Shown here: positions 1 through 64,000 of the stretch, piece after piece
How positions within the stretch are numbered: position 1 is the first letter of the stretch
Layout of the letters: each line of letters opens with the position of its first letter
Assembly: GCA_032718475.1 (NCBI GenBank)
Contig: JAUCBJ010000530.1
Coordinates: 35,991-99,990, forward strand
DNA: 64,000 bases
Direction of reading: 5' to 3'
Origin: Nemertoderma westbladi
Lineage: Eukaryota; Animalia; Xenacoelomorpha
Translations under genes and position numbers: made by a program
The notes under the pieces: generated by a model
What the model saw: only the letters and a program-made list of their open reading frames with translations
The model's database searches: none
Told to the model about the DNA's origin: nothing

Positions 1-214
1 ATTGGTTTATTGGTCGTTATTGGGTTTTATTAGAGCGAAATTCAAACTGAATTATTTTAATAATAGTACTAAGTACTGTATACACTTGTTTTTTTTTAGA
101 TTATCGTAGAATATATGTATCCTATTCGGTTAGTAATTGTACAAACAAGTTAATACACTAATAATTTAGAATTTATTATGGAAACTGAAGCAGAGTGGCT
201 GAACCTATTAAATA

Positions 215-1135
215 ATTGGGTTTTCAGGTCGCTGATCACGATAAAACTTGTTAAAAATATTTTTTGGAAAGGCAACCATTATTTTTTGTGGTATTTGGGT
301 CCCCCAGTATGAAAAGTACAAGTAAAAAAATGTCAAAATAAAAAAAATTGTGTTTGGTTTGATAATTCTGAACGTACGTGTTTTCGAGGTCGCTGATAAC
401 GATGAAATTAGTTATAAATCTTTCTGGTAATGCAAACCCAATTTTGGTGCTATTCTAGTGCCCCCCAGAACGAAAATTACAAGTAGCACAAACTTATTAA
501 CTGTCAAATTATGCCTTTGGTTTGTTAATTCTGAAGCTATACTGGTTTTCAAGGTAGCTGATCACGATACAACACGTTACAAATCATTCGTGGTAAAGCA
601 ACTGTCAATTTTGGTGCTTGTCTGGTGGGACGAAAATTACAAGTAGCAAACATTTCAAATTGTAAAAAGCTAATTTGGTTGGATAATACGATATTTTTTA
701 GTGTCATATTCGTGATCAGTGTCCCAGAAAACCCATAATGTCTAAAATTCAGGTTGATTTGGTAATGATTTTTGGTTATCAAACTTTTGCTACTTGTATT
801 TTTCGTGCCGCACATTGACAATATCAAAAAATTGTTTTAATTCGTGATCAGCATTCCAAAAAAACCATATGTTCATAAAATCAATTTAATTTTGTGGTGA
901 TTTTTCATTATCATATTTGCACTAAGATTTTTTCGTGCCCCATATGGACCACATTAAAAATTACCAAAAATTTTCTAGAATGTTATATTCGAGTTCAATA
1001 TTTGTGATCATTGTCCAAAAAAACCGCTATATATAGCGCAAAAAATTAATTTTGGTGAATTATAAAAACATTTGAAAATCTTAGCACGAAAAATACCTAA
1101 GATGGATGCCAGAAATGGACCACATCAAAAAATTA
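215..1135. repeat. Diverged foldback-like repeat: three ~160-bp units followed by three inverted related units
   Basis: Motif ttttc(n)aggtcgctgatcacgat at ~221, ~381, ~546; reverse-complement-like tcgtgatcag...ccaaaa at ~710, ~842, ~1003. Confidence 0.5.
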
Positions 1136-1139
1136 ACAT

Positions 1140-1311
1140 TGGTGGCGAGAAAAGGGACCTGCGTTTTTTTATTTTTTGTTTAAACACTCATAACTTTTTA
1201 ACGAAAAACTAGTTCGATATTCGGAAAGCACACAAAATTCTGCATCTAATAGGCCTAAAAACGCAAATTCGACCATGTGGTCCTCAGGTCCCTTTTCTCG
1301 CAACCAGCCAC
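1140..1311. mobile_element. Small MITE
   Basis: Inverted repeats tggtggcgagaaaagggacctg / caggtcccttttctcgcaacca. Confidence 0.65.
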
Positions 1312-1371
1312 AAATGTGATTAGCTATTAACAAATTCTGTCTAGATATTTAGTTATATATGAATTTATTAC

Positions 1372-1972
1372 CTAAACATGTAGTGACACCATCTCCTGTA
1401 TATCCAGTTTTGCAACTACAACTAAATCCACCATCAGTATTGGAACAGTCAGCATTAATGTGGCAGTTGTCTGTGTTTAATGTACATTCATCATCATCTA
1501 TAAAATTATTTTAAATTTATTTTTTAAGTAAATATAATTATAATATAAAAATACAAAATGTTTTCAGCTATTAACAAATTATACCTATAATTGTATATGA
1601 AATTATTACCTGAACATGTAGTGACACCATCTCCTGTATATCCAGTTTTGCAACTACAACTAAATCCACCATCAGTATTGGAACAGTCAGCATTAATGTG
1701 GCAGTTGTCTGTGTTTAATGTACATTCATCATCATCTATAAAATTATTTTAAATTCATTTTTTAAGTAAATATAATTATAGTATAAAAAAATAAAATGTA
1801 TCCAGTTATTAACAAATTTGTCTCTAATTGTATATAAATTTATTACCTGCACATGTACTGACACCATCTCCTGTATATCCTGATTTGCAACTACAACTAA
1901 ATCCACCATCAGTATTGGAACAGTCAGCATTAATGTGGCAGTTGTCTGTGTTTAATGTACATTCATCATCAT
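1372..1972 (-). CDS. EGF exons 33-35 (1847-1972, 1610-1735, 1372-1497)
   Basis: Same module; the last exon still ends in a GT donor, so the gene should continue leftward. Confidence 0.9.
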
Positions 1973-4900
1973 CTATAAAATTATATTAAATTAATTTTTT
2001 AAGTAAATACAAGATATATAATTTTAAGTGCAGACTTCCCGTGGTACCGATGAGTTTAAGGTTAGAATGCATGTCGTTGTCGTATGCTCCATTATGCTAA
2101 AACGAATTTTTATGATCAACTGTACAAGAAATGATAAATACATGTATTGAATTATAAATTTCTACAATATTAAATAAATCAATTTTAAACTAAATTAAAT
2201 TAAATGTTTTGTATTTATGTTGAATAATTATTAATTATTAATGTTCTTCAAGTATGTCGAAGAGGCCGCTTTTGTTAGTGGAGTCTACAGTTCCTAGGAT
2301 CGAGGCCGAGTTGCCGATTAGGATGGCTATCAGGAGTCTTTGCAGCAGAAATCGATGAGACCGGGGTTCCTGTGTTGCTTGTCGAATCTTCCTGCCGACC
2401 TCTTTCAGGAATGAGGTTGTTGCTGGTCCTGGCCGGCCAAGGGTTTCGAAGGCTACTGGTGCGAAGAGGTATCCTCGGTCTACTAGTTCTTCGTACTTTC
2501 TGGATTTGGTCTCTTCTTGCTCCTTGGCAACACGACCTCCTGCGGATAGACTGGTAGCGAGATGGCTGGGCGCTAGAGGGTCTATGACCGTCGCGTCCCA
2601 CATCAGGGACTTACCGCGCGACCAAGGGATGAGGGTCATGCCGTCTGGGCGTTTACCGTCCGTTCGACAGAGGCCTGGCGGCTCCAGGATGGACGGAACA
2701 CCACAGCTGGAGAGTGCGCGCTTTATGATGTCATTTAGCGCCGTGTGGCGCGGAATCCGCCCCAAGCTCCTCTGGCAGGACAGGCCATGTAGGCCTTCGG
2801 TATCGACTTCCTTACCGCATCTGGCGCATGTGTGTTGTTCTGTGACTCGACAGCCTAGTCGAGTAGCGATTGAGATATGGAGCTGACTGTCAGTTAGCTT
2901 TAAACCTAGCGACGACGATGGTAGCGCGTCTATCCAGCAACCGGAGACAGGGTCATCTAAAGAGTTTAGTCGAGCGATATTCTTTGGAGAAGCGGTGCGG
3001 CGAAGTGACGCGAGGTTCTCTTCGTGGATCGGGTTTGTCCAAGTCTTCTGCATGTTTACAGAGGACGCTGAAGGTTGCTCGCAATCGGTGGTCACTGATC
3101 TCTTCCAGAGCTCATAGGCGTGATCAGTTAAGGTGTTTCGAGATGGAGTAGGCGCAGTGGTGGTGAAAAGACAGCCAGTAAGTTCAGCACATGCAGCCGC
3201 AGAAGCCAGATAGGCAGAAGGGGCGAGCTGTATGGCTGAGCTTAGGCCCAACCCGCCTGAACGAGCTGGTACACAGGCCTGTATCCACGAACTGTCATTG
3301 ATTCCGACGTTTGCTACTTTCACCAACGCAGACCGCAGTGTATCGTCATATCTTTCCAGAAGCTGGGGAAACGAAAAACATGGAGCAGAGCGGAGGTAAT
3401 ATAGCAGGCGAGGGATTGCGAAAGAGTTCCTAAGCAAGAAGAATCCATGGTGGCTGTCGAGGAGATGAAGCCGGTCGCTAATCAAGGCCAAGTCGTTTAT
3501 CTCGTCAGTCAGACAGGACTCTATAGCCTCAGATCCGATTGGGGCCCCTAGCATAATCAGTTGGTCAGTTAAAGGTAACTGGATCTTTCCGCCACAAACT
3601 CTATTGAAATCTTCCTGAATCCGGGCTCGATCATCATCAGACACTGGACCCAGAAAAAATAGCTCGCACTTTGAGGGGTTTAGGGTGAGGCCAAGTTTCT
3701 TCCCTTCCACAATTATCGTTCTCAGATCATCTAGAACAACGGTATACAATCCTGCCATGTTACCATCGTCAAGATACCATACGTTAAAATCGGATTTCAA
3801 TGAGTGGATGGTGTCGTTGATTGTGTCTCCGAAGAGAGGGGGTCCCTCGGGGTCACCCTGTTGGGCTCCATCATCAGAGACTAAGATTTCATCACCGTGA
3901 ACTAGAAAGCTTGAGTTACCATAGGCAGCCAACGTATAGTTATATATGCTGGGATACTTCCTCGCCACAGTCTCGAGAATGGCATCACGTCGAAGTGAAT
4001 TGAAGGCATTGTTGAAATCTACCTTCAGCAACACCGTGTTGGGAGCGTTCGTTGAAGATATCAAGGACCGGGACGTGGGCTGCAGCCTCTGTCCCATTCT
4101 TTGTTCCTATTCCTAACTGGATGTGGCCGTAAGATTCGATGCTCTGGTCTTTGACTGTGTGGCTGGCGTATTTGGCACTTAGTCTACGCCAGGTATTGCC
4201 TACGGCAATTGGCCGGATGCCACCGAAAATCTTCGTAAATGCTAGCAGATTGGCTCCGAAGTAAGTTGGTCCAATTTTATCTGGAACTTTCCCGGCGTGT
4301 GTTATGCCAATGAATTTCGCGACGGCACCCAGAAGACGATTTCCAGACACCCCAGAGGTAAATACAATTTATTGGGAGTAAATACAATTATAGTATAAAA
4401 ACATAAAATGTATCCAGTTATTAAAAAATTTGTCTCTAATTGTATATAAATTTATAACCTGCACATGTAATGACACCATCTCCTGTATATCCAGTTTTGC
4501 AACTACAACTAAATCCACCAGCAGTATTGGAACAGTCAGCATTAATGTGGCAGTTGTCTGTGTTTAATGTACATTCATCATCATCTATAAAATTATATTA
4601 AATTCATTTTGTAGGTAAATATAATTTTAGTATAAAAACAGAGAATGTGTTTAGCTATTAACAAATTCTGTCTAGATAGTTAGTTATATATGAATTTATT
4701 ACCTAAACATGTAGTGACACCATCTCCTGTATATCCAGTTTTGCAACTACAACTAAATCCACCATCAGTATTGGAACAGTCAGCATCAATGTGGCAGTTG
4801 TCTGTGTTTAATGTACATTCATCATCATCTATAAAATTATTTTAAATTTATTTTTTTAAGTAAATATAATTATAGTATAAAAATATAAAATGTTTTTAGC

Positions 4901-7900
4901 TATTAACAAATTATATCTATAATCAATGGATAACAAATTCTAGAATTTATTCTTAATATTTAAGTGACGCATATTATTTTATCATACATAAACAAATGAG
5001 TATTCTTTAATACTTAATAGAGAATATTGATATTAATCAAAATTAACACAACCAAATTAAATATATATATAAAGAGTTGATCGATAGAGTATTTCAGTAT
5101 TATATGTTATACATTTGTTTATGTGGATCTCAACAGCTCGGCCGTGGGCTAGTATTGTGTCGTTATGTCTCGTCCACGAAGACCGGCCCCATCGCCAAAC
5201 CCAAGTCCACGCCAAGATCTGCGACCACCACGGAGGCAAAGAGAACTCGATCTCAGCAGTGCAAATTGCAATCTTCGTCGAACGCCTCCCAACACGCTGG
5301 CGAGACCGCGCTCACGCATTGGTTGGTGCTTCCCCACCAGGACTTCTGCAATGTGATTGATCAGTATCCTGGTTTCTGGACACCACACACCGTCTGTGGT
5401 ACCCATGAGTGGAGTGAACGACATCCGTCGGTCTTCACAGACAGTGCGGTAGTGGCGCCTCTTATAGATGCAGCGTTCTTCGAGGAGAGACTCGGTGGAT
5501 CGATTGGCCTGGGCGTACGAGGTGGCGTCAGCGTTTATAATCACAACATCTAACGACGCCACCCGTTGGTTCGCCCAGAGCCCTCGCGCTACTAAATCGG
5601 CTCGTACACCCCCGACCGTTGTCCCAGTGTTGTCTAGCTGTCCCTGGGACAGGGTTACCTCGCGCTCGACGCTTGTGGCCCCAACCACAGAAGCAAGCAG
5701 GTCGCCAAACACCTTGCGGACCTCGTCGTGGCACTTCACTATCAAACCCCCCAGCTTGCAGCTCAGGGCATGGGAGGTAGAGAACTCGCCTCCACAACAC
5801 TCGCACTTCACTGGCAGGCCGGGAGGGACTAAGCCATACCGGAGGGCCAGGTTATCGCGGAACTCCTCCGCACTTAGGTCCGTGTGATGTAATACCGAGG
5901 GCTGTGCATTCAGCCAGCCTCTGCTCCGATGGTTTACCGCACGTTCGACCGTTCTCCGCTGGGCTGCAGGGATGGCTTCCAGTACAGAATCCCGTTTCTC
6001 TATAAAGGTTACTTCCAGTTCTTCCCTGGATTTCTTGAGTTCCTGTTTTAGTTGCAAGACGTGATCGGCAACTTGTAGCGTTGTGCCGTTTCAAATCGCC
6101 TCCGAAACTAAGACAGTGCCTTTGGTGGATGCTTGATGCGCCGACAACCTTCTGATCAACGGATCCCGAATTCCAATTCCTCCGTGTCGTGTTGGTAGTA
6201 AAAGCAACTCCTCATCCGTATCCCCAAGAACTGGAAACCCAAAAATGGCAGGTATGAAGTCGAGGAGGAGAGCCGTCCGGATTGGGGCGATTTGGTCTAA
6301 GGTTGTAGGGATCACTCTCAGCAGGTAGTCCCATTCTGCTTGGACGCAGAGTGAGACCGCGGTATGCGCTGATTGGGGGTATTCCTTCGCTACTGCTGAA
6401 AGTTTACGGACACTGTCCTTCCAACCCGCCACCTTCTCGCTAATGTAGACGTTCCTTCCCGACGCAGCCCCGATGAAACCGCCCAAGTAACGATGTCCGG
6501 ATACGATCTGTACCCCTGTCTGGGTAAATAATTCCTGGGCCTCAACTTCACAGCCAGGCTTAACAATCAGGAATGTTTCCGAGGGCTCGGGAAAGTATCC
6601 AATCATTGGACCGATCTCCATAAGTACGTCCCACCACTCACGAATACTGGCGAGTTTACCAGCTGATGAGGAGTCGTCGGCATACCAACATTGAGTCTGA
6701 TCCCTGCGGTTCAGGTCCGGTTGTGGAGAAATAACTGGAGCCGATGGCTCCTCGCGATGGTTGGGCGGTGTCGATTGTGGAGTCGATGGGATGAAGTCTG
6801 TGGAAGATGGTGACTGAGATCTAACCTCACGCAGCTTCCTAACCAATGGTAGGGTTGCGCAGGCGTAGCCAAACATGGCGGCTGGGTCCCCTTGCGTCCA
6901 GCCCTCACTGCTCCACAGTGGATTGTTGCTGCCGTGTAGGTAGAGTGCTGCGTGTCCATTATACGAGTTATATAAAAACCGAGAAGCGCGGTGCCACAGG
7001 ACTCTGCAGTTCCAAAGAGAAACTGGCCGACTCACTTGAGTTGAATGCATTTTTCGCGTCAACGAGAAGCATTGCTTGAGTTTCATCATCCTCGAATACA
7101 GCTGTCATTGCGTGGACTGCCGCTTCGATGCCGGCCTTTATTCCCGCACACAACTGGTCGGCGCCGCACTGCTGAATGAGATCGGCCTTGGTTTCATCCA
7201 TTAGGCAGTTCGCTATGAGGCGGTACAGCACTTCAGGGATTCCGATGGGCCGAACTCCTGGTAGTTTGTCGAGTGCCACTAAACGGCAGGCCCGCAATGC
7301 CCGAATCTCTCCCCATGGTACAACCGTATTGGCCAGACAACGAGTCAAACCCGCTACAGCTTCCCGGAGCCTGGAGCTGTGACCTTCATACCTCGTTAGG
7401 AGTGCGCACCAAAACTCACCGTCACCTCCAACCGGTCCTGCGCTACCACGCAACGCTCTCGCATTCTTCGAAACACACTGCCCAGTAATATCGATCCCTT
7501 CGAACTGCGGCAGGTCGTGACAGGGGTCGAGTGATTCCACCGGAACTTCCATCTGAGGTAGGTGTTTCTCCACCAGGATGTCTCTAACCGTGACACCAAG
7601 GGGTTTACCCCCTGCATGCGCATTCGGGTCCAACATTCCGCCAGAATCCCGATCGGTCACTAACCTCACTGCGGCCCGGTCCATCCCCGCGAGAATCTTT
7701 CGGTTGAATAACCGCGCTGAATTATCAGCTGTGGAAATGCCTCTACTCGAAGGGAACTTCGCGTTACAGCGCTCCGACTCAGTGAGGAGGGGGTCGAACT
7801 CGCCACGCTCCCACATCTCAACACGCCTCAGTATCGTTCTCCTGATATCAGGACTCTTTACTACATCCGGGTCCCTCTGAAACATTAAGGCGATGAAGCA

Positions 7901-10900
7901 CAGAGGGCGTTCTGAAGGGTGCTGACCCTGAGTAAGGCCCTCAATCTCCTGGGTGAGAACATCTACGAGCTTACGCCCAGCATTGCCACCTGGAACCACA
8001 TACCTCCTACTGGGTAACTGAGCCAGACGAGCATGTCTAGCTTCCCAAACGGGATCCATTGAGCTTCCAGGACCGTTAATCCACACGCCACCGAAGGCGG
8101 ATTCGAGGACCTTGGAAGTTGAGAGAGGCGTTGAAGGTGACGACTCAGGAGAACCTGCTACCGGAGAAGGGCCCGAGCTAGTGGGAGAAAGTTGGCCTGC
8201 GTTGTTTCCAGTTGCCAAGCTTGCGTTGCTGTTTAGAGCGGCTGTTTGTGGGTTTAAACAGCTTCCTGACGACGACGGCGTGCAATTCGCACAAGGGCGT
8301 TGGGCCCTGACACATCCACATCGACTGGTGGGGCTACATCCACTAATCGTGCAGCCACAGCAGCGCTGTGAACTGAGCGACATTGGATCCTTGGTGGTAA
8401 TAGGATCTTCTGCTATTGATATAGTATCCCCCACTCTAGATGTAATTACTGGATTTTGAGGTTTAGATATGCAAGGAGTTAAATGGGAAATTATAAAACC
8501 AGATCCTATACAGGATGTACCCTTCACATTCTTATGCTTCCGCAACTTACCACTTTGATTGGCTGCAATCATTTTTTGGCAGGAAGGGCATAGATTTTTG
8601 CCAGTTTGTGCAATAGGAGGCTGGTTAAGAGAACCTTGCTGAGTTGGGGAGGGTTGATGGGTTGGAGGAGAAACTGATTGGGTGGTAGGTAACTGGGTGT
8701 TAGTGGGTTGTGAGGGGACTGAGTCTGCAGCTTTCACTAGAACTGATTTTAATGACACCAAGGAATGAAGATATACACGAAAGGACTGCATAGAGGTATC
8801 GTTAACTGTTTCAATCGACTCCTTATTTAGGATGAGTTGTGCAAACTTACAGACGTAGATACCACATTGATAACCATTGTACTGGAGCTTAGGGAGTGGA
8901 GGAGAAATATGAAAATCACATAGAGGGATTCTGAAACGATTAGCCTCATTAGATAGCCATAATTTGAATTCATCTATGAGTTTTAAGTCCAATCCACCAA
9001 GTGAGTTGAAATAGCAAATCTCCCATGTAGCGGGTGAAAAGGTAAGCAGTGTCCAATGGTTGTTACAATGGATGGGAAAGAATAAATAATCTAATGAAAA
9101 GTCACTTAATCTGGTCCAACTTTTTAATGATTCATAACCTCCTTTGCTCCTTAGTATATAAAGAAAGCGAGTGCTGAAAACTCGTACTTTCTGTGCATTC
9201 GCAATGCACATTACACCAATGACACTTTCTATAATGTTATCTGTTACCCAATTTTGGCCGTCCAAGCTTCCAATATCCCTTTCTGAGAGTGTAAAACCTT
9301 CATAATTGTATGTGTTTACATAATTGGGGGGGGACGTCATTCGAGAGTAGCGATTCGGTAAGGTCGATGCAGCTTGAATTCATTTTACAGGTAGTAGTAG
9401 ATCAGCTAGTTGTTGGGCGAAAGTCCAATAAAACATGTAATATACATTTGGTGGGCAATATAACATAAATTAACATCATTATACTAGGCCTATATCATAT
9501 TAAGGTTCCTATTTTTATAAATCTTATTTTTGTAGTAACAATTACGTAATAGCTAGTATATAATAAAAATTCACTCTGAGAATTAACTCTGAAAATTTAT
9601 TCACCCTCTCTTACTCAAAAATTCTAGAAACCCCATCTAAATAAAATATAATATATAAATCCAATTATATCTATAATTGGATTTAAATTTATTACCTGCA
9701 CATGTAGTGACACCATCTCCTGTATATCCAGTTTTGCAACTACAACTAAATCCACCATCAGTATTGGAACAGTCAGCATTAATGTGGCAGTTGTCTGTGT
9801 TTAATGTACATTCATCATCATCTATAAAATTATTTTAAATTCATTTTTTAAGTAAATACAATTATAGTATAAAAACATAAAATGTATCCAGTTATTAACA
9901 AATTTGTCTCTAATTGTATATAAATTTATTACCTGCACATGTAATGACACCATCTCCTGTATATCCTGATTTGCAACTACAACTAAATCCACCATCAGTA
10001 TTGGAACAGTCAGCATTAATGTGGCAGTTGTCTGTGTTTAATGTACATTCATCATCATCTATAAAATTATTTTAAATTCATTTTTTAAGTAAAATACAAT
10101 TATAGTATAAAAACATAAAATGTATCCAGTTATTAACAAATTTGTCTCTAATTGTATATAAATTTATTACCTGCACATGTAATGACACCATCTCCTGTAT
10201 ATCCTGATTTGCAACTACAACTAAATCCACCATCAGTATTGGAACAGTCAGCATTAATGTGGCAGTTGTCTGTGTATAATGTACATTCATCATCATCTAT
10301 AAAATTATTTTAAATTTTTTTTTTAAGTAAATATAATTATAGTATAAAAATATAAAATGTTTTTAGCTATTAACAAATTATATCTATAATTGTATATAAA
10401 TTTATTACCTGCACATGTAGTGACACCATCTCCTGTATATCCTGATTTGCAACTACAACTAAATCCACCATCAGTATTGGAACAGTCAGCATTAATGTGG
10501 CAGTTGTCTGTGTTTAATGTACATTCATCATCATCTATAAAATTATTTTAAATTTATTTTTTAAGTAAATATAATTATAGTATAAAAATATAAAATGTTT
10601 TTAGCTATTAACAAATTATATCTATAATTGGATTTAAATTTATTACCTGCACATGTAGTGACACCATCTCCTGTATATCCTGATTTGCAACTACAACTAA
10701 ATCCACCATCAGTATTGGAACAGTCAGCATTAATGTGGCAGTTGTCTGTGTTTAATGTACATTCATCATCATCTATAAAATTATTTTAAATTCATTTTTT
10801 AAGTAAATACAATTATAGTATAAAAACATAAAATGTATCCAGTTATTAACAAATTTGTCTCTAATTGTATATAAATTTATTACCTGCACATGTAATGACA

Positions 10901-13900
10901 CCATCTCCTGTATATCCTGATTTGCAACTACAACTAAATCCACCATCAGTATTGGAACAGTCAGCATTAATGTGGCAGTTGTCTGTGTTTAATGTACATT
11001 CATCATCATCTATAAAATTATATTAAATTCATTTTTTAAGTAAATACAATTATAGTATAAAAACATAAAATGTATCCAGTTATTAACAAATTTGTCTCTA
11101 ATTGTATATAAATTTATTACCTGCACATGTAATGACACCATCTCCTGTATATCCAGTTTTGCAACTACAACTAAATCCACCAGCAGTATTGGAACAGTCA
11201 GCATTAATGTGGCAGTTGTGTGTGTTTAATGTACATTCATCATCATCTATAAAATTATATTAAATTCATTTTTTAAGTAAATACAATTATAGTATAAAAA
11301 CATAAAATGTATCCAGTTATTAACAAATTTGTCTCTAATTGTATATAAATTTATTACCTGCACATGTAGTGACACCATCTCCTGTATATCCTGATTTGCA
11401 ACTACAACTAAATCCACCATCAGTATTGGAACAGTCAGCATTAATGTGGCAGTTGTCTGTGTTTAATGTACATTCATCATCATCTATAAAATTATATTAA
11501 ATTCATTTTTTAAGTAAATACAATTATAGTATAAAAACATAAAATGTATCCAGTTATTAACAAATTTGTCTCTAATTGTATATAAATTTATTACCTGCAC
11601 ATGTAACGACACCATCTCCTGTATATCCAGTTTTGCAACTACAACTAAATCCACCAGCAGTATTGGAACAGTCAGCATTAATGTGGCAGTTGTCTGTGTT
11701 TAATGTACATTCATCATCATCTATAAAATTATATTAAATTCATTTTTTAAGTAAATACAATTATAGTATAAAAACATAAAATGTATCCAGTTATTAACAA
11801 ATTTGTCTCTAATTGTATATAAATTTATTACCTGCACATGTAATGACACCATCTCCTGTATATCCAGTTTTGCAACTACAACTAAATCCACCAGCAGTAT
11901 TGGAACAGTCAGCATTAATGTGGCAGTTGTCTGTGTTTAATGTACATTCATCATCATCTATAAAATTATATTAAATTCATTTTTTAAGTAAATACAATTA
12001 TAGTATAAAAACATAAAATGTATCCAGTTATTAACAAATTTGTCTCTAATTGTATATAAATGTATTACCTGCACATGTAGTGACACCATCTCCTGTATAT
12101 CCAGATTTGCAACTACAACTAAATCCACCATCAGTATTGGAACAGTCAGCATTAATGTGGCAGTTGTCTGTGTTTAATGTACATTCATCATCATCTATAA
12201 AATTATATTAAATTCATTTTTTAAGTAAATACAATTATAGTATAAAAACATAAAATGTATCCAGTTATTAACAAATTTGTCTCTAATTGTATATAAATTT
12301 ATTACCTGCACATGTAGTGACACCATCTCCTGTATATCCAGTTTTGCAACTACAACTAAATCCACCATCAGTATTGGAACAGTCAGCATTAATGTGGCAG
12401 TTGTCTGTGTTTAATGTACATTCATCATCATCTATAAAATTATTTTAAATTCATTTTTTAAGTAAATACAATTATAGTATAAAAACATAAAATGTATCCA
12501 GTTATTAACAAATTTGTCTCTAATTGTATATAAATTTATTACCTGCACATGTAATGACACCATCTCCTGTATATCCAGTTTTGCAACTACAACTAAATCC
12601 ACCAGCAGTATTGGAACAGTCAGCATTAATGTGGCAGTTGTCTGTGTTTAATGTACATTCATCATCATCTATAAAATTATATTAAATTCATTTTTTAAGT
12701 AAATACAATTATAGTATAAAAACATAAAATGTATCCAGTTATTAACAAATTTGTCTCTAATTGTATATAAATTTATTACCTGCACATGTAGTGTCACCAT
12801 CTCCTGTATATCCAGTTTTGCAACTACAACTAAATCCACCATCAGTATTGGAACAGTCAGCATTAATGTGGCAGTTGTCTGTGATTAATGTACATTCATC
12901 ATCATCTATAAAATTATTTTAAATTTATTTTTTAAGTAAATATAATTATAGTATAAAAATATAAAATGTTTTTAGCTATTAACAAATTATATCTATAATT
13001 GTATTTAAATTTATTACCTGCACATGTAGTGACACCATCTCCTGTATATCCTGATTTGCAACTACAACTAAATCCACCAGCAGTATTGGAACAGTCAGCA
13101 TTAATGTGGCAGTTGTGTGTGTTTAATGTACATTCATCATCATCTATAAAATTATATTAAATTCATTTTTTAAGTAAATACAATTATAGTATAAAAACAT
13201 AAAAATGTATCCAGTTATTAACAAATTTGTCTCTAATTGTATATAAATTTAATACCTGCACATGTAATGACACCATCTCCTGTATATCCTGATTTGCAAC
13301 TACAACTAAATCCACCATCAGTATTGGAACAGTCAGCATTAATGTGGCAGTTGTCTGTGTTTAATGTACATTCATCATCATCTATAAAATTATATTAAAT
13401 TCATTTTTTAAGTAAATACAATTATAGTATAAAAACATAAAATGTATCCAGTTATTAACAAATTTGTCTCTAATTGTATATAAATTTATTACCTGGACAT
13501 GTAATGACACCATCTCCTGTATATCCAGTTTTGCAACTACAACTAAATCCACCAGCAGTATTGGAACAGTCAGCATTAATGTGGCAGTTGTCTGTGTTTA
13601 ATGTACATTCATCATCATCTATAAAATTATTTTAAATTCATTTTGTAGGTAAATATAATTTTAGTATAAAAACAGAAAATGTGTTTAGCTATTAACAAAT
13701 TCAGTCTAGATAGTTAGTTATATATGAATTTATTACCTAAACAAGTAGTGACACCATCTCCTGTATATCCAGATTTGCAACTACAACTAAATCCACCATC
13801 AGTATTGGAACAGTCAGCATTAATGTGGCAGTTGTCTGTGTTTAATGTACATTCATCATCATCTATAAAATTATATTAAATTCATTTTTTAAGTAAATAC

Positions 13901-16900
13901 AATTATAGTATAAAAACATAAAATGTATCCAGTTATTAACAAATTTGTCTCTAATTGTATATAAATTTATTACCTGCACATGTAATGACACCATCTCCTG
14001 TATATCCAGTTTTGCAACTACAACTAAATCCACCATCAGTATTGGAACAGTCAGCATTAATGTGGCAGTTGTCTGTGTTTAATGTACATTCATCATCATC
14101 TATAAAATTATTTTAAATTTATTTTTTAAGTAAATATAATTATAGTATAAACATATAAAATGTTTTTAGCTATTAACAAATTATATCTATAATTGTATAT
14201 AAATTTATTACCTAAACATGTAGTGACACCATCTCCTGTATATCCTGATTTGCAACTACAACTAAATCCACCAGCAGTATTGGAACAGTCAGCATTAATG
14301 TGGCAGTTGTGTGTGTTTAATGTACATTCATCATCATCTATAAAATTATATTAAATTCATTTTTTAAGTAAATACAATTATAGTATAATAACATAAAATG
14401 TATCCAGTTATTAACAAATTTGTCTCTAATTGTATATAAATTTATTACCTGCACATGTAATGACACCATCTCCTGTATATCCAGTTTTGCAACTACAACT
14501 AAATCCACCAGCAGTATTGGAACAGTCAGCATTAATGTGGCAGTTGTCTGTGTTTAATGTACATTCATCATCATCTATAAAATTATTTTAAATTCATTTT
14601 GTAGGTAAATATAATTTTAGTATAAAAACAGAAAATGTGTTTAGCTATTAACAAATTCAGTCTAGATAGTTAGTTATATATGAATTGATTACCTAAACAT
14701 GTAGTGACACCATCTCCTGTATATCCTGATTTGCAACTACAACTAAATCCACCAGCAGTATTGGAACAGTCAGCATTAATGTGGCAGTTGTCTGTGTTTA
14801 ATGTACATTCATCATCATCTATAAAATTATATTAAATTCATTTTTTAAGTAAATACAATTATAGTATAAAAACATAAAATGTATCCAGTTATTAACAAAT
14901 TTGTCTCTAATTGTATATAAATTTATTACCTGCACATGTAATGACACCATCTCCTGTATATCCAGTTTTGCAACTACAACTAAATCCACCAGCAGTATTG
15001 GAACAGTCAGCATTAATGTGGCAGTTGTCTGTGTTTAATGTACATTCATCATCATCTATAAAATTTTATTAAATTCATTTTGTAGGTAAATATAATTATA
15101 GTATAAAAACAGAAATTGTGTTTAGCTATTAACACATTCTGTCTAGATAGTTATATTTGAATTTATTACCTAAACATGTAGTGACACCATCTCCTGTATA
15201 TCCAGTTTTGCAACTACAACTAAATCCACCATCAGTATTGGAACAGTCAGCATTTATTTATTTATTTCGTACATATTAAATTGCATTACAACAACTAATA
15301 GTACAGCATACATAGTGGAAAAGCACAAGAATATGAATATGAGCCTAAACTACTATAGTACAATATTGAATATATATAATGCTAATTACGTAGTACAACT
15401 AAATATCAATATAACGATCGCCTAGTTCAACTAGTAAATAGTTACAAAGTGTTTACAATAATTACAAATTAGATCAAATCGATATACATTTACAATCGTT
15501 GTATCACATATGAAAAATTGAAAAATCCTATTTAAATTATAATTTCGGGATTATTTCTAAAGGTTACGAAGCACATATATAATTTAAAATATCATTAAGT
15601 TCCTCTGTGGAGAAACCTGGTACGAATAAATCGTCCTCCCCATGTTTACAATTGACCAATTCACGACAAAGATTAATATATGGTAAATTAGAATCATTTA
15701 CAAACCAAGAAATATTATTGCACATTTTCGCTGTCACACAATGAATAGCTAGATTACATTTATTGGCGATACGCTTAAGATTCGTACCACTAATCGACCT
15801 ACAGTCGTATAATGTAAGATTTGCAAGAAAACGAATACTAGGTTTTGCGCAATTAGAAATTGATGTGGCAAAATTAACAAAGCGGCTGCATAACATCGTC
15901 ATAGGATACGGAAAATCTGAAAGCCCCTCAACAAAAAATCTGTGTGTATTGTAAGGTAATTTCCAGGTTAAACGAAAGTTAATATTCCAACTAGTAATCA
16001 GCTTATGACAACTATCACTCCAATATCCCATAGAATACTACCGTAGAAACTTGTAGCAAAAATGTGCTGAATTTTACAGATACTGTGTGGATGAGCAAAG
16101 CTAAATTCACGTCTAATACAATTCAATTTACCTATGAATTTACCTCTTTTACTTAAAATATCTTTATAGAATTTGCCCTCAAAATCAAAAATGTTTCCCA
16201 AATGTGTCGCTTCTATAACCCATGGTAAAATAATGTTACGAATTCGAAAAGTAGCTACTGGGACATTCCAACTGAAATCAAAAGGGATGCACTTCGATTT
16301 ACTTTTAACCGCGTCACGGTTGGTACTAAACGACATATGAAATTCATCAGCAAACGTGACACATATATTTAACATCTGTTGCAACCCTTTAATTGACGGG
16401 CACACTAAGAAAATATTGTCAGCGTATACGAACACACCTACAAATCTGGATGCAATGTGACAACCAAGGGCACTGGCTCTAAGTTTAATAATTAGTTTGT
16501 TTATAATAACACAAAACAAAATCGGTGAAGCCCCCGAATCCTTGTCTGACACCATTGCCAATACTGAAAGTTCTCGAACATGTTGAACCCCACTTGACAA
16601 AACAATATTGACCATTATACATAAATAATAATGTACGCAAAAACAACGAAGAAAACCCTTTATTGAAAAGTTCTAGGAATAACGACTTCCATTCAATCAT
16701 ATCAAATGCCTTAGTTAAATCTAATAAGCATCCAAAAACAGGGGTGGAATTAATGTGGCAGTTGTCTCTGTTTAATGTACATTCATCATCATCTATAAAA
16801 TTATATTAAATTCATTTTGTTGGTAAATATAATTTTAGTATAAAAACAGAAATAATGTGTTTAGCTATTAACAAATTCTGTCAAGATAGTTATATATGAA

Positions 16901-19900
16901 TTTATTACCTAAACATGTAGTGACACCATCTCCTGTATATCCAGTTTTGCAACTACAACTAAATCCACCATCAGTATTGGAACAGTCAGCATTAATGTGG
17001 CAATTGTCTGTGTTTAATGTACATTCATCATCATCTGAAATAATTATTTTAAATTTACTCATTAAGTAAATATAATTATATAACAACATAAAATATTTTC
17101 CGCTATTAACAAATTATATGAATGAATTTCCGCACAGATTGTAGCATACATGCAACTACCAATAAACGGACTAAACCTGAATTACTGTAATGGTAACTTT
17201 TGCTATTTTGATTTTGATATTTATATTTTAATATAAGTTTTATTGTTTATTTATTGTTTATTGTTTAAGAACAATTCCCACACAAAGCATGCAGCACAGT
17301 GGTAATATACTGAAAAATATAATAATGTATGTATATTATGTAAATACCGGTAGTGTAATTATTGTACTACATATAATAATACATACTCTGTGTAGATGGT
17401 GACTGGACGAGCAAGCCCATTAGTCCTACTAGGATCGGCATGTTGCATTGCAGCTGCATTTTTAAGAATGCTGTGCCGGCTTGTCCACTAGTCCCGATCC
17501 CATTAGTCCACTCACCATTTACACTCAATAACAAAACATACAATTACTTAAAGGGTCTACAGTACTAACTTATTCTACACCATACCAAGAAGATTAAACA
17601 TTGTGCGAAAAATATTATTTACGTTATTTTGGTATGGTTTATAATATCGTACAGTATTGAGTAAATGAATATGTTCAAATATATTATTTTGCATGCAAAC
17701 ACTACTGTAAAAATCCTAAATACTACTAAAATGAATTGCCGTGCCGTATTAGTACATAATTCCAAACATACAAATCTACATATTCTATAGTACTAACTTA
17801 TTAAACACCAAAACAACCAGCTGATACATATCATGTGAAAAATATTACTTACAGTACGGTTTATAATATTGTACAGTATTGAGTATCCGGATATGTGCAT
17901 ATATAGTCTATTGCATGCAAGCACTACTGTAAAATTATGTATGGCCTTTACGAGATTCCGGTTGATGTCGACCCATTTAGCAGTAGAGACTGGGAGGTGG
18001 TCTCGTGTTCCTGCCGACTCCAGGATCTGTAAGTGTGGTCTGGTGCAAACCGAAGCCCACGTAATTTGCGAGTGCACCCTGCTTAGCGATTTGCGTCGGG
18101 CAAATAATTTATCCTGCATTATTTGCCGTGATAGTTTTTCATTTGGACATTTTAAGAATTGTGAACTAATTGAACTCGTTTGTTTTGCTGGCTTTGCACG
18201 ATATTATATAAGTATTTTGTTAATAGTTTAGTAATAATTTTATCCTAACTATAGGAATATAGTATTTATAAGAATTATCAGTTCTTATGAATATAGTATT
18301 TATAAGAATTATCAGTTCTTATATATCTCTACGGTATCATATAATAGTCAGTATTGTTAGTGTCATGTATGTTTGTATTTGTCAGTCGCTTGTGGTCTTC
18401 GAACTTATTTGTCAATAAACACATCTATCTATCTAAAAATCCTAAATACTACCAATATTAATTGAACAGTTCGAAATGACAACATTATTGGAAAAGAAAG
18501 AAAGTAAGACTAATAAATCAATGAATACTAATAGTACAGTCTATTGCCATTTAGAAGCGAGCCTTCCAAAGCACGCTTAAACACAGAAAGAGTTTGAGAT
18601 TGGCTCACAGAGGGTGGGATGGAATTCCATACTGTAGGGGCTTGGACTCTAATAGATTGTCGGGCTATTTCGAGTTGAGTACGAGGTATTACACAGATGT
18701 TGTTTGTGGCGCTATGTGTACGGTGGTTATGTGTAGTTGACGTGAGCGTTAGTAATGATGTGAGTATATCAGTAGGAAGTAGATTGTGTAAGTGCTTGTA
18801 ACATAGTAAGCTAACTTGTTTAATATAAATAGATCTTATGGTTAGGGGATTAAATTCGGTGTGTCCGCTATCAGTAACTATGTTTTTTGCTCTCGGTTGT
18901 AACTTATGTAGCATGTTAACAGAAGTGGTTCTCTCTGCTGTATTCCGTCTGCGTCTACGTCGTCTGCACCTGCGCGTGGTCGATAAAGTAATGGATGGGG
19001 AGTTGTTTGTTAGTGTTTTAAATGCCCAGACAACAGTGCAATAGTAAAAGTATGGGCTCACCAGTGAGTGATAAAGTGTAGCTAACACAGTGGGAGTTGC
19101 AAAATTTTAAATTTTATTTAATAAACCTATAGTTCTACTTACCTTACTGCGTATGGAATCCAGGTGAAACTTCCAGCTGAGATTCTCATGTATCATTACT
19201 CCCAGGAATTTAAGAACTTTTACTTGTTTAATTGGTAGGCCGCTAACCATTATAGTTTGCGAATGCTCGTTTTCATAGCGTTTGTTCGGCGTTTTAAAAA
19301 TTATGAAACTTGTTTTTTTTTATATTTTAATGATAAGCGATTACTCTGAAACCATAGTGAGTTTTTCCAATTCAATGTTTGCATTTGTAATTAGATCTTT
19401 GTGATTCTTATTGGACATTAATATGTTTGTGTCATCTGCGAATAAAATCTGGTGTGAAGTGGAAGACACATTTACCATGTCATTAATATAAATTATAAAC
19501 AATAAGGGACCCAGAAGGGAACCCTGAGGGACACCACATGTTATTTTACCACAAGATGAATTACTACTATTACCTATAACAACATACTGTTTTCTATCAG
19601 TGAGGTAGCTTTGTATCCACGCTATTGCCATATCACTGAATCCATAATGCCGTCATTTTTGTATTAAAATTCCATGGTTTACCGTATCGAAAGCTTTGGA
19701 TAAATCGATTGATATTCCAATTGAATATTCACCTCTATCCATTACTTCGGTTATATTTTCAATTAAATCTAGGAGAGCTAATTGGGTGGAACGTTTGGTT
19801 CGAAAGCCGTATTGATTGGAAAATAGGATAGCCTGTTCTCTAAGGTGTTTTAAAATTTGGTAGTGAATAATTCAACAATTTAACAATTCAATTCAACATT

Positions 19901-22900
19901 TATATATGATGACGCGACGCCAGTCAGTCAGACGTGCCTACTACATGTCCAAGCTTTCAGCTGTGACTCTTGTTCGGCTCCGTTCATTGAGAAGTCTTTC
20001 AACGACCACTCGCTGACTTGTTGTTCCGGTTCGCAAAGCAGCTGCCCCCACTGTAAATAGAAAGTTACAACCACGAACTGCTTGGCTTGCGATATCTGTG
20101 GATCCTGTGTACACGGATCATGTTTAAGACTTTCAGGCAGTGGAATACAAATACTGGCGAAGTGCAAATATTGCAGAATAGTTTGCAACATTTGCGATGT
20201 GAAATGTACACTGTTTGACTGGTGCTGCAGCTGGAATTTCTTAATCGCAGGAATTACTTACCCGCCTAGATTCATCGTTAAATACTAATTTCTCCGATCT
20301 CAGCTTCAAAATCCACTGGGAGATTGACTCAGCTCTAGATGAATTTTCAGCACAGTCAGATGTCTGGAGGTAAGTAACTCCAAAATACCAATGAAGCAAG
20401 ACTTCCTTAACTCTGGGCGACGTTAGCAAGGAAGTTGCTGAGCAACAAAAACCATCAGTTAACATTGTTATAAAGGGCCTTGAACAATCAGAAAACCAGT
20501 CCAATTACTCGAGTAAGGTGAGCAATGAATACTTTCAAACTCGAAAATTCATTAGATATTTCTTTTCAGTAGAAAGGGAACTTCAGACAACAGTAAACCG
20601 TCAATGGTTATCGTTAAGTTAATCTCAGCCTCAGCTGATCGAAAAGAGATCAGATGACTGAGTTGAAGGAGGGGTTCTCTTTCTTGTCTGCAACTGTTTG
20701 AAAAATACACTGGTTATACTTCCAAGCAAATTCCAGCATAAGGATATCGCAGTTGACCTTCTGGGTGCCCCTGCTTGATTTATTTGTTCTTATCATCCAT
20801 CAACTGTAAGAAATGTTCCTGATTTTAGTTTGAATCTTTGTGAAATTCGCGGCCTACTTAGTGATGTAAACCAGCCATGCATCATTACTGGTAATTTAAA
20901 TTTGCCCTTCTTTGACTGGGACAATTTCTCTCACCATGACGATGTACTCTACTCTAGGTTCGCTACCCTAGCTTTTGAAGCAGACCTAATACAGGTCCAG
21001 CGGGAGCCCACCCGAGGTGCCTATATCTTGTATTTACCATGGATGATCAGCTTATTATGCGTGTTGCTGTGTCTGCTCCCTTATCTACCAGTGAGCACGC
21101 CACCGTTTCATTTGATATTTCAAGTAAGCTGCATTATGAACACACAGATTCATACAACCAAGACGGATACTTTGACTTTTCCAATGGTGATTATAATGGT
21201 TTTAAATCCGTTATGAAATATGTCAAATGGGATGAACTTTTCGCAAGATGTTCAACTGTAAATGACTATTTCCAGTCTTTCAGCAGCTTTATAAAAGGTG
21301 GTATTAGTTTGTTCATTCCTTTCGAGAAATTTGGACCTCTCAAAAAGAAAATGTATCCCAGCCATGTCACCATTTTACAGCATGCATAAAAATGCCTGTG
21401 GCGTAGACATCAGCGGATTGGCAGCACACAACAGAGTCGCATCGACATCACGAGCTGTACACCATGCAACCTGTGAAAGGGAAACCCGTGTTCTCAGGTC
21501 CTGAAATCCCAGTGCCATTTTTTGATACATAAACAAAAAACGTAATAACATGTTGGGCATCGGACCCTTAAAACACAATGGTGAAACTATAGTAGATGCA
21601 AAAACTAATGATTCTATTTATTCGTCTGTCTTTTCTGAAAACTTTTCAATTGATAATAATGTTCAGTTAAATTTATCTCATTTTAATTTTGATCCAGTGA
21701 ACATTTTAGTAGCTTTAACTAATCTCGCACCTTACATTCTTTCTAAACTAGCTTGTACCATTGTAGCCACTTGGTCTGTTATTTTCCATGTTTCTTTTGG
21801 GACCTACACATTGCCTTATTTTTGGCTTACAGCTCACATAATACCAATGTTCAAGAAAGGAGACCCTACTGACCCTTATAATTAGAGGCCAATATCGCTG
21901 ACCTGTATATCATGTAAGATAATGGAGATGATTATTAAGGACACTTTAATTTAAAGTCGCTGGTCATAAATGTCTTGTAATTTACACTGGTGCTACTAAT
22001 TCTTAATGCAATTATCATCTTAACAATACTGTGCTTAAATCAGACTCTTTCTCCAAGGATCTAGGCTTGACAATTTCGCCAGACCTTAAATTCAACTTGT
22101 ACTGCAAGGATCAGACTGCCAAAGCATACAAAGTAATAAAAATATAAATAACATAATTTATAGTAATAGGTCTGCTTTACTCAAAGCTAATAGATCTCAG
22201 GTGCGTCCCTTATTAGGATATTATACATACACCAGCTTGGTCACCATTTACCAAAGGTAATGTTAAATAAACACCGTCTACTACCAAAGGTAATGTTAAA
22301 CTCATTGAACGTGTCCAGTGTTACTTTAAAAGGCGTTTATTTTACCGTTGTAACACAGCAATTAATAGCTATTGTGAACGATTAACCAACTAAACTTGCA
22401 GCCACTTGAGGTTTGCAGAGGTAGATGCTGAATTCACTCCACAGACTTGACATCTTCAATAGGCACTAGGGCTTCATCCATTGGAGGTTGCCATGTAAAC
22501 TAGCTCCACCTACTTAACATAAATAAATCAGCTGATTCTTTGTTCATTTGACAGCAGTAGTACTACCGGTAGGCTTGATTTGATTACACAATTACTGAAT
22601 TAGGCCTACAACACAGGGGCGCCTGAAGCATGGGGGCAGGGGTGTAAGCGGATTCAATTCCACTTCATTACCCACCAGAAAATGGGAACAGTGGCATTTT
22701 CCAATATAGTTGGGGATGCGAGATTGCCAATATTAATCACGCCTCATAACCAACATGGGGGGGGGGGGGGGGCGACATAAGCCCTAAAGCCACAGAGAGA
22801 GGCGAGAGGTCAAACCACCTCGGAGGGAATACAGCTAGTAGAGGCTAGCAGCGGGGGGAAACACTCACAGGTAGTGCCAAAGTAACAATTAGTATATTAG

Positions 22901-25900
22901 CCAATAGCGGGGAGGGAAGCACGTGATTAGAGATAGGAAAGCATCCACTGGGTACAGAGGGCCAAGTACAGTAAGAGGTGAAATCAATATCCGTGTGTGT
23001 TAATCATATATTATTCTGCACTACTGATTTACCGGTCAGTTCATTAGTTACTCAGTTGCAGACTGGTCATAGTTTATGACTGTCACCGCCACTAACATCA
23101 TATATTACTGTGTATTTTCTGCTGTTACCGATTTACCGTGATATCACTGATTTACCGATTGTGCTGTTATTGCTTGGAGTATAAACATTGAGAATCAGAA
23201 ACTCTATTGTTTTTCCCCGACGGCCTTCGGCCAAACCCAGTACAACTGCCCAGCAGAATGGTGACGCGTACAAATCTAACCCGGTCGGAATCTTAGGATC
23301 CCGCCACAATGTGGGGCAGCAATGTGCCCTTCCAGAATTAACTCACACAATGGAAACGGCACACACTATCTGACTATTAATTAATATATGTAAAATCATT
23401 GCAAAAATGTTAAGTTAGCAGCCAGACTAGATAGGATCCACTGGTGGCCAAAGGAAGTTTAACTTTAGCTAAATATAAGAATATATAAGGAATAAAACAC
23501 AGACGAAATTACAAAAAGGAAAAGAACTACCCCAGGAGGCGGTATGTCTGATTTTGTTATTCATTCGAAAACTCCCATAGAGGTTACAAATATGTGTGAG
23601 AAGAAGAGGCTCCTTGTTGAGTTTTATGAAGCAATTGAATCCACAAGTCAATCACTCAAGAAACGATTTGACCAAGAAGACCTCAAGACACCTGCGAAAT
23701 ATAGAACAGTGCTTGTTGGATGCTGAAGACAAGGAAGGAACTCTAGATGATGTCCAACAGTCCAAGAAAAACTCGCCCATTTCTCTAAGCTAATTAAAGT
23801 CGATATGTTGACTGAAGAGCTTCGAGAGTTACTTGTCCATATCAAAATTCACAACAAAGAGAACTCTATACCAATCAGAAGGGTAACTAAACTTAACACA
23901 CTATGTGAAATTCTAGCATCCAAAGAAAGTAGCAAGGAATTCATGCTCGCAATTCGCACGATTCGAATTCAAGTTATGTAAGTTAATTGCAGTATACAAT
24001 CCGGTATACAATCCTTGCATCTGCTACAGCAGAGCGCTGTTTCAGTGCCATGCGATGCACAAAATCATGGCTGCGATCCAAAATGTCAGCCAACAGCCTA
24101 AGCAATAGAATGTTTGCTGTACTTCACAAGGAATGCATTGACAACATCGTTTCTGAGTAAGTCGCTAGGGAATTTATTGTAAAAACTGATAGGCAGAAAA
24201 AATATTTCGGGAAATTTCAACTAAATTATCGTGAGTCCTTCAATTTTATAATTCCAATCTCATTTCAATTATGAATTTTACTTAATTTTTAACTTACTAA
24301 CTTACTAATTTTTATGAATATTACAATTTTTTTTTTAATGTATGTTTAATATTTTTAATGTGTATACAGTATATTTTGTATGTATTGACTTTTATGTATA
24401 TGCAATACAATGCAAACTTGTAATTAATAAATAAGCCTATTATTTAATACTTAATCCATTTGAATTTTTTGTCACTAAATTGTAATATTATTTATTATCT
24501 TATTATATAAAAGTTCATCTTAATTCATACAATTTTAAATTCAAATCTCTTTTGAATTATAACTGGCAAACATTATGCGACTTAAGCTGTCTTTGTTACA
24601 ATAATTAGGCCCTTGTGCAATGTTTCATACAAAATTTTTTTTAATGTACGAATATGTGTTAAAAGTCCTATATATATTATGTATGTATTGATTTTTATGT
24701 ACAAATATGAAACACAATGTAAACTTGAAATTAATAAGCACTATTTAATACACCACGTTTGCATTTTTTGTCACTTATTTATAATATTATTATATATACT
24801 GTAGTATTATAAAAAAAGTTCATCAAATTCATTCAATTTTAAATATCCTTTTAATTATATATTTGGTAAACATTCTGGTGCTTAGGCTGTAATGATTATC
24901 TTTAATTAGTGCAATTTTTAATTGTTTACAATGCAAACTTGTTAATTAATAAGTATTATTAAATAAATACATCTCATTTGAATTTTTTGTAACTTTTTTT
25001 ATAATATCATCGTATAATAAAAAGTGCCCTTTTTTAGCAGCTGCCCCTGTCGCACAAATTTGCTTCAGGCGCCCCTGCTACAACATGAAATAAGTGAGTC
25101 TGCTAGTATATTTGCAGATGCGAACATGCATGCTTAGCCTGCATGTACGGGTTCCATGGTGCTACAGCCACCATCTGAATGGAACTTGCGTATCAGATCA
25201 GCAGATAGATATAGATCTTACTCAAGGACTACTATACAACAGGACTTGCATACTGCCTGATCGAACTTCGCTAGCGAAGTCCATTCATTTCACACTGCAG
25301 TATTGCTGTAAGCTGTACTGCTACCGTAGAATGATTTATTATACCAGTATCTGATTGTCTGAGTGTATACTTAACCTACAAACACAGAAACAGACAGATT
25401 AACAGTTTTACTGGTTTAGTTATAGTCCTACCGCTGGTATATCCCTGGGGAATAGTAGTTACTACATTAACTACTATACTATTTACCTATAATACAGTAA
25501 TCAGGTAATAGGTATTTAAGGTCTGAATTACAACATTCTGACATTAGGCTAAACTACTCCGACTTCGCTAGCGAAGTCGGATGAAGGGGTGTGCCAGTCC
25601 TGTAGTATAGTAGTCCTTGCTCTTACCGGAACTGGTAGGCCTACCGCAGTACCGGTAGTCAGTCATCAATTTATTTCAGATTTATAGCCTACCGCGCTAC
25701 CGGTCAGCCGCTAGTCGTTTTTTTTAGTCTTTTTATTAGCCATTCTGCCATTGACTCCTCTATTAGCCCATATTCTGTTGTTCCTGTATTCTGACATTAC
25801 AGCATTAATTAGCAATATTTAACTCATCTGCTAATTCCTCTATATTCTAATTCGTCTATACTGCTAATTCCTGTACAGCTGTAGGCCATATTTGTAATAT

Positions 25901-28900
25901 TTCAGTATATTACAGTATTAATTGAGATTTTACTGTCAACTGGTCAAGACTGTTCTCTATCTATATACTGCCTTACTGACAGACTGGACTGGTATATCAT
26001 ATTCGAAAGTTAATTATGTCTGGATCTGGTTGCTCTTTCGCCTCCAAGGACCATGTTGAGGGAGTAATTTCGGCGTTTGAGGAAGCTGGTGGCTTCCAGT
26101 ACACTGTGCGTACCACTTCGGTCCCGTTATCCCAATTCTGGGACCCGGATCTGGGAGTGTTCGTCGGTGCGCCATACACGCACTTGATGGCATGTGGAAT
26201 GGGTAGAGTTCCTGACGTCAGCATACTCTGTTCGTCAGTGTGGCTCGCCAACAATGGTTTTGCATATTTGCAAAGGACTACCACGGAAATGTATGTGAAC
26301 TTTATTATTATATAGTGTTCTTTATTCTAGAGCTCTACAGCTCTATGAACTATTAGTAGTACAGTAGTACTATTTATTAGTACCAGTAAATATTTCTACT
26401 AAATCTTACTTTGTAGGTCTATGACACATATATTTATGGTGATTGGGTGATATACAATACATGTACCAGATACACAGACAAGATACATGTGTACGGTACA
26501 GTGTGGTTTGCTATACAAACCTTAATGAATACTGCTCACTGTGACTGATTTAAACACATCCTTGAATATTATTCTCAAATTTTAATAATTTATAATAATA
26601 TAGCCTACTCACCCCAATGCATTGTTTATTCTTTTTTGATATAATAGATAGTAACTTTATTTTTATTATTGAGTCAACTTAGTTTAATTCATTATGTTTG
26701 CATTGCATTCCTTAGGCAGGTGTCAGGAATAATACGATGAAGGGGGAATGTAAGTCGGAGATTGCAATCAAGAAAGTTGTTGCGTTCCATGACTTTGCTG
26801 TTGGTGGCAACACCACCAGCAGAATGAAGATGAAGGCTGCCAGTGATGTCAAGGAGGCCCTTCGTCTTGGTTCTGCCACCAGGGAGTGCCACTATGGTAA
26901 TGCTGGGGGCCTGACAGTCTACTGGGTTATGGTCCCCGATGTACATATATATTCCCAGCAACTTTTTTAAAAACCTTTTTTACATCCAATTTTTAGATTA
27001 GAGCTAATATTCGATAAATTGAGTGATTTGATATTATATATAAATCACTGGACATGTTAGCTATTTGTTTTAAAATAATTGTTATTTTCTTGAGCAACAA
27101 GTTTCTGTGTATGAGGGGTTCCAGCAACAAGTTGCTGAAACAAGTTTCTGAAACAAGTTGCAGAAACAAGTTGCAGCAACTTGTTTCTGTGTGTGAGGGG
27201 GTCCAGCAACAAGTTTCAGAAACAAGTTGCAGAAACAAGTTGCTCCGTGTGAGGGGGGCCTTATATTCTATTTATAGCTTGCATTTAAGGCAAAGCAGTC
27301 CCCGGCTATTTAATTTTGTCTTTCTCGTTGAAACCGGTGCCATAGCATAATCTATAGTAAAGCATTATATAGCGCGGGCAATGCCCGCATGCTGAATACC
27401 TATGTGTGGGCAATGCCCGCACGAAAGGGTTAAAAGCTTGATTGCTCTCGTTATGAATATCTGATCACCGATTATACATCTTACAACATTCCACCTGTTC
27501 TGAACAAATTAATATTATTATCCTTCATAGTGCTAAACCGGCTGGTTTAGGAGTATATTCAATGCAGTTCTTGTATCCATTAAAATACTCGTTGCACTCT
27601 TCCTGTACATCTGGTCATCAAAATATACAACTTACATCATTCCATTACCGGTTTTGAACCAAAATGATAACTCTTTCAATATGCTACAGTATATCAGACG
27701 GTTTAGGATTATATATAGCCAAAGCAGTACTCGTCTTCATTATAAACATCGTTGCGTTCGTCCTGTTTTGACTGAAAGTATTTTTCACAAACTTACACTT
27801 ACGACCTTTATAACTATGTAAATTCTCGAAACTGCACTTGGAACTGCTGATTTATGGCAGATGGACATACATACTGTACAATGTAGTTCATACCAAGCTT
27901 TTGAGAAAATACCGACAGCGTTACATAGGCCTATACGGCAGGTTGGTTGGAAATAGCTGCATTGAAACGGCAATTCTAACCATAATATTTCATGCCTGCA
28001 TTTTTAAGAATGCTGTGCAGGCTTGTCGACAAAATTGCGCCGCCACAACTCCCTATCACCCATGACATTTGCTAGATCATCCACATCTTCAAGGCCAGGG
28101 TCCTTTAAGATGCGTCTCAAGAAAGTCATGGGCTGTCCACCATGTTTATTCACTCCATGAGGCTGCCAAAGTACAAGATTATGCACTGGCTGGTCCTCAC
28201 GGCGAAAGCGGAGGCGATTTTGTTGTAGTGTCAAACTTGGGGGAACCAATGAGACACCTCCAATGTTATATAGTGTCTGGTTGGAGATGTGTGCATTGTA
28301 CTTGACACAATGAACCCGGCGTAGCATTCTTGTGAATGTGCCATCCAGAGATTTGGTGTCCTCAGCAGTTAGAGCCCAGCATGGACTCCCATAGAGGAGT
28401 ACTGAAACTACTGCTGCTCTAAATAATCGGACCTTAAGTTTCCAATTAATTCTCGGTGACTTCAAAATCCTGGAAAGCCTATTCAAGGCTGCCCATACCT
28501 TTCCCTTACGTATTCGAGGGTCCTCACCTGACTTCCGGATCCATGATCCCAGGTAACAGAAGTCGTCCACATGCTCAAGCATACCATCCTTCGAGCTTAT
28601 GTTCATCCGAACAGCTGACGACTGAATTGCTGAGGACTTTCAAAGTTAACTGTCAAAATTTTGCTCTTTCTGGAGTTAATAAAAAGACCAACACTAGAAG
28701 CAGCATGTTCTAATGAGCTGAGGAGCGTCCCCTCTAGTGATTCTGAGAGTACTCCTAAGTCATCAGCAAAGTCTAAATCAGTTAGGTACTTGGCGGCTTC
28801 CTCGACTTCTAGAGCCAGTAGGTAGAGTTATCATCACCCCACCCCATATGGTAGAACATAGTCAACCATAATTATGAACAAGAATGGTACAAGTGTGTCT

Positions 28901-31900
28901 CCCTGGAGGATGCCCCATAACACTTCAAATGGTTCTGTGTCACTGTCAACAGTAGATACAAATTTTGTCGAACCATCGTATACTGATCTGATTGCTGCAA
29001 TAATTTTATCAGGAATCCCATATAATGAAAGTATGCTGAACATACGTGAGCAAGAGAATGAATCAAAGGCCTTGAAGAAGTCAACAAAGATAACAGCCAG
29101 ATGCCTGTCTTTCTTTTTTGAGACGGCATGATGCTGCTGCACCCAACGGGTTGGGCACAACTGCAGAAGACGATCACGCTTGTGAGCCTGGTCATCTCCC
29201 TTATAAGCCACCGCTACTTCATCTTCCAATCAACACACACGTTTGCTTGATCCAAGCAGAAATGTCGCAACACTTGATAAAGCCCCGAACATGACCGAAA
29301 ACTCTCGGATTTTACAACTGGCCGACAGTGCGAGGTTGAGCCTGTGGCTGGCGCAGTGTACAAATGTTGTGAGGGGCTGTACATGACAAATGTTTGCCTG
29401 GCAGCCATTATATATTCCCGACATGGCCGCAGCACCATCATAACCCTGCCCATGGCATTGTTTGAGGGAGAAGCCCATGCCTTCAATATGTCGTTGGACC
29501 TGATTGCCAAGCGAGGCACCAGTTAAATTCTCTGCCTCGAAAAATCCCGTGAAGATTTCCTCGATCTCCCTGACTAGACTGACGATCCGGAGGCTAACCG
29601 ACACCTGTGACATCCTCCCTGCATCAGTTGTTTCATCAACAAGAGTCGAGAAGAACCAACCCTGCTTCTTTAATTTGCTGGTACAGCTTCTCTTTAAAGA
29701 CCTTGCCCGAACATTCTATCAGGTCGTTCTGAATCGTATTTGAAATGTACTTTGCATTGCCCGGCGCGTGCTCCAGCATTGAGGCAAGGGTTTTGTCCCC
29801 AGCATCCACTCGGAATCGAAGCAGATTCCTGAATAAACCAAACCCTCTTCCATACCTATGGTCTCTATTTCTTTTCTCTCAGCAATACCAACACGACCAT
29901 AGTCCCGGTGTCCACGGAGAGGAAGATTATTCCACCCACAGAACAGAACAGTCTTTATGATGGGGGACAGCTTTGCGCGGTTCGCAGCAATGACGGCAGC
30001 GTTGGTGCCTTCAATCAATGATTCAACATTCCTCTCAGGATGATGGAATCCCCCCATGAATCCACTAGCCGTGGTCATTGCTGTGATATGGGCGGCAGCG
30101 CGGTCATGCGCTGCGAGCACCTCGTTTGCCTTTTTAAACTTTATGGAACGGCAACGAGTTGGCGTACAGGTTGCATTTGCCATCCCCCCGCCACCCCAAC
30201 TCCTTCGGCGAAGAGCACAGAGGCTGCCTTGCAGGCGACGGCTGTATCCCAGCCAAGGATATAGATCCAACCACCAAGACTGGAAGCGGCAGCCTTCAAG
30301 GATAGGGGAGTTGAAACCAACAGGCGGCCTCCACTTGTTGGTCCAGAGCTGATATTTCTGGCCATCGTTCAACCGACGATGTCCGCCATCCTGACACACC
30401 ACCAAATCGTCAACAAGGTCATCCTGGGGTGCTGGTGCTAGAGGGAGAGCAGCAGTATCTTCATCAACACCAACCGGGACGGGAGGAGGAACTGGTTCTG
30501 ATTCTGATAGGACAGCGGCACTGTCTTCCTCAACACCAGCCAGGACGGGAGGAGGAACTGGTTCTGATAGGACAGTGGCATTGTCTTCCTCTTCCTCAAC
30601 ACCAACCGGGAAGGGAGGAGATCTTTTAGAAGAAGAGCCAAAAAAGTCTGTAATTCTCTTCATTATCGGTTTATGATTATTATACTGACCAAATACAGTG
30701 AATTACCGGTATAATATAATTTCAATACCTATAACTGTATAAGCCTATGCTCATGCTGATAGCCAGATAGCAGGATAGTGATATGCGCATTTTAAAGAAA
30801 CACTAAATTTGAAAAGAATATACCTCTGCTACCGGTACCGTATGAATTAGGCCTACCTCCAGACCTCAGTACTCTGAATTATGAAGAATTATGTATGGAG
30901 TAATATGTAGTATGTATATACTACATATTATGTAATATACAATATAACATATATAACATAATATAACATAACATATATTATGTATGTAATGCAGTAATAA
31001 TGTAGTAATGAGTAGGCCTAATGCAGTAATGTATTAGTTAGGCCTACAATGAAATAATGGCGCAAAAGTAGTAAATTAGACCTATTCCTTTCCTGTATTC
31101 AGTACTGCAGTAATAATTTAATATTCTGAATACGGTTGGCTTTCTCTATTCAACAGCAACACTGCTCCAGGTGCCAGGTATTATTTAGATATTATTAACA
31201 GGGATATTCACTTCCCTCAGTCTGTCTTATTGTACCGTTAAAAACTGTTACACAGTTTTTACTATTCATTTAAGCTTATAAGCTTATGCAAAATAAGAGG
31301 CCCTAATTTCATTGGCCGACAAGCTTGTGTTTGCTAAACAACCAACTCTGAATTATTGAGAGTGAGCTTTAAATTACTTTCCGTCTGTCATATACACCAT
31401 TACAGCATTAGGTAAGTAGGTAGTGTCGCTCTGGCGCCATAAATATTGCTTATCCACCTTTCAAATAATACACTGGAGCTCTGTTTATATGGCACACTAC
31501 TGCTTACCTTATCTCAGCTGTAATGATTAATCACTTCCACAGTCTTTTTGTTAACTTTGAAAGTCCTCAGCAAGTCTCTGATTGGATGAGCATAAGCTCA
31601 AAGGATGATATGCTTGAGCATGTGGATGACTTCTGTTACCTGGGATCATGGATCCGGAAGTCAGGTGAGGACCGTCAAATACGTAAGGGAAAGGCATGGG
31701 CAGCCTTGAATAGGCTTTCCAGGATTTGGAAATCACCGAGAATTAATCGGAAACTTAAGGTCTGATTATTTAGAGCAGCAGTAGTTCCAGTACTCCTCTA
31801 TGGAGTCCATGCTGGGCTCTAACTGCTGAGGACACCAAATCTCTGGATGGCACATTCACAAGAATGCTACGCCGGGTTCATTGTGTCAAGTACAATGACA

Positions 31901-34900
31901 CATCTCCAACCAGACACTTTATAACATTGGAGGTGTCTCATTGGTTCCCCCAAGCTTGACACTAGAACAAAATCGCCTCCGCTTTGCAGGACATTGCTTT
32001 CGCCGTGAGGACCAGAAGGTGCATAATCTTGTACTTTGGCAGCCTCATGTAGTGAATACACATGGTGGACAGCTCATGACTTTCTTGAGACGCATCTTAA
32101 AGGACACTGGCCTTGAAGATGCGGATGATCTAGCAAATGTCATGGGTGATAGGGAGTTGTGGCGGTGCAATTTTGTCGATAAGCCGGCACAGCATTCTTA
32201 AAAATGCAGCTGCAATGTAGCATGCTGATCCTAGTAGTAGTAGTATTGGTTCCCTCATGCTTGACACTTGATTAAAGCCGCCTCTGCTTTGTCTGATTTT
32301 GCTGTGAGGACCAGCCTGTGCACAATCTTGTGCTTTAGCAGCCCCATGGAGAAAATAAGCATGGTGGTCATCCCTTGACTTTCTTGAGACGCCTCTTAAA
32401 GGACACTGGCCTTGAAGATGAGGATAATCTCGCCAAGGTCATGGGGGATAGGGAGTTGTGGCAAGGTAATTTTGTTGATAAGTCAGTATAGTATTCTTAA
32501 TGCACGCTGCATTGGGCTTGCCAATTGTGGATTGCATGGTGGTAGTAATATACTTTTGTTAAGCCAGCATAGCATATCAATGTGCAGTTTCAATGCAGCA
32601 GGCCGATTATGGTACAGTAGTAGTTATGCAAATTTATTACCTAAACATGCAGCGACGCCATCTCCTGTATATCCAGTTTTGCAACTACAACTAAATCCAC
32701 CATCAGTATTGGAACAGTCAGCATTAATGTGGCAGTTGTCTATGTTTAATGTACATTCATCATCATCTATAAAATTATTTTAAATTCATTTTTTAAGTAA
32801 ATATAATTATAGTATAAAAGCAGAAAATGTATCCAGTTATTAACAAATTTTTCTATAATTGTATATAAAATTATTACCTAAACATGTAGTGACACCGTCT
32901 CCTGTATATCCTGATTTGCAACTACAACTAAATCCACCATCAGTATTGGAACAGTCAGCATTAATGTGGCAGTTGTCTGTGTTTAATGTACATTCATCAT
33001 TATCTATAAAATTATTTTAAATTCATTTTTTAAGTAAATATAATTATAGTATAAAAATATAAAATGTTTTTAGCTATCAACAAATTATACCTATAATGTT
33101 GATTAAATGTTTTTTTCGTTAGCATTAATAGAGAATATTGATATTAATCAAAATTAACACAACCAAATTAAATATATATATAAAGAGTTGATCGATAGAG
33201 TATTTCAGTATTATATGTTATACATTTGTTTATGTGGATCTCAACAGCTCGGCCGTGGGCTAGTATTGTGTCGTTATGTCTCGTCCACGAAGACTGGCCC
33301 CATCGCCAAACCCAAGTCCACGCCAAGATCTGCGACCACCACAGAGGCAAAGAGAACTCGATCTCAGCAGTGCAAATTGCAATCTTCGTCGAACGCCTCC
33401 CAACACGCTGGCGAGACCGCGCTCTCGCATTGGTTGGTGCTTCCCCACCAGGACTTCTGCAATGTGATTGATTAGTATCCTGGTTTCTGGACACCACACA
33501 CCGTCTGTGGTACCCACGAGCGGAGTGAACGACATCCGTCGGTCTTCACAGACAGTGCGGTAGTGGCGCCTCTTATAGCTGCAGCGTTCTTCGAGGAGAG
33601 ACTCGGTGGATCGATTGGCCTGGGCGTACGAGGTGGCGTCAGCGTTTATAATCGCAACATCTAACGACGCCACCCGTTGGTTCGCCCAGAGCCCTCGCAC
33701 TACTAAATCGGCTCGTACACCCCCGACCGTTGTACCAGCGTTGTCTAGATGTCCCCGGGACAGGGTTACCTCGCGCTCGACGCTTGTGGCCCTAACCACA
33801 GAAGCAAGCAGGTCGCCAAACACCTCGCAGACCTCGTCGTGGCGCTTCACTATCAAACCCCCCGACTTGCAGCTCAGGGCATGGGAGGTAGAGAACTCGC
33901 CTCCACAACCCTTGCACTTCACTGGCAGGCCGGGAGGGACTAGGCCATACCGGAGGGCCAGGTTATCCCGGAACTCCTCCGCACTTAGGTCCATGTGATC
34001 TAATATCGAGGGCTGTGCATTCAGCCAGCCTCCGGTCCGATGGTTTACCGCACGTTCGACCGTTCTCCGCCGGGCTGCAGGGATGGCTTCCAGTACAGAA
34101 TCCCGTTTCTCTATAAAGGTTACTTCCAGTTCTTCCCTGGATTTCTTGAGTTCCTGTTTTAGTTGCAAGACGTGATCGGTGACTTGTAGTGTTGTGCCGT
34201 TTCGAATCGCCTCCAAAACTAAGACAGTGCCTTTGGTAGATGCTTGATGCGCCGACAACCTTCTGATCAACGGATCCCGAAGTCCAATTCCTCTGTGTCG
34301 TGTTGGTAGTAAAAGCAACTCCTCATCCATATCCCCAAGAACTGGAAACCCGAAAATGGCAGGTATGAAGTCTAGGAGGAGAGCCGTCCGGATTGGGGCA
34401 ATTTGGTCTAAGGTTGTAGGGATCACTCTCAGCAGGTAGTCCCATTCCGCTTGGACGCAGAGTGAGACCGCAGTATGCGCTGATTGGGGGTATTCCTTCG
34501 CTACTGCTGAAAGTTTACGGACACTGTCCTTCCAACCCGCCACCTTCTCACTAATGTAGACGTTCCTTCCCGACTCAGCCCCGATGAAACTGCCCAAGTA
34601 ACGATGTCCGGATACGATCTGTACCCCTGTCTGGGCAAATAATTCCTGGGCCTCAACTTCACAGCCAGGCTTAACAATCAGGAATGTTTTCGAGGGCTCG
34701 GGAAAGTATCCAATCATCGGACCGATCTCCATAAGTACGTCCAACCACTCACGAATACTGGCGAGTTTACCAGCTGATGAGAACGACTGAGATCTAAACT
34801 CACGCAGCTTCCTAACCAATGGTAGGGTTGCGCAGGCGTAGCCAAACATGGCGGCTGGGTCCCCTTGCGTCCAGCCCTCACTGCTCCACAGTGGATCGTT

Positions 34901-37900
34901 GCTGCCGTATAGGTAGAGTGCTGCGTGTCCGTTATACGAGTTATATAAAAACCGAGAAGCGTGTTGCCACAGCACTCTGCAGTTCCAAAGAGAAACTGGC
35001 CGACTCACTGAGTTGTGGAATGCATTTTTCGCGTCAACGAGAAGCATTGCTTGAGTTTCATCGTCCTCGAATACAGCTGTCATTGCGTGGACTGCCGCAT
35101 CGATGCCGGCCTTTATTCCCACACACAACTGGTCGGCGCCGCACTGCTGAATGAGATCGGCCTTGGTTTCATCCATTAGGCAGTTCGCTATGAGGCGGTA
35201 CAGCACTTCAGGGATTCTGATGGGCCGAACTCCTGGTAGTTTGTCGAGTGCTACTAAACGGCAGGCCTGCAATGCCCGAATCTCTCCCATGGTACAACCG
35301 TATTGGCCAGACTACGAGTCAAACCCGCTACAGCTTCCCGGAGCCTGGAGCTGTGACCTTCATACCTCGTTAGGAGTGCGCACCAAAACTCACCGTCACC
35401 TCCAACCGGTCCTGCGCTACCACGCAACGCTCTCGCATTCTTCGAAACACGCTGCCCAGTAATATCGATCCCTTCGAACTGTGGCAGGTCGGGACAGGGG
35501 TCGAGTGATTCCACCGGAACTTCCATCTGAGGTGGGTGTTTCTCCACCAGGACGTCTCTAACCGTGACACCAAGGGGTTTACCCTCTGCCTGCGCATTCG
35601 GGTCCAAAACTCCGCCAGAATCCCGATCGGTCACTAACCTCACTGCGGCCCGGTTCATCCCCGCGAGAATCTTTCGGTTGAATAACTGCGCTGAATTATC
35701 AGCTGTGGAAATGCCTCTACTCGAAGGGAACTTTGCGTTACAGCGCTCCGACTCGGTGAGGAGGGGGTCGAACTCGCCATGCTCCCACATCTCAACACGC
35801 CTCAGTATCATTCTCCTGATATCAGGACTCTTTACTACATCCGGGTCCCTCTGAAACGTTAAGGCGATGAAGCACAGAGGGCGTTCTGAAGGGTGCTGAC
35901 CCTGAGTAAGGCCCTCAATCTCCTGGGTGAGAACATCTACGACCTTACGCCCAGCATTGCCACCCGGAACCACATACCTCCTACTAGGTACCCGAGCCAG
36001 ACGAGCATGTCTAGCTTCTCAAACGGGATCCGTTGAGCTTCCAGGACCGTTAATCCACACGCCACCGAAGGCGGATTCGAGGACCTTGGAAGTTGAGAGA
36101 GGCGTTGAAGGTGACGACTCAGGAGAACCTGCTACCGGAGAAGGGCCCGAGCTAGTGGGAGAAAGTTGGCCTGCGTTGTTTCCAGCTGCCAAGCTTGCGT
36201 TGCTGTTTAGAGCGGCTGTTTGTGGGTTTAAACAGCTTCCTGACGACGACGGCGTGCAATTCGCACAAGGGCGTTGGGCCCTGACACATCCACATCGACT
36301 GCTGGGGCTACATCCACTACTCGTGCAGCCACAGCAGCGTGGTGAACTGAGCGAGATTGGATCCTTGGTGGTACTAGAATCTTCTCCTATTGATATAGTA
36401 TCCCCCACTCTAGATGTAATTACTGGATTTTGAGGTTTAGATATGCAAGGAGTTAAATGGGAAATTATAAAACCAGATCCTATACAGGATGTACCCTTCA
36501 CATTCTTATGCTTCCGCAACTTACCACTTTGATTGGCTGCAATCATTTTTTGGCAGGAAGGGCATAGATTTTTGCCAGTTTGTGCAATAGGAGGCTGGTT
36601 AAGAGAACCTTGCTGAGTTGGGGAGGGTTGATGGGTTGGAGGAGAAACTGATTGGGTGGTAGGTAACTGGGTGTTAGTGGGTTGTGAGGGGACTGAGTCT
36701 GCAGCTTTCACTAGAACTGATTTTGATGACACCAAGGAATGAAGATATACACAAAAGGACTGGATAGAGGTATCGTTAACTGTTTCAATCGACTCCTTAT
36801 TTAGGATGAGTTGTGCAAACTTACAGACGTAGATTTATTATACCTATAATTGTATATAAATTTATTACCTGAACATGTAGTGACACCATCTCCTGTATAT
36901 CCAGTTTTGCAACTACAACTAAATCCACCATCAGTATTGGAACAGTCAGCATTAATGTGGCAGTTGTCTGTGTTTAATGTACATTCATCATCATCTATAA
37001 AATTATATTAAATTCATTTTGTAGGTAAATATAATTATAGTATAAAAACAGAAAATGTTTTTAGCTATTTGCAAATTCTGTCTAGATAGTTATATATGAA
37101 TTTATTACCTGCACATGTAGTGACACCATCTCCTGTATATCCAGTTTTGCAACTACAACTAAATCCACCATCAGTATTGGAACAGTCAGCATTTATGTGG
37201 CAGTTGTCTGTGTTTAATGTACATTCATCATCATCTATAAAATTATATTAAATTCATTTTGTAGGTAAATATAATTATAGTATAAAAACAGAAAATGTTT
37301 TTAGCTATTTGCAAATTCTGTCTAGATAGTTATATATGAATTTATTACCTGCACATGTAGTGACACCATCTCCTGTATATCCAGTTTTGCAACTACAACT
37401 AAATCCACCATCAGTATTGGAACAGTCAGCATTTATGTGGCAGTTGTCTGTGTTTAATGTACATTCATCAACATCTATAAAATAATGACTTACAGGCACA
37501 CGATGATTAAAAATTGAAGTAGTATGACATCATTAGGCCCTTATTTAAACCTTTTGAACAAGATCTCAACCGGACTTTTCATACCAGAATTTTTTGTCAC
37601 GAACTATTCGCCCCAGTTTATCTCACCTGAACTTCTCCCCCACAATTTCAGTCACAAGAGGAAAATTAATAAATTACTAGCTACCATAACACTGCTTATA
37701 AACAATAATTAGTAACGAAACATGCTTTACAATAATGTTAAAAATACTAGCTAACCTACAAAACTGGTAGGATTAGCTAACCTACAAAACTGGTAGGATT
37801 AGCTAACATTAAAAAAACACCAACTTTTTACAGATATAAGAAATCCAGGAGAACAATTCTGGGACGAAAAGTCCGGGTCGTAGATTATTAACAGTAATTT

Positions 37901-40900
37901 TTTTCGAGATTCAGCATTACTCTAACTGTCATTCCAGTATTATATAATTATATTTTATATGGATATAATTCGCGAAATCACACAATGGTTCACATCTACT
38001 AACGCTTGAACGAATCTCCTTGAATGGCTTACTACCAATATTACTACCAGAAAAAATCAGTCCAAAAAAGTCCAATGCTCTACCAACTTCGCCACTGCAC
38101 CGTATGAATCCTTATAAAACTAAAAGCTAACTAGAATTTAACAATAACAACACCAACAACAACGGAGTGAATACTAGAGGTCTAAAAATATCGGACCTAA
38201 AAATCTAGAACACAATCTGTTATTTATAGAATTTTCAAAATTCTGGTGCCCCTGTGGCAGCACAAAAATATGGGTTAAGGTCATAATGTTTTTGGGAAGT
38301 GTAACGCCTTATGAAGCCTTTGGAACCTCAAGATAAAAAAATATTTACATAATTTACTTTGAAGGAATTTTCAAAATTTCATTATTTATCAAAATTTTGA
38401 AATATTTTTTGGCCTGGTTGCTACACAAAAGATATTTTTTGGTCTAAAATTTTTGCTCAAGTGTTTTTAAAACCCCTCCATAGATTCCAACCTCAGGCAT
38501 TTCGATTTTCAAAAAAATGTATTTTTCACTCCACCCTATTGCATAGTCCGGACATACTGGACCAAATACGAAGTCTTTTGTATTGTTACAATAAAGAGTA
38601 GTAAATGAAAATAGTAAACAGTATTAACTTACCCAAGCCACCACAATGTCCCCATCTATCAGATATATCTCCAGACTCTATAACAACTGCTTGTTTAAAT
38701 GGTTCTATGGTTGTGTATTGGGTTCCTTGTAATACATGAATATAGGTAATCCCTGCGCCCTTGTAGTCTCCAATACCAGCATCCCAGCCTCCTGGTTGGC
38801 TGAGGTATGGGAACACTGCATTAGCTACGGTTGCTTGGAGCCGAATACCAGGTGCACCATCACCCAATCTGTACCAGTACATCATTCCAACTAAAAATGA
38901 GGAATGACAAAGTAGACAAACCTATACTGAAATTGATTAACTAGCTAGCATTTAGCTAGCTTGTAATTAGCTACCAGGAACAGATTCTTTTAATTCATAA
39001 AAAAATCCTGGTAGCATATTAAGATAATGAACTGTACCCTGCCCATGGGAAAGAGTAAAGGGTTATTATTTAGAGCCGCAGCCGATTATTAATGCAGCTG
39101 CAATGCATCATGCCGATCCTAGTAGTACTAGTAAGGGGACTAAGTTAATTTATAGAGTGACTGCTCTATGTTTGTCCAGGTGACCAGTTTATCATCCAAA
39201 CTGTGGGAGGTCTACTTTGGTGTTGTGTATTGGTATAATTTTGCAGTATAGAATCCATATACAATGTATATTTATTATATATGATATAAATATTGTATAA
39301 TATACAATATTGATATTATATATATTAAACCATCGGACGATGGCCGGTGTGGGAACCCCAACAACTTGTCGGTTTCCACCGCGTTAACGAGTGAGGGAGA
39401 AGAATCGGACTCGGATTCATTTGTGAGTGCGGACTCGTACAAGAGGAGTGGCATGGTCACCCAGATCCTGGTACTCTGCGCAGACGAAACCGACAGTGGT
39501 GCTGGAATGATGCCATCGAACTCCTCATCGTTGGCTAACGATCCGGATCCCACAGAAACTCCCTCTCCTCTTCCATCGGGGCCATCGACATCCAACAGAC
39601 TGGAGGCTGCCTTCGATGGGCCGTGGCTTAATGCCCCCGGTTCGTCGACCGATCCGGACTGGGAGGCCCGCCACACCCGCCTCACCCAGGTGGTCTGTCG
39701 CCAGTACACGGTGCCAGGCGGCAACGTTGGGCGCAAAGTGGTGGACGTGCTCGCAAGCGAGGTGGAGAAGTTGACTGAGGGGGTCTACCCCTCGGAGAGA
39801 CCCCTTTGTTTCCTTGCCACGATGTTCCAGCGGGACCCCGATGTGGTGAAGGGGGCGGACATCCGGCGAACCATTCTGCATCGACTCGGGATGTGGGAAC
39901 GGGAGGAGTTCCGTCAGCTCATAGCTGAGGTGGAGCGCTGCAGCGTGAGATTCGCCCGCTCCCTTCGCTCAGCCCCACCTAACATGGCCAGGACCTACAA
40001 CCGGAAGATCCTGGCAGGACAGAACCGGTCCGCGGTCCGCCTCGTAACAGACTGGGACAGCGGCGGAGTGCTGGATCCCGAGTCCCAGGCTGAGGGTCAG
40101 CCAGTCGGCGTAACAGTTCGCGACGTCCTTGCCGCGAAACACCCAGCTCAGTTGGACGTCTCGCCAGACGCGTTCGACCCGTGCGACGAGTTGCCCCCCT
40201 TCGAAGCGGTGGACATTATGGGGCAACTCGTCTTGAAGGTATCGCGGTACCTTAGTGGTAGCCCATTGGTGGTGACGCCGAACTGTGGAGTGCCCTCCTC
40301 ACCCGCTACGAGGCGCACAGCTCCCGCCTCTGCGAGGCAGTCGCCGGGTTGGCTCGATGCCTCGCCAACTCGGTGGTCCCGTGGGGGGAAATCCTGGCGC
40401 TCCGAGCGTGCCGCCTCGTCGCTATCGACAAGGAGCCCTGCATCCGGCCGATCGGGATCTGTGAAGTTCTGTACCGGCTCACCACAAACTGCCTCACCTC
40501 GGCCACTAAAATGGACTTTATAACTGAGTGTGGGGTGGACCAGCTCTGTGCGGGAGTTAAGGCTGGGATTGAAGGCGCGGTCCACGCGATGTCAGCGATG
40601 TTCGAGCAACCCTCCACCGAGTGTATGCTCCTCATTGACGCCGCAAATGCCTTCAACAGCCTGAGTCGCCCTGTGGCCTTGTGGAACGCGCGCGTTTACT
40701 GGCACCGGTGCTCCCGGTACCTGTATAATGCTTATAACGGCCACGCAGCCCTCTACCTACAGGGGTCTAGCAAACCACTGTGGAGTAGGGAGGGCTATAC
40801 GCAGGGCGACCCGGCCGCCATGCTGGGCTACAGCTGTGGGACTCTCCCCATGGTCCGCTCGCTGAGGGAAGTCGGATCGCTAACACCCCCTAGCGATCTG

Positions 40901-43900
40901 CCACCCTGCAACCTGCCACTCAGACTCAGTGATCCGCCACCCGGTGACCCGCCATCCAGCGATCCGCCACCCAGAGACCCGTCGTCCGGCGTCCCGCAAT
41001 CCGGCGACCAGAAACCCAGAGATCCGTCGTGAGACGACCCGCAATCCGGCAAACCGCCACCCGGAGACCCGCCACCCTGCGACCCGTCACCCAGCGACAC
41101 GCCACCTTTCGACCCGCTACCCTGCGACCCGCCACCCGGCCACCCGCCACCTGGCGACCCACCACCCATCGACCCACAACCCGGCGACACGCCACCCATC
41201 GACCCGCCACCCGGCGACCCGCCACCCGGCGACACGCCACCCTATGACCCGCCACTCAGACTCAGTGATCCGCCACCCGGCGACCCACCAACGAGGCACC
41301 CGCCACACAGAGACCCGCCACCCTGCGACCCGCGACCGAGAGACCCACTATCCGCCAATACGCCACCCAGAGACCCGCTACCCATCAACACGCAACCCTG
41401 CTACCCACCACCCAGAGACCCGGCACCTGTAAGTACCACCTGCTGGCAAAAGCAGTGTTGGTACGCTGAGGACGCCTCGTCAGCAGGGTCCATCGCCAGA
41501 GTGTGGGAATGGTGGGAGGAGCTGCGCCACAGTGGACCCCGAATTGGCTACAAACCGGAGCCCGCAAAGAGCTACCTTGTTGTAAAACCGGAGTACGCGA
41601 CGAGGGCGACGGAGGTGTTCGGGGATTCTGGAGTCCGGATCGTATCCGGCCACCGTTTCCTCGGTGGTTACGTGGGGGACTCCCAGGGACTGCGGGAGTT
41701 CATAGCGGAGAAAGTGGCAGGGTGGGTTGTGAGTATCGCCCAGCTCTCCGAGGTGGCTGTGGAGTACCCGCAGACCGCCCACACCGGTATGTCCCGCTGC
41801 ATCCAGGCGGAGTGGGACTACCTACTCCGGGTGGTGGAGACAAGGGACGAGGATCTGGCGCCAATCCGCCAGGAGCTGTTGTGGCGCTTCATCCCGGCCC
41901 TCTTTGGGACTTCCCCCAGATCTGTGGATGAGGAGCTCGTCCTCCTTCCTGTCCGCCATGGTGGGATCGGGATCCGGGACCCCCTGATGCGGAGGGGTCA
42001 CGTGAGGGAGGCGTCGGAATCTGGTACTGCTGGGGTGGTCGAGGCACTGACGACTGGTTGTCCCCTTAACGTTGCTGACCACTCCGCCTGCCTCGCCTCC
42101 GCGTTGGCTGCGAGTCGCGTCGCCCAGGGCGCTGCCTATAAGGCAGCGATGGAGTCCGCCATCCAATCCGTCCCGGCCGAAAGGCGCCGTACTGTGGACC
42201 GTACAGTGTCCCACAAGACGGGTGGGTGGCTGTCGGCGCAGCCCTCCGTGGTCGATAACACCGACCTGGCCCCGGAGGTGTTCCGAGACAACCTCGTGCT
42301 GAGGTACGGCCTCACGCCGCCCGGCCTCCCGGCGAAGTGTGAGGGGTGTGGGGAGCCGTTTACGACAACCCACGCCCTGAACTGCAAGTCGGGTGGCCTG
42401 ATTATAAAGCGGCACGATGAGGTCCGGGAGGTCTTCGGGGACCTTATCGCCTCTGCCTTTGGTGGGTCGTGTGTGCAGCGTGAAGTCACGCTGTGCACCG
42501 GCTACCTGAACAGAAGGGGCCGCGAGGTGGGAGGAGTTAGGGCTGATCTCCTGGCGAGGGGAGTCTGGACCGAGCAGAGGGTGTCGTCTTTCGATATTGC
42601 GATCGTAAACGCCGACGCCCCCTCATATGCTCACCGGTCCTTGGACTCTGTCCTTGAGCAGGGAGTCCGAGCCAAGAAGGTGCACTATAGCGCGGTGTGC
42701 GAGGATAGAAGGTTCTCCTTCACCACCCTTGTCGGAACCACCGATGGGGTGTGGTGCAAGGAGACCGATACCTTCATCAGCCACCTCGCTGAGACCCTTG
42801 TGGCTTGGCGGCAGGGGATGCGGGATCGTGGCCTAGCCTGCGTTCTCGGGGGAGTTCGGAGGCAGCTGCAGTTCGCGCTCCTCCGCTCAAACTCCCTTTG
42901 TCTGCGTGGTGGCCGGCGACCATGGAGGGCGCTGGGCTTTGGGGATGGTGCGGGTCTGCGGTGGAATGACCTCGCAGACCATTATTAATTCATGGTGCAC
43001 CATTTTTAATTGTATGTTAAATTTTATTGTCTTAATTGTTTTGTTCTGATTGGTGGTGGGATGCTGGTGCAGTTTTATATTTAATTTTGGTTTTATGGAT
43101 TTGGATATTGTATTGTATTGTTGGACATTTATATTATATATAATAAATAAATAATAATAATAATATAATATTATTATAAATATAATATAATAACATATAT
43201 AAATATTATATATTAAATATATATATATATTAAGAATTCAAAAGGTGACAACTTATATGATCAATCACCAAAAATGTAACTTTTTATTATTAGCTTTCAA
43301 TAGCTCTCTCTATCTTTTTCAATTAAACGATATTCTAGAATTATTGCACTACAATTCTAGAATATCGTTTATTTGAAAAAGATAGAGAGAGCTATTGAAA
43401 GCTAATAATAAAAAGTTACATTTTTGGTGATTGATCATATAAGCTATCGTAAGCTAAAATAAAAAGGTAAATTGTCACTACCTTTTTTTTATTTCATCGC
43501 TTCCGACCTTTTAAACTCTCTTTTATTTTCTCATACCCGGAATTTACATTCTTTTTGTTAGACCTTCACTGATTCCCTAGTTCCAGTACAGTAGGTTGTC
43601 GACCGTTTAATTGTGCTAACTGCTAATATTTATTAATTAATGTTGTTCTTTAATGTTGTTCATTTTATAATAAATTAAATCATAAAATTGTTTTTAAATT
43701 TTTTTTTTGTTGCCTACGTAGCGGACTAAAACTGCCATTTATAGTAATCAGACCATTTTTAAATACTTTACAATGGATTTAGCGCCCCAGAAACCCTCTA
43801 TTTAAAAAATGTGTAGCTGAAAATTGTAACTTTCAAATTTTTGAATATTGTTCACTAATTGAAATGTTGTTGCTGCAAAATAACCACCCCAGAAAATTTT

Positions 43901-46900
43901 GCGAAAGTTTTTTCGTTCTGATTCAGACTAGAGAAGTCTACCTACAAAGAAAAGCAGACGTTTTTGTTAAAATTTGTAGATTTTAGAGGGGGGAAGGCCC
44001 GGAAGGGGGGGGGGGGGCTGGTCAATATGACCCCATGGTATAAATAATTTAGTGTTTTCCACGTTTATTAGAATTTTAACTAAATTCGGGTTTTTAGGTT
44101 TGATTAATTTATTTCGGAATAATTTATAATGATTATGATTTTCAGAATTTTAGTTATATTGTACAAAACAAGTTTTTATTTTTTATTCCTTAAATTAGCG
44201 ACCTTGAGAGCCAAGGTTTCTTTGGGACATCACATTTTTGTACAACCACGGAGGGAAGCTTTTCCTTGCATATATTTGTGAAGTCTAAATAAAAACGTTC
44301 CCAGTAACATACCGTAATAGACATTCGCTTCCATTAAATTCAGTGACAGGGGTAACAATTCGTGAAACATATTACAAATACACAGTAGACCTCATGTTAG
44401 CATATGGTCCTGATGGGGAGAGAGATATAGAATGAGTAAATTGAGACTTACTAAACTTAGCAATCTAAACTACTTATCTGTAATTGGTACCCCTTCTTTG
44501 AATAGTTTTATATAATAATATAGTATTTAACAGTATAGTTTTCGTCTATGTCTATTTTTCGACCCAAAGGGCTAAATGGACCAGAGTAGGAGATCATGCC
44601 AGGGACCTTATAATATGTTTAGGTTTCCGCTGTGAAATCAGCGAAATCATTATCATATTATCATATCAATTCATGATATTACTTAGTTAATAACTCTCAA
44701 ACAATTCCTACAGTTACTTAGTTCCTAAATTAAATCAATAACGAATTTATATTTAAATGTAATTAATTTGAATAATTTTATATTGTGTTTATTTTTCTTC
44801 TAGTTTACCCCTAACAACTTACCTGTCATTACCAAAACATGTCTATAATTTCCATAATGAAAGAAAGTCACAGAAGTTGCTCCAATTGGCATTGATTCTC
44901 CCAGAAGTAATTCATTGCCACTCGATGATAGTAAAGCAATTCCATTGTGATTGTTGATTGGTTGGTATTTATAATATGATATTGCCTAAAATGGTATGTA
45001 GGAAGAAATTATTGATCATAAAATAACAGTAGCCTGTATGTGTACTAGTATGTTGGATATCCAATAGAAATTCTTTATATGACATTTTCTTTACTTTACA
45101 AACCACGGCTGATAATACTTGGAATACATAGTTAAAGGAGATTAATCATTCTGTGGCATATGTTGAAATAATATATATGTTGAAATATATGCTGAAGAAC
45201 AAATTCACAGTAGTCTCTAGTATTTTGCATTCTACTAGTACTTTTCTAATTCACTCTAGTATTTTTATATAAACAAACAAAGCCCTTTACCCTGATAACC
45301 CCGAGACATTAGATTTGCAGACTGTACATAGCATAGCGAATTTGGTAAATTATTATGTATGAATGAGGCATAAGGGAGAATATGCTATCTGTATTTCATG
45401 TAATGTATAATTTTATTCTTAAGTTGCCCTACGAATTTACTTATCGAAATTACTGAAGCACTGCGCTCGCAATCTCGTTGTTTAGATGATGTTTTGCCAC
45501 AATGACTTCTACTTCTACTAGGTCGAGGGAGCTTGGATGGGTGAAAATGAGGTTCTTACAAGAAAAAGAAGGGCTATGTCTTCTGCAAATTTGGTGTTTA
45601 TGTTAATATCTGCTGGACTGCTGGTTCTACATTGTTGACTGTGTTCCAGTTGTCTTGCTGTCTTCATAGCAAATCTGTGTTCATGAACACAATGTTAAAT
45701 AGTAATGGAGCCAATGTGTATCGTTGCAGTACACCAACCAGGATGGAGGTAGAACGAAGTTTCACCATCTGGCGACATTACATGAGCTTAAGTGTCCCAA
45801 TATAACCATATAAACACTTAACTTAACAAAGTAAACTCTAACGCAATCTCTTAACTCTACATTGTCAGAACTGCCATTCATTCCGAATTAATGGATTCTC
45901 ATTGTGTTGGTAGTTCTATAAAGTTCAAATTATGCAACAGATTAAATATGATTTATCTTATCTTATTTCTATAAATTAATCCCACTAACAGTTACTATAT
46001 ATAATTCATCATATATATAGTCATAAAATCCATCTATAATATTAGATATTTCAGAATTCGTTAACGTAAATTCATCTTCTGCTACTTTAGGATATCCATC
46101 TTGCACATCTCCGGAATCTTTGTCCACTTTCCAAACATTTCCTCCTAAAAAAAAACATTAATAATATAAAAATAACATCATAATTGGTCACCAAACATGG
46201 AATACTTGTCATAACTCTATGAAAACTCTATTAGCTAGTTATGTCTACCAGCTGATAACCTTAACAGCTGTTATAGTAAGCACTATTTATGTATGTACTT
46301 TCTATGTTATCTTGTCTTTAGTTGATTGTGTAAAAGGTTAATTGATTGTAGTTTATACCGATATTACATGGTAGCAGAGCAATATTAGTAATATGAACGT
46401 AGCTTAATTTAATATGAATGTAGTTTAATTCTTTGCGTTTTTGATGTTGTTGTTTTTTTTTTCGTGGATCGAGTTTTTTAAATTCAAATTGATATAGTGA
46501 CTTTGTTGTTGTTGTGAGATGGATAATAATGACAATCGAACTCCTGCGAAAGTTGGTAATTCGATACCCCCAGCATTTCCAGGAAAGAACAAATATGTGG
46601 AATGGTGCCGGCTGCTTAAAAAGTGGGGACGAATCACTAAAATTCGGAAATGCGATCAAGCATCCACTGTCATACTTAGTCTTCCTGAGGGTGATGCACG
46701 TACACTCGCATTAGCTGTTGATGATGCGGAATTGGATATTAACGACGGATTACAACGCTTGATAACAGAATGGGATAGAGCGTTCATGAAGGATGAAAAA
46801 ACGCGTGGTTATGTACAATGGCAAGAATTGAAGAACTTTAAGAAAAAAGAGATAATTTCATACCAGGAGTACTGTGCCCAATTTAGTCGTGTGCGTGCAG

Positions 46901-49900
46901 AAGCAAAAACATTTAAAGTTGAAGTCAGTGAAACAACGTTTGCTTTTATGATGCTGGATGGGGCAAGTCTCAACAAAGAACAGCGAATGCTTATTCTTTC
47001 AGTTGCACTAGCAAGTGCTGGTGCAAATGGTCAGTTGAGTTACACTCATATAGAAGCTGCATTGCGTCGGTTAAATGCAGGTAACGATGCAGCAAATGAC
47101 ATTACAACACCATCGAATGATGAAAATGCTTTGGAAGCGAGTTCAACTGATTTCACTAGTACAAATGAAGTTCCAGATGAACTACCTGTGAATTTAAATG
47201 ATTTGTCTGTGGCTGAAAAAGACGAAATTTTAGAAGTTGCATTTGCTACATGGAATAAGAATAAGAGAGAAACGAATTATTCCAATTTTTCCAAAATTCA
47301 CAGAGGTAATTATACTGGATGGAGGAGAAATTCAAATACATTTTCACCTCATTTCACTCATAATACAGGTTCACCCAGGTTTAATCCAAAATATATTCAG
47401 TCAGGCGAGGTGCTCAAGTGTCATCGTTGTCAGAGTCGATTCCATTTAGTTCGTGACTGCCCTTCACAAGGACAGTCAAAGACTTACCAAGGTACTAATT
47501 ATACATCACATGACGAACAGACGGTGGGTCAAATTTTCTCTAGTGAAGCTGAAGATATTTTTGAGATAGGTGTGGATGTTGCTGATTCGTACTCAGAATA
47601 TGGAATTTTGGATTCCGCTGCTACAAAAACGGTCTGTGGTGAACAGTGGTTCAATCAATTTAGAGATATTTTATACGAAAAGGCTGGTTTAAAACCTCAA
47701 ATAAATGTGGCAAGTACATTTTATAATTTCGGTAATGTTGGAAAACGTAAAGCAATGTTTAATGCAATCGTTTCTGTTTTCATAAATGGTGTTCAATATC
47801 AAATGGTTGTTGATATTGTTCGGGGGAATACGCCACTTTTGATCAGTCGAAGTAGTTTGGAAAGACTTGGCATTACCATAAACTTCAAGTCAAACTCTGC
47901 AACTATGGAGGGTAAGTCGCTGAAGCTTAAAAGCTGCCCGCGTGGTCATCTTTTGGTACACCTCATGGATGTGAAAGCGAGAGATATGGGTGATCAGAAT
48001 AATAATAATAATATAGTCGACATTGAAACTGTATTTCTGACTTTAACTGATTTCAGAAGTAATCCCTCTAAGGTCGCAGATAAACTTCATCGTGCTTATG
48101 GGCATCCATCTTCCAACAAACTGATACAAACTATAAAACCAGTGATGCAGAAGGAATCAATGTCAATTGATGAGCAAGAACTATTAAAAGCTGCAATTGA
48201 GAAACTATCTAAATCATGTGACGTGTGTGATAAAAATTCTAAACCTGTTTCTGCTCCACGTGTCGCCATGACACCGTCAACACGATTTAATGAAAGTGTG
48301 GCACTCGATTTGACAGAGTGGAAGCGAAATAGCAAGACTTATATTATAATGCATATGATTGATCAGGCCACACGATATTCTGGTGCTTCATTTGTTACCT
48401 CTAAAGATGATGATGTCATAATTTCAGCTATTTCACATTGTTGGATTAAAATATTTGGACCACCAAAAAATATTTATTCAGATAATGGTGGTGAGTTTAC
48501 CAGCAAGCGACTTTATGCATTCTATGAACAGTTTGGAATTAATGTGAGTGGGACTGCGGCATATTCTCCTTTCAGTAATGGTCGCTGTGAAAGGCACAAT
48601 GCATTATTAAAGGTTACCATGTCCAAGATTGCTGACGATGAACGCAATATTTCACTATCATCATCAGTCATTTTAGATTTTGCGTTATTTGCAAAGAACT
48701 CACTTATGGATTCAGGAGGTTTCTCTCCTTCACAGAGAGTATTTGGCTGCAATCCACAAATACCAAATATCATAGATGCCGAATTACCAGCGCTAACTGA
48801 GTCGAATGATAAGCAAATACGTGATTTACTGAACTGTTTACATGAAACCAGACAGTCGTATATTGCTGGAGATTCTTCAGAAAGAATTAAAACAGCACTT
48901 CGTCGAAGAGTTCCATCACCTCCTCCTGTTGTCAAGAATGGTGATAGTGTGTATTATTGGCGTGATGTTGCTGGTATTGAGACTGGATGGAAAGGACCAG
49001 GAAATGTTTTGGGTAGAGAAGGATCAGTCGTTCTTGTGCAACATGGTTCCCGTGTTATTCGTGTTCATCCAATTCACATTAGATTAAACAAGACGAAACA
49101 GCAGAATAATGCTAAAGAATACGAATCAGATGATGAGGATGATTTGGAATTTCTTAAAGATGTAATCAGTGTACCAAGTGGACAAGTTTCCAATGAAATT
49201 AAAATCCCTATATCCTCCAATATTGGTTTATTGCCATTAACAGATGATGTTGATTCGAATAATACAACCATAAATGGCAATGGAAACTTGGAGTTAATGT
49301 ATAAAAATACAGACAAATCATCTTCAATGGTTTCTGAACCAGATATAGTTGCTGATGTGCCTTTGTACAATAGAGCTACAATTCGCGCACTGAAACAACT
49401 TGATCAACCTTTAGAACAAACTACATTACCACCAAGGACTAAAAGGCCCCCTGAACGCTATCAGTGCAACAATATTGAAGAAATGATAGTTGCTGAAAAT
49501 GCTAACGGAGTTGATGGTACTCCAAATGTTAAATGTCAAAATGAGGAAGAGTTTTATCACTCTAAACAAAAGGAGCTGCTCTCATGGAAAGAATATGATG
49601 TTGTTGAAATTGTTTCAATGGAAGAAGTTATAAATAAATCAATTCAAACTAGATGGGTTAATTCTTGGAAATCATTACCAAATGGCCAAGTTGTGGCAAA
49701 ATCTCGGCTAGTTGCTAAGGGGTTTCAAGATGGTGAGAAAGAAAATATCATATCTGAATCGCCCACTATTGACAGAGAAATTCTACAGTTGGTTCTGAGT
49801 TTACTTCCAACTATGGGTTATAAACCAACAACAATGGATGTAAAAACAGCCTTCCTTCAAGGTGAACAAATAAAACGAGATGTATTTCTACACCCACCCC

Positions 49901-52900
49901 CAGAAGTCAGTTTACCAGCTAACACCTGTTGGAAGCTAAAGAAGACAGTATATGGATTAGTCGATGCATCTCGTAATTGGTATAATCATGTCGACCATGT
50001 AGTAAGAGAGGCAGGTATGTTTCGTAGCAAGGTGGATCCAGCATTGTATTTTATGCACAGAGGTGAAAAACTCGAGGGTCTATTGCTTGTTCACGTTGAT
50101 GATTTCTTGTACGCTGGATCAGATTGGTTCAAGATAAATATTATGTCAAAGATTCAAAGCAAATTTACCATTGGAAAAATTACTGAGAATTGTTTTTCGT
50201 TTCTGGGTCTATGTATACAAACTGTTATAGATCAAGGTGATCGTTTTCTAATTGCTATTTCCCAACAGGACAAATTTACAAAGTTGTGTGATATTCAATG
50301 TTCGGCTAACAGGAATAAATCTGAGTTGCTAACAATAGAAGAAATATCATTGGTAAGATATCTTCTAGGTAGTCTACAATGGGCTGCGTCATTAACTCGC
50401 CCAGATCTTTCATTCAGTGTTTCAGCTCTACAATCAGAATTGAAGGATCCTACGGTGGAGATAATTACCAAGGTCAATAAATTGTTGCGAAAAGCCAAGG
50501 CTTTTTCACCAAATTTTATTTACCACCGTCCAATGGATACAATTAAGCCAATTGTCTACACTGATAGCAGCCATGGTAATCTGCAAGATGGAGGTTCTCA
50601 AAGTGGCGCTGTCATAGTATTAGAAGATGAAAAAGGAAAATTAATCAATGTTGTGAACTGGCGATCTCATCGAATACGTCGTATTGCTAGATCAACATTT
50701 GCCGCCGAAACATTGGCATCAGCAGCTACTATGGATCTTGCACTGTATATGGATTACATTCTCAATGAATTTATGATAAAACGAAATAACTGGTCAATAC
50801 GGTCTGACTGCAAGAGTCTCGTTGATGCTGTGCATAGTTTAACGAATGCTCCATTGGAAAAACGACTCAAAATCGATCTCGCTTCACTTCGGGAGGCTAT
50901 GAAATTATATTGCATGGTTTTCGAGTATGTGCCGACAAAGATGCAATTGGCTGATGTACTAACCAAGGAGACATCTGGTTATCAACTATTGAAACTCTTA
51001 GAATGAATTATTGTGTTTATTCTTATTAATATTTAAAAACTTTAATACACTTGTCTAGTTAAAAATAAAAATCATATGAATGTCATAACTCTATGAAAAC
51101 TCTATTAGCTAGTTATGTCTACCAGCTGATAACCTTAACAGCTGTTATAGTAAGCACTATTTATGTATGTACTTTCTATGTTATCTTGTCTTTAGTTGAT
51201 TGTGTAAAAGGTTAATTGATTGTAGTTTATACCGATATTACAATACTTGATATCACATATTATACGCCCAAATCCATTGTTTATCATTTTTATTCATTCA
51301 TTTCAAACTTTTTGTTGTGTTTTATGAAATGTTTTTGAAAATATTTTGTTAGGTTGGGTATGTGAAATTTTTGAAGAAAAATTTTCACCAATTTTTTTTT
51401 CAAAAATTCAACATATATATAACTATTACTAAATATTTAATATTAAAGAAGACAAATTAGAAGTTTATCGTGCCTTGATTTCTCTATATTGTGAATATTT
51501 ACAATATAATATGTCAATAAACATAACTAACTATATATCTAGGTATTTCATAAATCAGCATATAGAATATCACAATAAGAAATAAGCACCCTAAGGACTA
51601 AAGGTGACTCACGCTGCTTTCTGACTACGGATATAACAATTTTACGTAAGGAATATCTCTTTACTTGTTCGCTCACTTCAGTTGATAATTCGGAGTACGA
51701 GCTCAAATAATGCCATATAGAGTAAAACCTTTTATTAAATATGTTAATTGTATTAACAATGCCATAATTTGTACCCCATGATGTGACTGACAATACAAGG
51801 CAAAGCTGATAATGATGGTCATCAGATGATAATATAGTCAGAGAGTTGGCAGCATGATATATGATTACTACAGAAGTCAGTACCAGTGTCATCTGTAATT
51901 TTAGCCAGTCGCCTTTGCTGTGCGCAATAGCCCAACAGTTCGCAATCAGCCATTTTAATTTCCAATTTATCTACATTATCATAACCAGTGTGTTTTAATC
52001 AGAAATCAGGAATCTCAGTAGCGATCAGTTCTATGATAGCAGAGGGCACTGTCAAAGACCTATCATCTGTTCTTGCACAGGGCTTCTAAGTTTTGGTAAC
52101 AAGACATTACTCCGAAATTATCCAATGCAATTTTTGTTAACCGTTTATCTTATATCATGGACCATTCATAGCATCCTGGTGAATGTGTGAGAACCGGTGC
52201 TGAGAGATGCACGTGGTCTGTGTAAGTGGTAAAGTGAGAGTTAAATAATTGTTTGAGCATGTGGACGATTTCTGTTACCTGGAATCATGGATCTCGAAGT
52301 CAGGTGAGGACCTTCGAATACGTAATCTAATTCTACGAATTCACAAGAATGCTACGCCGGTTTCACTGTGTCAAGTACAATGCACACATCTCCAATCAGA
52401 CGCTATATAATATTGGGGGTATCTCATTGGTTCCCCCAAGGTTGAGTCTAGAACAAAGCCGCATCCGATTTGCTGGACATTGCCTTCGCCGTGGGGACCA
52501 GCCAGTGCATAATCTTGTGATCTAGAAACCCCATGGAGAAAATAATCATGGTGGACACCCCATGACTTTCGTGAGACACCTAAAGGACACTGGCCTTGAA
52601 GATGTGGATAATCTCGTGAAAGTCATGTGGGATAGGGAGTTGTGGAAGTGCAATTTTGTTGATAAGCTGGTATAGCATTCTTAATGCATGCTGCATTGGG
52701 GCATGCCAATTGTGGACTGCATGTTGGTGGCAAAAAAATATAAAAAAAAAATATTTTTTCAATGTGCAGCTTCAATGCAGCAGGCCGATTATAGTAGTAG
52801 TAGTAGTAATAGTAGTATAGAAGGAAAACAACTTGAGAATTCGAAGAGAACTGCCGGAACCATAGATATTAATAAGAATTAAGAAGGTTCAGAAATTGCA

Positions 52901-55900
52901 GAAGTGTAAGCTGCTTATTAGCCGTTGAGAGCTTAGGTCACTGACAATATACGTAGCTGCATATTATGGCAAATCTACTAGCGATTATTTACATTTCTAC
53001 CATAAAGGGATCTTCTGCAGTAATGATACAGTCTGATATATAGCGGAACAGGTGCGGAACTAATACCTGGAATACATGCCTTTCAGAGAAGGTTTTCCGT
53101 CCAGGTGACTTTCATACATACCCTTAATAAGTGATTTATTTAATCCACACAATGTGTTCCAGTTCATATTTGGTGGTCTTCAAAAGATTTCTGAATCAAG
53201 ATCTAATTATATTAGGCAGCAGAAAAGTTTTCCATATGACCAAGAAGGCCATCCACAACACCTGAACACACTCATTGTCATGACATGCTAACTAGAAACC
53301 ATGTTTACAGTCAGAATTGTAGACTTTGTAGCATTTACAAATTGACCGGCATTGGATGCTGCTTGTTCTACATAGTCTACTAAGTAGTCACCCAATATTT
53401 CAGAAATAAAACGCAGATCATCAGTAAAGTAGAGCTCCCTCAATTGTATTCAGTAAAACATATACCATTATTTAATTGTTACCTTTTTATTAATTTAATT
53501 ACACTTCAAAATAGCACAATATATACTTTATATTTATGGCATTAAAAGAAAAAATAATCTGACCCGTGATGGTAGCATGATGAGCGGGAGGGGGAGACAG
53601 GAGGAACCGATGGGATCGCGGCTTCTGAGTGATTATTACCTACCTGAAATGAAATATATCGATTGTTGTAATGGTGGCTGTGGGACCATAAATGCGGCTT
53701 GGATAGGAAGATTTAACACCGCGCAACTGTCTCCTCCAGGAAGTAGCACCTGAGTTACCGCACCTGAGAAGTTGACATAAACAATATTAAACAGTTTACC
53801 ACAGGGCGATTATGGTTCTAAGCGCACTTTACACTGAGGTGATTGTGCAGTCTTTAAAACTAATTTATTATTAAACATCATTAAACATATTAAACAATTA
53901 AATTTATTATATATTTTTTATATTTATTTTTTAATTATCATGTTCTCCAGTTGATCCTGTACTGACTTTTTAAATAGAAATAGGCCGTTTAGAGAAAACA
54001 TGGAGGTCATTCGTTGTTCCAGAAACCTTTGCTAAATCTTGATATTGCTGTTGAATTGAGGAAATTCCTGGCTGATTGGGGCCATTCGTGGCTGATTGGG
54101 GACATTAGTGGCTGATTGGGGAGATTCTTGGCTGATTGGGGACATTCCTGGCTGATTGGGGCCATTCGTGGCTGAATGGGGCCATTCGTGGCTGATTGGG
54201 GCCATTCGTGGCTGATTGGGGCCATTCGTGGGTGATTGGGGCCATTCATGGCTGATTGGGGCCATTCGTGGCAGATTGGAGAAATTCCTGGCTGATTGGC
54301 GAAATTCCTGGCTGATTGGGGACATTCCTGGGTGATTGGGGACATTTGAGGCTGATTGATAGATATTCCTGGCTGATTGATGGATATTCCTGGCTGATTG
54401 GGGACATTCGTGGCTGATTGGGGAAATTCCTGGCTGATTGTGGACATTCGTGGCTGATTGGGGACATTCCTGGCTGATTGTGGACATTCGTGGCTGATTG
54501 GGGACATTTCTGGCTAATTGGGGAAATTCCTGGCTGATTGGGGCCATTCATGGCTGATTGGGGACATTCCTGGCTGATTGGGGACATTCTTGGCTGATTG
54601 GGGCCATTTGTGGCTCGGCTGATTGGGGCCATTCGTAGCTGAGTGGGGACATTCCTGGCTGATTGGGGCCATTTGTGGCTCGGCTGATTGGGGCCATTCG
54701 TAGCTGAGTGGGGACATTCCTGGCTGATTGGGGCCATTCGTGGCTGAATGAGGCCATTCGTGGCTCGGCTGATTGGGGCCATTCGTGGCTGATTGGGGCC
54801 ATTCGTGGCTGATTGGTGCCATTCCTGGGTGATTGGGGAAATTCCTGGCTGATTGGGGCCATTCGTGGCTGATTGGGGACATTCGTGGCTGATTGGGGAA
54901 ATTCCTGGCTGATTGGCGCCATTTGTGGCTGATTGGGGACATTCCTGGCTGATTGGGGACATTCCTGGCTGATTGGGGCCATTCGTGGCTGATTAGGGAC
55001 ATTCCTGGCTGATTAAGGACATTCCTGGCTAATTAGGGCCATTCGTGGCTGATTGGGGACTTCACTGGCTGATTGGGGACATTCATGGCTGATTGGGGAC
55101 ATTTCTGGCTGATTGGGGCCATTTGTGGCTGATTGGGTACATTCCGGGCTGATTAGGGACATTCCTGGCTAATTGGGGCCATTCGTGGCTGATTGGGGAC
55201 ATCACTGGCTGATTGGGGACATTCCTGGCTGATTGGGGCCATTCGTGGCTGATTGGGGACATTAGTGACTGATTGGGGCCATTCGTGGCTGATTGGTGCC
55301 ATTCGTGGTTGATTGGAGCCATTCGTGGTTGATTGGGGAAATTCCTGGCTGATTGGGGCCATTTGTGGCTGATTGGGTATATTCCTGGCTGATTAGGGAC
55401 ATTCCTGGCTAATAGGGGCAATTCGTGGCTGATTGGGGATATCACTGGTTGATTGGGTAGATTCCTGGCTGATTGGGGCCATTCGTTGCTGATTGGGGAC
55501 ATTAGTGACTGATTGGGGACATTCGTGGCTGGTTGGGTCCATTCGTGGCTGATTGGGGACATTCCTGGCTGATTAGGGACATTCCTGGCTAATTGGGGCC
55601 ATTCGTGGCTGATTAGGGACATCACAGGCTGATTGGGGAAATTCCTGGCTGATTGGGGCCATTCGTGGCTGATTGGGGACATTCGTGGCTGATTAGGGAC
55701 ATTCCTGGCTAATTGGGGCCATTCGTGGCTGATTAGGGACATCACTGGCTGATTGGGGACATTCCTGGCTGATTGGGGCCATTCGTGGCTGAATGAGGCC
55801 ATTCTGATTGGGGCCATTTGTGGCTCGGCTGATTGGGGCCATTTGTGGCTCGGCTGAATTGGGGCCATTCGTGGCTGATTGGGGCCATTCGTGGCAGATT

Positions 55901-58900
55901 GGGGCCATTCGTGGCTGAATGGGACCATTGTGGCTCGGCTAATTGGGGACATTCGTGGCTGATTGGAGAAATTCCTGGCTGATTGGAGAAATTCCTGGCT
56001 GATTGGGGACATTCCTGGCGGATGGGGACATTTGAGGCTGATTGATGGATATTCCTGGCTGATTGATGGATATTCCTGGCTGATTGATGATATTCCTGGC
56101 TGATTAGGGACATTCGTGGCTGATTGGGGAAATTCCTGGCTGATTGGGGCCATTCGTGGCTGATTGGGGACATTTGAGGCTGATTGATGCATATTCCTGG
56201 CTGATTGTGATGGATATTCCTGGCTGATTGATGGATATTCCTGGCTGATTGGGGACATTCGTGGCTGATTGGGGAAATTCCTGGCAGATTGTGGCCATTC
56301 GTGGGTGATTGGGGACATTCCTGGCTGATTGGGTACATTCCTGGTTGATTAGGGCCATTCCCGGCTGATTGGGGACATTCCTGGCTGATTGGGGCCATTC
56401 GTGGCTGATTGGGGACATTCGTGTCTGATTGGGGCCATTCGTGGGTGATTGGGGCCATTCATGGCAGATTGGGGCCATTCGTGGCTGAATGGGACCATTG
56501 TGGCTCGGCTGATTGGGGACATTCGTGGCTGATTGGAGAAATTCCTGGCTGATTGGCGAAATTCCTGGCTGATTGGCGAAATTCCTGGCTGATTGGGGAC
56601 ATTCCTGGCTGATTGGGGCCATTTGAGGCTGATTGATGTATATTCCTGGCTGATTGGCGCCATTCGTGGCTGATTGGGGACATTCCTGGCTGATTGGGGA
56701 GATTCCTGGCTGATTGGGGCCATTCGTGGCTGATTGGGGACATTCCTAGCTGATTAAAAGGACATTCCTAGCTAATTGGGGCCATTCGTGGCTGATTGGG
56801 GAAATCACTGGCTGATTGGGGACATTCCTGGCTGATTAAAAGGACATTCCTGGCTAATTGGGGCCATTCGTGGCTGATTGGGGATATCACTGGCTGATTA
56901 GGGACATTCCTGGCTGATTGGGGACATTCCTGGCTGATTGGGGCCATTCCTGGCTGATTGGGGACATTCCTGGCTGATTAGGGAAATTCCTGGCTACTAC
57001 TACTAGGATCGGCATGCTGCATTGCAGCTGCATTTTTAAGAATGCTGTGCCGGCTTGTCAACAAAATTGCACCGCCACAACTACCTATCACCCATGACAT
57101 TTGCTAGATCATCCGCATCTTTAAGGCCAGTGTCCTTTAAGATGCGTCTCAAGAAAGTCATGGGCTGTCCACCATGCTTATTCCACCTGGCTGATTGGGG
57201 ACATTCCTGGCTAATTGGGGCCATTCGTGGCTGATTGGGGACATCCCTGGCTGATTGGGGACATTCCTGGCTGATTGGGGACATTCCTGGCTGATTGGGG
57301 CCATTCCTGGCTAATTGGGGCCATTCGTGGCTGATTGGGGACATTCCTGGCTGATTCGGGACATTCCACAACATTTGTCTCTCCTGCTGATGGTGACACA
57401 GATCCATTCGAAGTCTTATGGGGAGTCCTTCAGGGTGACACACTTGCACTATTCTTATTCGTAATTGTTGTTGATAGTGTTCTACACATTTCATTAGACC
57501 ATCTTAATAAAGATGGTAACACCACCTACTGGCTCCAGAAGTCGAGGAAATCCAGCAAAGTACCTTAATACTCTAGGCAGTAGTAGTAGGCCTACCAATA
57601 CTCTTATGTGAGATCATGCTGGGCTCTAACTGCAGCGGATAACAAATCTCTGTATGGCACTTTCACAAGAATGCTGCCCGGGTTCATTGGGTACTAGTGT
57701 GTTTTGTGCCCACACCCCCCCCCCCAATTTTCTAAAATGCTAGTTTTCTGTTACTTTTTTTTTAATGTTCTAGAACATATTGTCTATTCATTTTTTTATT
57801 AATTTTGTTCTAGAACAAATAATTGTTGTTCTAGAACAAAATTAATTAATTAGGTATTTTTGAAGTTATCAAAGCTAGTTTTTTTATTTTATTTTTTTAA
57901 TGTTCTAGAACATTTCGTCTATTCATTTTTGTAAAAAGTAATGTTCTAGAACAAATATTTTTTGTTCTAGAACATTTAAAAAAATTTTTTTGTGGTGTTT
58001 TTTATTTGATTAGTAAGTGTTAAAAACAATTACTAACAACTACAAATTTTCATTGTAGCTAGTGATTTTTATTAAATATGTGATACAAAGAAACATAGAA
58101 TAACAAAATTTACAAATTAGCTAGTTTTTTTTGTTTTTTTTTTGTTCTAGAACAAATAATATGTTCCAGAACAAAATTTCTATATTAAATGAATAGATAA
58201 TATATGCTCTAGAACATTTTTTGTAAAGGAAACAAAAACTAGCTAGTTTAAAAAATTTATACAAAGATAACATACAATAAAAAATGAAAAATATAAACAA
58301 GTTAGCTTATTTTTTTTCTATTTTTTGTTCTAGAACAAAAATATTTGTTCTAGGACAAAGTTTTATATTAAATGAATAGATTATGTTCTAGAACATGTTT
58401 TAAAAAAAAGTATCAAACACCATCTAGTATAAAAATATTTGAGGGGGGTGTGCACAAAACACACTAGTACCGGTTCATTGTGTCAAGTACAAAGAACACA
58501 TCTCCAATCAGACTCTATACAACATTGGAGGTGTTCCATTAATCACCCCGAGTTGGACACTTGAACGGAACTACCCCGCTTTGCAGGACATAGCTTTTGC
58601 CGTGAAGACCAGCCAGTGCATAATCTTGTGCTTTGGCGGCCTCATGGATTTAATAAGCATGATGAGAGCCGATTTGTCGACAAGCTTGCACAGCATTCTT
58701 AACATATATATAATATATATATAATGCAGCTGTAATGCAGCATGCCGATCATAGTAGTAGGGGTAGGGGACATTTCTGGCTGACTGGGGACATTCCTGGT
58801 GTATCCTAGTGACATAAAGTTACAATAAATTTTGATTCCTAAGTTTAAAATATGCGATAATTATCATCTTATGAAAAATAACTGCAGCAAAAATATATTA

Positions 58901-59093
58901 TTAAATTATATACCTAATATTTCAATTTAGGTGGTTATTCAATTATCCCTTATCGATTTGGGATCGTTTACTCTGTAATAAAAGTTGAAGAGGCGCTTAG
59001 GAAGGACGTATTTTCTACAGAAAAATATGTAAGTCTGCATTATATGAAAATAAAACACTTACATATAGCAAGAACTAAGAGTAATATATCCAT
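1372..59093 (-). CDS. Multi-exon host gene: signal peptide + hemopexin-like propeller + at least 34 tandem calcium-binding EGF modules; 3' end not found in window
   Basis: 40 GT-AG-bounded exons splice in frame when the LINE-split EGF exon is skipped (phases 1,1,0,1,1, then all 1/1). Spliced N-terminus: [76 protein letters not shown]...[23 protein letters not shown]... Confidence 0.85.
2013..4357 (-). mobile_element. 5'-truncated CRE-clade-like non-LTR retrotransposon (RT + CCHC + restriction-like endonuclease) in an EGF intron
   Basis: ORFs 3985..4350 and 2238..4097 (frameshifted): [34 protein letters not shown]...HGLSC, KRPDG...WDAT. gtaaatacaa duplicated at 2003-2012 and at 4358-4367/4378-4387. 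Confidence 0.88.
4459..4828 (-). CDS. EGF exons 31-32 (4703-4828, 4459-4584)
   Basis: Same module, lying between two retrotransposon insertions. Confidence 0.9.
4924..9662 (-). mobile_element. Near full-length HERO-clade-like RLE non-LTR retrotransposon with N-terminal Ulp1/C48 protease (family A, copy 1)
   Basis: One ancestral ORF 9340->5149 broken by a +1 frameshift near 7035 and CGA>TGA at 6091. Ulp1 motifs ([20 protein letters not shown]), C2HC finger, Cys-rich CXC block, RT ([13 protein letters not shown]), CECC...HALSC, RADL...DV. 15-bp TSD aattatatctataat (4909-4923, 9663-9677). Confidence 0.92.
9696..15055 (-). CDS. Core array of 23 EGF exons (8-30), period 237-244 bp
   Basis: 126-nt exons with left ends at 9696, 9933, 10171, 10409, 10647, 10884, 11121, 11358, 11595, 11832, 12069, 12306, 12543, 12780, 13018, 13256, 13493, 13737, 13974, 14212, 14449, 14693, 14930. 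All open, six Cys kept, 111-118 bp GT-AG introns. Confidence 0.93.
15170..16792 (-). pseudogene. EGF exon 7, split by a LINE insertion (halves 15170-15254 and 16749-16792)
   Basis: Exon sequence stops at ...cagtcagcatt and resumes at attaatgtggcag... 1.5 kb later; ATT occurs at both junctions. Confidence 0.9.
15255..16748 (-). mobile_element. 5'-truncated L2/Daphne-like (CR1 group) LINE inserted inside an EGF exon
   Basis: RT fragments GVRQG..SPILF and VYADN(D), C-terminal WKLPYNTHR; (TAAA)n tail at 15254-15267. Confidence 0.8.
16909..17034 (-). CDS. EGF exon 6
   Basis: 126 nt, ttcAG / GTAATA. ORF 16868..17089 shows the true frame [42 protein letters not shown]. Confidence 0.9.
17935..18433 (+). 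mobile_element. 3' end fragment of a LINE (Zn-knuckle C-terminus)
   Basis: [18 protein letters not shown]...ICKCG...EAHVICEC; AATAAA then (ATCT)n tail; interrupts one copy of a local ~240-bp duplication. Confidence 0.7.
18470..19870 (-). mobile_element. Decayed CR1/L2-group LINE fragment
   Basis: [25 protein letters not shown]; DLSKAFDTV upstream; C-terminal APTVWNSIP. Confidence 0.8.
20690..22430 (+). mobile_element. Highly decayed CR1-like LINE (endonuclease and RT remnants)
   Basis: [33 protein letters not shown], later IERVQ-like segment; many stops. Confidence 0.7.
22614..25077 (+). mobile_element. hAT DNA transposon (defective)
   Basis: 17-bp TIRs caggggcgcctgaagca / tgcttcaggcgcccctg; 8-bp TSD ctacaaca (22606-22613, 25078-25085); hAT dimerisation remnant [12 protein letters not shown]...KSWLRSKMS near 24020-24090. 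Confidence 0.9.
25223..25619. mobile_element. MITE
   Basis: TIRs caaggactactatac..caggact / agtcctg..tatagtagtccttg; the palindrome acttcgctagcgaagt occurs near both ends. Confidence 0.75.
26016..26940 (+). pseudogene. Intron-containing fragment resembling a CaRF-like / Mutator transposase N-terminal DNA-binding region
   Basis: GC-richer segments 26016-26290, ~26417-26490 and ~26716-26940 with GT-AG flanks; [23 protein letters not shown] (shifted frame), [16 protein letters not shown]...YWVMVP. A frameshift is needed. Confidence 0.45.
26945..27261. mobile_element. Right end of a PIF/Harbinger-like non-autonomous element carrying the agcaacaagtt satellite motif
   Basis: Ends ...ttgctccgtgtgaggggggcct, approximately the reverse complement of aggccccactcacacgcagcaa at 60394; shares internal sequence with 60700-60750 and 62480-62560. 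Confidence 0.55.
27995..29118 (-). mobile_element. RTE-clade LINE fragment
   Basis: [52 protein letters not shown]. Confidence 0.8.
29119..30663 (-). mobile_element. Decayed hAT transposase (ZMYM1/P52rIPK-like)
   Basis: [60 protein letters not shown]; frameshifted. Confidence 0.85.
31548..32245 (+). mobile_element. RTE-clade LINE 3' fragment (same family as 27995-29118)
   Basis: [21 protein letters not shown]; 3' end aatgcagctgcaatg...ctagtagtagtag. Confidence 0.8.
32246..32625 (+). mobile_element. Second, more diverged RTE 3' fragment in tandem
   Basis: Repeats the preceding 3' region and ends in (TAG)n just before EGF exon 5. Confidence 0.65.
32641..33003 (-). CDS. EGF exons 4-5 (32878-33003, 32641-32766)
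   Basis: Same 126-nt module, slightly more diverged; splice sites intact. Confidence 0.88.
33098..36836 (-). mobile_element. HERO-like family A, copy 2 (5'-truncated within Ulp1; internal deletion removes YADD)
   Basis: Near-identical to 5014-8860; ORFs 36019..36735, 35254..35973, 33260..35290; 14-bp TSD attatacctataat (33084-33097, 36837-36850). Confidence 0.92.
36869..37474 (-). CDS. EGF exons 1-3 (37349-37474, 37109-37234, 36869-36994)
   Basis: Each 126 nt, AG/GT bounded, encodes D[V/D][40 protein letters not shown], matching the cbEGF consensus DxDEC...CxNTxGxFxC. Confidence 0.92.
37560..37885. mobile_element. Probable MITE
   Basis: Imperfect TIRs ccggacttttcataccagaatt / aattctgggacgaaaagtccgg. 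Confidence 0.5.
38633..38890 (-). CDS. Host gene exon 5 (last propeller blade, closing Cys)
   Basis: tttttAG / GTAAGT, 258 nt, phase 1-1, overlaps ORF 38586..38885. Ends [11 protein letters not shown], like the terminal W-x-x-C of MMP hemopexin domains. Confidence 0.85.
39330..43130 (+). mobile_element. HERO-like RLE non-LTR retrotransposon, family B (GC-rich, 5'-truncated, frameshifted)
   Basis: ORFs 39366.., 40349.., 41501..42988 are colinear with the family A protein ([31 protein letters not shown]...[15 protein letters not shown]...FDI); followed by an (AAT)-rich tract. Confidence 0.9.
40880..41430 (+). repeat. 15-bp GC-rich minisatellite (gacccgccacccggc) inside the RT of family B
   Basis: Repeats translate as DPPPG / RHPAT / TRRPA in the three frames. 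Confidence 0.85.
43252..43443. repeat. Long near-perfect palindrome (~91-bp arms, ~10-nt spacer)
   Basis: cttatatgatcaatcacc...gatattctagaatt [attgcactac] aattctagaatatc...ggtgattgatcatataag; one mismatch seen. Confidence 0.92.
44823..44985 (-). CDS. Host gene exon 4 (propeller region)
   Basis: ttttAG / GTAAGT, 163 nt, phase 0-1, open: [54 protein letters not shown]. Confidence 0.8.
45290..45780 (-). mobile_element. Old RTE-like LINE relic
   Basis: Reverse strand reads SPDGETS...[19 protein letters not shown], a decayed [13 protein letters not shown] motif. Confidence 0.5.
45990..46144 (-). CDS. Host gene exon 3 (hemopexin-like repeat)
   Basis: poly-T AG acceptor, GTTAGT donor, 155 nt, phase 1-0. 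[51 protein letters not shown] contains the hemopexin W..D...GYPK motif. Confidence 0.8.
46207..46368 (+). repeat. 5' LTR
   Basis: tgtcataactc...gatattaca, identical to 51081-51242. Confidence 0.96.
46369..46380 (+). promoter_or_regulatory. Primer binding site (initiator tRNA-Met)
   Basis: TGGTAGCAGAG is complementary to the 3' end CTCTGCTACCA of animal tRNA-iMet and directly follows the LTR. Confidence 0.88.
46519..51006 (+). CDS. Copia Gag-Pol polyprotein (1495 aa)
   Basis: [14 protein letters not shown] knuckle; protease ILDSAA; integrase [25 protein letters not shown]; [16 protein letters not shown]; RNase [23 protein letters not shown]. Confidence 0.96.
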   Translation: MDNNDNRTPAKVGNSIPPAFPGKNKYVEWCRLLKKWGRITKIRKCDQASTVILSLPEGDARTLALAVDDAELDINDGLQRLITEWDRAFMKDEKTRGYVQWQELKNFKKKEIISYQEYCAQFSRVRAEAKTFKVEVSETTFAFMMLDGASLNKEQRMLILSVALASAGANGQLSYTHIEAALRRLNAGNDAANDITTPSNDENALEASSTDFTSTNEVPDELPVNLNDLSVAEKDEILEVAFATWNKNKRETNYSNFSKIHRGNYTGWRRNSNTFSPHFTHNTGSPRFNPKYIQSGEVLKCHRCQSRFHLVRDCPSQGQSKTYQGTNYTSHDEQTVGQIFSSEAEDIFEIGVDVADSYSEYGILDSAATKTVCGEQWFNQFRDILYEKAGLKPQINVASTFYNFGNVGKRKAMFNAIVSVFINGVQYQMVVDIVRGNTPLLISRSSLERLGITINFKSNSATMEGKSLKLKSCPRGHLLVHLMDVKARDMGDQNNNNNIVDIETVFLTLTDFRSNPSKVADKLHRAYGHPSSNKLIQTIKPVMQKESMSIDEQELLKAAIEKLSKSCDVCDKNSKPVSAPRVAMTPSTRFNESVALDLTEWKRNSKTYIIMHMIDQATRYSGASFVTSKDDDVIISAISHCWIKIFGPPKNIYSDNGGEFTSKRLYAFYEQFGINVSGTAAYSPFSNGRCERHNALLKVTMSKIADDERNISLSSSVILDFALFAKNSLMDSGGFSPSQRVFGCNPQIPNIIDAELPALTESNDKQIRDLLNCLHETRQSYIAGDSSERIKTALRRRVPSPPPVVKNGDSVYYWRDVAGIETGWKGPGNVLGREGSVVLVQHGSRVIRVHPIHIRLNKTKQQNNAKEYESDDEDDLEFLKDVISVPSGQVSNEIKIPISSNIGLLPLTDDVDSNNTTINGNGNLELMYKNTDKSSSMVSEPDIVADVPLYNRATIRALKQLDQPLEQTTLPPRTKRPPERYQCNNIEEMIVAENANGVDGTPNVKCQNEEEFYHSKQKELLSWKEYDVVEIVSMEEVINKSIQTRWVNSWKSLPNGQVVAKSRLVAKGFQDGEKENIISESPTIDREILQLVLSLLPTMGYKPTTMDVKTAFLQGEQIKRDVFLHPPPEVSLPANTCWKLKKTVYGLVDASRNWYNHVDHVVREAGMFRSKVDPALYFMHRGEKLEGLLLVHVDDFLYAGSDWFKINIMSKIQSKFTIGKITENCFSFLGLCIQTVIDQGDRFLIAISQQDKFTKLCDIQCSANRNKSELLTIEEISLVRYLLGSLQWAASLTRPDLSFSVSALQSELKDPTVEIITKVNKLLRKAKAFSPNFIYHRPMDTIKPIVYTDSSHGNLQDGGSQSGAVIVLEDEKGKLINVVNWRSHRIRRIARSTFAAETLASAATMDLALYMDYILNEFMIKRNNWSIRSDCKSLVDAVHSLTNAPLEKRLKIDLASLREAMKLYCMVFEYVPTKMQLADVLTKETSGYQLLKLLE
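51081..51242 (+). repeat. 3' LTR
   Basis: Identical to the 5' LTR; followed by TSD ATACT. Confidence 0.96.
52253..52818 (+). mobile_element. RTE LINE 3' fragment
   Basis: Similar to 31615-32200 with an internal deletion; (TAG)n tail. Confidence 0.7.
53644..53763 (-). CDS. Host gene exon 2 (end of signal peptide, start of hemopexin-like domain)
   Basis: ttctcAG / GTAGGT boundaries, 120 nt, phase 1-1. [40 protein letters not shown] resembles the hemopexin blade motif IDAAF...YFFKG. Confidence 0.8.
54058..56994. repeat. 20-bp minisatellite (ggctgattgggg[ac/cc/aa]attc[ct/gt]), roughly 145 units; further units at 57186-57368 and 58761-58800
   Basis: Obvious 20-bp periodicity; it generates the many repetitive [16 protein letters not shown] ORFs. 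Confidence 0.97.
56995..58760. mobile_element. Rearranged RTE LINE fragments (56995-57185 minus; 57365-57689 and 58472-58760 plus)
   Basis: [28 protein letters not shown]; family 3' end gcagcatgccgatc(c/a)tagtagtag present in both orientations. Confidence 0.7.
57690..58471. mobile_element. Mutator/foldback-like MITE nested in an RTE fragment
   Basis: TIRs ggtactagtgtgttttgtgc / gcacaaaacacactagtacc; 9-bp TSD ggttcattg (57681-57689, 58472-58480); many tgttctagaaca palindromic subrepeats. Confidence 0.9.
59063..59093 (-). CDS. Host gene first coding exon (signal peptide start [10 protein letters not shown])
   Basis: ATG at 59093, hydrophobic run, donor GTAAGT, phase 1. Joins the next exon in frame to give a signal-peptide-like [23 protein letters not shown]. 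Confidence 0.7.
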
Positions 59094-61599
59094 ATTCCAT
59101 GCCACAATTCTCTAAATATATTAATTACATATGGAATAATATTACTAATACTATTTTTTAGCTTTATTACACCATATCTTTAGATCAAACCAAGTACAAC
59201 TACATTTACAGTTAGACAGTGAGATAATAATATTACCCAGGAGTATAACAACAGTTAAGGCAATATAACATAACATTGGCAATTTTACCAATTTAATGTA
59301 TCAATTTTGTTACCAACTTCATGTTTAACCAATAAGTAACTAAACTAGGGATGAATTTACTTTGGTAACATTTGAATATGAACCACAAACAATCCAATAT
59401 GCTTTAATATATTTTACGAGATAGATAATGATAAAAAATAATCCATGACATGATATACATGCTCAAAATGAACATCTGTATGACCAAGGTCAGTCAGTAT
59501 ATATATATCAGAGATACTAGATGTTTTATTAATATGTGAATTAGTGTTTTGTTTGCAAATAAATATTAAATAATGAAGTAGGCCTTGAATGGTTGTTCTA
59601 TGTAAACTATATCCATGCCCCGCCTTTTGTTGCCTTTGTATATTACATTATAATTGATTTATTAAGCTGAGGGGCCATCTTGCTATGAATTGACATGCTT
59701 GATAAAATTGTAATGATTTGTTAATGCCAAGTCCAATTAGTTACATCTCATTTACCACACCCTTTACAATCCATCATATCCACTTGAGTGGATATCACGC
59801 TGAGCCATACCACTTTGACATTGTTTCAATGCCATATTGTAATATTTCTCAATTATTGACATACTTACAATATGGGATTTAAAATTATTGAATTATTACC
59901 ATTTCTAAAGTGTAAAGGACATATAATGCAAAACAAAAGAAAAAAATAATCGGCTTTAATATGAATCCTAATTGCATAATTGAGAAGTATTACGATAATC
60001 AACTAAAATGTTATTGTCTGGAATGTCTATAATCATTTTTGGTGGTGGTGGATTTTAGATGGTTTTGCCAAGAAATCCTTTAGAAATCAATAATTCACTA
60101 ATAAAGGATTGTATCAGTAAACTTAACACACACTAAAAATCATTTGTGATTTTTACAAGAACTGTCATTGTGTGAGATCAAGCAGTGATGTAGTAATGTT
60201 AATTGAAACAACGACTAATAAAAAACCCTTTGACTCATGAACTCCCGCTCTGTAATCGGAAACAACGCCAGTTTTGCCATCAATAACTAACAGTTCTGAT
60301 AAAATAAATCTTTCATTTTTAAACCTAATGAACTGCTGTTAAATTGTATTTGTTTAATATGCTTAGATTTCCCCATACAAATGGTATAGATTGAGGCCCC
60401 ACTCACACGCAGCAATTTTTGTTTCGGCAAATTGTTTCTTGAACAAAAGTTGCGCCGTGTGAGGAGGGCGTCAGCAATAAGTTGCGAGGCATACTCAGGA
60501 ACATTAAGAAATTGTTAAGAAATTGTCGCGCTCTCGTAACTGTTGTTACCCTTTATTTTTTGGTCACCTGAGGTCTCCCAGACAGCATCCCTACTCAATT
60601 ACTCAGGAACATTGCGCAACAAAGGTTGATGTGTGTGAGGGAGTCAGCCAAAAAGGTGTGTGTATATAAGGATTCCAGCAACAAGTTGCTGCAATATTTT
60701 TAAAAAGTTATATTCCCAGCAACGTTTTTAAAAACTTTTAATACATGTGATGTAGACATTAACGATGTGATGTAGATGATTTTGGTAAAATGTTAGATAA
60801 TATAACATACACGTTCGTGGGGAAATTAAAATTGTGCGACTGTATCACAAAATCAGGTTATGAGAGATTAACCCACACCACCAATTAATCAAAGAAAGGG
60901 GTACGTGTTCACCCCTTTTAATCTGCACCCCCCCCCCCCCCCTCCCCTCCCCCCACCCACCAATACATAACCGCGACATCTACCACCCACGGAAGGGTAA
61001 CACGAACTTATTTCCAAACGCACGTTCAATATGCAAAGCCAGGTGGTTTATAGGAATATAATCAATGCAGTACTCGTCTTCATTATAAGCCTCTTTGCGT
61101 TCGACCTGTTTTGTATTAAAATATATTTATTAAACGCAGGCTAGGACGATCTTTATAATAATAATAACTAGGGATGCGATCAATATGTGAAGCCAGGTGG
61201 TTTATATAATAATTTAGTCAACGCAGTACTCGTCTTCATTATATGCCTCGTTGCGCTCGTCGCTTGTCCTGTTTTGTCATAAAATATTTTTCCTAAACGT
61301 AGAATGACGATCTTTATACAGTTATAACTATGCGAAGTTTCGAAACTGTGCGAGTAACTGTTGATACATCTATGTGGAGATGTGTGATATGTGGAGATGT
61401 GTGATACAACGCCAACGCATCTTATGCCGATTTAGTAATATGGGTATTGAAATAATATTAAATCAATGTACACTCTTAAAGCTGCAGCGAAAAAATGTAG
61501 CTAATTTCCTAGGTTACATATAAAATAATAATATTATTTTTAAGAACATTAATTTTACTACTTTGCAAAAATTCAATTAAAAAATAACCAGACATATAC

Positions 61600-62199
61600 G
61601 GGTGACAGAACGAACGTAATCAGGATCGAATGTAACATAGTTTTTACGAATCGAACGTAACCTCAATTATGTTACATTGGATCCTATAACTATGTTACAT
61701 TCGATCTACAAATTACTAAGCTCGAATGTAACATACCGTACATTCAGACATTTATTTTAGTTGTGTTTTGATTTAAGGAGTTAACCGATGAAATGCTTCC
61801 TTTATTTACAGGAAGAAACAGTTTGGTGTTGGTGAGTACAAAACAACAAAGACCCAATTAAGTAACCTGCAATCTTGTAACATGTATTAACTTTCGTTTA
61901 TTGTTTTAGTTCCCCCAACACGCCTCTGTAACCTGCTCCTTTCAGCCTTTAAATAAAAGTAATCTGCATAATCTTGTAACATCTGTTAACTTTCGTTTAT
62001 TGTTTTGGTTCCCCCAACACGCCTCTGGAACTGCTCCTTTAAATCTGTAAATCAGTAAATGGCAATGTTACATTCGAGCTTAGTAATTTGTAGATCGAAT
62101 GTAACATAGTTATAGGATCCAATGTAACATAATTGCAGTTACGTTCGATACGAAATAACTATGTTACATTCGATCCTGATTACGTTCGGTCATGTATCC
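61600..62199. mobile_element. Mutator-like MITE with ~130-bp TIRs
   Basis: Arms 61600-61735 and 62065-62199 are reverse complements; 9-bp TSD gacatatac (61591-61599, 62200-62208); internal ~100-bp tandem duplication. Confidence 0.82.
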
Positions 62200-62479
62200 G
62201 ACATATACATTGTGGAATAAACTATTTCAGAAGCCTACAACAGCCATGCCATGGATTGTATTTATGTTATTATATCTGTCATTTACCTGAGATAGCAATA
62301 GTAGTAGTAGTCGACCGGTTATGCGGATAATGTGTTATGCGAACAGATAATGTTATATTATAACATTATTATTTCAGGACCCTACATTATTTATTATCCT
62401 GGTGCTAATTTTTATTTTTACTAGTTACGATTTTAGATATGGCATTTTTTAGCTGAATTAAAATTATTAAACATTAAAT

Positions 62480-64000
62480 GAGCAACAAGTTTCCCACGTG
62501 AGAGGGGTCCAGCAACAAGTTGCGAAATAAGTTTTGGAAACAAGTTGCAGACACAAGTTTCCCCCGTATAAGGAGTCCACCAACAAGTTTCCCATGCGTG
62601 AGGAGTCCAGCAACAAGTTTCTGTGTGTGAGGGGTCCTGCAACAAGTTTTCCGTGTGTGAGGAGTCCAACAACCAGTTTTCCGTGTGTGAGGAGTCCAAC
62701 AACAAGTTTTCCGTGTGTGAGGGGTCCAGCAACAAGTTTCTGTGCTTGATGAGTCCAGGAACAAGTTTTCCGTGTGTGAGGAGTCCTGCAACAAGTTTTC
62801 CGTGTGTGAGGAGTCCAACAACAAGTTTTCCATGTGTAAGGGGTCCAGCAACAAGTTTTTGTGCATGAGGAGTCCTGCAACAAGTTTTCCGTGTGTGAGG
62901 AGTCCAACAACCAGTTTTCCGTGTGTGAGGAGTCCAACAACAAGTTTTCCGTGTGTGAGGGGTCCAGCAACAAGTTTTCCGTGTGTGAGGGGTCCAGCAA
63001 CAAGTTTCCCGTGTGTGAGGAGTCCAGCAACAAGTTTTCCATGTGTGAGGGGTCCAGCAACAAGTTTTCCGTGTGTGAGGGGTCCAGCAACAAGTTTCCC
63101 GTGTGTGAGGAGTCCAGCAACAAGTTTTCCATGTGTGAGGGGTCCAGCAACAAGTTTTCCGTGTGTGAGGGGTCCAGCAACAAGTTTTCCATGTGTGAGG
63201 GGTCCAGCAACAAGTTTCCCGTGTGTGAGGAGTCCAGCAACAAGTTTTCCATGTGTGAGGGGTCCAGCAACAAGTTTTCCGTGTGTGAGGGGTTCAGCAA
63301 CAAGTTTCCCCTGTGTGAGGAGTCCAGCAACAAGTTTTCAATGTGTGAGGAGTCCAGCAACAAGTTTCTGTGCTTGATGAGTCCAGCAACAAGTTTTCCG
63401 TGTGTGAGGGGGTCCAGCAACAAGTTTCTGTGTGTGAGGGGGTCCAGCAACAAGTTTCCCGTGTGTGAGGAGTCCAGCAACAAGTTTTCCATGTGTGAGG
63501 GGTCCAGCAACAAGTTTTCCGTGTGTGAGGGGTCCAGCAACAAGTTTTCCATGTGTGAGGGGTCCAGCAACAAGTTTCCCGTGTGTGAGGAGTCCAGCAA
63601 CAAGTTTTCCATGTGTGAGGGGTCCAGCAACAAGTTTTCCGTGTGTGAGGGGTTCAGCAACAAGTTTCCCCTGTGTGAGGAGTCCAGCAACAAGTTTTCA
63701 ATGTGTGAGGGGGTCCAACAACAAGTTTCTGTGTGTGAGGGAGTCCAACAACAAGTTTTCTGTGTGTGAGAAATCCAACAACAAGTTTCTGTGTGTGAGG
63801 GGTCCAGCAACAAGTTTTCTGTCTGTGAGGAGTCCAGCAACAAGTTTTCTGTCTGTGAGGAGTCCAGCAATAAGTTTTCAGTGTGTGAGGAGTCCAGCAA
63901 CAAGTTTTCTGTGTGTGAGGGGGTCCAGCAACAAGTTTATGTGTGTGTGAGGGGGTCCTGCAACAAGTTTCTGTGTGTGAGGAGTCCAGCAACAAGTTTC
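62480..64000. repeat. 30-bp satellite (agcaacaagttttccgtgtgtgagg[g/a]gtcc), about 50 units, continuing past the window end
   Basis: Clear 30-bp period; source of the ENLLLDPSHT / ATSFPCVRGP ORFs. Confidence 0.97.

Follow-up and report, generated by a model that had tools for sequence, protein, structure and literature searches.

The window, by which we mean the whole 64-kb stretch of DNA analyzed here, contains what is probably (we would say about 60%) a real, unannotated gene on the minus strand, encoding a secreted protein in which a signal peptide and a hemopexin-like head precede a calcium-stiffened rod of at least 34 cbEGF modules. From its N-terminus, the predicted product would consist of the signal peptide, a head of about 215 aa, and then 34 or more tandem modules that form a long rod. 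Blade 1 of the head and the EGF exons are the parts that sequence comparison places most firmly; the propeller fold of the remainder of the head is a prediction. All positions given below are positions in the window.

Gene model and exon structure

The exon structure and phases of the gene model can be read directly from the minus strand. Five unique exons of 31, 120, 155, 163, and 258 nt add up to 727 nt and translate into 242 aa without a stop. Their phases (1, 1, 0, 1, 1) are mutually compatible, all five donors begin with GT, and each of the four acceptors (exons 2-5) has a pyrimidine-rich stretch followed by AG. The head and the array join in phase, with phase 1 both at the end of exon 5 and at the beginning of the first EGF exon (37474-37349). 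The exons of the model are listed here in the order in which they would be transcribed.

59063..59093, minus strand: exon 1, 31 nt (ATG, 10 codons, and 1 nt); opens the predicted signal peptide with a hydrophobic stretch; donor GTAAGT
53644..53763, minus strand: exon 2, 120 nt, phase 1-1; completes the predicted signal peptide and encodes Cys24 and the first half of blade 1 (IQAAF..IYFIS); donor GTAGGT
45990..46144, minus strand: exon 3, 155 nt, phase 1-0; encodes the latter half of blade 1 (W..DGYPK) and, putatively, the first half of blade 2; donor GTTAGT
44823..44985, minus strand: exon 4, 163 nt, phase 0-1; putatively encodes the latter half of blade 2 plus the first half of blade 3; donor GTAAGT
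38633..38890, minus strand: exon 5, 258 nt, phase 1-1; putative remainder of blade 3, blade 4, and the closing Cys239 (RWGHC); donor GTAAGT
37474-37349, 37234-37109, and 36994-36869, minus strand: cbEGF exons 1-3, 126 nt each, phase 1-1
33003-32878 and 32766-32641, minus strand: cbEGF exons 4-5
16909..17034, minus strand: cbEGF exon 6
15170..16792, minus strand: cbEGF exon 7, split, with its 3' half at about 15251-15170 (the ends of the halves are derived from offsets)
9696..15055, minus strand: uninterrupted run of 23 cbEGF exons with homogenized introns of 111-118 nt and a period of 237-244
4828-4703 and 4584-4459, minus strand: two cbEGF exons
1972-1847, 1735-1610, and 1497-1372, minus strand: three cbEGF exons, the last of which has a GT donor

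Open segments that resemble exons are common in this DNA, with a chance background of 836 phase 1-1 AG..GT open segments per 20 kb, so splice sites by themselves are weak evidence. The choice of exons was examined in other ways. In the 10.2 kb upstream of exon 2, a first exon was required to begin with an ATG, stay open, and end in phase 1 at a GTRAG donor. Exon 1 was the single candidate, and its peptide is strongly hydrophobic (mean hydropathy 3.77). When the spliced head was searched against the window with tblastn, it matched at these five places only. An out-of-frame ATG lies at 59100, 7 nt upstream of the proposed start, and the frame that it opens ends, by manual reading, at a stop within exon 3. 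Reading through the donor of exon 5 yields 14 mostly hydrophobic residues and then a stop.

The sequence-only reading had proposed a five-exon, 727-nt model of about 242 aa spliced in frame, beginning with a signal peptide and containing two bracketing cysteines and a set of short motifs. We reproduced the coordinates, the phases, and the open frame of that model in full. Its N-terminus is hydrophobic, as noted for exon 1, and fits a signal peptide. Cysteine occurs in the 242 aa only at residue 11, inside the hydrophobic N-terminus, and at residues 24 and 239, which lie at the two ends of the head. The motifs DSCAV, IQAAF, IYFIS, DGYPK, and RWGHC were all found there.

The cbEGF exon array

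Thirty-five EGF exon starts lie in the window, and 34 of these belong to intact exons, each 126 nt long, flanked by AG and GT, and free of stops. In every intact exon (34/34) the six cysteines are invariant and the module starts with D-[D/V/N]-D-E-C. This D-x-D-E-C start, together with the pattern of Asn and aromatic residues, matches what we take to be the calcium-binding consensus. The 34 intact exons encode 22 distinct peptide variants. The first EGF exon scored 44.5 bits against EGF_CA (PF07645; cut-off 27) and 47.6 bits against EGF_3 (PF12947; cut-off 28.5). By these profile scores the EGF exons are genuine cbEGF modules, and the 34 or more near-identical modules that had been claimed from the letters of the window can now be counted as 34 intact and one split. 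No further exon was recognized at positions 1-1371, to the left of the last EGF exon. The GT donor at the end of that exon (1372) implies that the gene extends past the left end of the window, so that the C-terminal part of the protein would be encoded outside it.

The unit that is repeated on the minus strand is not the exon alone but the 126-nt exon with an intron of 111-118 nt; units of about 237-244 bp stand head to tail with an identity of 94-98%. Mean pairwise diversity among the copies was 3.1% in exons versus 7.7% in introns, a 2.5-fold difference, and variable sites made up 21 of 126 positions in the EGF exons versus 36 of 122 intron columns. The exons have no indels, whereas intron lengths were 111 (n=16), 112 (n=7), 118 (n=3), 114 (n=2), and 116 nt (n=1). 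Low diversity and a lack of indels in exons, set against the variable lengths of the introns, point to constraint on the reading frame. Among the same copies pN/pS was 0.94, which gives no sign of purifying selection on amino-acid changes; such a lack of constraint on replacements is expected of very young or exchanging copies. The two common variants, D/A at residue 21 and T/S at residue 30, are found in each of the four possible combinations, a sign that units have exchanged sequence.

Database proteins nearest to the EGF module were fibrillin-like or LTBP-like proteins of amphioxus, sea star, tunicate, and scallop, together with EGF-repeat proteins of Myxococcota. Matches to one module had identities of 46-74%, and those named as fibrillin-like or LTBP-like were closest (55-74%). 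None of the 17 matches carried PF00045 and none came from the same organism, the best of them reaching 74% identity.

Evidence for a hemopexin-like head

We evaluated the head with two HMMs built from bacterial hemopexin repeats. A Pfam PF00045 search of Myxococcota genomes gave matches in one of five genomes and then in nine of 401, and all of the resulting 29 matches were above the cut-off. Two matches shorter than 34 aa were dropped, and the remaining 27 Pfam-certified blades made up the blade HMM, whose bit scores are on a scale of their own and are not comparable with the PF00045 cut-off of 21.3 bits. The second HMM describes the four-blade domain in 204 positions and was built from eight whole domains from six genomes.

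The blade HMM scored 18.5 bits against the whole spliced head, with residues 31-72, which run across the exon 2/3 junction, scoring 17.3 bits (E 7e-8 for a single target). The best of 5000 shuffles of the head scored 10.6 bits, well short of 18.5, and the reversed sequence scored -1.2. Exon 2 alone scored 2.2 bits and exon 3 alone 8.1 bits, while the two joined scored 20.5 bits; the other 11 ordered exon joins stayed at or below 8.9 bits. Blade 1 thus emerges only after exons 2 and 3 are spliced, which supports both the splice and the assignment of blade 1 to the family. Among the 1096 six-frame ORFs of the window, the ORF of exon 3 ranked top with both HMMs (13.2 bits with the blade HMM and 11.7 bits with the domain HMM), and the best unrelated ORF reached 8.6 and 7.6 bits, respectively. 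Taken at the level of profile comparison, blade 1 of the head is a genuine hemopexin-type sequence that spans the exon 2/3 splice.

The remaining blades were harder to recognize. The domain HMM scored 18.9 bits against the spliced head (shuffle maximum 8.2), and its alignment covered residues 43-111, which takes in the first half of blade 2 and crosses the exon 3/4 junction; a weak stretch (-0.7 bits) followed at residues 203-224, the position of blade 4. When the blades were scored as separate segments, blade 1 reached 22.0 bits (0 of 2000 shuffles as good). Blade 2 (-1.4 bits, 660 of 2000) and blade 3 (-1.0 bits, 887 of 2000) were at noise level, and blade 4 (0.5 bits, 154 of 2000) was marginal. 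Likeness between blades exceeded that of shuffles in one of the six pairs, blades 2 and 3 (13/1000), with the other five at chance. Of the six Pfam-certified bacterial hemopexin proteins that match PF00045, four have one or two blades that Pfam sees, so partial detection is ordinary for diverged members of the family.

Length and cysteines add to this picture. After the signal peptide the head has about 215 aa, which would accommodate four blades at about 45-55 aa each. Cys24 lies seven residues before the blade 1 motif and Cys239 three residues after the last Trp, and they are the only cysteines past the predicted signal peptide; by position only, they stand where the one disulfide of a hemopexin domain would be. 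The four-fold propeller reading draws on blade 1, the fitting length, the terminal cysteines, and the general rule that a single propeller blade cannot fold alone. On these grounds the head is likely a hemopexin-like four-bladed propeller in which blades 2-4 would adopt the same fold as blade 1 and a Cys24-Cys239 bond would close the ring. A statement on MMP hemopexin domains in PMC3045013 has a single disulfide tethering the terminal blades, and the head likewise has one Cys at each end.

The earlier claim of a hemopexin-like propeller is supported in part: blade 1 speaks for it (18.5-22.0 bits, with no shuffle equal), while blades 2-3 score at noise and blade 4 is marginal. It had also been claimed that the head stands alone, separate from any MMP catalytic domain. 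Within the window this agrees with what we found: the zinc motif HExxHxxGxxH occurs nowhere in six frames of the 64 kb, in a search that would miss an intron-split motif, and PRCG is absent from the strand of the gene in the window.

Single-exon searches and structure

Introns interrupt all blades but the last, and the Pfam scan was run with unspliced single-exon peptides. At E<=10 it returned no family for exon 2, exon 3 (52-aa version), or exon 5. Family scans made exon by exon miss a domain that four introns and 20 kb of transposons have broken up, and the head shows itself in the spliced product only.

Searches for relatives of the single exons gave little. Exon 5 (85 aa) had no homolog in a word-indexed search of longer proteins, and exon 3 gave two candidates in such a search, none of which was scored, and no homolog. 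HMMER matched exon 5 to three of 1.84 billion protein representatives; all three were 21-aa artifacts of internal repeats in unrelated proteins that have no hemopexin, and we discarded them. A language-model atlas placed exon 5 beside Hydantoinase_B fragments (score 0.95; low recognition of 1814, below the mark of 2300), a candidate that we rejected because no Pfam match accompanied it. In phmmer searches of the PDB at E<=10, exons 2, 4, and 5 each had no match and exon 3 had four weak ones. The fourth was 1pex_A (E 0.72, not significant alone), the isolated hemopexin domain of collagenase-3 (MMP-13). Exon 3 aligned to it in blade register, with Trp, YP, and an acidic-Phe stretch matched, and to two further blades weakly. 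This match points, if faintly, towards hemopexin. A profile of three exon units, built on poor MAFFT alignments of the units, had seven matches in the PDB, none of them a hemopexin domain. The language-model clusters nearest to exon 3 (scores 0.81-0.84), a lead only, were Reg_prop, SGL, NHL, and LVIVD, which we take to be beta-propeller repeat families. An AF2 model of exon 5 alone (pLDDT 57) consisted of a strand-strand-helix unit followed by five strands, seven strands and one helix in total. Foldseek found nothing for this model in the PDB at E<=0.001.

These results bear on whether the head is a propeller at all. It could instead be an unrelated or novel domain of about 215 aa that contains one hemopexin-like motif of about 45 aa, a reading that we consider improbable and that is independent of the two alternatives for the gene as a whole discussed below. 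It would account for the scores at noise level in blades 2-3 and the marginal score in blade 4, for the five of six blade pairs whose internal repeats are not significant, for an exon 5 that matches nothing in Pfam, the PDB, or the protein databases, and for an exon 4 that has neither a PDB match nor a family signal of its own. Against it, the stretch after blade 1 has a length suited to three more blades, and the domain is bracketed by the two cysteines. The alignment of the domain HMM extends into blade 2 and then reaches blade 4 in the correct order, the AF2 model of exon 5 is rich in strands, and the clusters near exon 3, a lead only, belong to families that we take to be propeller repeats. 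A single blade, moreover, would not be expected to fold on its own. We keep the four-bladed propeller as the likely structure of the head.

Locus setting and mobile elements

The window is spliced eukaryotic DNA and AT-rich, with long stretches of 27-30% GC and some GC-rich islands; tandem arrays of 237-240-bp period occur at several places. Mobile elements load the introns of the proposed gene. An unclassified GC-rich element is present in two inverted copies, which flank exon 5 and the first three EGF exons, intron 1 has a 2.9-kb satellite with a 20-bp unit, and the window also carries RVT_1 fragments, a Ulp1-protease ORF, and a DUF4371 ORF. One element is complete:

46207-51242: complete Ty1/copia element; domains RVT_2 and rve; open frame of 1501 aa

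Its two LTRs of 162 nt are 100% identical, the target duplication is 5 bp (ATACT), and the element lies 62 nt from the acceptor of exon 3. EGF exon 7 is split after its 44th nucleotide by a 5'-truncated retroelement of about 1.5 kb, inserted on the same strand and ending in an (AAAT)n tail. The RVT_1 domain of this insertion is at 16001-16672, and the ORF of the element continues in frame from the exon. The split exon keeps its acceptor, both halves, and its donor, and because it is symmetric (phase 1-1), skipping it would preserve the frame. No exon other than EGF exon 7 is damaged.

Two alternatives to a single working gene have to be weighed against this background. The locus could be decaying or dead, with exons that once formed a gene and now yield no full-length protein, the introns having been swollen by transposons and one EGF exon destroyed. 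The split of EGF exon 7 by an element whose frame continues from the exon is in keeping with such decay, as are the copia element with its identical LTRs and intact 1501-aa ORF so near to exon 3, the pN/pS of 0.94 among EGF copies, the out-of-frame ATG upstream, and an exon 5 that lacks a homolog. Yet all five head exons and 34 of the 35 EGF exons retain open frames, exact lengths, and both splice sites, exon 7 could be skipped without loss of frame, and the exons are indel-free and 2.5 times less diverse than the introns. Large introns filled with transposons are in any case normal in transposon-rich genomes. Decay is on this evidence rather unlikely. A very improbable alternative is that two genes are present, namely a small secreted hemopexin-like protein that is encoded by exons 1-5 and ends soon after exon 5, and an independent EGF-repeat gene downstream. 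The 14 mostly hydrophobic residues and stop that are read past exon 5 could form a short tail for such a protein, but an AT-rich intron often reads as hydrophobic by chance. Against two genes, the GTAAGT donor of exon 5 is a consensus one and leaves phase 1, which all EGF exons share. The 1.2 kb that separate exon 5 from the array showed neither a further start exon nor a further signal peptide, and upstream no additional head-like or EGF sequence was seen. The preferred reading remains one gene in which the head exons would be spliced to the array.

Comparison with known systems

The head shares its blade 1 pattern and its four-blade size with hemopexin-repeat domains (PF00045), which are found as C-terminal domains of MMPs and in vitronectin, hemopexin, and bacterial proteins. 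It differs from these in its N-terminal position, immediately behind the predicted signal peptide, with no protease domain in the window, and in having blades 2-4 that are beyond sequence recognition. The six bacterial hemopexin proteins contain PhoD, MACPF, or protease-like parts and none of them has an EGF module, whereas here the head is followed by cbEGF modules.

The array resembles the cbEGF rods of fibrillin, LTBP, and fibulin in its EGF_CA and EGF_3 matches, its six cysteines per module, and its short linker between modules. Unlike in fibrillin and LTBP, only EGF modules were seen among the 35 units in the window, where no TB/8-Cys or other module was noticed. In contrast to all three, the units are near-identical (exon diversity of 3.1%), the introns are homogenized as well, and the N-terminal head is of another kind. 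A parallel for the repeat structure is kringle IV-2 of apolipoprotein(a), a copy-number-variable array of near-identical exon-intron units. Here too, whole units of exon and intron are repeated head to tail, with variants mixed as exchange between units would lead one to expect; the type of module differs.

Full-text literature searches found no description of a protein with hemopexin and a cbEGF array. The nearest match was a report on ctenophore lectin-domain proteins, in which a figure legend lists HX, EGF, and EGF_ca as domain abbreviations (PMC11797021). Neither the 17 EGF-array proteins nor the six bacterial hemopexin proteins that we compared have the order of signal peptide, hemopexin-like head, and cbEGF array. 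We provisionally regard the combination of head and array as new, with both of its modules known.

Predicted properties and significance of the product

The rods of fibrillin-type proteins are stiffened by calcium, and each cbEGF adds about 3 nm according to work on fibrillin. If the product is secreted, as its N-terminus would predict, its modules might form a rigid, calcium-loaded rod about 0.1 micrometer long at that spacing. Known hemopexin folds bind ligands or partner proteins, and the head at the tip of the rod may likewise bind a ligand. Unequal crossing-over between the near-identical exon-intron units could change the number of repeats. A length-variable stalk and a part in adhesion or recognition, both put forward in the sequence-only reading, stay at the level of possibility. 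A more far-reaching interpretation is that the gene represents an undescribed class of extracellular protein, in which a stand-alone hemopexin-type propeller is carried at the tip of a calcium-stiffened EGF rod of roughly 0.1 micrometer that, through unequal exchange among its near-identical units, is tuned in length and varies between individuals, and which would act as a length-polymorphic molecule of adhesion or of self/non-self recognition. We put this forward tentatively and consider it doubtful.

If the gene is expressed as modeled, it would place the hemopexin fold in a new context, as an N-terminal binding head that lacks a protease and sits on a cbEGF rod. It would also offer a clean natural case of an array in which exons and introns are homogenized together, a substrate for rapid change in length. 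Both module types are very well known and, in animals, phase-1 EGF exons are often shuffled, so the gain lies in architecture and not in principle.

Read depth around exon 5

We inspected sequencing reads over the region 36800-43100. A run designated X4, the kind of which we could only guess, did not cover exon 5 in this region. One X4 contig of 156 nt fits a single EGF exon only (36872-36997), and its ends mismatch the introns. The contig could be a spliced transcript of this array or of a sister array, but as the kind of run is a guess, we do not count it as evidence. In two DNA runs, the transposons around exon 5 had depths from hundreds to more than 100,000. The depth of exon 5 itself was about 19 and about 24 in these runs, as expected of single-copy sequence, which indicates that exon 5 is not derived from a repeat.

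Repetitive and mobile sequence in and around the gene model

The second intron of the proposed minus-strand gene (between exons 2 and 3) holds a complete LTR retrotransposon, and further mobile elements and satellites lie in and around the gene, as listed here by window position.

46207-51242 (+): complete Ty1/copia-type LTR retrotransposon, within intron 2
33263-36834 (-) and 39285-42988 (+): unclassified GC-rich element, two copies in opposite orientation
40934-41427: Pro-rich coding repeat, 15-nt unit, inside the plus copy of the GC-rich element
6971-9379, 2241-4106, 19344-19652 and 28837-29715 (all -): further mobile-element ORFs, EGF-array introns
54055-56995 (~145 copies) and 57186-57367 (~9 copies): 20-bp satellite, within intron 1
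62553-63999: 30-bp satellite, 48 copies, right end of the window
27093-27243: short array related to the 30-bp satellite, in the 15.6-kb intron

The Ty1/copia-type element, which lies 62 nt from the acceptor of exon 3, looks like a very recent insertion. Its two LTRs of 162 nt are 100% identical with TG..CA termini, the target duplication is 5 bp (ATACT), and a single open gag-pol frame of 1501 aa carries rve and RVT_2 domains. The two copies of the GC-rich element (GC up to 64%, against an AT-rich genome) bracket exon 5 together with EGF exons 1-3; their long ORFs are alike, and Pfam gave no match for the ORFs of either copy. Among the ORFs in the EGF-array introns were a Ulp1 protease (Peptidase_C48, 803 aa), RVT_1 fragments and the transposase-associated DUF4371. 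The satellite of intron 1 has 82-90% matches, and 20-mers akin to it are also present near 58760-58810.

Start, splicing and possible read-through of the gene model

Two features lie just upstream of the proposed start codon.

59100 (-): upstream ATG, 7 nt 5' of the proposed start codon, in a different frame
59120-59113 (-): TATATTTA, near the upstream ATG

The frame opened by this ATG would end in exon 3, and a leader exon could splice to the AG at 59113-59112 as its acceptor. Without use of the donor of exon 5, 14 further codons, most of them for hydrophobic residues, would precede a stop (38586-38632, -); this extension could be a short tail or the product of chance in AT-rich sequence. A 156-nt contig from one of the mapped sequencing runs (X4) fits a single EGF exon (36872-36997), with ends that misfit the introns on either side. 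It may derive from a transcript in which two EGF exons are spliced together, but whether X4 is RNA or DNA is a guess.

Bacterial hemopexin-repeat proteins

Three Myxococcota proteins show diverse bacterial uses of the hemopexin fold.

L037:103-1650 (+): hemopexin repeats with a MACPF domain
L030:1-2076 (+): hemopexin repeats with a PhoD-like phosphatase
L044:556-3105 (-): at least 10 hemopexin blades with a reprolysin-like stretch, 850 aa

Follow-up and report, generated by a model that had tools for sequence, protein, structure and literature searches.

Two decayed copies of a non-LTR retrotransposon with a restriction-like endonuclease (RLE), which matches the CRE clade in its motifs, interrupt homologous introns of a calcium-binding EGF exon array in Nemertoderma westbladi, and we consider that they probably represent two target-primed insertions that took place separately, at a short AT-rich dyad for which the endonuclease likely has a preference wherever this dyad is present. 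The positions, duplications, dyad, differing ends and domain order were read directly from the window, which is the whole 64,000-nucleotide stretch analysed, with two full junction pairs (n = 2).

1372..37474, minus strand: host gene segment, a calcium-binding EGF exon array with 35 units of 126 bp in phase 1
4924..9663, minus strand: copy 1 insert, the longer CRE-clade copy, with patchwork ends
33098..36836, minus strand: copy 2 insert, 5'-truncated, with a private 27-base tail (33098-33124), 2 extra bases at the 5' junction and the YADD motif lost
4910..4923, unstranded: target-site duplication of copy 1 on the element's 3' side, dyad ATTATA-TC-TATAAT, ATTATATCTATAAT
9664..9677, unstranded: target-site duplication of copy 1 on the 5' side, ATTATATCTATAAT
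33084..33097, unstranded: target-site duplication of copy 2 on the 3' side, dyad ATTATA-CC-TATAAT, ATTATACCTATAAT
36837..36850, unstranded: target-site duplication of copy 2 on the 5' side, ATTATACCTATAAT
10615..10628, unstranded: empty dyad site, in an intron 1 base off the rebuilt empty intron of copy 1

The array yields Pfam matches to EGF_3 (E 1.9e-12) and EGF_CA (E 1.6e-10), and its introns are approximately 112-120 bp long. GT-AG ends and open frames are present in 34 of the 35 units, and the unit at 15170 is interrupted by another LINE. Introns and exons of the array are broken by three CRE copies in addition to this LINE, and the region at 17-32 kb holds many further elements. No Rfam family was detected within positions 1-45000 of the window. 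The dyad ATTATA-NN-TATAAT is carried by only 5 of the 28 empty EGF introns in the window, in a T form at 10377, 10615, 12986 and 14180 and in a C form at 1578 (intron 1498-1609).

The sequence-only reading had placed both copies at the same nucleotide and in the same orientation, and our coordinates confirm this: both lie on the minus strand, in the direction in which the EGF gene is read, and the intron position is identical. For a 112-base intron, the probability that two insertions coincide in base and strand by chance is approximately 1 in 224. Each copy is flanked by a 14-bp duplication (15 bp in copy 1 if 4909/9663 is counted), whose variable letter is T in both halves in copy 1 and C in both halves in copy 2; both forms also occur as empty introns, as that reading had noted. 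Its proposal of sequence-dependent site choice agrees with the finding that both insertions lie in the minority dyad variant (2/2 versus 5/28 empty introns; Fisher p = 0.048, post hoc).

Because the 14-bp duplication, the 3' tail and the 5' junction are particular to each copy, the two are likely to be independent insertions, as had been proposed. The rebuilt empty introns of copies 1 and 2 differ at 6 places; that of copy 1 is 1 base from the empty intron 10535-10646, and that of copy 2 shows 7 differences from the C-form intron 1498-1609 and 4 from three T-form introns. Over the shared part (5014-8860 in copy 1 and 33125-36834 in copy 2) the copies are 97% identical, with 99 substitutions in 3707 aligned bases, and copy 2 is truncated at the equivalent of 8860, followed by its 2 extra bases. 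The inactivating mutations are also different, namely a stop at 6091-6093 together with a frameshift near 7036-7042 in copy 1, and in copy 2 the replacement of 141 bases by 3, which removed the YADD motif, the loss of 1 base near 35285 and a stop codon at the position equivalent to 8047. Of 97 changes, 27 are synonymous (neutral expectation 30.0 +/- 4.6), 48 of the 99 changes are of CpG type and dN/dS is 0.85; this comparison of the two copies revealed no selection of the kind expected of distinct active source lineages.

The ends of the copies are composed of several pieces.

9656..9663, unstranded: inverted 8-base copy of the upstream flank at the 5' junction of copy 1, giving a perfect palindrome at 9656-9685 with 14-bp arms
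4924..4978, minus strand: outer 3' tail of copy 1, the end of a different, far commoner repeat
5014..5037, minus strand: 24-base 3' extension common to both copies, past the likely family 3' end at about 5034-5038

Beyond the common end (5014/33125), the 3' tail comprises 90 bases in copy 1 and 27 bases in copy 2, and the copies themselves carry 27-114 bases of non-target tail. Contigs of the abundant repeat in the outer tail of copy 1 also start with TAAT at 4920-4923 and diverge to other letters at 4962, 4964 and 4978; its summed depth in run X1 is approximately 1000 at 4924-4978 versus 22 at 4981-5004, where depth is a hint and not a copy number. Several contigs begin at 5034 and 5038. The 24-base extension was likely carried over from a donor flank, and the TAAT at 5034-5037 may belong to the element itself. 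An origin of the 3' tails as old intron copies was rejected (shuffle P 0.052-0.998 over 12 tests). In runs X2 and X3, the private tail of copy 1 is uncovered and no contig joint spans the deletion of copy 2; as contigs can indicate presence only, we do not take this as polymorphism.

The coding region and two further CRE families in the window are as follows.

5149..9340, minus strand: disrupted ORF, originally a single frame of approximately 1400 codons, with an Ulp1 protease, a cysteine-rich region, a reverse transcriptase (RT), a CCHC knuckle and a restriction-like endonuclease
8765..9250, minus strand: Ulp1 (Peptidase_C48) domain in the same frame as the beginning of the RT (residues 44-205; Pfam PF02902, E 6.2e-15)
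2013..4376, minus strand: second CRE family with motifs like Cre-1_BM, 5'-truncated, with an 11-bp duplication (2002-2012, 4377-4387)
39329..43221, plus strand: third, sister CRE family, 5'-truncated, with uncertain ends (65% identity over 1169 bases)

Compared by eye, the RT motifs agree with those of Cre-1_HM, labelled LINE_CR.. in supplementary file 6 of PMC5678591 (GSAGP, ACRL..LDK.PG.RPIGI, Q.CAG..G.EAA.HAM, LL.DA.NAFN, S.EG.TQGDP.AM and W.ADD), so that the element is best described, at the level of its motifs, as a Cre-1_HM-like member of the CRE clade. Like Cre-1_HM, it has a single ORF with the CCHC knuckle and endonuclease at the C-terminus, as is typical of this clade, but it differs in its N-terminal Ulp1 protease and in a 40-residue Pro/Ser-rich insert before YADD. 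It is also collinear with the neighbouring Cre-1_BM-like element over 549 columns (probability 99.9). The earlier label 'HERO-like' had to be abandoned: HERO-2_DR and HERO-1_BF share the combination of RT and restriction-like endonuclease, whereas none of the motifs in the HERO rows of a published alignment (GCLEH, WLDL.NAYG, G...GCTIS and RA.MDD) is present here. Both copies have a 14-bp target-site duplication, and duplication of the target site is also a feature of CRE1/CRE2/SLACS/CZAR and MoTeR/FoTeR, according to the available text of PMC3636483, although the targets of these elements are spliced-leader exons or telomeric repeats rather than an AT-rich dyad in an intron. Literature searches found no description of the Cre-1_HM target and returned no result on named CRE families and class labels; the portions of PMC4007536 and PMC7650587 that were available contain nothing further on targets.

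The C-terminus of copy 2, counted by hand, reads C-X2-C-X7-H-X3-C-X8-RHD-X19-E-X20-RAD-X15-D. Two spacers of its endonuclease motif are 1 residue beyond the published CRE ranges; the spacing is otherwise close to that of the CRE clade, and RAD also occurs in MoTeR/FoTeR (PMC12857005, in part). A stricter pattern ending in E-X2-K was unmatched in copy 1, copy 2 and the sister element. The predicted structure resembles the RT and endonuclease of R2 (best Foldseek E 2.5e-12), and the modelled RT-linker-endonuclease arrangement is that of 9nl3, 9dou, 9nl2 and 8gh6, at an identity to R2 of 13-15% and a profile E of only 1e-11; when copy 2 alone was compared by sequence with solved structures, no relevant match emerged.

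An N-terminal Ulp1-like protease is also found in NeSL and Utopia-1_TSP (PMC4640811, available sections). However, NeSL makes target-site deletions, as given in the accessible part of PMC3636483, whereas the present element duplicates its target and its RT motifs are of CRE type; therefore, its protease was likely gained separately. Ulp1 was found in none of the 278 fetched relatives and none of the 79 metagenome loci, and a query with the Ulp1 part alone found none among 349 candidates of 441-1406 residues, a result weakened by these length limits. The 79 loci are mostly short collapsed contigs and yielded no convincing target duplication. A 246-residue insert in the relative P0001 proved to be a pattern artefact, the insert being 27 residues, and look-alikes in the protein atlas are unnamed RT clusters.

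Because the duplication is the dyad itself, both nicks would fall at TATAAT/T. The endonuclease would nick the bottom strand there, and the free TAAT end would prime reverse transcription where the RNA offers ATTA; the variable 3' tails might stem from transcripts reading into donor flanks or from template jumps, which RLE and APE LINEs can perform without homology (PMC6895275, in the text available). A top-strand nick at the mirror TATAAT/T, 14 bases off, would generate the 14-bp duplication. In copy 1, the self-complementary overhang may have folded onto itself and been extended by 8 bases templated by its own flank before it was joined to the cDNA, and the symmetric 14-base stagger fits both copies if the 15th base of copy 1 is the first fold-back base. 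Snap-back 5' junctions similar to that of copy 1 have been described for R2 (PMC11371274, available part). However, no stable hairpin is predicted for the 14-base overhang (0 to -0.5 kcal/mol), and the flank variant on which the fold-back reading rests could instead have been corrected after insertion. Both copies would then have decayed neutrally within the intron while the exons remained open, and the array would have multiplied the dyad site (7 of about 30 introns had held it).

The family is likely not confined to the EGF array. In contigs of two samples its 3' end continues into non-window sequence, and five distinct other sequences are joined to it at 5014-5034; the three of these that were searched are not matched anywhere in the window, even with 3 mismatches allowed. 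With respect to the earlier proposition that insertions at unrelated sequences would count against a site-specific family, at least three joined sequences are absent from the window, although the ends are short. Among 18 of the 21 loose ends, of which at most 30 letters each were visible, none has the intron directly after the family 3' end. Because these ends are short and copies 1 and 2 have non-target tails, a loose end unlike the intron is no proof of another locus; other family copies nevertheless likely lie outside the EGF intron. By eye, TAAT occurs at or near several contig 3' junctions and also marks where the abundant repeat in the tail of copy 1 ends, and only about two junctions other than those of copies 1 and 2 are dyad-like. 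In favour of the dyad reading, the sister family (39329..43221) lies in AT-rich, quasi-palindromic surroundings that are not in EGF introns.

The frequency of the dyad is a difficulty for this reading. The 43,302 bases outside the array contain 8 instances of ATTA-N6-TAAT and a single ATTATA-NN-TATAAT, a frequency at which such sites should be very numerous across the genome, whereas contig depth hints at few long copies (35-55 for single contigs in the RT region versus 22-24 for copy-specific contigs in run X1, a weak hint). A short motif therefore poorly explains two insertions in the array, and for this reason we retain a minor probability that the family reads a longer intron sequence, with the homogenised array as its main target and off-target or tail-extended copies elsewhere. 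The identical base and orientation, when the dyad would permit either orientation, point in the same direction, and most CRE-clade families are target-specific while Utopia shows relaxed specificity with off-target copies, according to the available text of PMC4640811, which also describes some HERO families as non-specific or microsatellite-specific. With an equally small likelihood, the family, a metazoan CRE lineage that has captured an Ulp1 protease, might have gained real specificity for the array intron, cutting the dyad symmetrically in the manner of a restriction enzyme. The R2 site, by comparison, is long, asymmetric and located in rDNA. Against a longer target stand the joins of the family 3' end to non-intron sequences, the loose ends just described, the dyad site in a minority of EGF units and the lack of purifying selection between the copies; moreover, the tails resemble the intron no more than chance, so they give no hint of intron-resident donors. 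The earlier suggestion that the array serves as a multicopy safe harbour is weakened by the same joins, by the minority of empty introns that carry the site, by the neutral divergence of the copies and by the two other CRE families at other sites in the window; as the contig ends are short, it keeps a minor probability.

A hotspot reading, in which the array breaks easily or is open and takes up cDNA at the dyad while the endonuclease selects no site, appears improbable. The interruptions of the array, the crowding at 17-32 kb and the repair-like fold-back and patchwork ends would suit such capture, but the duplications are clean, register and orientation are identical, a 14-16-bp dyad is too weak for folding, and the second CRE family (2013..4376) lies elsewhere in the same EGF intron, in a unit that lacks the dyad. 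A single insertion duplicated along with the array and later remodelled by deletion and gene conversion is very improbable, because, although recombination is usual in tandem arrays and the common 24-base extension and neutral divergence are as expected of duplicates, it requires an approximately 800-base deletion ending exactly at the duplication, a tail swap within the other duplication and a T/C change made identically on both sides, and neutral divergence is equally expected of two dead-on-arrival copies with one donor.

The dyad duplication, the 8-base fold-back of copy 1 and the Ulp1 domain at the start of the ORF were newly observed in this analysis. If the intron specificity is true, site-specific retrotransposons would gain a new multicopy target class, the repeated intron within a protein-coding gene, unless it has already been described in Repbase Reports or in the subscription journals outside the search. 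Even on preference for the dyad alone, a precise prediction is obtained for a poorly studied group, namely that both nicks fall at TATAAT/T across the dyad, 14 bases apart. This prediction bears on the placement of the second nick by these endonucleases and is relevant to the search for proteins of this type that could serve gene insertion. The fusion of Ulp1 with a CRE element suggests that the protease known from NeSL was captured on a separate occasion.

The host gene segment on the minus strand comprises 35 near-identical 126-bp exons, each encoding one calcium-binding EGF domain. The gene is of animal type, and the window carries part of it. GT-AG ends and open frames are present in 34 of the 35 units, and the remaining one is split by another LINE (fragment 15255-16750; RVT_1, E 1.5e-5; no duplication of ≥8 bp); this unit must be skipped, or that part of the array is dead. 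Positions 38572-38896 are likely a further exon upstream of the array.

Copy 1 (4924-9663) and copy 2 (33098-36836) both lie within introns of this array, on the same strand as the gene, and are 97% identical; re-checking bore out the positions and duplications proposed for both in the sequence-only reading. Run X1, a read and contig sample compared with the window, contains the private tail of copy 1 with zero differences and the joint of the internal deletion of copy 2. Both copies are therefore real DNA, and X1, which may be the source sample, is not independent support for either. The 5'-most 200 bases of copy 1 (9441-9662) are unlike the deeper contig form, which departs from the window sequence near 9441-9459, and loose ends lie at 9469, 9581, 9616 and 9620; a patchwork of other repeats is suggested for this region.

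In copy 1, a single, broken ORF of ~1400 codons encodes a Ulp1 protease (Pfam E 6.2e-15), a cysteine-rich stretch, a reverse transcriptase (RT), a CCHC knuckle and a restriction-like endonuclease. Compared by eye with rows of the alignment in supplementary file 6 of PMC5678591, each of its RT motifs parallels that of the Cre-1_HM row (CRE clade), and no HERO signature is shared; the motifs of the neighbour at 2013-4376 parallel the Cre-1_BM row. Accordingly, the label 'HERO-like' was not upheld. In the structure model of the 683-residue frame of copy 2 (46 sequences; mean pLDDT 86.1), the predicted fold best matches R2 structures (E 2.5e-12, 13-15% identity). The element works like the duplication-making RLE elements of the CRE clade described in parts of PMC3636483 and PMC12857005. 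It is neither HERO nor NeSL, although the latter shares the Ulp1 protease, which passages of PMC4640811 report for NeSL and Utopia-1_TSP; Ulp1 was found in none of 278 fetched proteins and 79 loci of relatives. The G+C content of the Ulp1 part is 37-44%, against 53-57%, and contig depth, which is only a hint, is greater there than over the RT part. These features would fit a recent capture from another repeat.

That the copies represent two insertions, as had been proposed, is likely, because the duplication model requires three precise remodelling events. Both halves of the target duplication read T at copy 1 and C at copy 2, the tails past the common end measure 90 and 27 bases, respectively, and copy 2 retains a clean duplication despite missing ~800 bases of its 5' end. 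The rebuilt empty introns differ from each other at six places; that of copy 1 is one base off the empty intron at 10535-10646, and that of copy 2 has four differences from its nearest empty intron. Divergence between the copies is neutral (27 synonymous among 97 coding changes; expectation 30.0 ± 4.6), and 48 of 99 changes are of CpG type. This accords with two dead copies whose donors were nearly identical and is also compatible with duplication. Among 35 read variants compared (from 40 listed rows, with 227 further rows beyond the listing; five listed rows at places absent from or bordering copy 2 were left out), 29 match the base of copy 2 and six are unlike both copies, so there are further copies or alleles.

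Dyad symmetry characterises the duplicated 14-mer, ATTATA-NN-TATAAT, which occurs in 5 of 28 empty introns (of 29 by a looser count); both insertions are in dyad introns (Fisher p = 0.048, post hoc). The 14-bp duplication implies nicks at the same dyad place, TATAAT/T, on opposite strands. Eight bases at 9656-9663 of copy 1 repeat the flank exactly in inverted orientation, yielding 14-bp perfect arms, and the apparent 15th duplication base is the first of these eight. The simplest account would be fold-back synthesis primed by the self-complementary overhang, followed by joining; PMC11371274 describes snap-back junctions for R2. However, no stable overhang hairpin was predicted, which counts against this account. 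Alternatively, the flank could have been corrected later from the insert.

The 3'-end survey covered contigs of two samples, with 18 of 21 loose ends listed. Among these, the family end is joined to five distinct sequences, at 5014, 5020, 5026, 5030 and 5034; two of these joins (5014 and 5030) may come from a divergent relative. Three of the joined sequences, those on the pieces with the best match or greatest depth, had no counterpart in the window at three mismatches, and in none of the listed ends does the EGF intron directly follow a family end. The loose ends are short, the listing lacks the tail of copy 2 itself, and the intron may still follow a foreign tail, as it does at copies 1 and 2. 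The tails resemble the intron no more than chance predicts. Because several contigs begin at 5034-5038, the typical 3' end of the family is likely located there, which leaves each of the two copies in the window with an extension of 24 bases. In the tail of copy 1, the outermost 55 bases represent the end of a different, abundant repeat, and the contigs of that repeat likewise start with TAAT. This repeat end (4924-4978) is continued in three or more different ways among the contigs and is possibly a SINE-like passenger. The variety of joins, the extension and the TAAT-starting repeat suggest read-through or template jumping, the latter documented in part of PMC6895275; priming would occur where the RNA has ATTA facing the TAAT end.

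Two further CRE families and other features occur in the window:
2013-4376, Cre-1_BM-like element in a non-dyad unit of this intron type, at a different position, with an 11-bp duplication
~39329-43221, sister CRE family, 65% identical, in AT-rich, quasi-palindromic DNA that is not part of the EGF introns
29230-30702, disrupted reading frames resembling a transposase (DUF4371, E 3.4e-11)
46206-51245, Copia-like LTR element whose 1501-codon ORF is open (RVT_2 and rve)
54055-57367, minisatellite array, 20 bp, ~145 copies
62553-63999, minisatellite array, 30 bp, ~48 copies

The Cre-1_BM-like element has an open 622-codon frame and a re-copied target piece (4358-4367) in its 5' junction. The 5' flank of the sister element (39271-39329) is a 59-bp imperfect palindrome. 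Between its QGDP and YADD-type motifs, the sister element (39271-43233) has a proline-rich repeat insert of ~190 codons; the corresponding insert comprises ~40 codons in copy 1 and 90-135 in the database relatives P0003, P0134 and P0264. A long hairpin-like repeat, recognised by eye at 43255-43445 and possibly a MITE, adjoins the sister element. The Copia-like element has short near-identical terminal repeats (~46206-46368 and 51082-51242, by eye). No Rfam family was detected in 1-45000.

The targets named in the relevant parts of PMC4640811 and PMC5035012 are RNA genes, microsatellites, telomeres and transposons, with repeated introns not named there, and our literature search, whose scope excluded Repbase Reports and most subscription journals, found no case of a repeated intron as target. 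The proposal that the family uses the homogenised EGF intron as a multicopy safe harbour is favoured by two insertions at the same array site, which a short, common motif does not readily explain, but partly undercut by the non-intron 3' joins and the sites of the other CRE elements; we consider intron targeting unlikely. The observation of two same-site copies itself is confirmed, with the clade corrected. Outside the array, 43,302 bases contain eight loose matches to the dyad and one strict match. So short a motif should occur often in this AT-rich genome, while contig depth, which is not a copy number, hints at few long copies. Two hits in one array then require either that a longer sequence is recognised or that there is a hotspot locally.

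Follow-up and report, generated by a model that had tools for sequence, protein, structure and literature searches.

R2 is the only member of the restriction-like-endonuclease LINEs that has been studied in detail. Its protein reads the target asymmetrically through N-terminal fingers and cuts the two strands 2 bp apart, and in the available part of the source the question of whether one protein or two make these cuts is described as unresolved (PMC12180492). More broadly, the portion of the literature on LINE cleavage available to us describes the cleavage sites as generally not palindromic and the two sites as generally unrelated in sequence (PMC6895275). An N-terminal Ulp1 protease is a trait described for NeSL/Utopia-1_TSP elements, and the HERO clade is characterized in the same excerpted source as non-specific for the most part, certain families being microsatellite-specific (PMC4640811). 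Dong, of the R4 clade, represents nuclease-bearing LINEs that insert into simple repeats, according to the accessible text (PMC3636483). Introns of protein-coding exon arrays are absent from the LINE target classes listed in the available part of one further paper (PMC5035012). In the literature searched, which left Repbase Reports and subscription journals outside, we found no report of a palindromic LINE target.

The locus described here lies in a stretch of 64,000 nt from Nemertoderma westbladi (hereafter, the window), which consists of AT-rich eukaryotic DNA with GC-rich islands. The minus strand of the window carries a tandem array with a unit length of 237-244 bp, each unit being composed of a 126-bp exon and an intron of ~112 nt. 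The translation of one array exon is a calcium-binding EGF (cbEGF) domain (EGF_3, 1e-12; EGF_CA, 1e-10). The introns measure 111-112 nt, in line with the ~112 bp given in the initial annotation. A census of the 34 introns found in the window assigned 18 to the A-type, seven to the B-type and seven to the C-type, and left one hybrid (at 32768) and one diverged edge unit (at 17036). The B-type introns are 92% A+T and carry the spaced palindrome AATTATA-NN-TATAATT, located 18-33 nt downstream of the 5' splice site. Among the three types, this palindrome is confined to the seven B-type introns, which also differ from A and C at several further positions. One or both half-sites are missing from the A- and C-type introns, which within the window are unused at this position; the C-type reads aattc(t/a)gtctagatagt there, and the A- and C-type sequences obtained in the census match the earlier reading. 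The array also includes a run of nine near-identical A-type units, which shows a recent amplification of the A-type and carries no information on selection; the idea in the initial annotation that the A and C variants might be resistant alleles spread by array homogenisation is conjectural.

Two B-type introns are interrupted by copies of a GC-rich element, here called family A. Copy 1 (4924..9662, minus strand, 4739 bp) is a full-length R2-like non-LTR retrotransposon. The left 15-bp target duplication, on the 3' side of the element (4909..4923), is identical to the right one (9663-9677), which together with one additional base restores an intact 16-bp palindrome at the 5' side of the insertion (9663..9678). 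Copy 1 has a single long minus-strand frame, broken by an in-frame TGA (6091-6093) and by a frameshift near 7000, and ends with a copy-specific 3' tail of 90 nt (4924-5013). Copy 2 (33098..36836, minus strand) is ~97% identical to copy 1 and is 5'-truncated, lacking the 802 nt of the 5' end that match 8861-9662 of copy 1. It has a 141-bp internal deletion, the joint of which is also present in a public contig, and a 3' tail of its own (27 nt, 33098-33124). Its duplications are 14 bp long (33084..33097 on the left and 36837..36850 on the right), with two extra nucleotides just before the right one.

Both copies run in the same direction as the host gene and share their insertion nucleotide and strand within the 237-bp unit, a coincidence far from random. 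The palindrome spacer is TC in both duplications of copy 1 and CC in both duplications of copy 2, the two tails are unrelated next to the 3' junction, and the 5' ends also differ. These differences in spacers, tails and 5' ends therefore identify two independent insertions and make the choice of site real. Family A is a real low-copy, site-choosing element, sampled here in two events at one kind of site. Neither BLAST comparison of the tails with the window nor unbiased longest-match testing against the local flanks gave more than chance-level matches, the one exception in the latter being a direct 10-mer of the copy 2 tail (p = 0.017).

By its coding content, family A is a restriction-like-endonuclease LINE of the R2 group. 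The protein begins with a Ulp1-type cysteine protease (8765..9250, minus strand; residues 44-205 of an 803-aa ORF), recognized by Pfam as Peptidase_C48 with an E-value of 6.2e-15 and followed in copy 1 by a cysteine-rich stretch; a protein search with this N-terminal 803-aa ORF returned no match. The reverse transcriptase of the window copies is strongly diverged, the Pfam RVT_1 match being marginal (E 0.27). RVT_1 was detected at E<=0.001 in six of 11 relatives, two of them scoring above the Pfam gathering cutoff of 29.6 bits, and the family profile matches the reverse-transcriptase region of R2 (9nl2, E 1.2e-7; 9nl3, 2.7e-5; 9dou, 4.7e-5). The C-terminal part (5152..6090, minus strand; 313 residues) comprises a linker, a CCHC knuckle and a restriction-like (PD-D/E-K) nuclease. 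In this part, C96, C99, H107, C111 and D165 are invariant across the relatives, and the nuclease residues D181 and K210 are nearly so. The structural model of this part has a pLDDT of 78, and R2 proteins take the first seven places among its fold matches (E 2.3e-5 to 2.6e-3), with Prp8 next. The 15- and 14-bp duplications, the 5' truncation of copy 2 and the lack of terminal repeats are hallmarks of target-primed reverse transcription. A search for a self-cleaving ribozyme at the 5' end of family A gave nothing credible in Rfam.

Family A was compared with the described systems. Like R2 (R2Bm, R2Tg and turtle R2; 8gh6, 9dou and 9nl2), family A has a single ORF with a reverse transcriptase followed by the CCHC motif and nuclease, inserts site-specifically into a tandem host unit, and exhibits 5' truncation and variable 5' junctions. 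The differences are that (i) R2 targets 28S rDNA, whereas the target of family A is an intron, (ii) the R2 nicks are 2 bp apart in a non-palindromic site, whereas those of family A would be 14 nt apart, and (iii) R2 lacks the Ulp1 protease that family A possesses. The sequence similarity between the two is remote (13-15% in the fold alignment). The Ulp1-like protease and the insertion into multicopy genes are shared with NeSL-1 and Utopia-1_TSP, but these target spliced-leader and U2 snRNA genes rather than the intron of a cbEGF array. HERO elements are nuclease-bearing, early-branching LINEs, and their microsatellite-specific families fit the (CA)n-flanked relatives of family A described below; membership in HERO is defined by reverse-transcriptase phylogeny against reference elements, and the HERO name given to family A in the initial annotation is a tentative label. 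In the literature examined, some of it available as excerpts, no HERO element was found to be described as having a Ulp1 domain. Finally, Dong and other microsatellite-specific LINEs occupy long pure repeats, whereas family A uses a single 16-bp imperfect TA-rich dyad in the intron of a protein-coding gene.

Two other elements with the same architecture as family A are present in the window. The sister element, family B (39325..43130, plus strand), is 5'-truncated and lies inside a TA-rich tract. Its amino-acid identity to family A is 57-74% by segment and 61% in the C-terminal (nuclease) part. The best candidate for its target duplication is 12 bp long (39313-39324 / 43131-43142) and is off-centre from any dyad; an alternative candidate is 39317-39328 / 43222-43233. 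The third, more distant R2-like element (2013..4376, minus strand; 22% identity in the nuclease region) is also 5'-truncated; it occupies another site, in an A-type intron, and is flanked by an 11-bp duplication (2002-2012 / 4377-4387).

Protein relatives of family A, at most 47% identical to it, come from Vitrella, marine protist transcriptomes and metagenomes. The metagenome search matched 361 stretches, 250 of which encode a relative, and 80 loci were kept. The 3' flanks in nine groups of near-identical metagenome contigs are varied and share no common motif. Among the 17 loci with both sides present, three (L015, L017 and L026) have (CA)n flanks, one of these being a tandem pair. The Ulp1 protease was found in none of the 11 long ORFs of the metagenomic relatives. 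In its choice of sites, the wider family ranges from non-specific to microsatellite-specific, in agreement with the published description of HERO (PMC4640811). The initial annotation would count other insertions without the TATAAT dyad against its reading. The sister family and the distant relatives do not share the dyad: the best duplication candidate of family B is not centred on one, and the palindrome motif is absent from all 80 metagenome loci. If the palindrome is a trait at all, it is one of the lineage represented in the window.

Three public sequencing runs of the same organism contain about half of the element's words, in the form of short contigs. They show divergence of other copies near 9616-9620 and around 5026, as well as a third copy that is more diverged and has a 542-bp segment replaced. 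At the position of the stop in copy 1 (6093), public contigs have the sense codon. In run X1, which may be the source sample, the depth is ~24-30 at the copy-unique joints, 35-55 in the reverse-transcriptase region and ~5000 in the exons. Contig depth does not equal copy number, and as a rough reading only, these depths suggest a few copies of the element and a few hundred units of the array, perhaps 200-340.

Ten matches to the pattern ATTATA-NN-TATAAT are present in the window, compared with 0.01 expected from shuffled sequences. Nine of these are inside the exon array and correspond to seven distinct B-type introns, because the two introns split by an insertion are each counted twice; the tenth (43173) is outside the array, within a TA-rich tract. 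When intact, the site forms a perfect 7+2+7 palindrome. Five B-type sites are unoccupied: 1577..1592 (spacer CC) and 10376..10391 (spacer TC), identified by the pattern search; 10614..10629, with the same flank variant as the site occupied by copy 1; and 12985..13000 and 14179..14194, both recovered by the pattern search and the intron census. The claim of the initial annotation that the palindrome belongs to the B-type alone, with two of seven sites occupied, is thus borne out by the census of 34 introns, as is the prediction that the A and C introns are empty at the equivalent position: within the window, occupancy at the target position is 2/7 for the B introns and 0/27 for the others. The probability that both insertions fell in B introns by chance is 0.037 (7/34 x 6/33). 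The duplications of 14-15 bp likewise coincide with the palindrome as first reported, those of both copies being centred on the dyad. As for the empty site, cruciform extrusion finds no support, since the hairpin of the bare site is weak (-1.6 kcal/mol; 12-17 of 200 shuffles did equally well).

To account for this site, we propose that the nuclease nicks both strands in mirror image at TATAAT^T, with 14 nt between the nicks, and that target-primed reverse transcription follows; we assign this reading a probability of about 0.45. Compared with asymmetric recognition and with a loose preference for TA-rich DNA, both considered below, it is the best single reading, plausible but unproven. Nicks at TATAAT^T on both strands are separated by 14 nt, which is the length of the copy 2 duplication. 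The earlier suggestion that symmetric nicking sets the duplication length thus stands for copy 2, and for the 15 nt of copy 1 it stands only if the fifteenth base belongs to an inverted copy of the flank. The geometry of the junctions fits mirror cuts in both events (n = 2), and from this geometry we infer the cuts themselves.

Such inverted flank copies were observed at two of the four junctions; the remaining two have none. The insert of copy 1 terminates at its 5' junction in 10 nt (9653-9662) that repeat the flank 9679-9688 in inverted form, with 9/10 matches. This inverted stretch is contiguous with the palindrome and lengthens its arms to 17 nt, giving an extended inverted repeat at 9653..9688 with 94% complementarity between the arms. 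As a DNA hairpin, this junction has a predicted energy of -9.8 kcal/mol, and none of 200 shuffles was as good. The tail of copy 2 starts with a 6-nt inverted copy of the far flank, displaced by 2 nt where an A run lies. Only 13 of the 127,981 10-mers of the window match as well as the copy 1 insert end, and the null values are 1e-4 to 2.5e-4 (positional) for copy 1 and 0.0044 for copy 2, but with four junctions and several patterns inspected these values need a several-fold discount. An origin of the duplications by hairpin opening with P-nucleotides was rejected, because in both copies the spacers, which are non-palindromic, recur in direct order.

Under the symmetric-nicking scheme, the following order of events may be envisaged. 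The nuclease would first cut the plus strand of the window after TATAAT, and the released 3' end would prime the cDNA; the plus strand is placed first because the 3' end of the element abuts that T in both copies. The sense strand would then be cut at the mirror position, and the two cuts would leave 14-nt self-complementary 3' overhangs. In copy 1, the upstream overhang probably folded back, was extended by ~11 nt along its own flank and then switched to the cDNA, which would explain why a fifteenth base is duplicated and why the flank is copied in inverted form over 10 nt. It is likely that the inverted flank copy of copy 1 marks a fold-back of the self-complementary overhang. The more ambitious scheme, in which an R2-like nuclease would cut in mirror image as a restriction enzyme does and the overhangs would fold back to prime the second strand, with inverted flank copies as the trace at the junctions, must be regarded as somewhat doubtful.

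Several observations weigh against the symmetric mode. The only two events on which it is based share one kind of site and a single orientation. Insertions in both orientations would be expected of a fully symmetric site, and two of two in one orientation are uninformative in this respect. The duplication of copy 1 is 15 nt long instead of 14, and family B, with 61% identity in the nuclease part, has no dyad-centred duplication. The copy-specific 3' tails of 27-90 nt are left unexplained. The distant relatives also count against it, with their varied 3' flanks, (CA)n at three of 17 loci and no palindrome motif at any of the 80 loci, as do the asymmetric target reading of R2 and the frequency of such palindromes in shuffled B introns.

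Its main competitor is an asymmetric recognition in the manner of R2, in which a B-specific stretch on one side would be read by the N-terminal cysteine-rich region, with the nuclease cutting close by and the second nick placed at a fixed distance, making the palindrome incidental. We consider this possible but rather unlikely. It is the mode of R2 proteins, as far as the available parts of the sources describe it (PMC12180492, PMC6895275), and it agrees with the single orientation of both copies and with the additional positions that set the B introns apart from A and C. Moreover, palindromes of such size are frequent in shuffled sequences: 68% of shuffled B introns hold some palindrome with arms of at least 7 nt, and 22% hold one with a 2-nt spacer. 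Therefore, the palindrome on its own, in an intron of 92% A+T, is not remarkable. Its coincidence with the insertions is harder to accommodate, as the real B intron contains a single palindrome with arms of at least 7 nt, the duplications are centred on that palindrome, exactly so in both events, and an arbitrary fixed 16-nt window would be a 7-2-7 palindrome at this composition with p = 0.0025. The inverted flank copies at the junctions also argue against asymmetric recognition, since they are explained by a self-complementary overhang.

A less probable explanation is a loose preference for TA-rich, microsatellite-like DNA, with the B site being simply the best such stretch in a unit that exists in hundreds of copies. 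(TA)-like tracts are self-complementary by nature, and such a preference would agree with the position of family B inside a TA-rich tract, with the (CA)n surroundings of the three relatives, and with the microsatellite targets described for some HERO families and Dong elements in the accessible portions of the literature (PMC4640811, PMC3636483). However, TATAATT is found 81 times in the array, counting both strands, and insertions are seen only at the paired configuration, so that a lone heptamer is insufficient; these heptamer sites and other TA-rich stretches remain unused. Both events hit the same nucleotide despite the abundance of TA-rich DNA, including the motif at 43173. The least probable explanation, a single ancestral insertion duplicated by unequal crossing-over and later altered, would suit the homogenising array with its runs of near-identical units and the 97% identity of the copies, but it is very improbable given the duplications that agree within each copy and differ between copies (TC versus CC), the unrelated tails at the junction, the different 5' junctions and the existence of an empty CC-spacer site at 1577-1592.

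If the palindrome is incidental, family A is an ordinary low-copy, site-preferring element. If the symmetric reading is true, the palindromic target of family A would be a first among LINEs, and the element would have the intron of a tandemly repeated protein-coding exon as its niche. Mirror-image cuts on the two strands would be unusual for this class of elements. In the field, it is an open question how the second-strand cut of LINEs is made and how second-strand synthesis begins; if both cuts use the same dyad motif, family A would provide a simple natural system for addressing it, and the fold-back junction of copy 1 suggests a self-priming route for making the second strand. To the target classes known for LINEs, family A would add a new one, the intron in a tandem array of protein-coding exons.

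The two copies of family A, the R2-like non-LTR retrotransposon found at the palindrome of B-type introns, carry unrelated 3' tails, of 90 nt in copy 1 (4924-5013) and 27 nt in copy 2 (33098-33124), each placed between the common 3' end and the target duplication. Poly(A) is absent from both tails, and a direct 10-mer is common to the tail of copy 2 and its flank. A distant third R2-like element, which is 5'-truncated, was found at 2013-4376 with a target duplication at 2002-2012 and 4377-4387. Its host is an A-type intron, and its insertion site differs from that of family A. The 5' junction of this element includes an additional 12-nt partial direct copy of the target (4358-4369) that straddles the inferred nick.

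Family B, the sister element of family A, contains an in-frame, proline-rich 15-bp repeat in 32.5 copies (40934-41427). The repeat is located at the position of the linker where copy 2 of family A has a 141-bp deletion, and thus the linker within the reverse-transcriptase region is variable. An inverted repeat, fold-back or MITE-like, lies a short way downstream of family B (43247-43448); its 96-nt arms are 97% complementary and separated by 10 nt.

An AT-rich non-LTR fragment on the minus strand (~15252-16750; RVT_1, 1.5e-5) is inserted within an exon of the tandem cbEGF array, and therefore at least one array unit, the one that hosts it, is disrupted. A diverged unit at the array edge (17036-17119) matches the B-type intron sequence only as far as the middle of the palindrome; it is followed by ~15.5 kb of other DNA, which includes a reverse-transcriptase fragment (28834-29229) and DUF4371 (29230-29715), and the array is found again from 32630. 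No duplication was seen there.

Other elements of the window include a Ty1/copia-type element with an open frame of 1501 aa (46501-51006; RVT_2, 2e-27; integrase core, 2e-11) and two satellites (54055-56995, 57186-57367, and 62553-63999). The satellite with a 20-bp unit is present in ~145 copies plus 9 more, and the one with a 30-bp unit, in 48 copies, reaches the end of the window. Repeats of 13-82 bp related to the satellites were observed at 27093-27257.

The G+C content of the elements at 4924-9662 (copy 1 of family A) and 39325-43130 (family B) is 45-64% versus 27-30% in the host array, and their nearest protein relatives are found in a chromerid alga and in transcriptomes of marine protists. 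It is conceivable that these elements are of foreign or recent origin. Three metagenomic relatives (L015, L017, and L026; 32-35% identity) are flanked by (CA)n on both sides, and L026 comprises two head-to-tail copies with (CA)n between them. These three loci appear to be microsatellite-specific members of the wider family.
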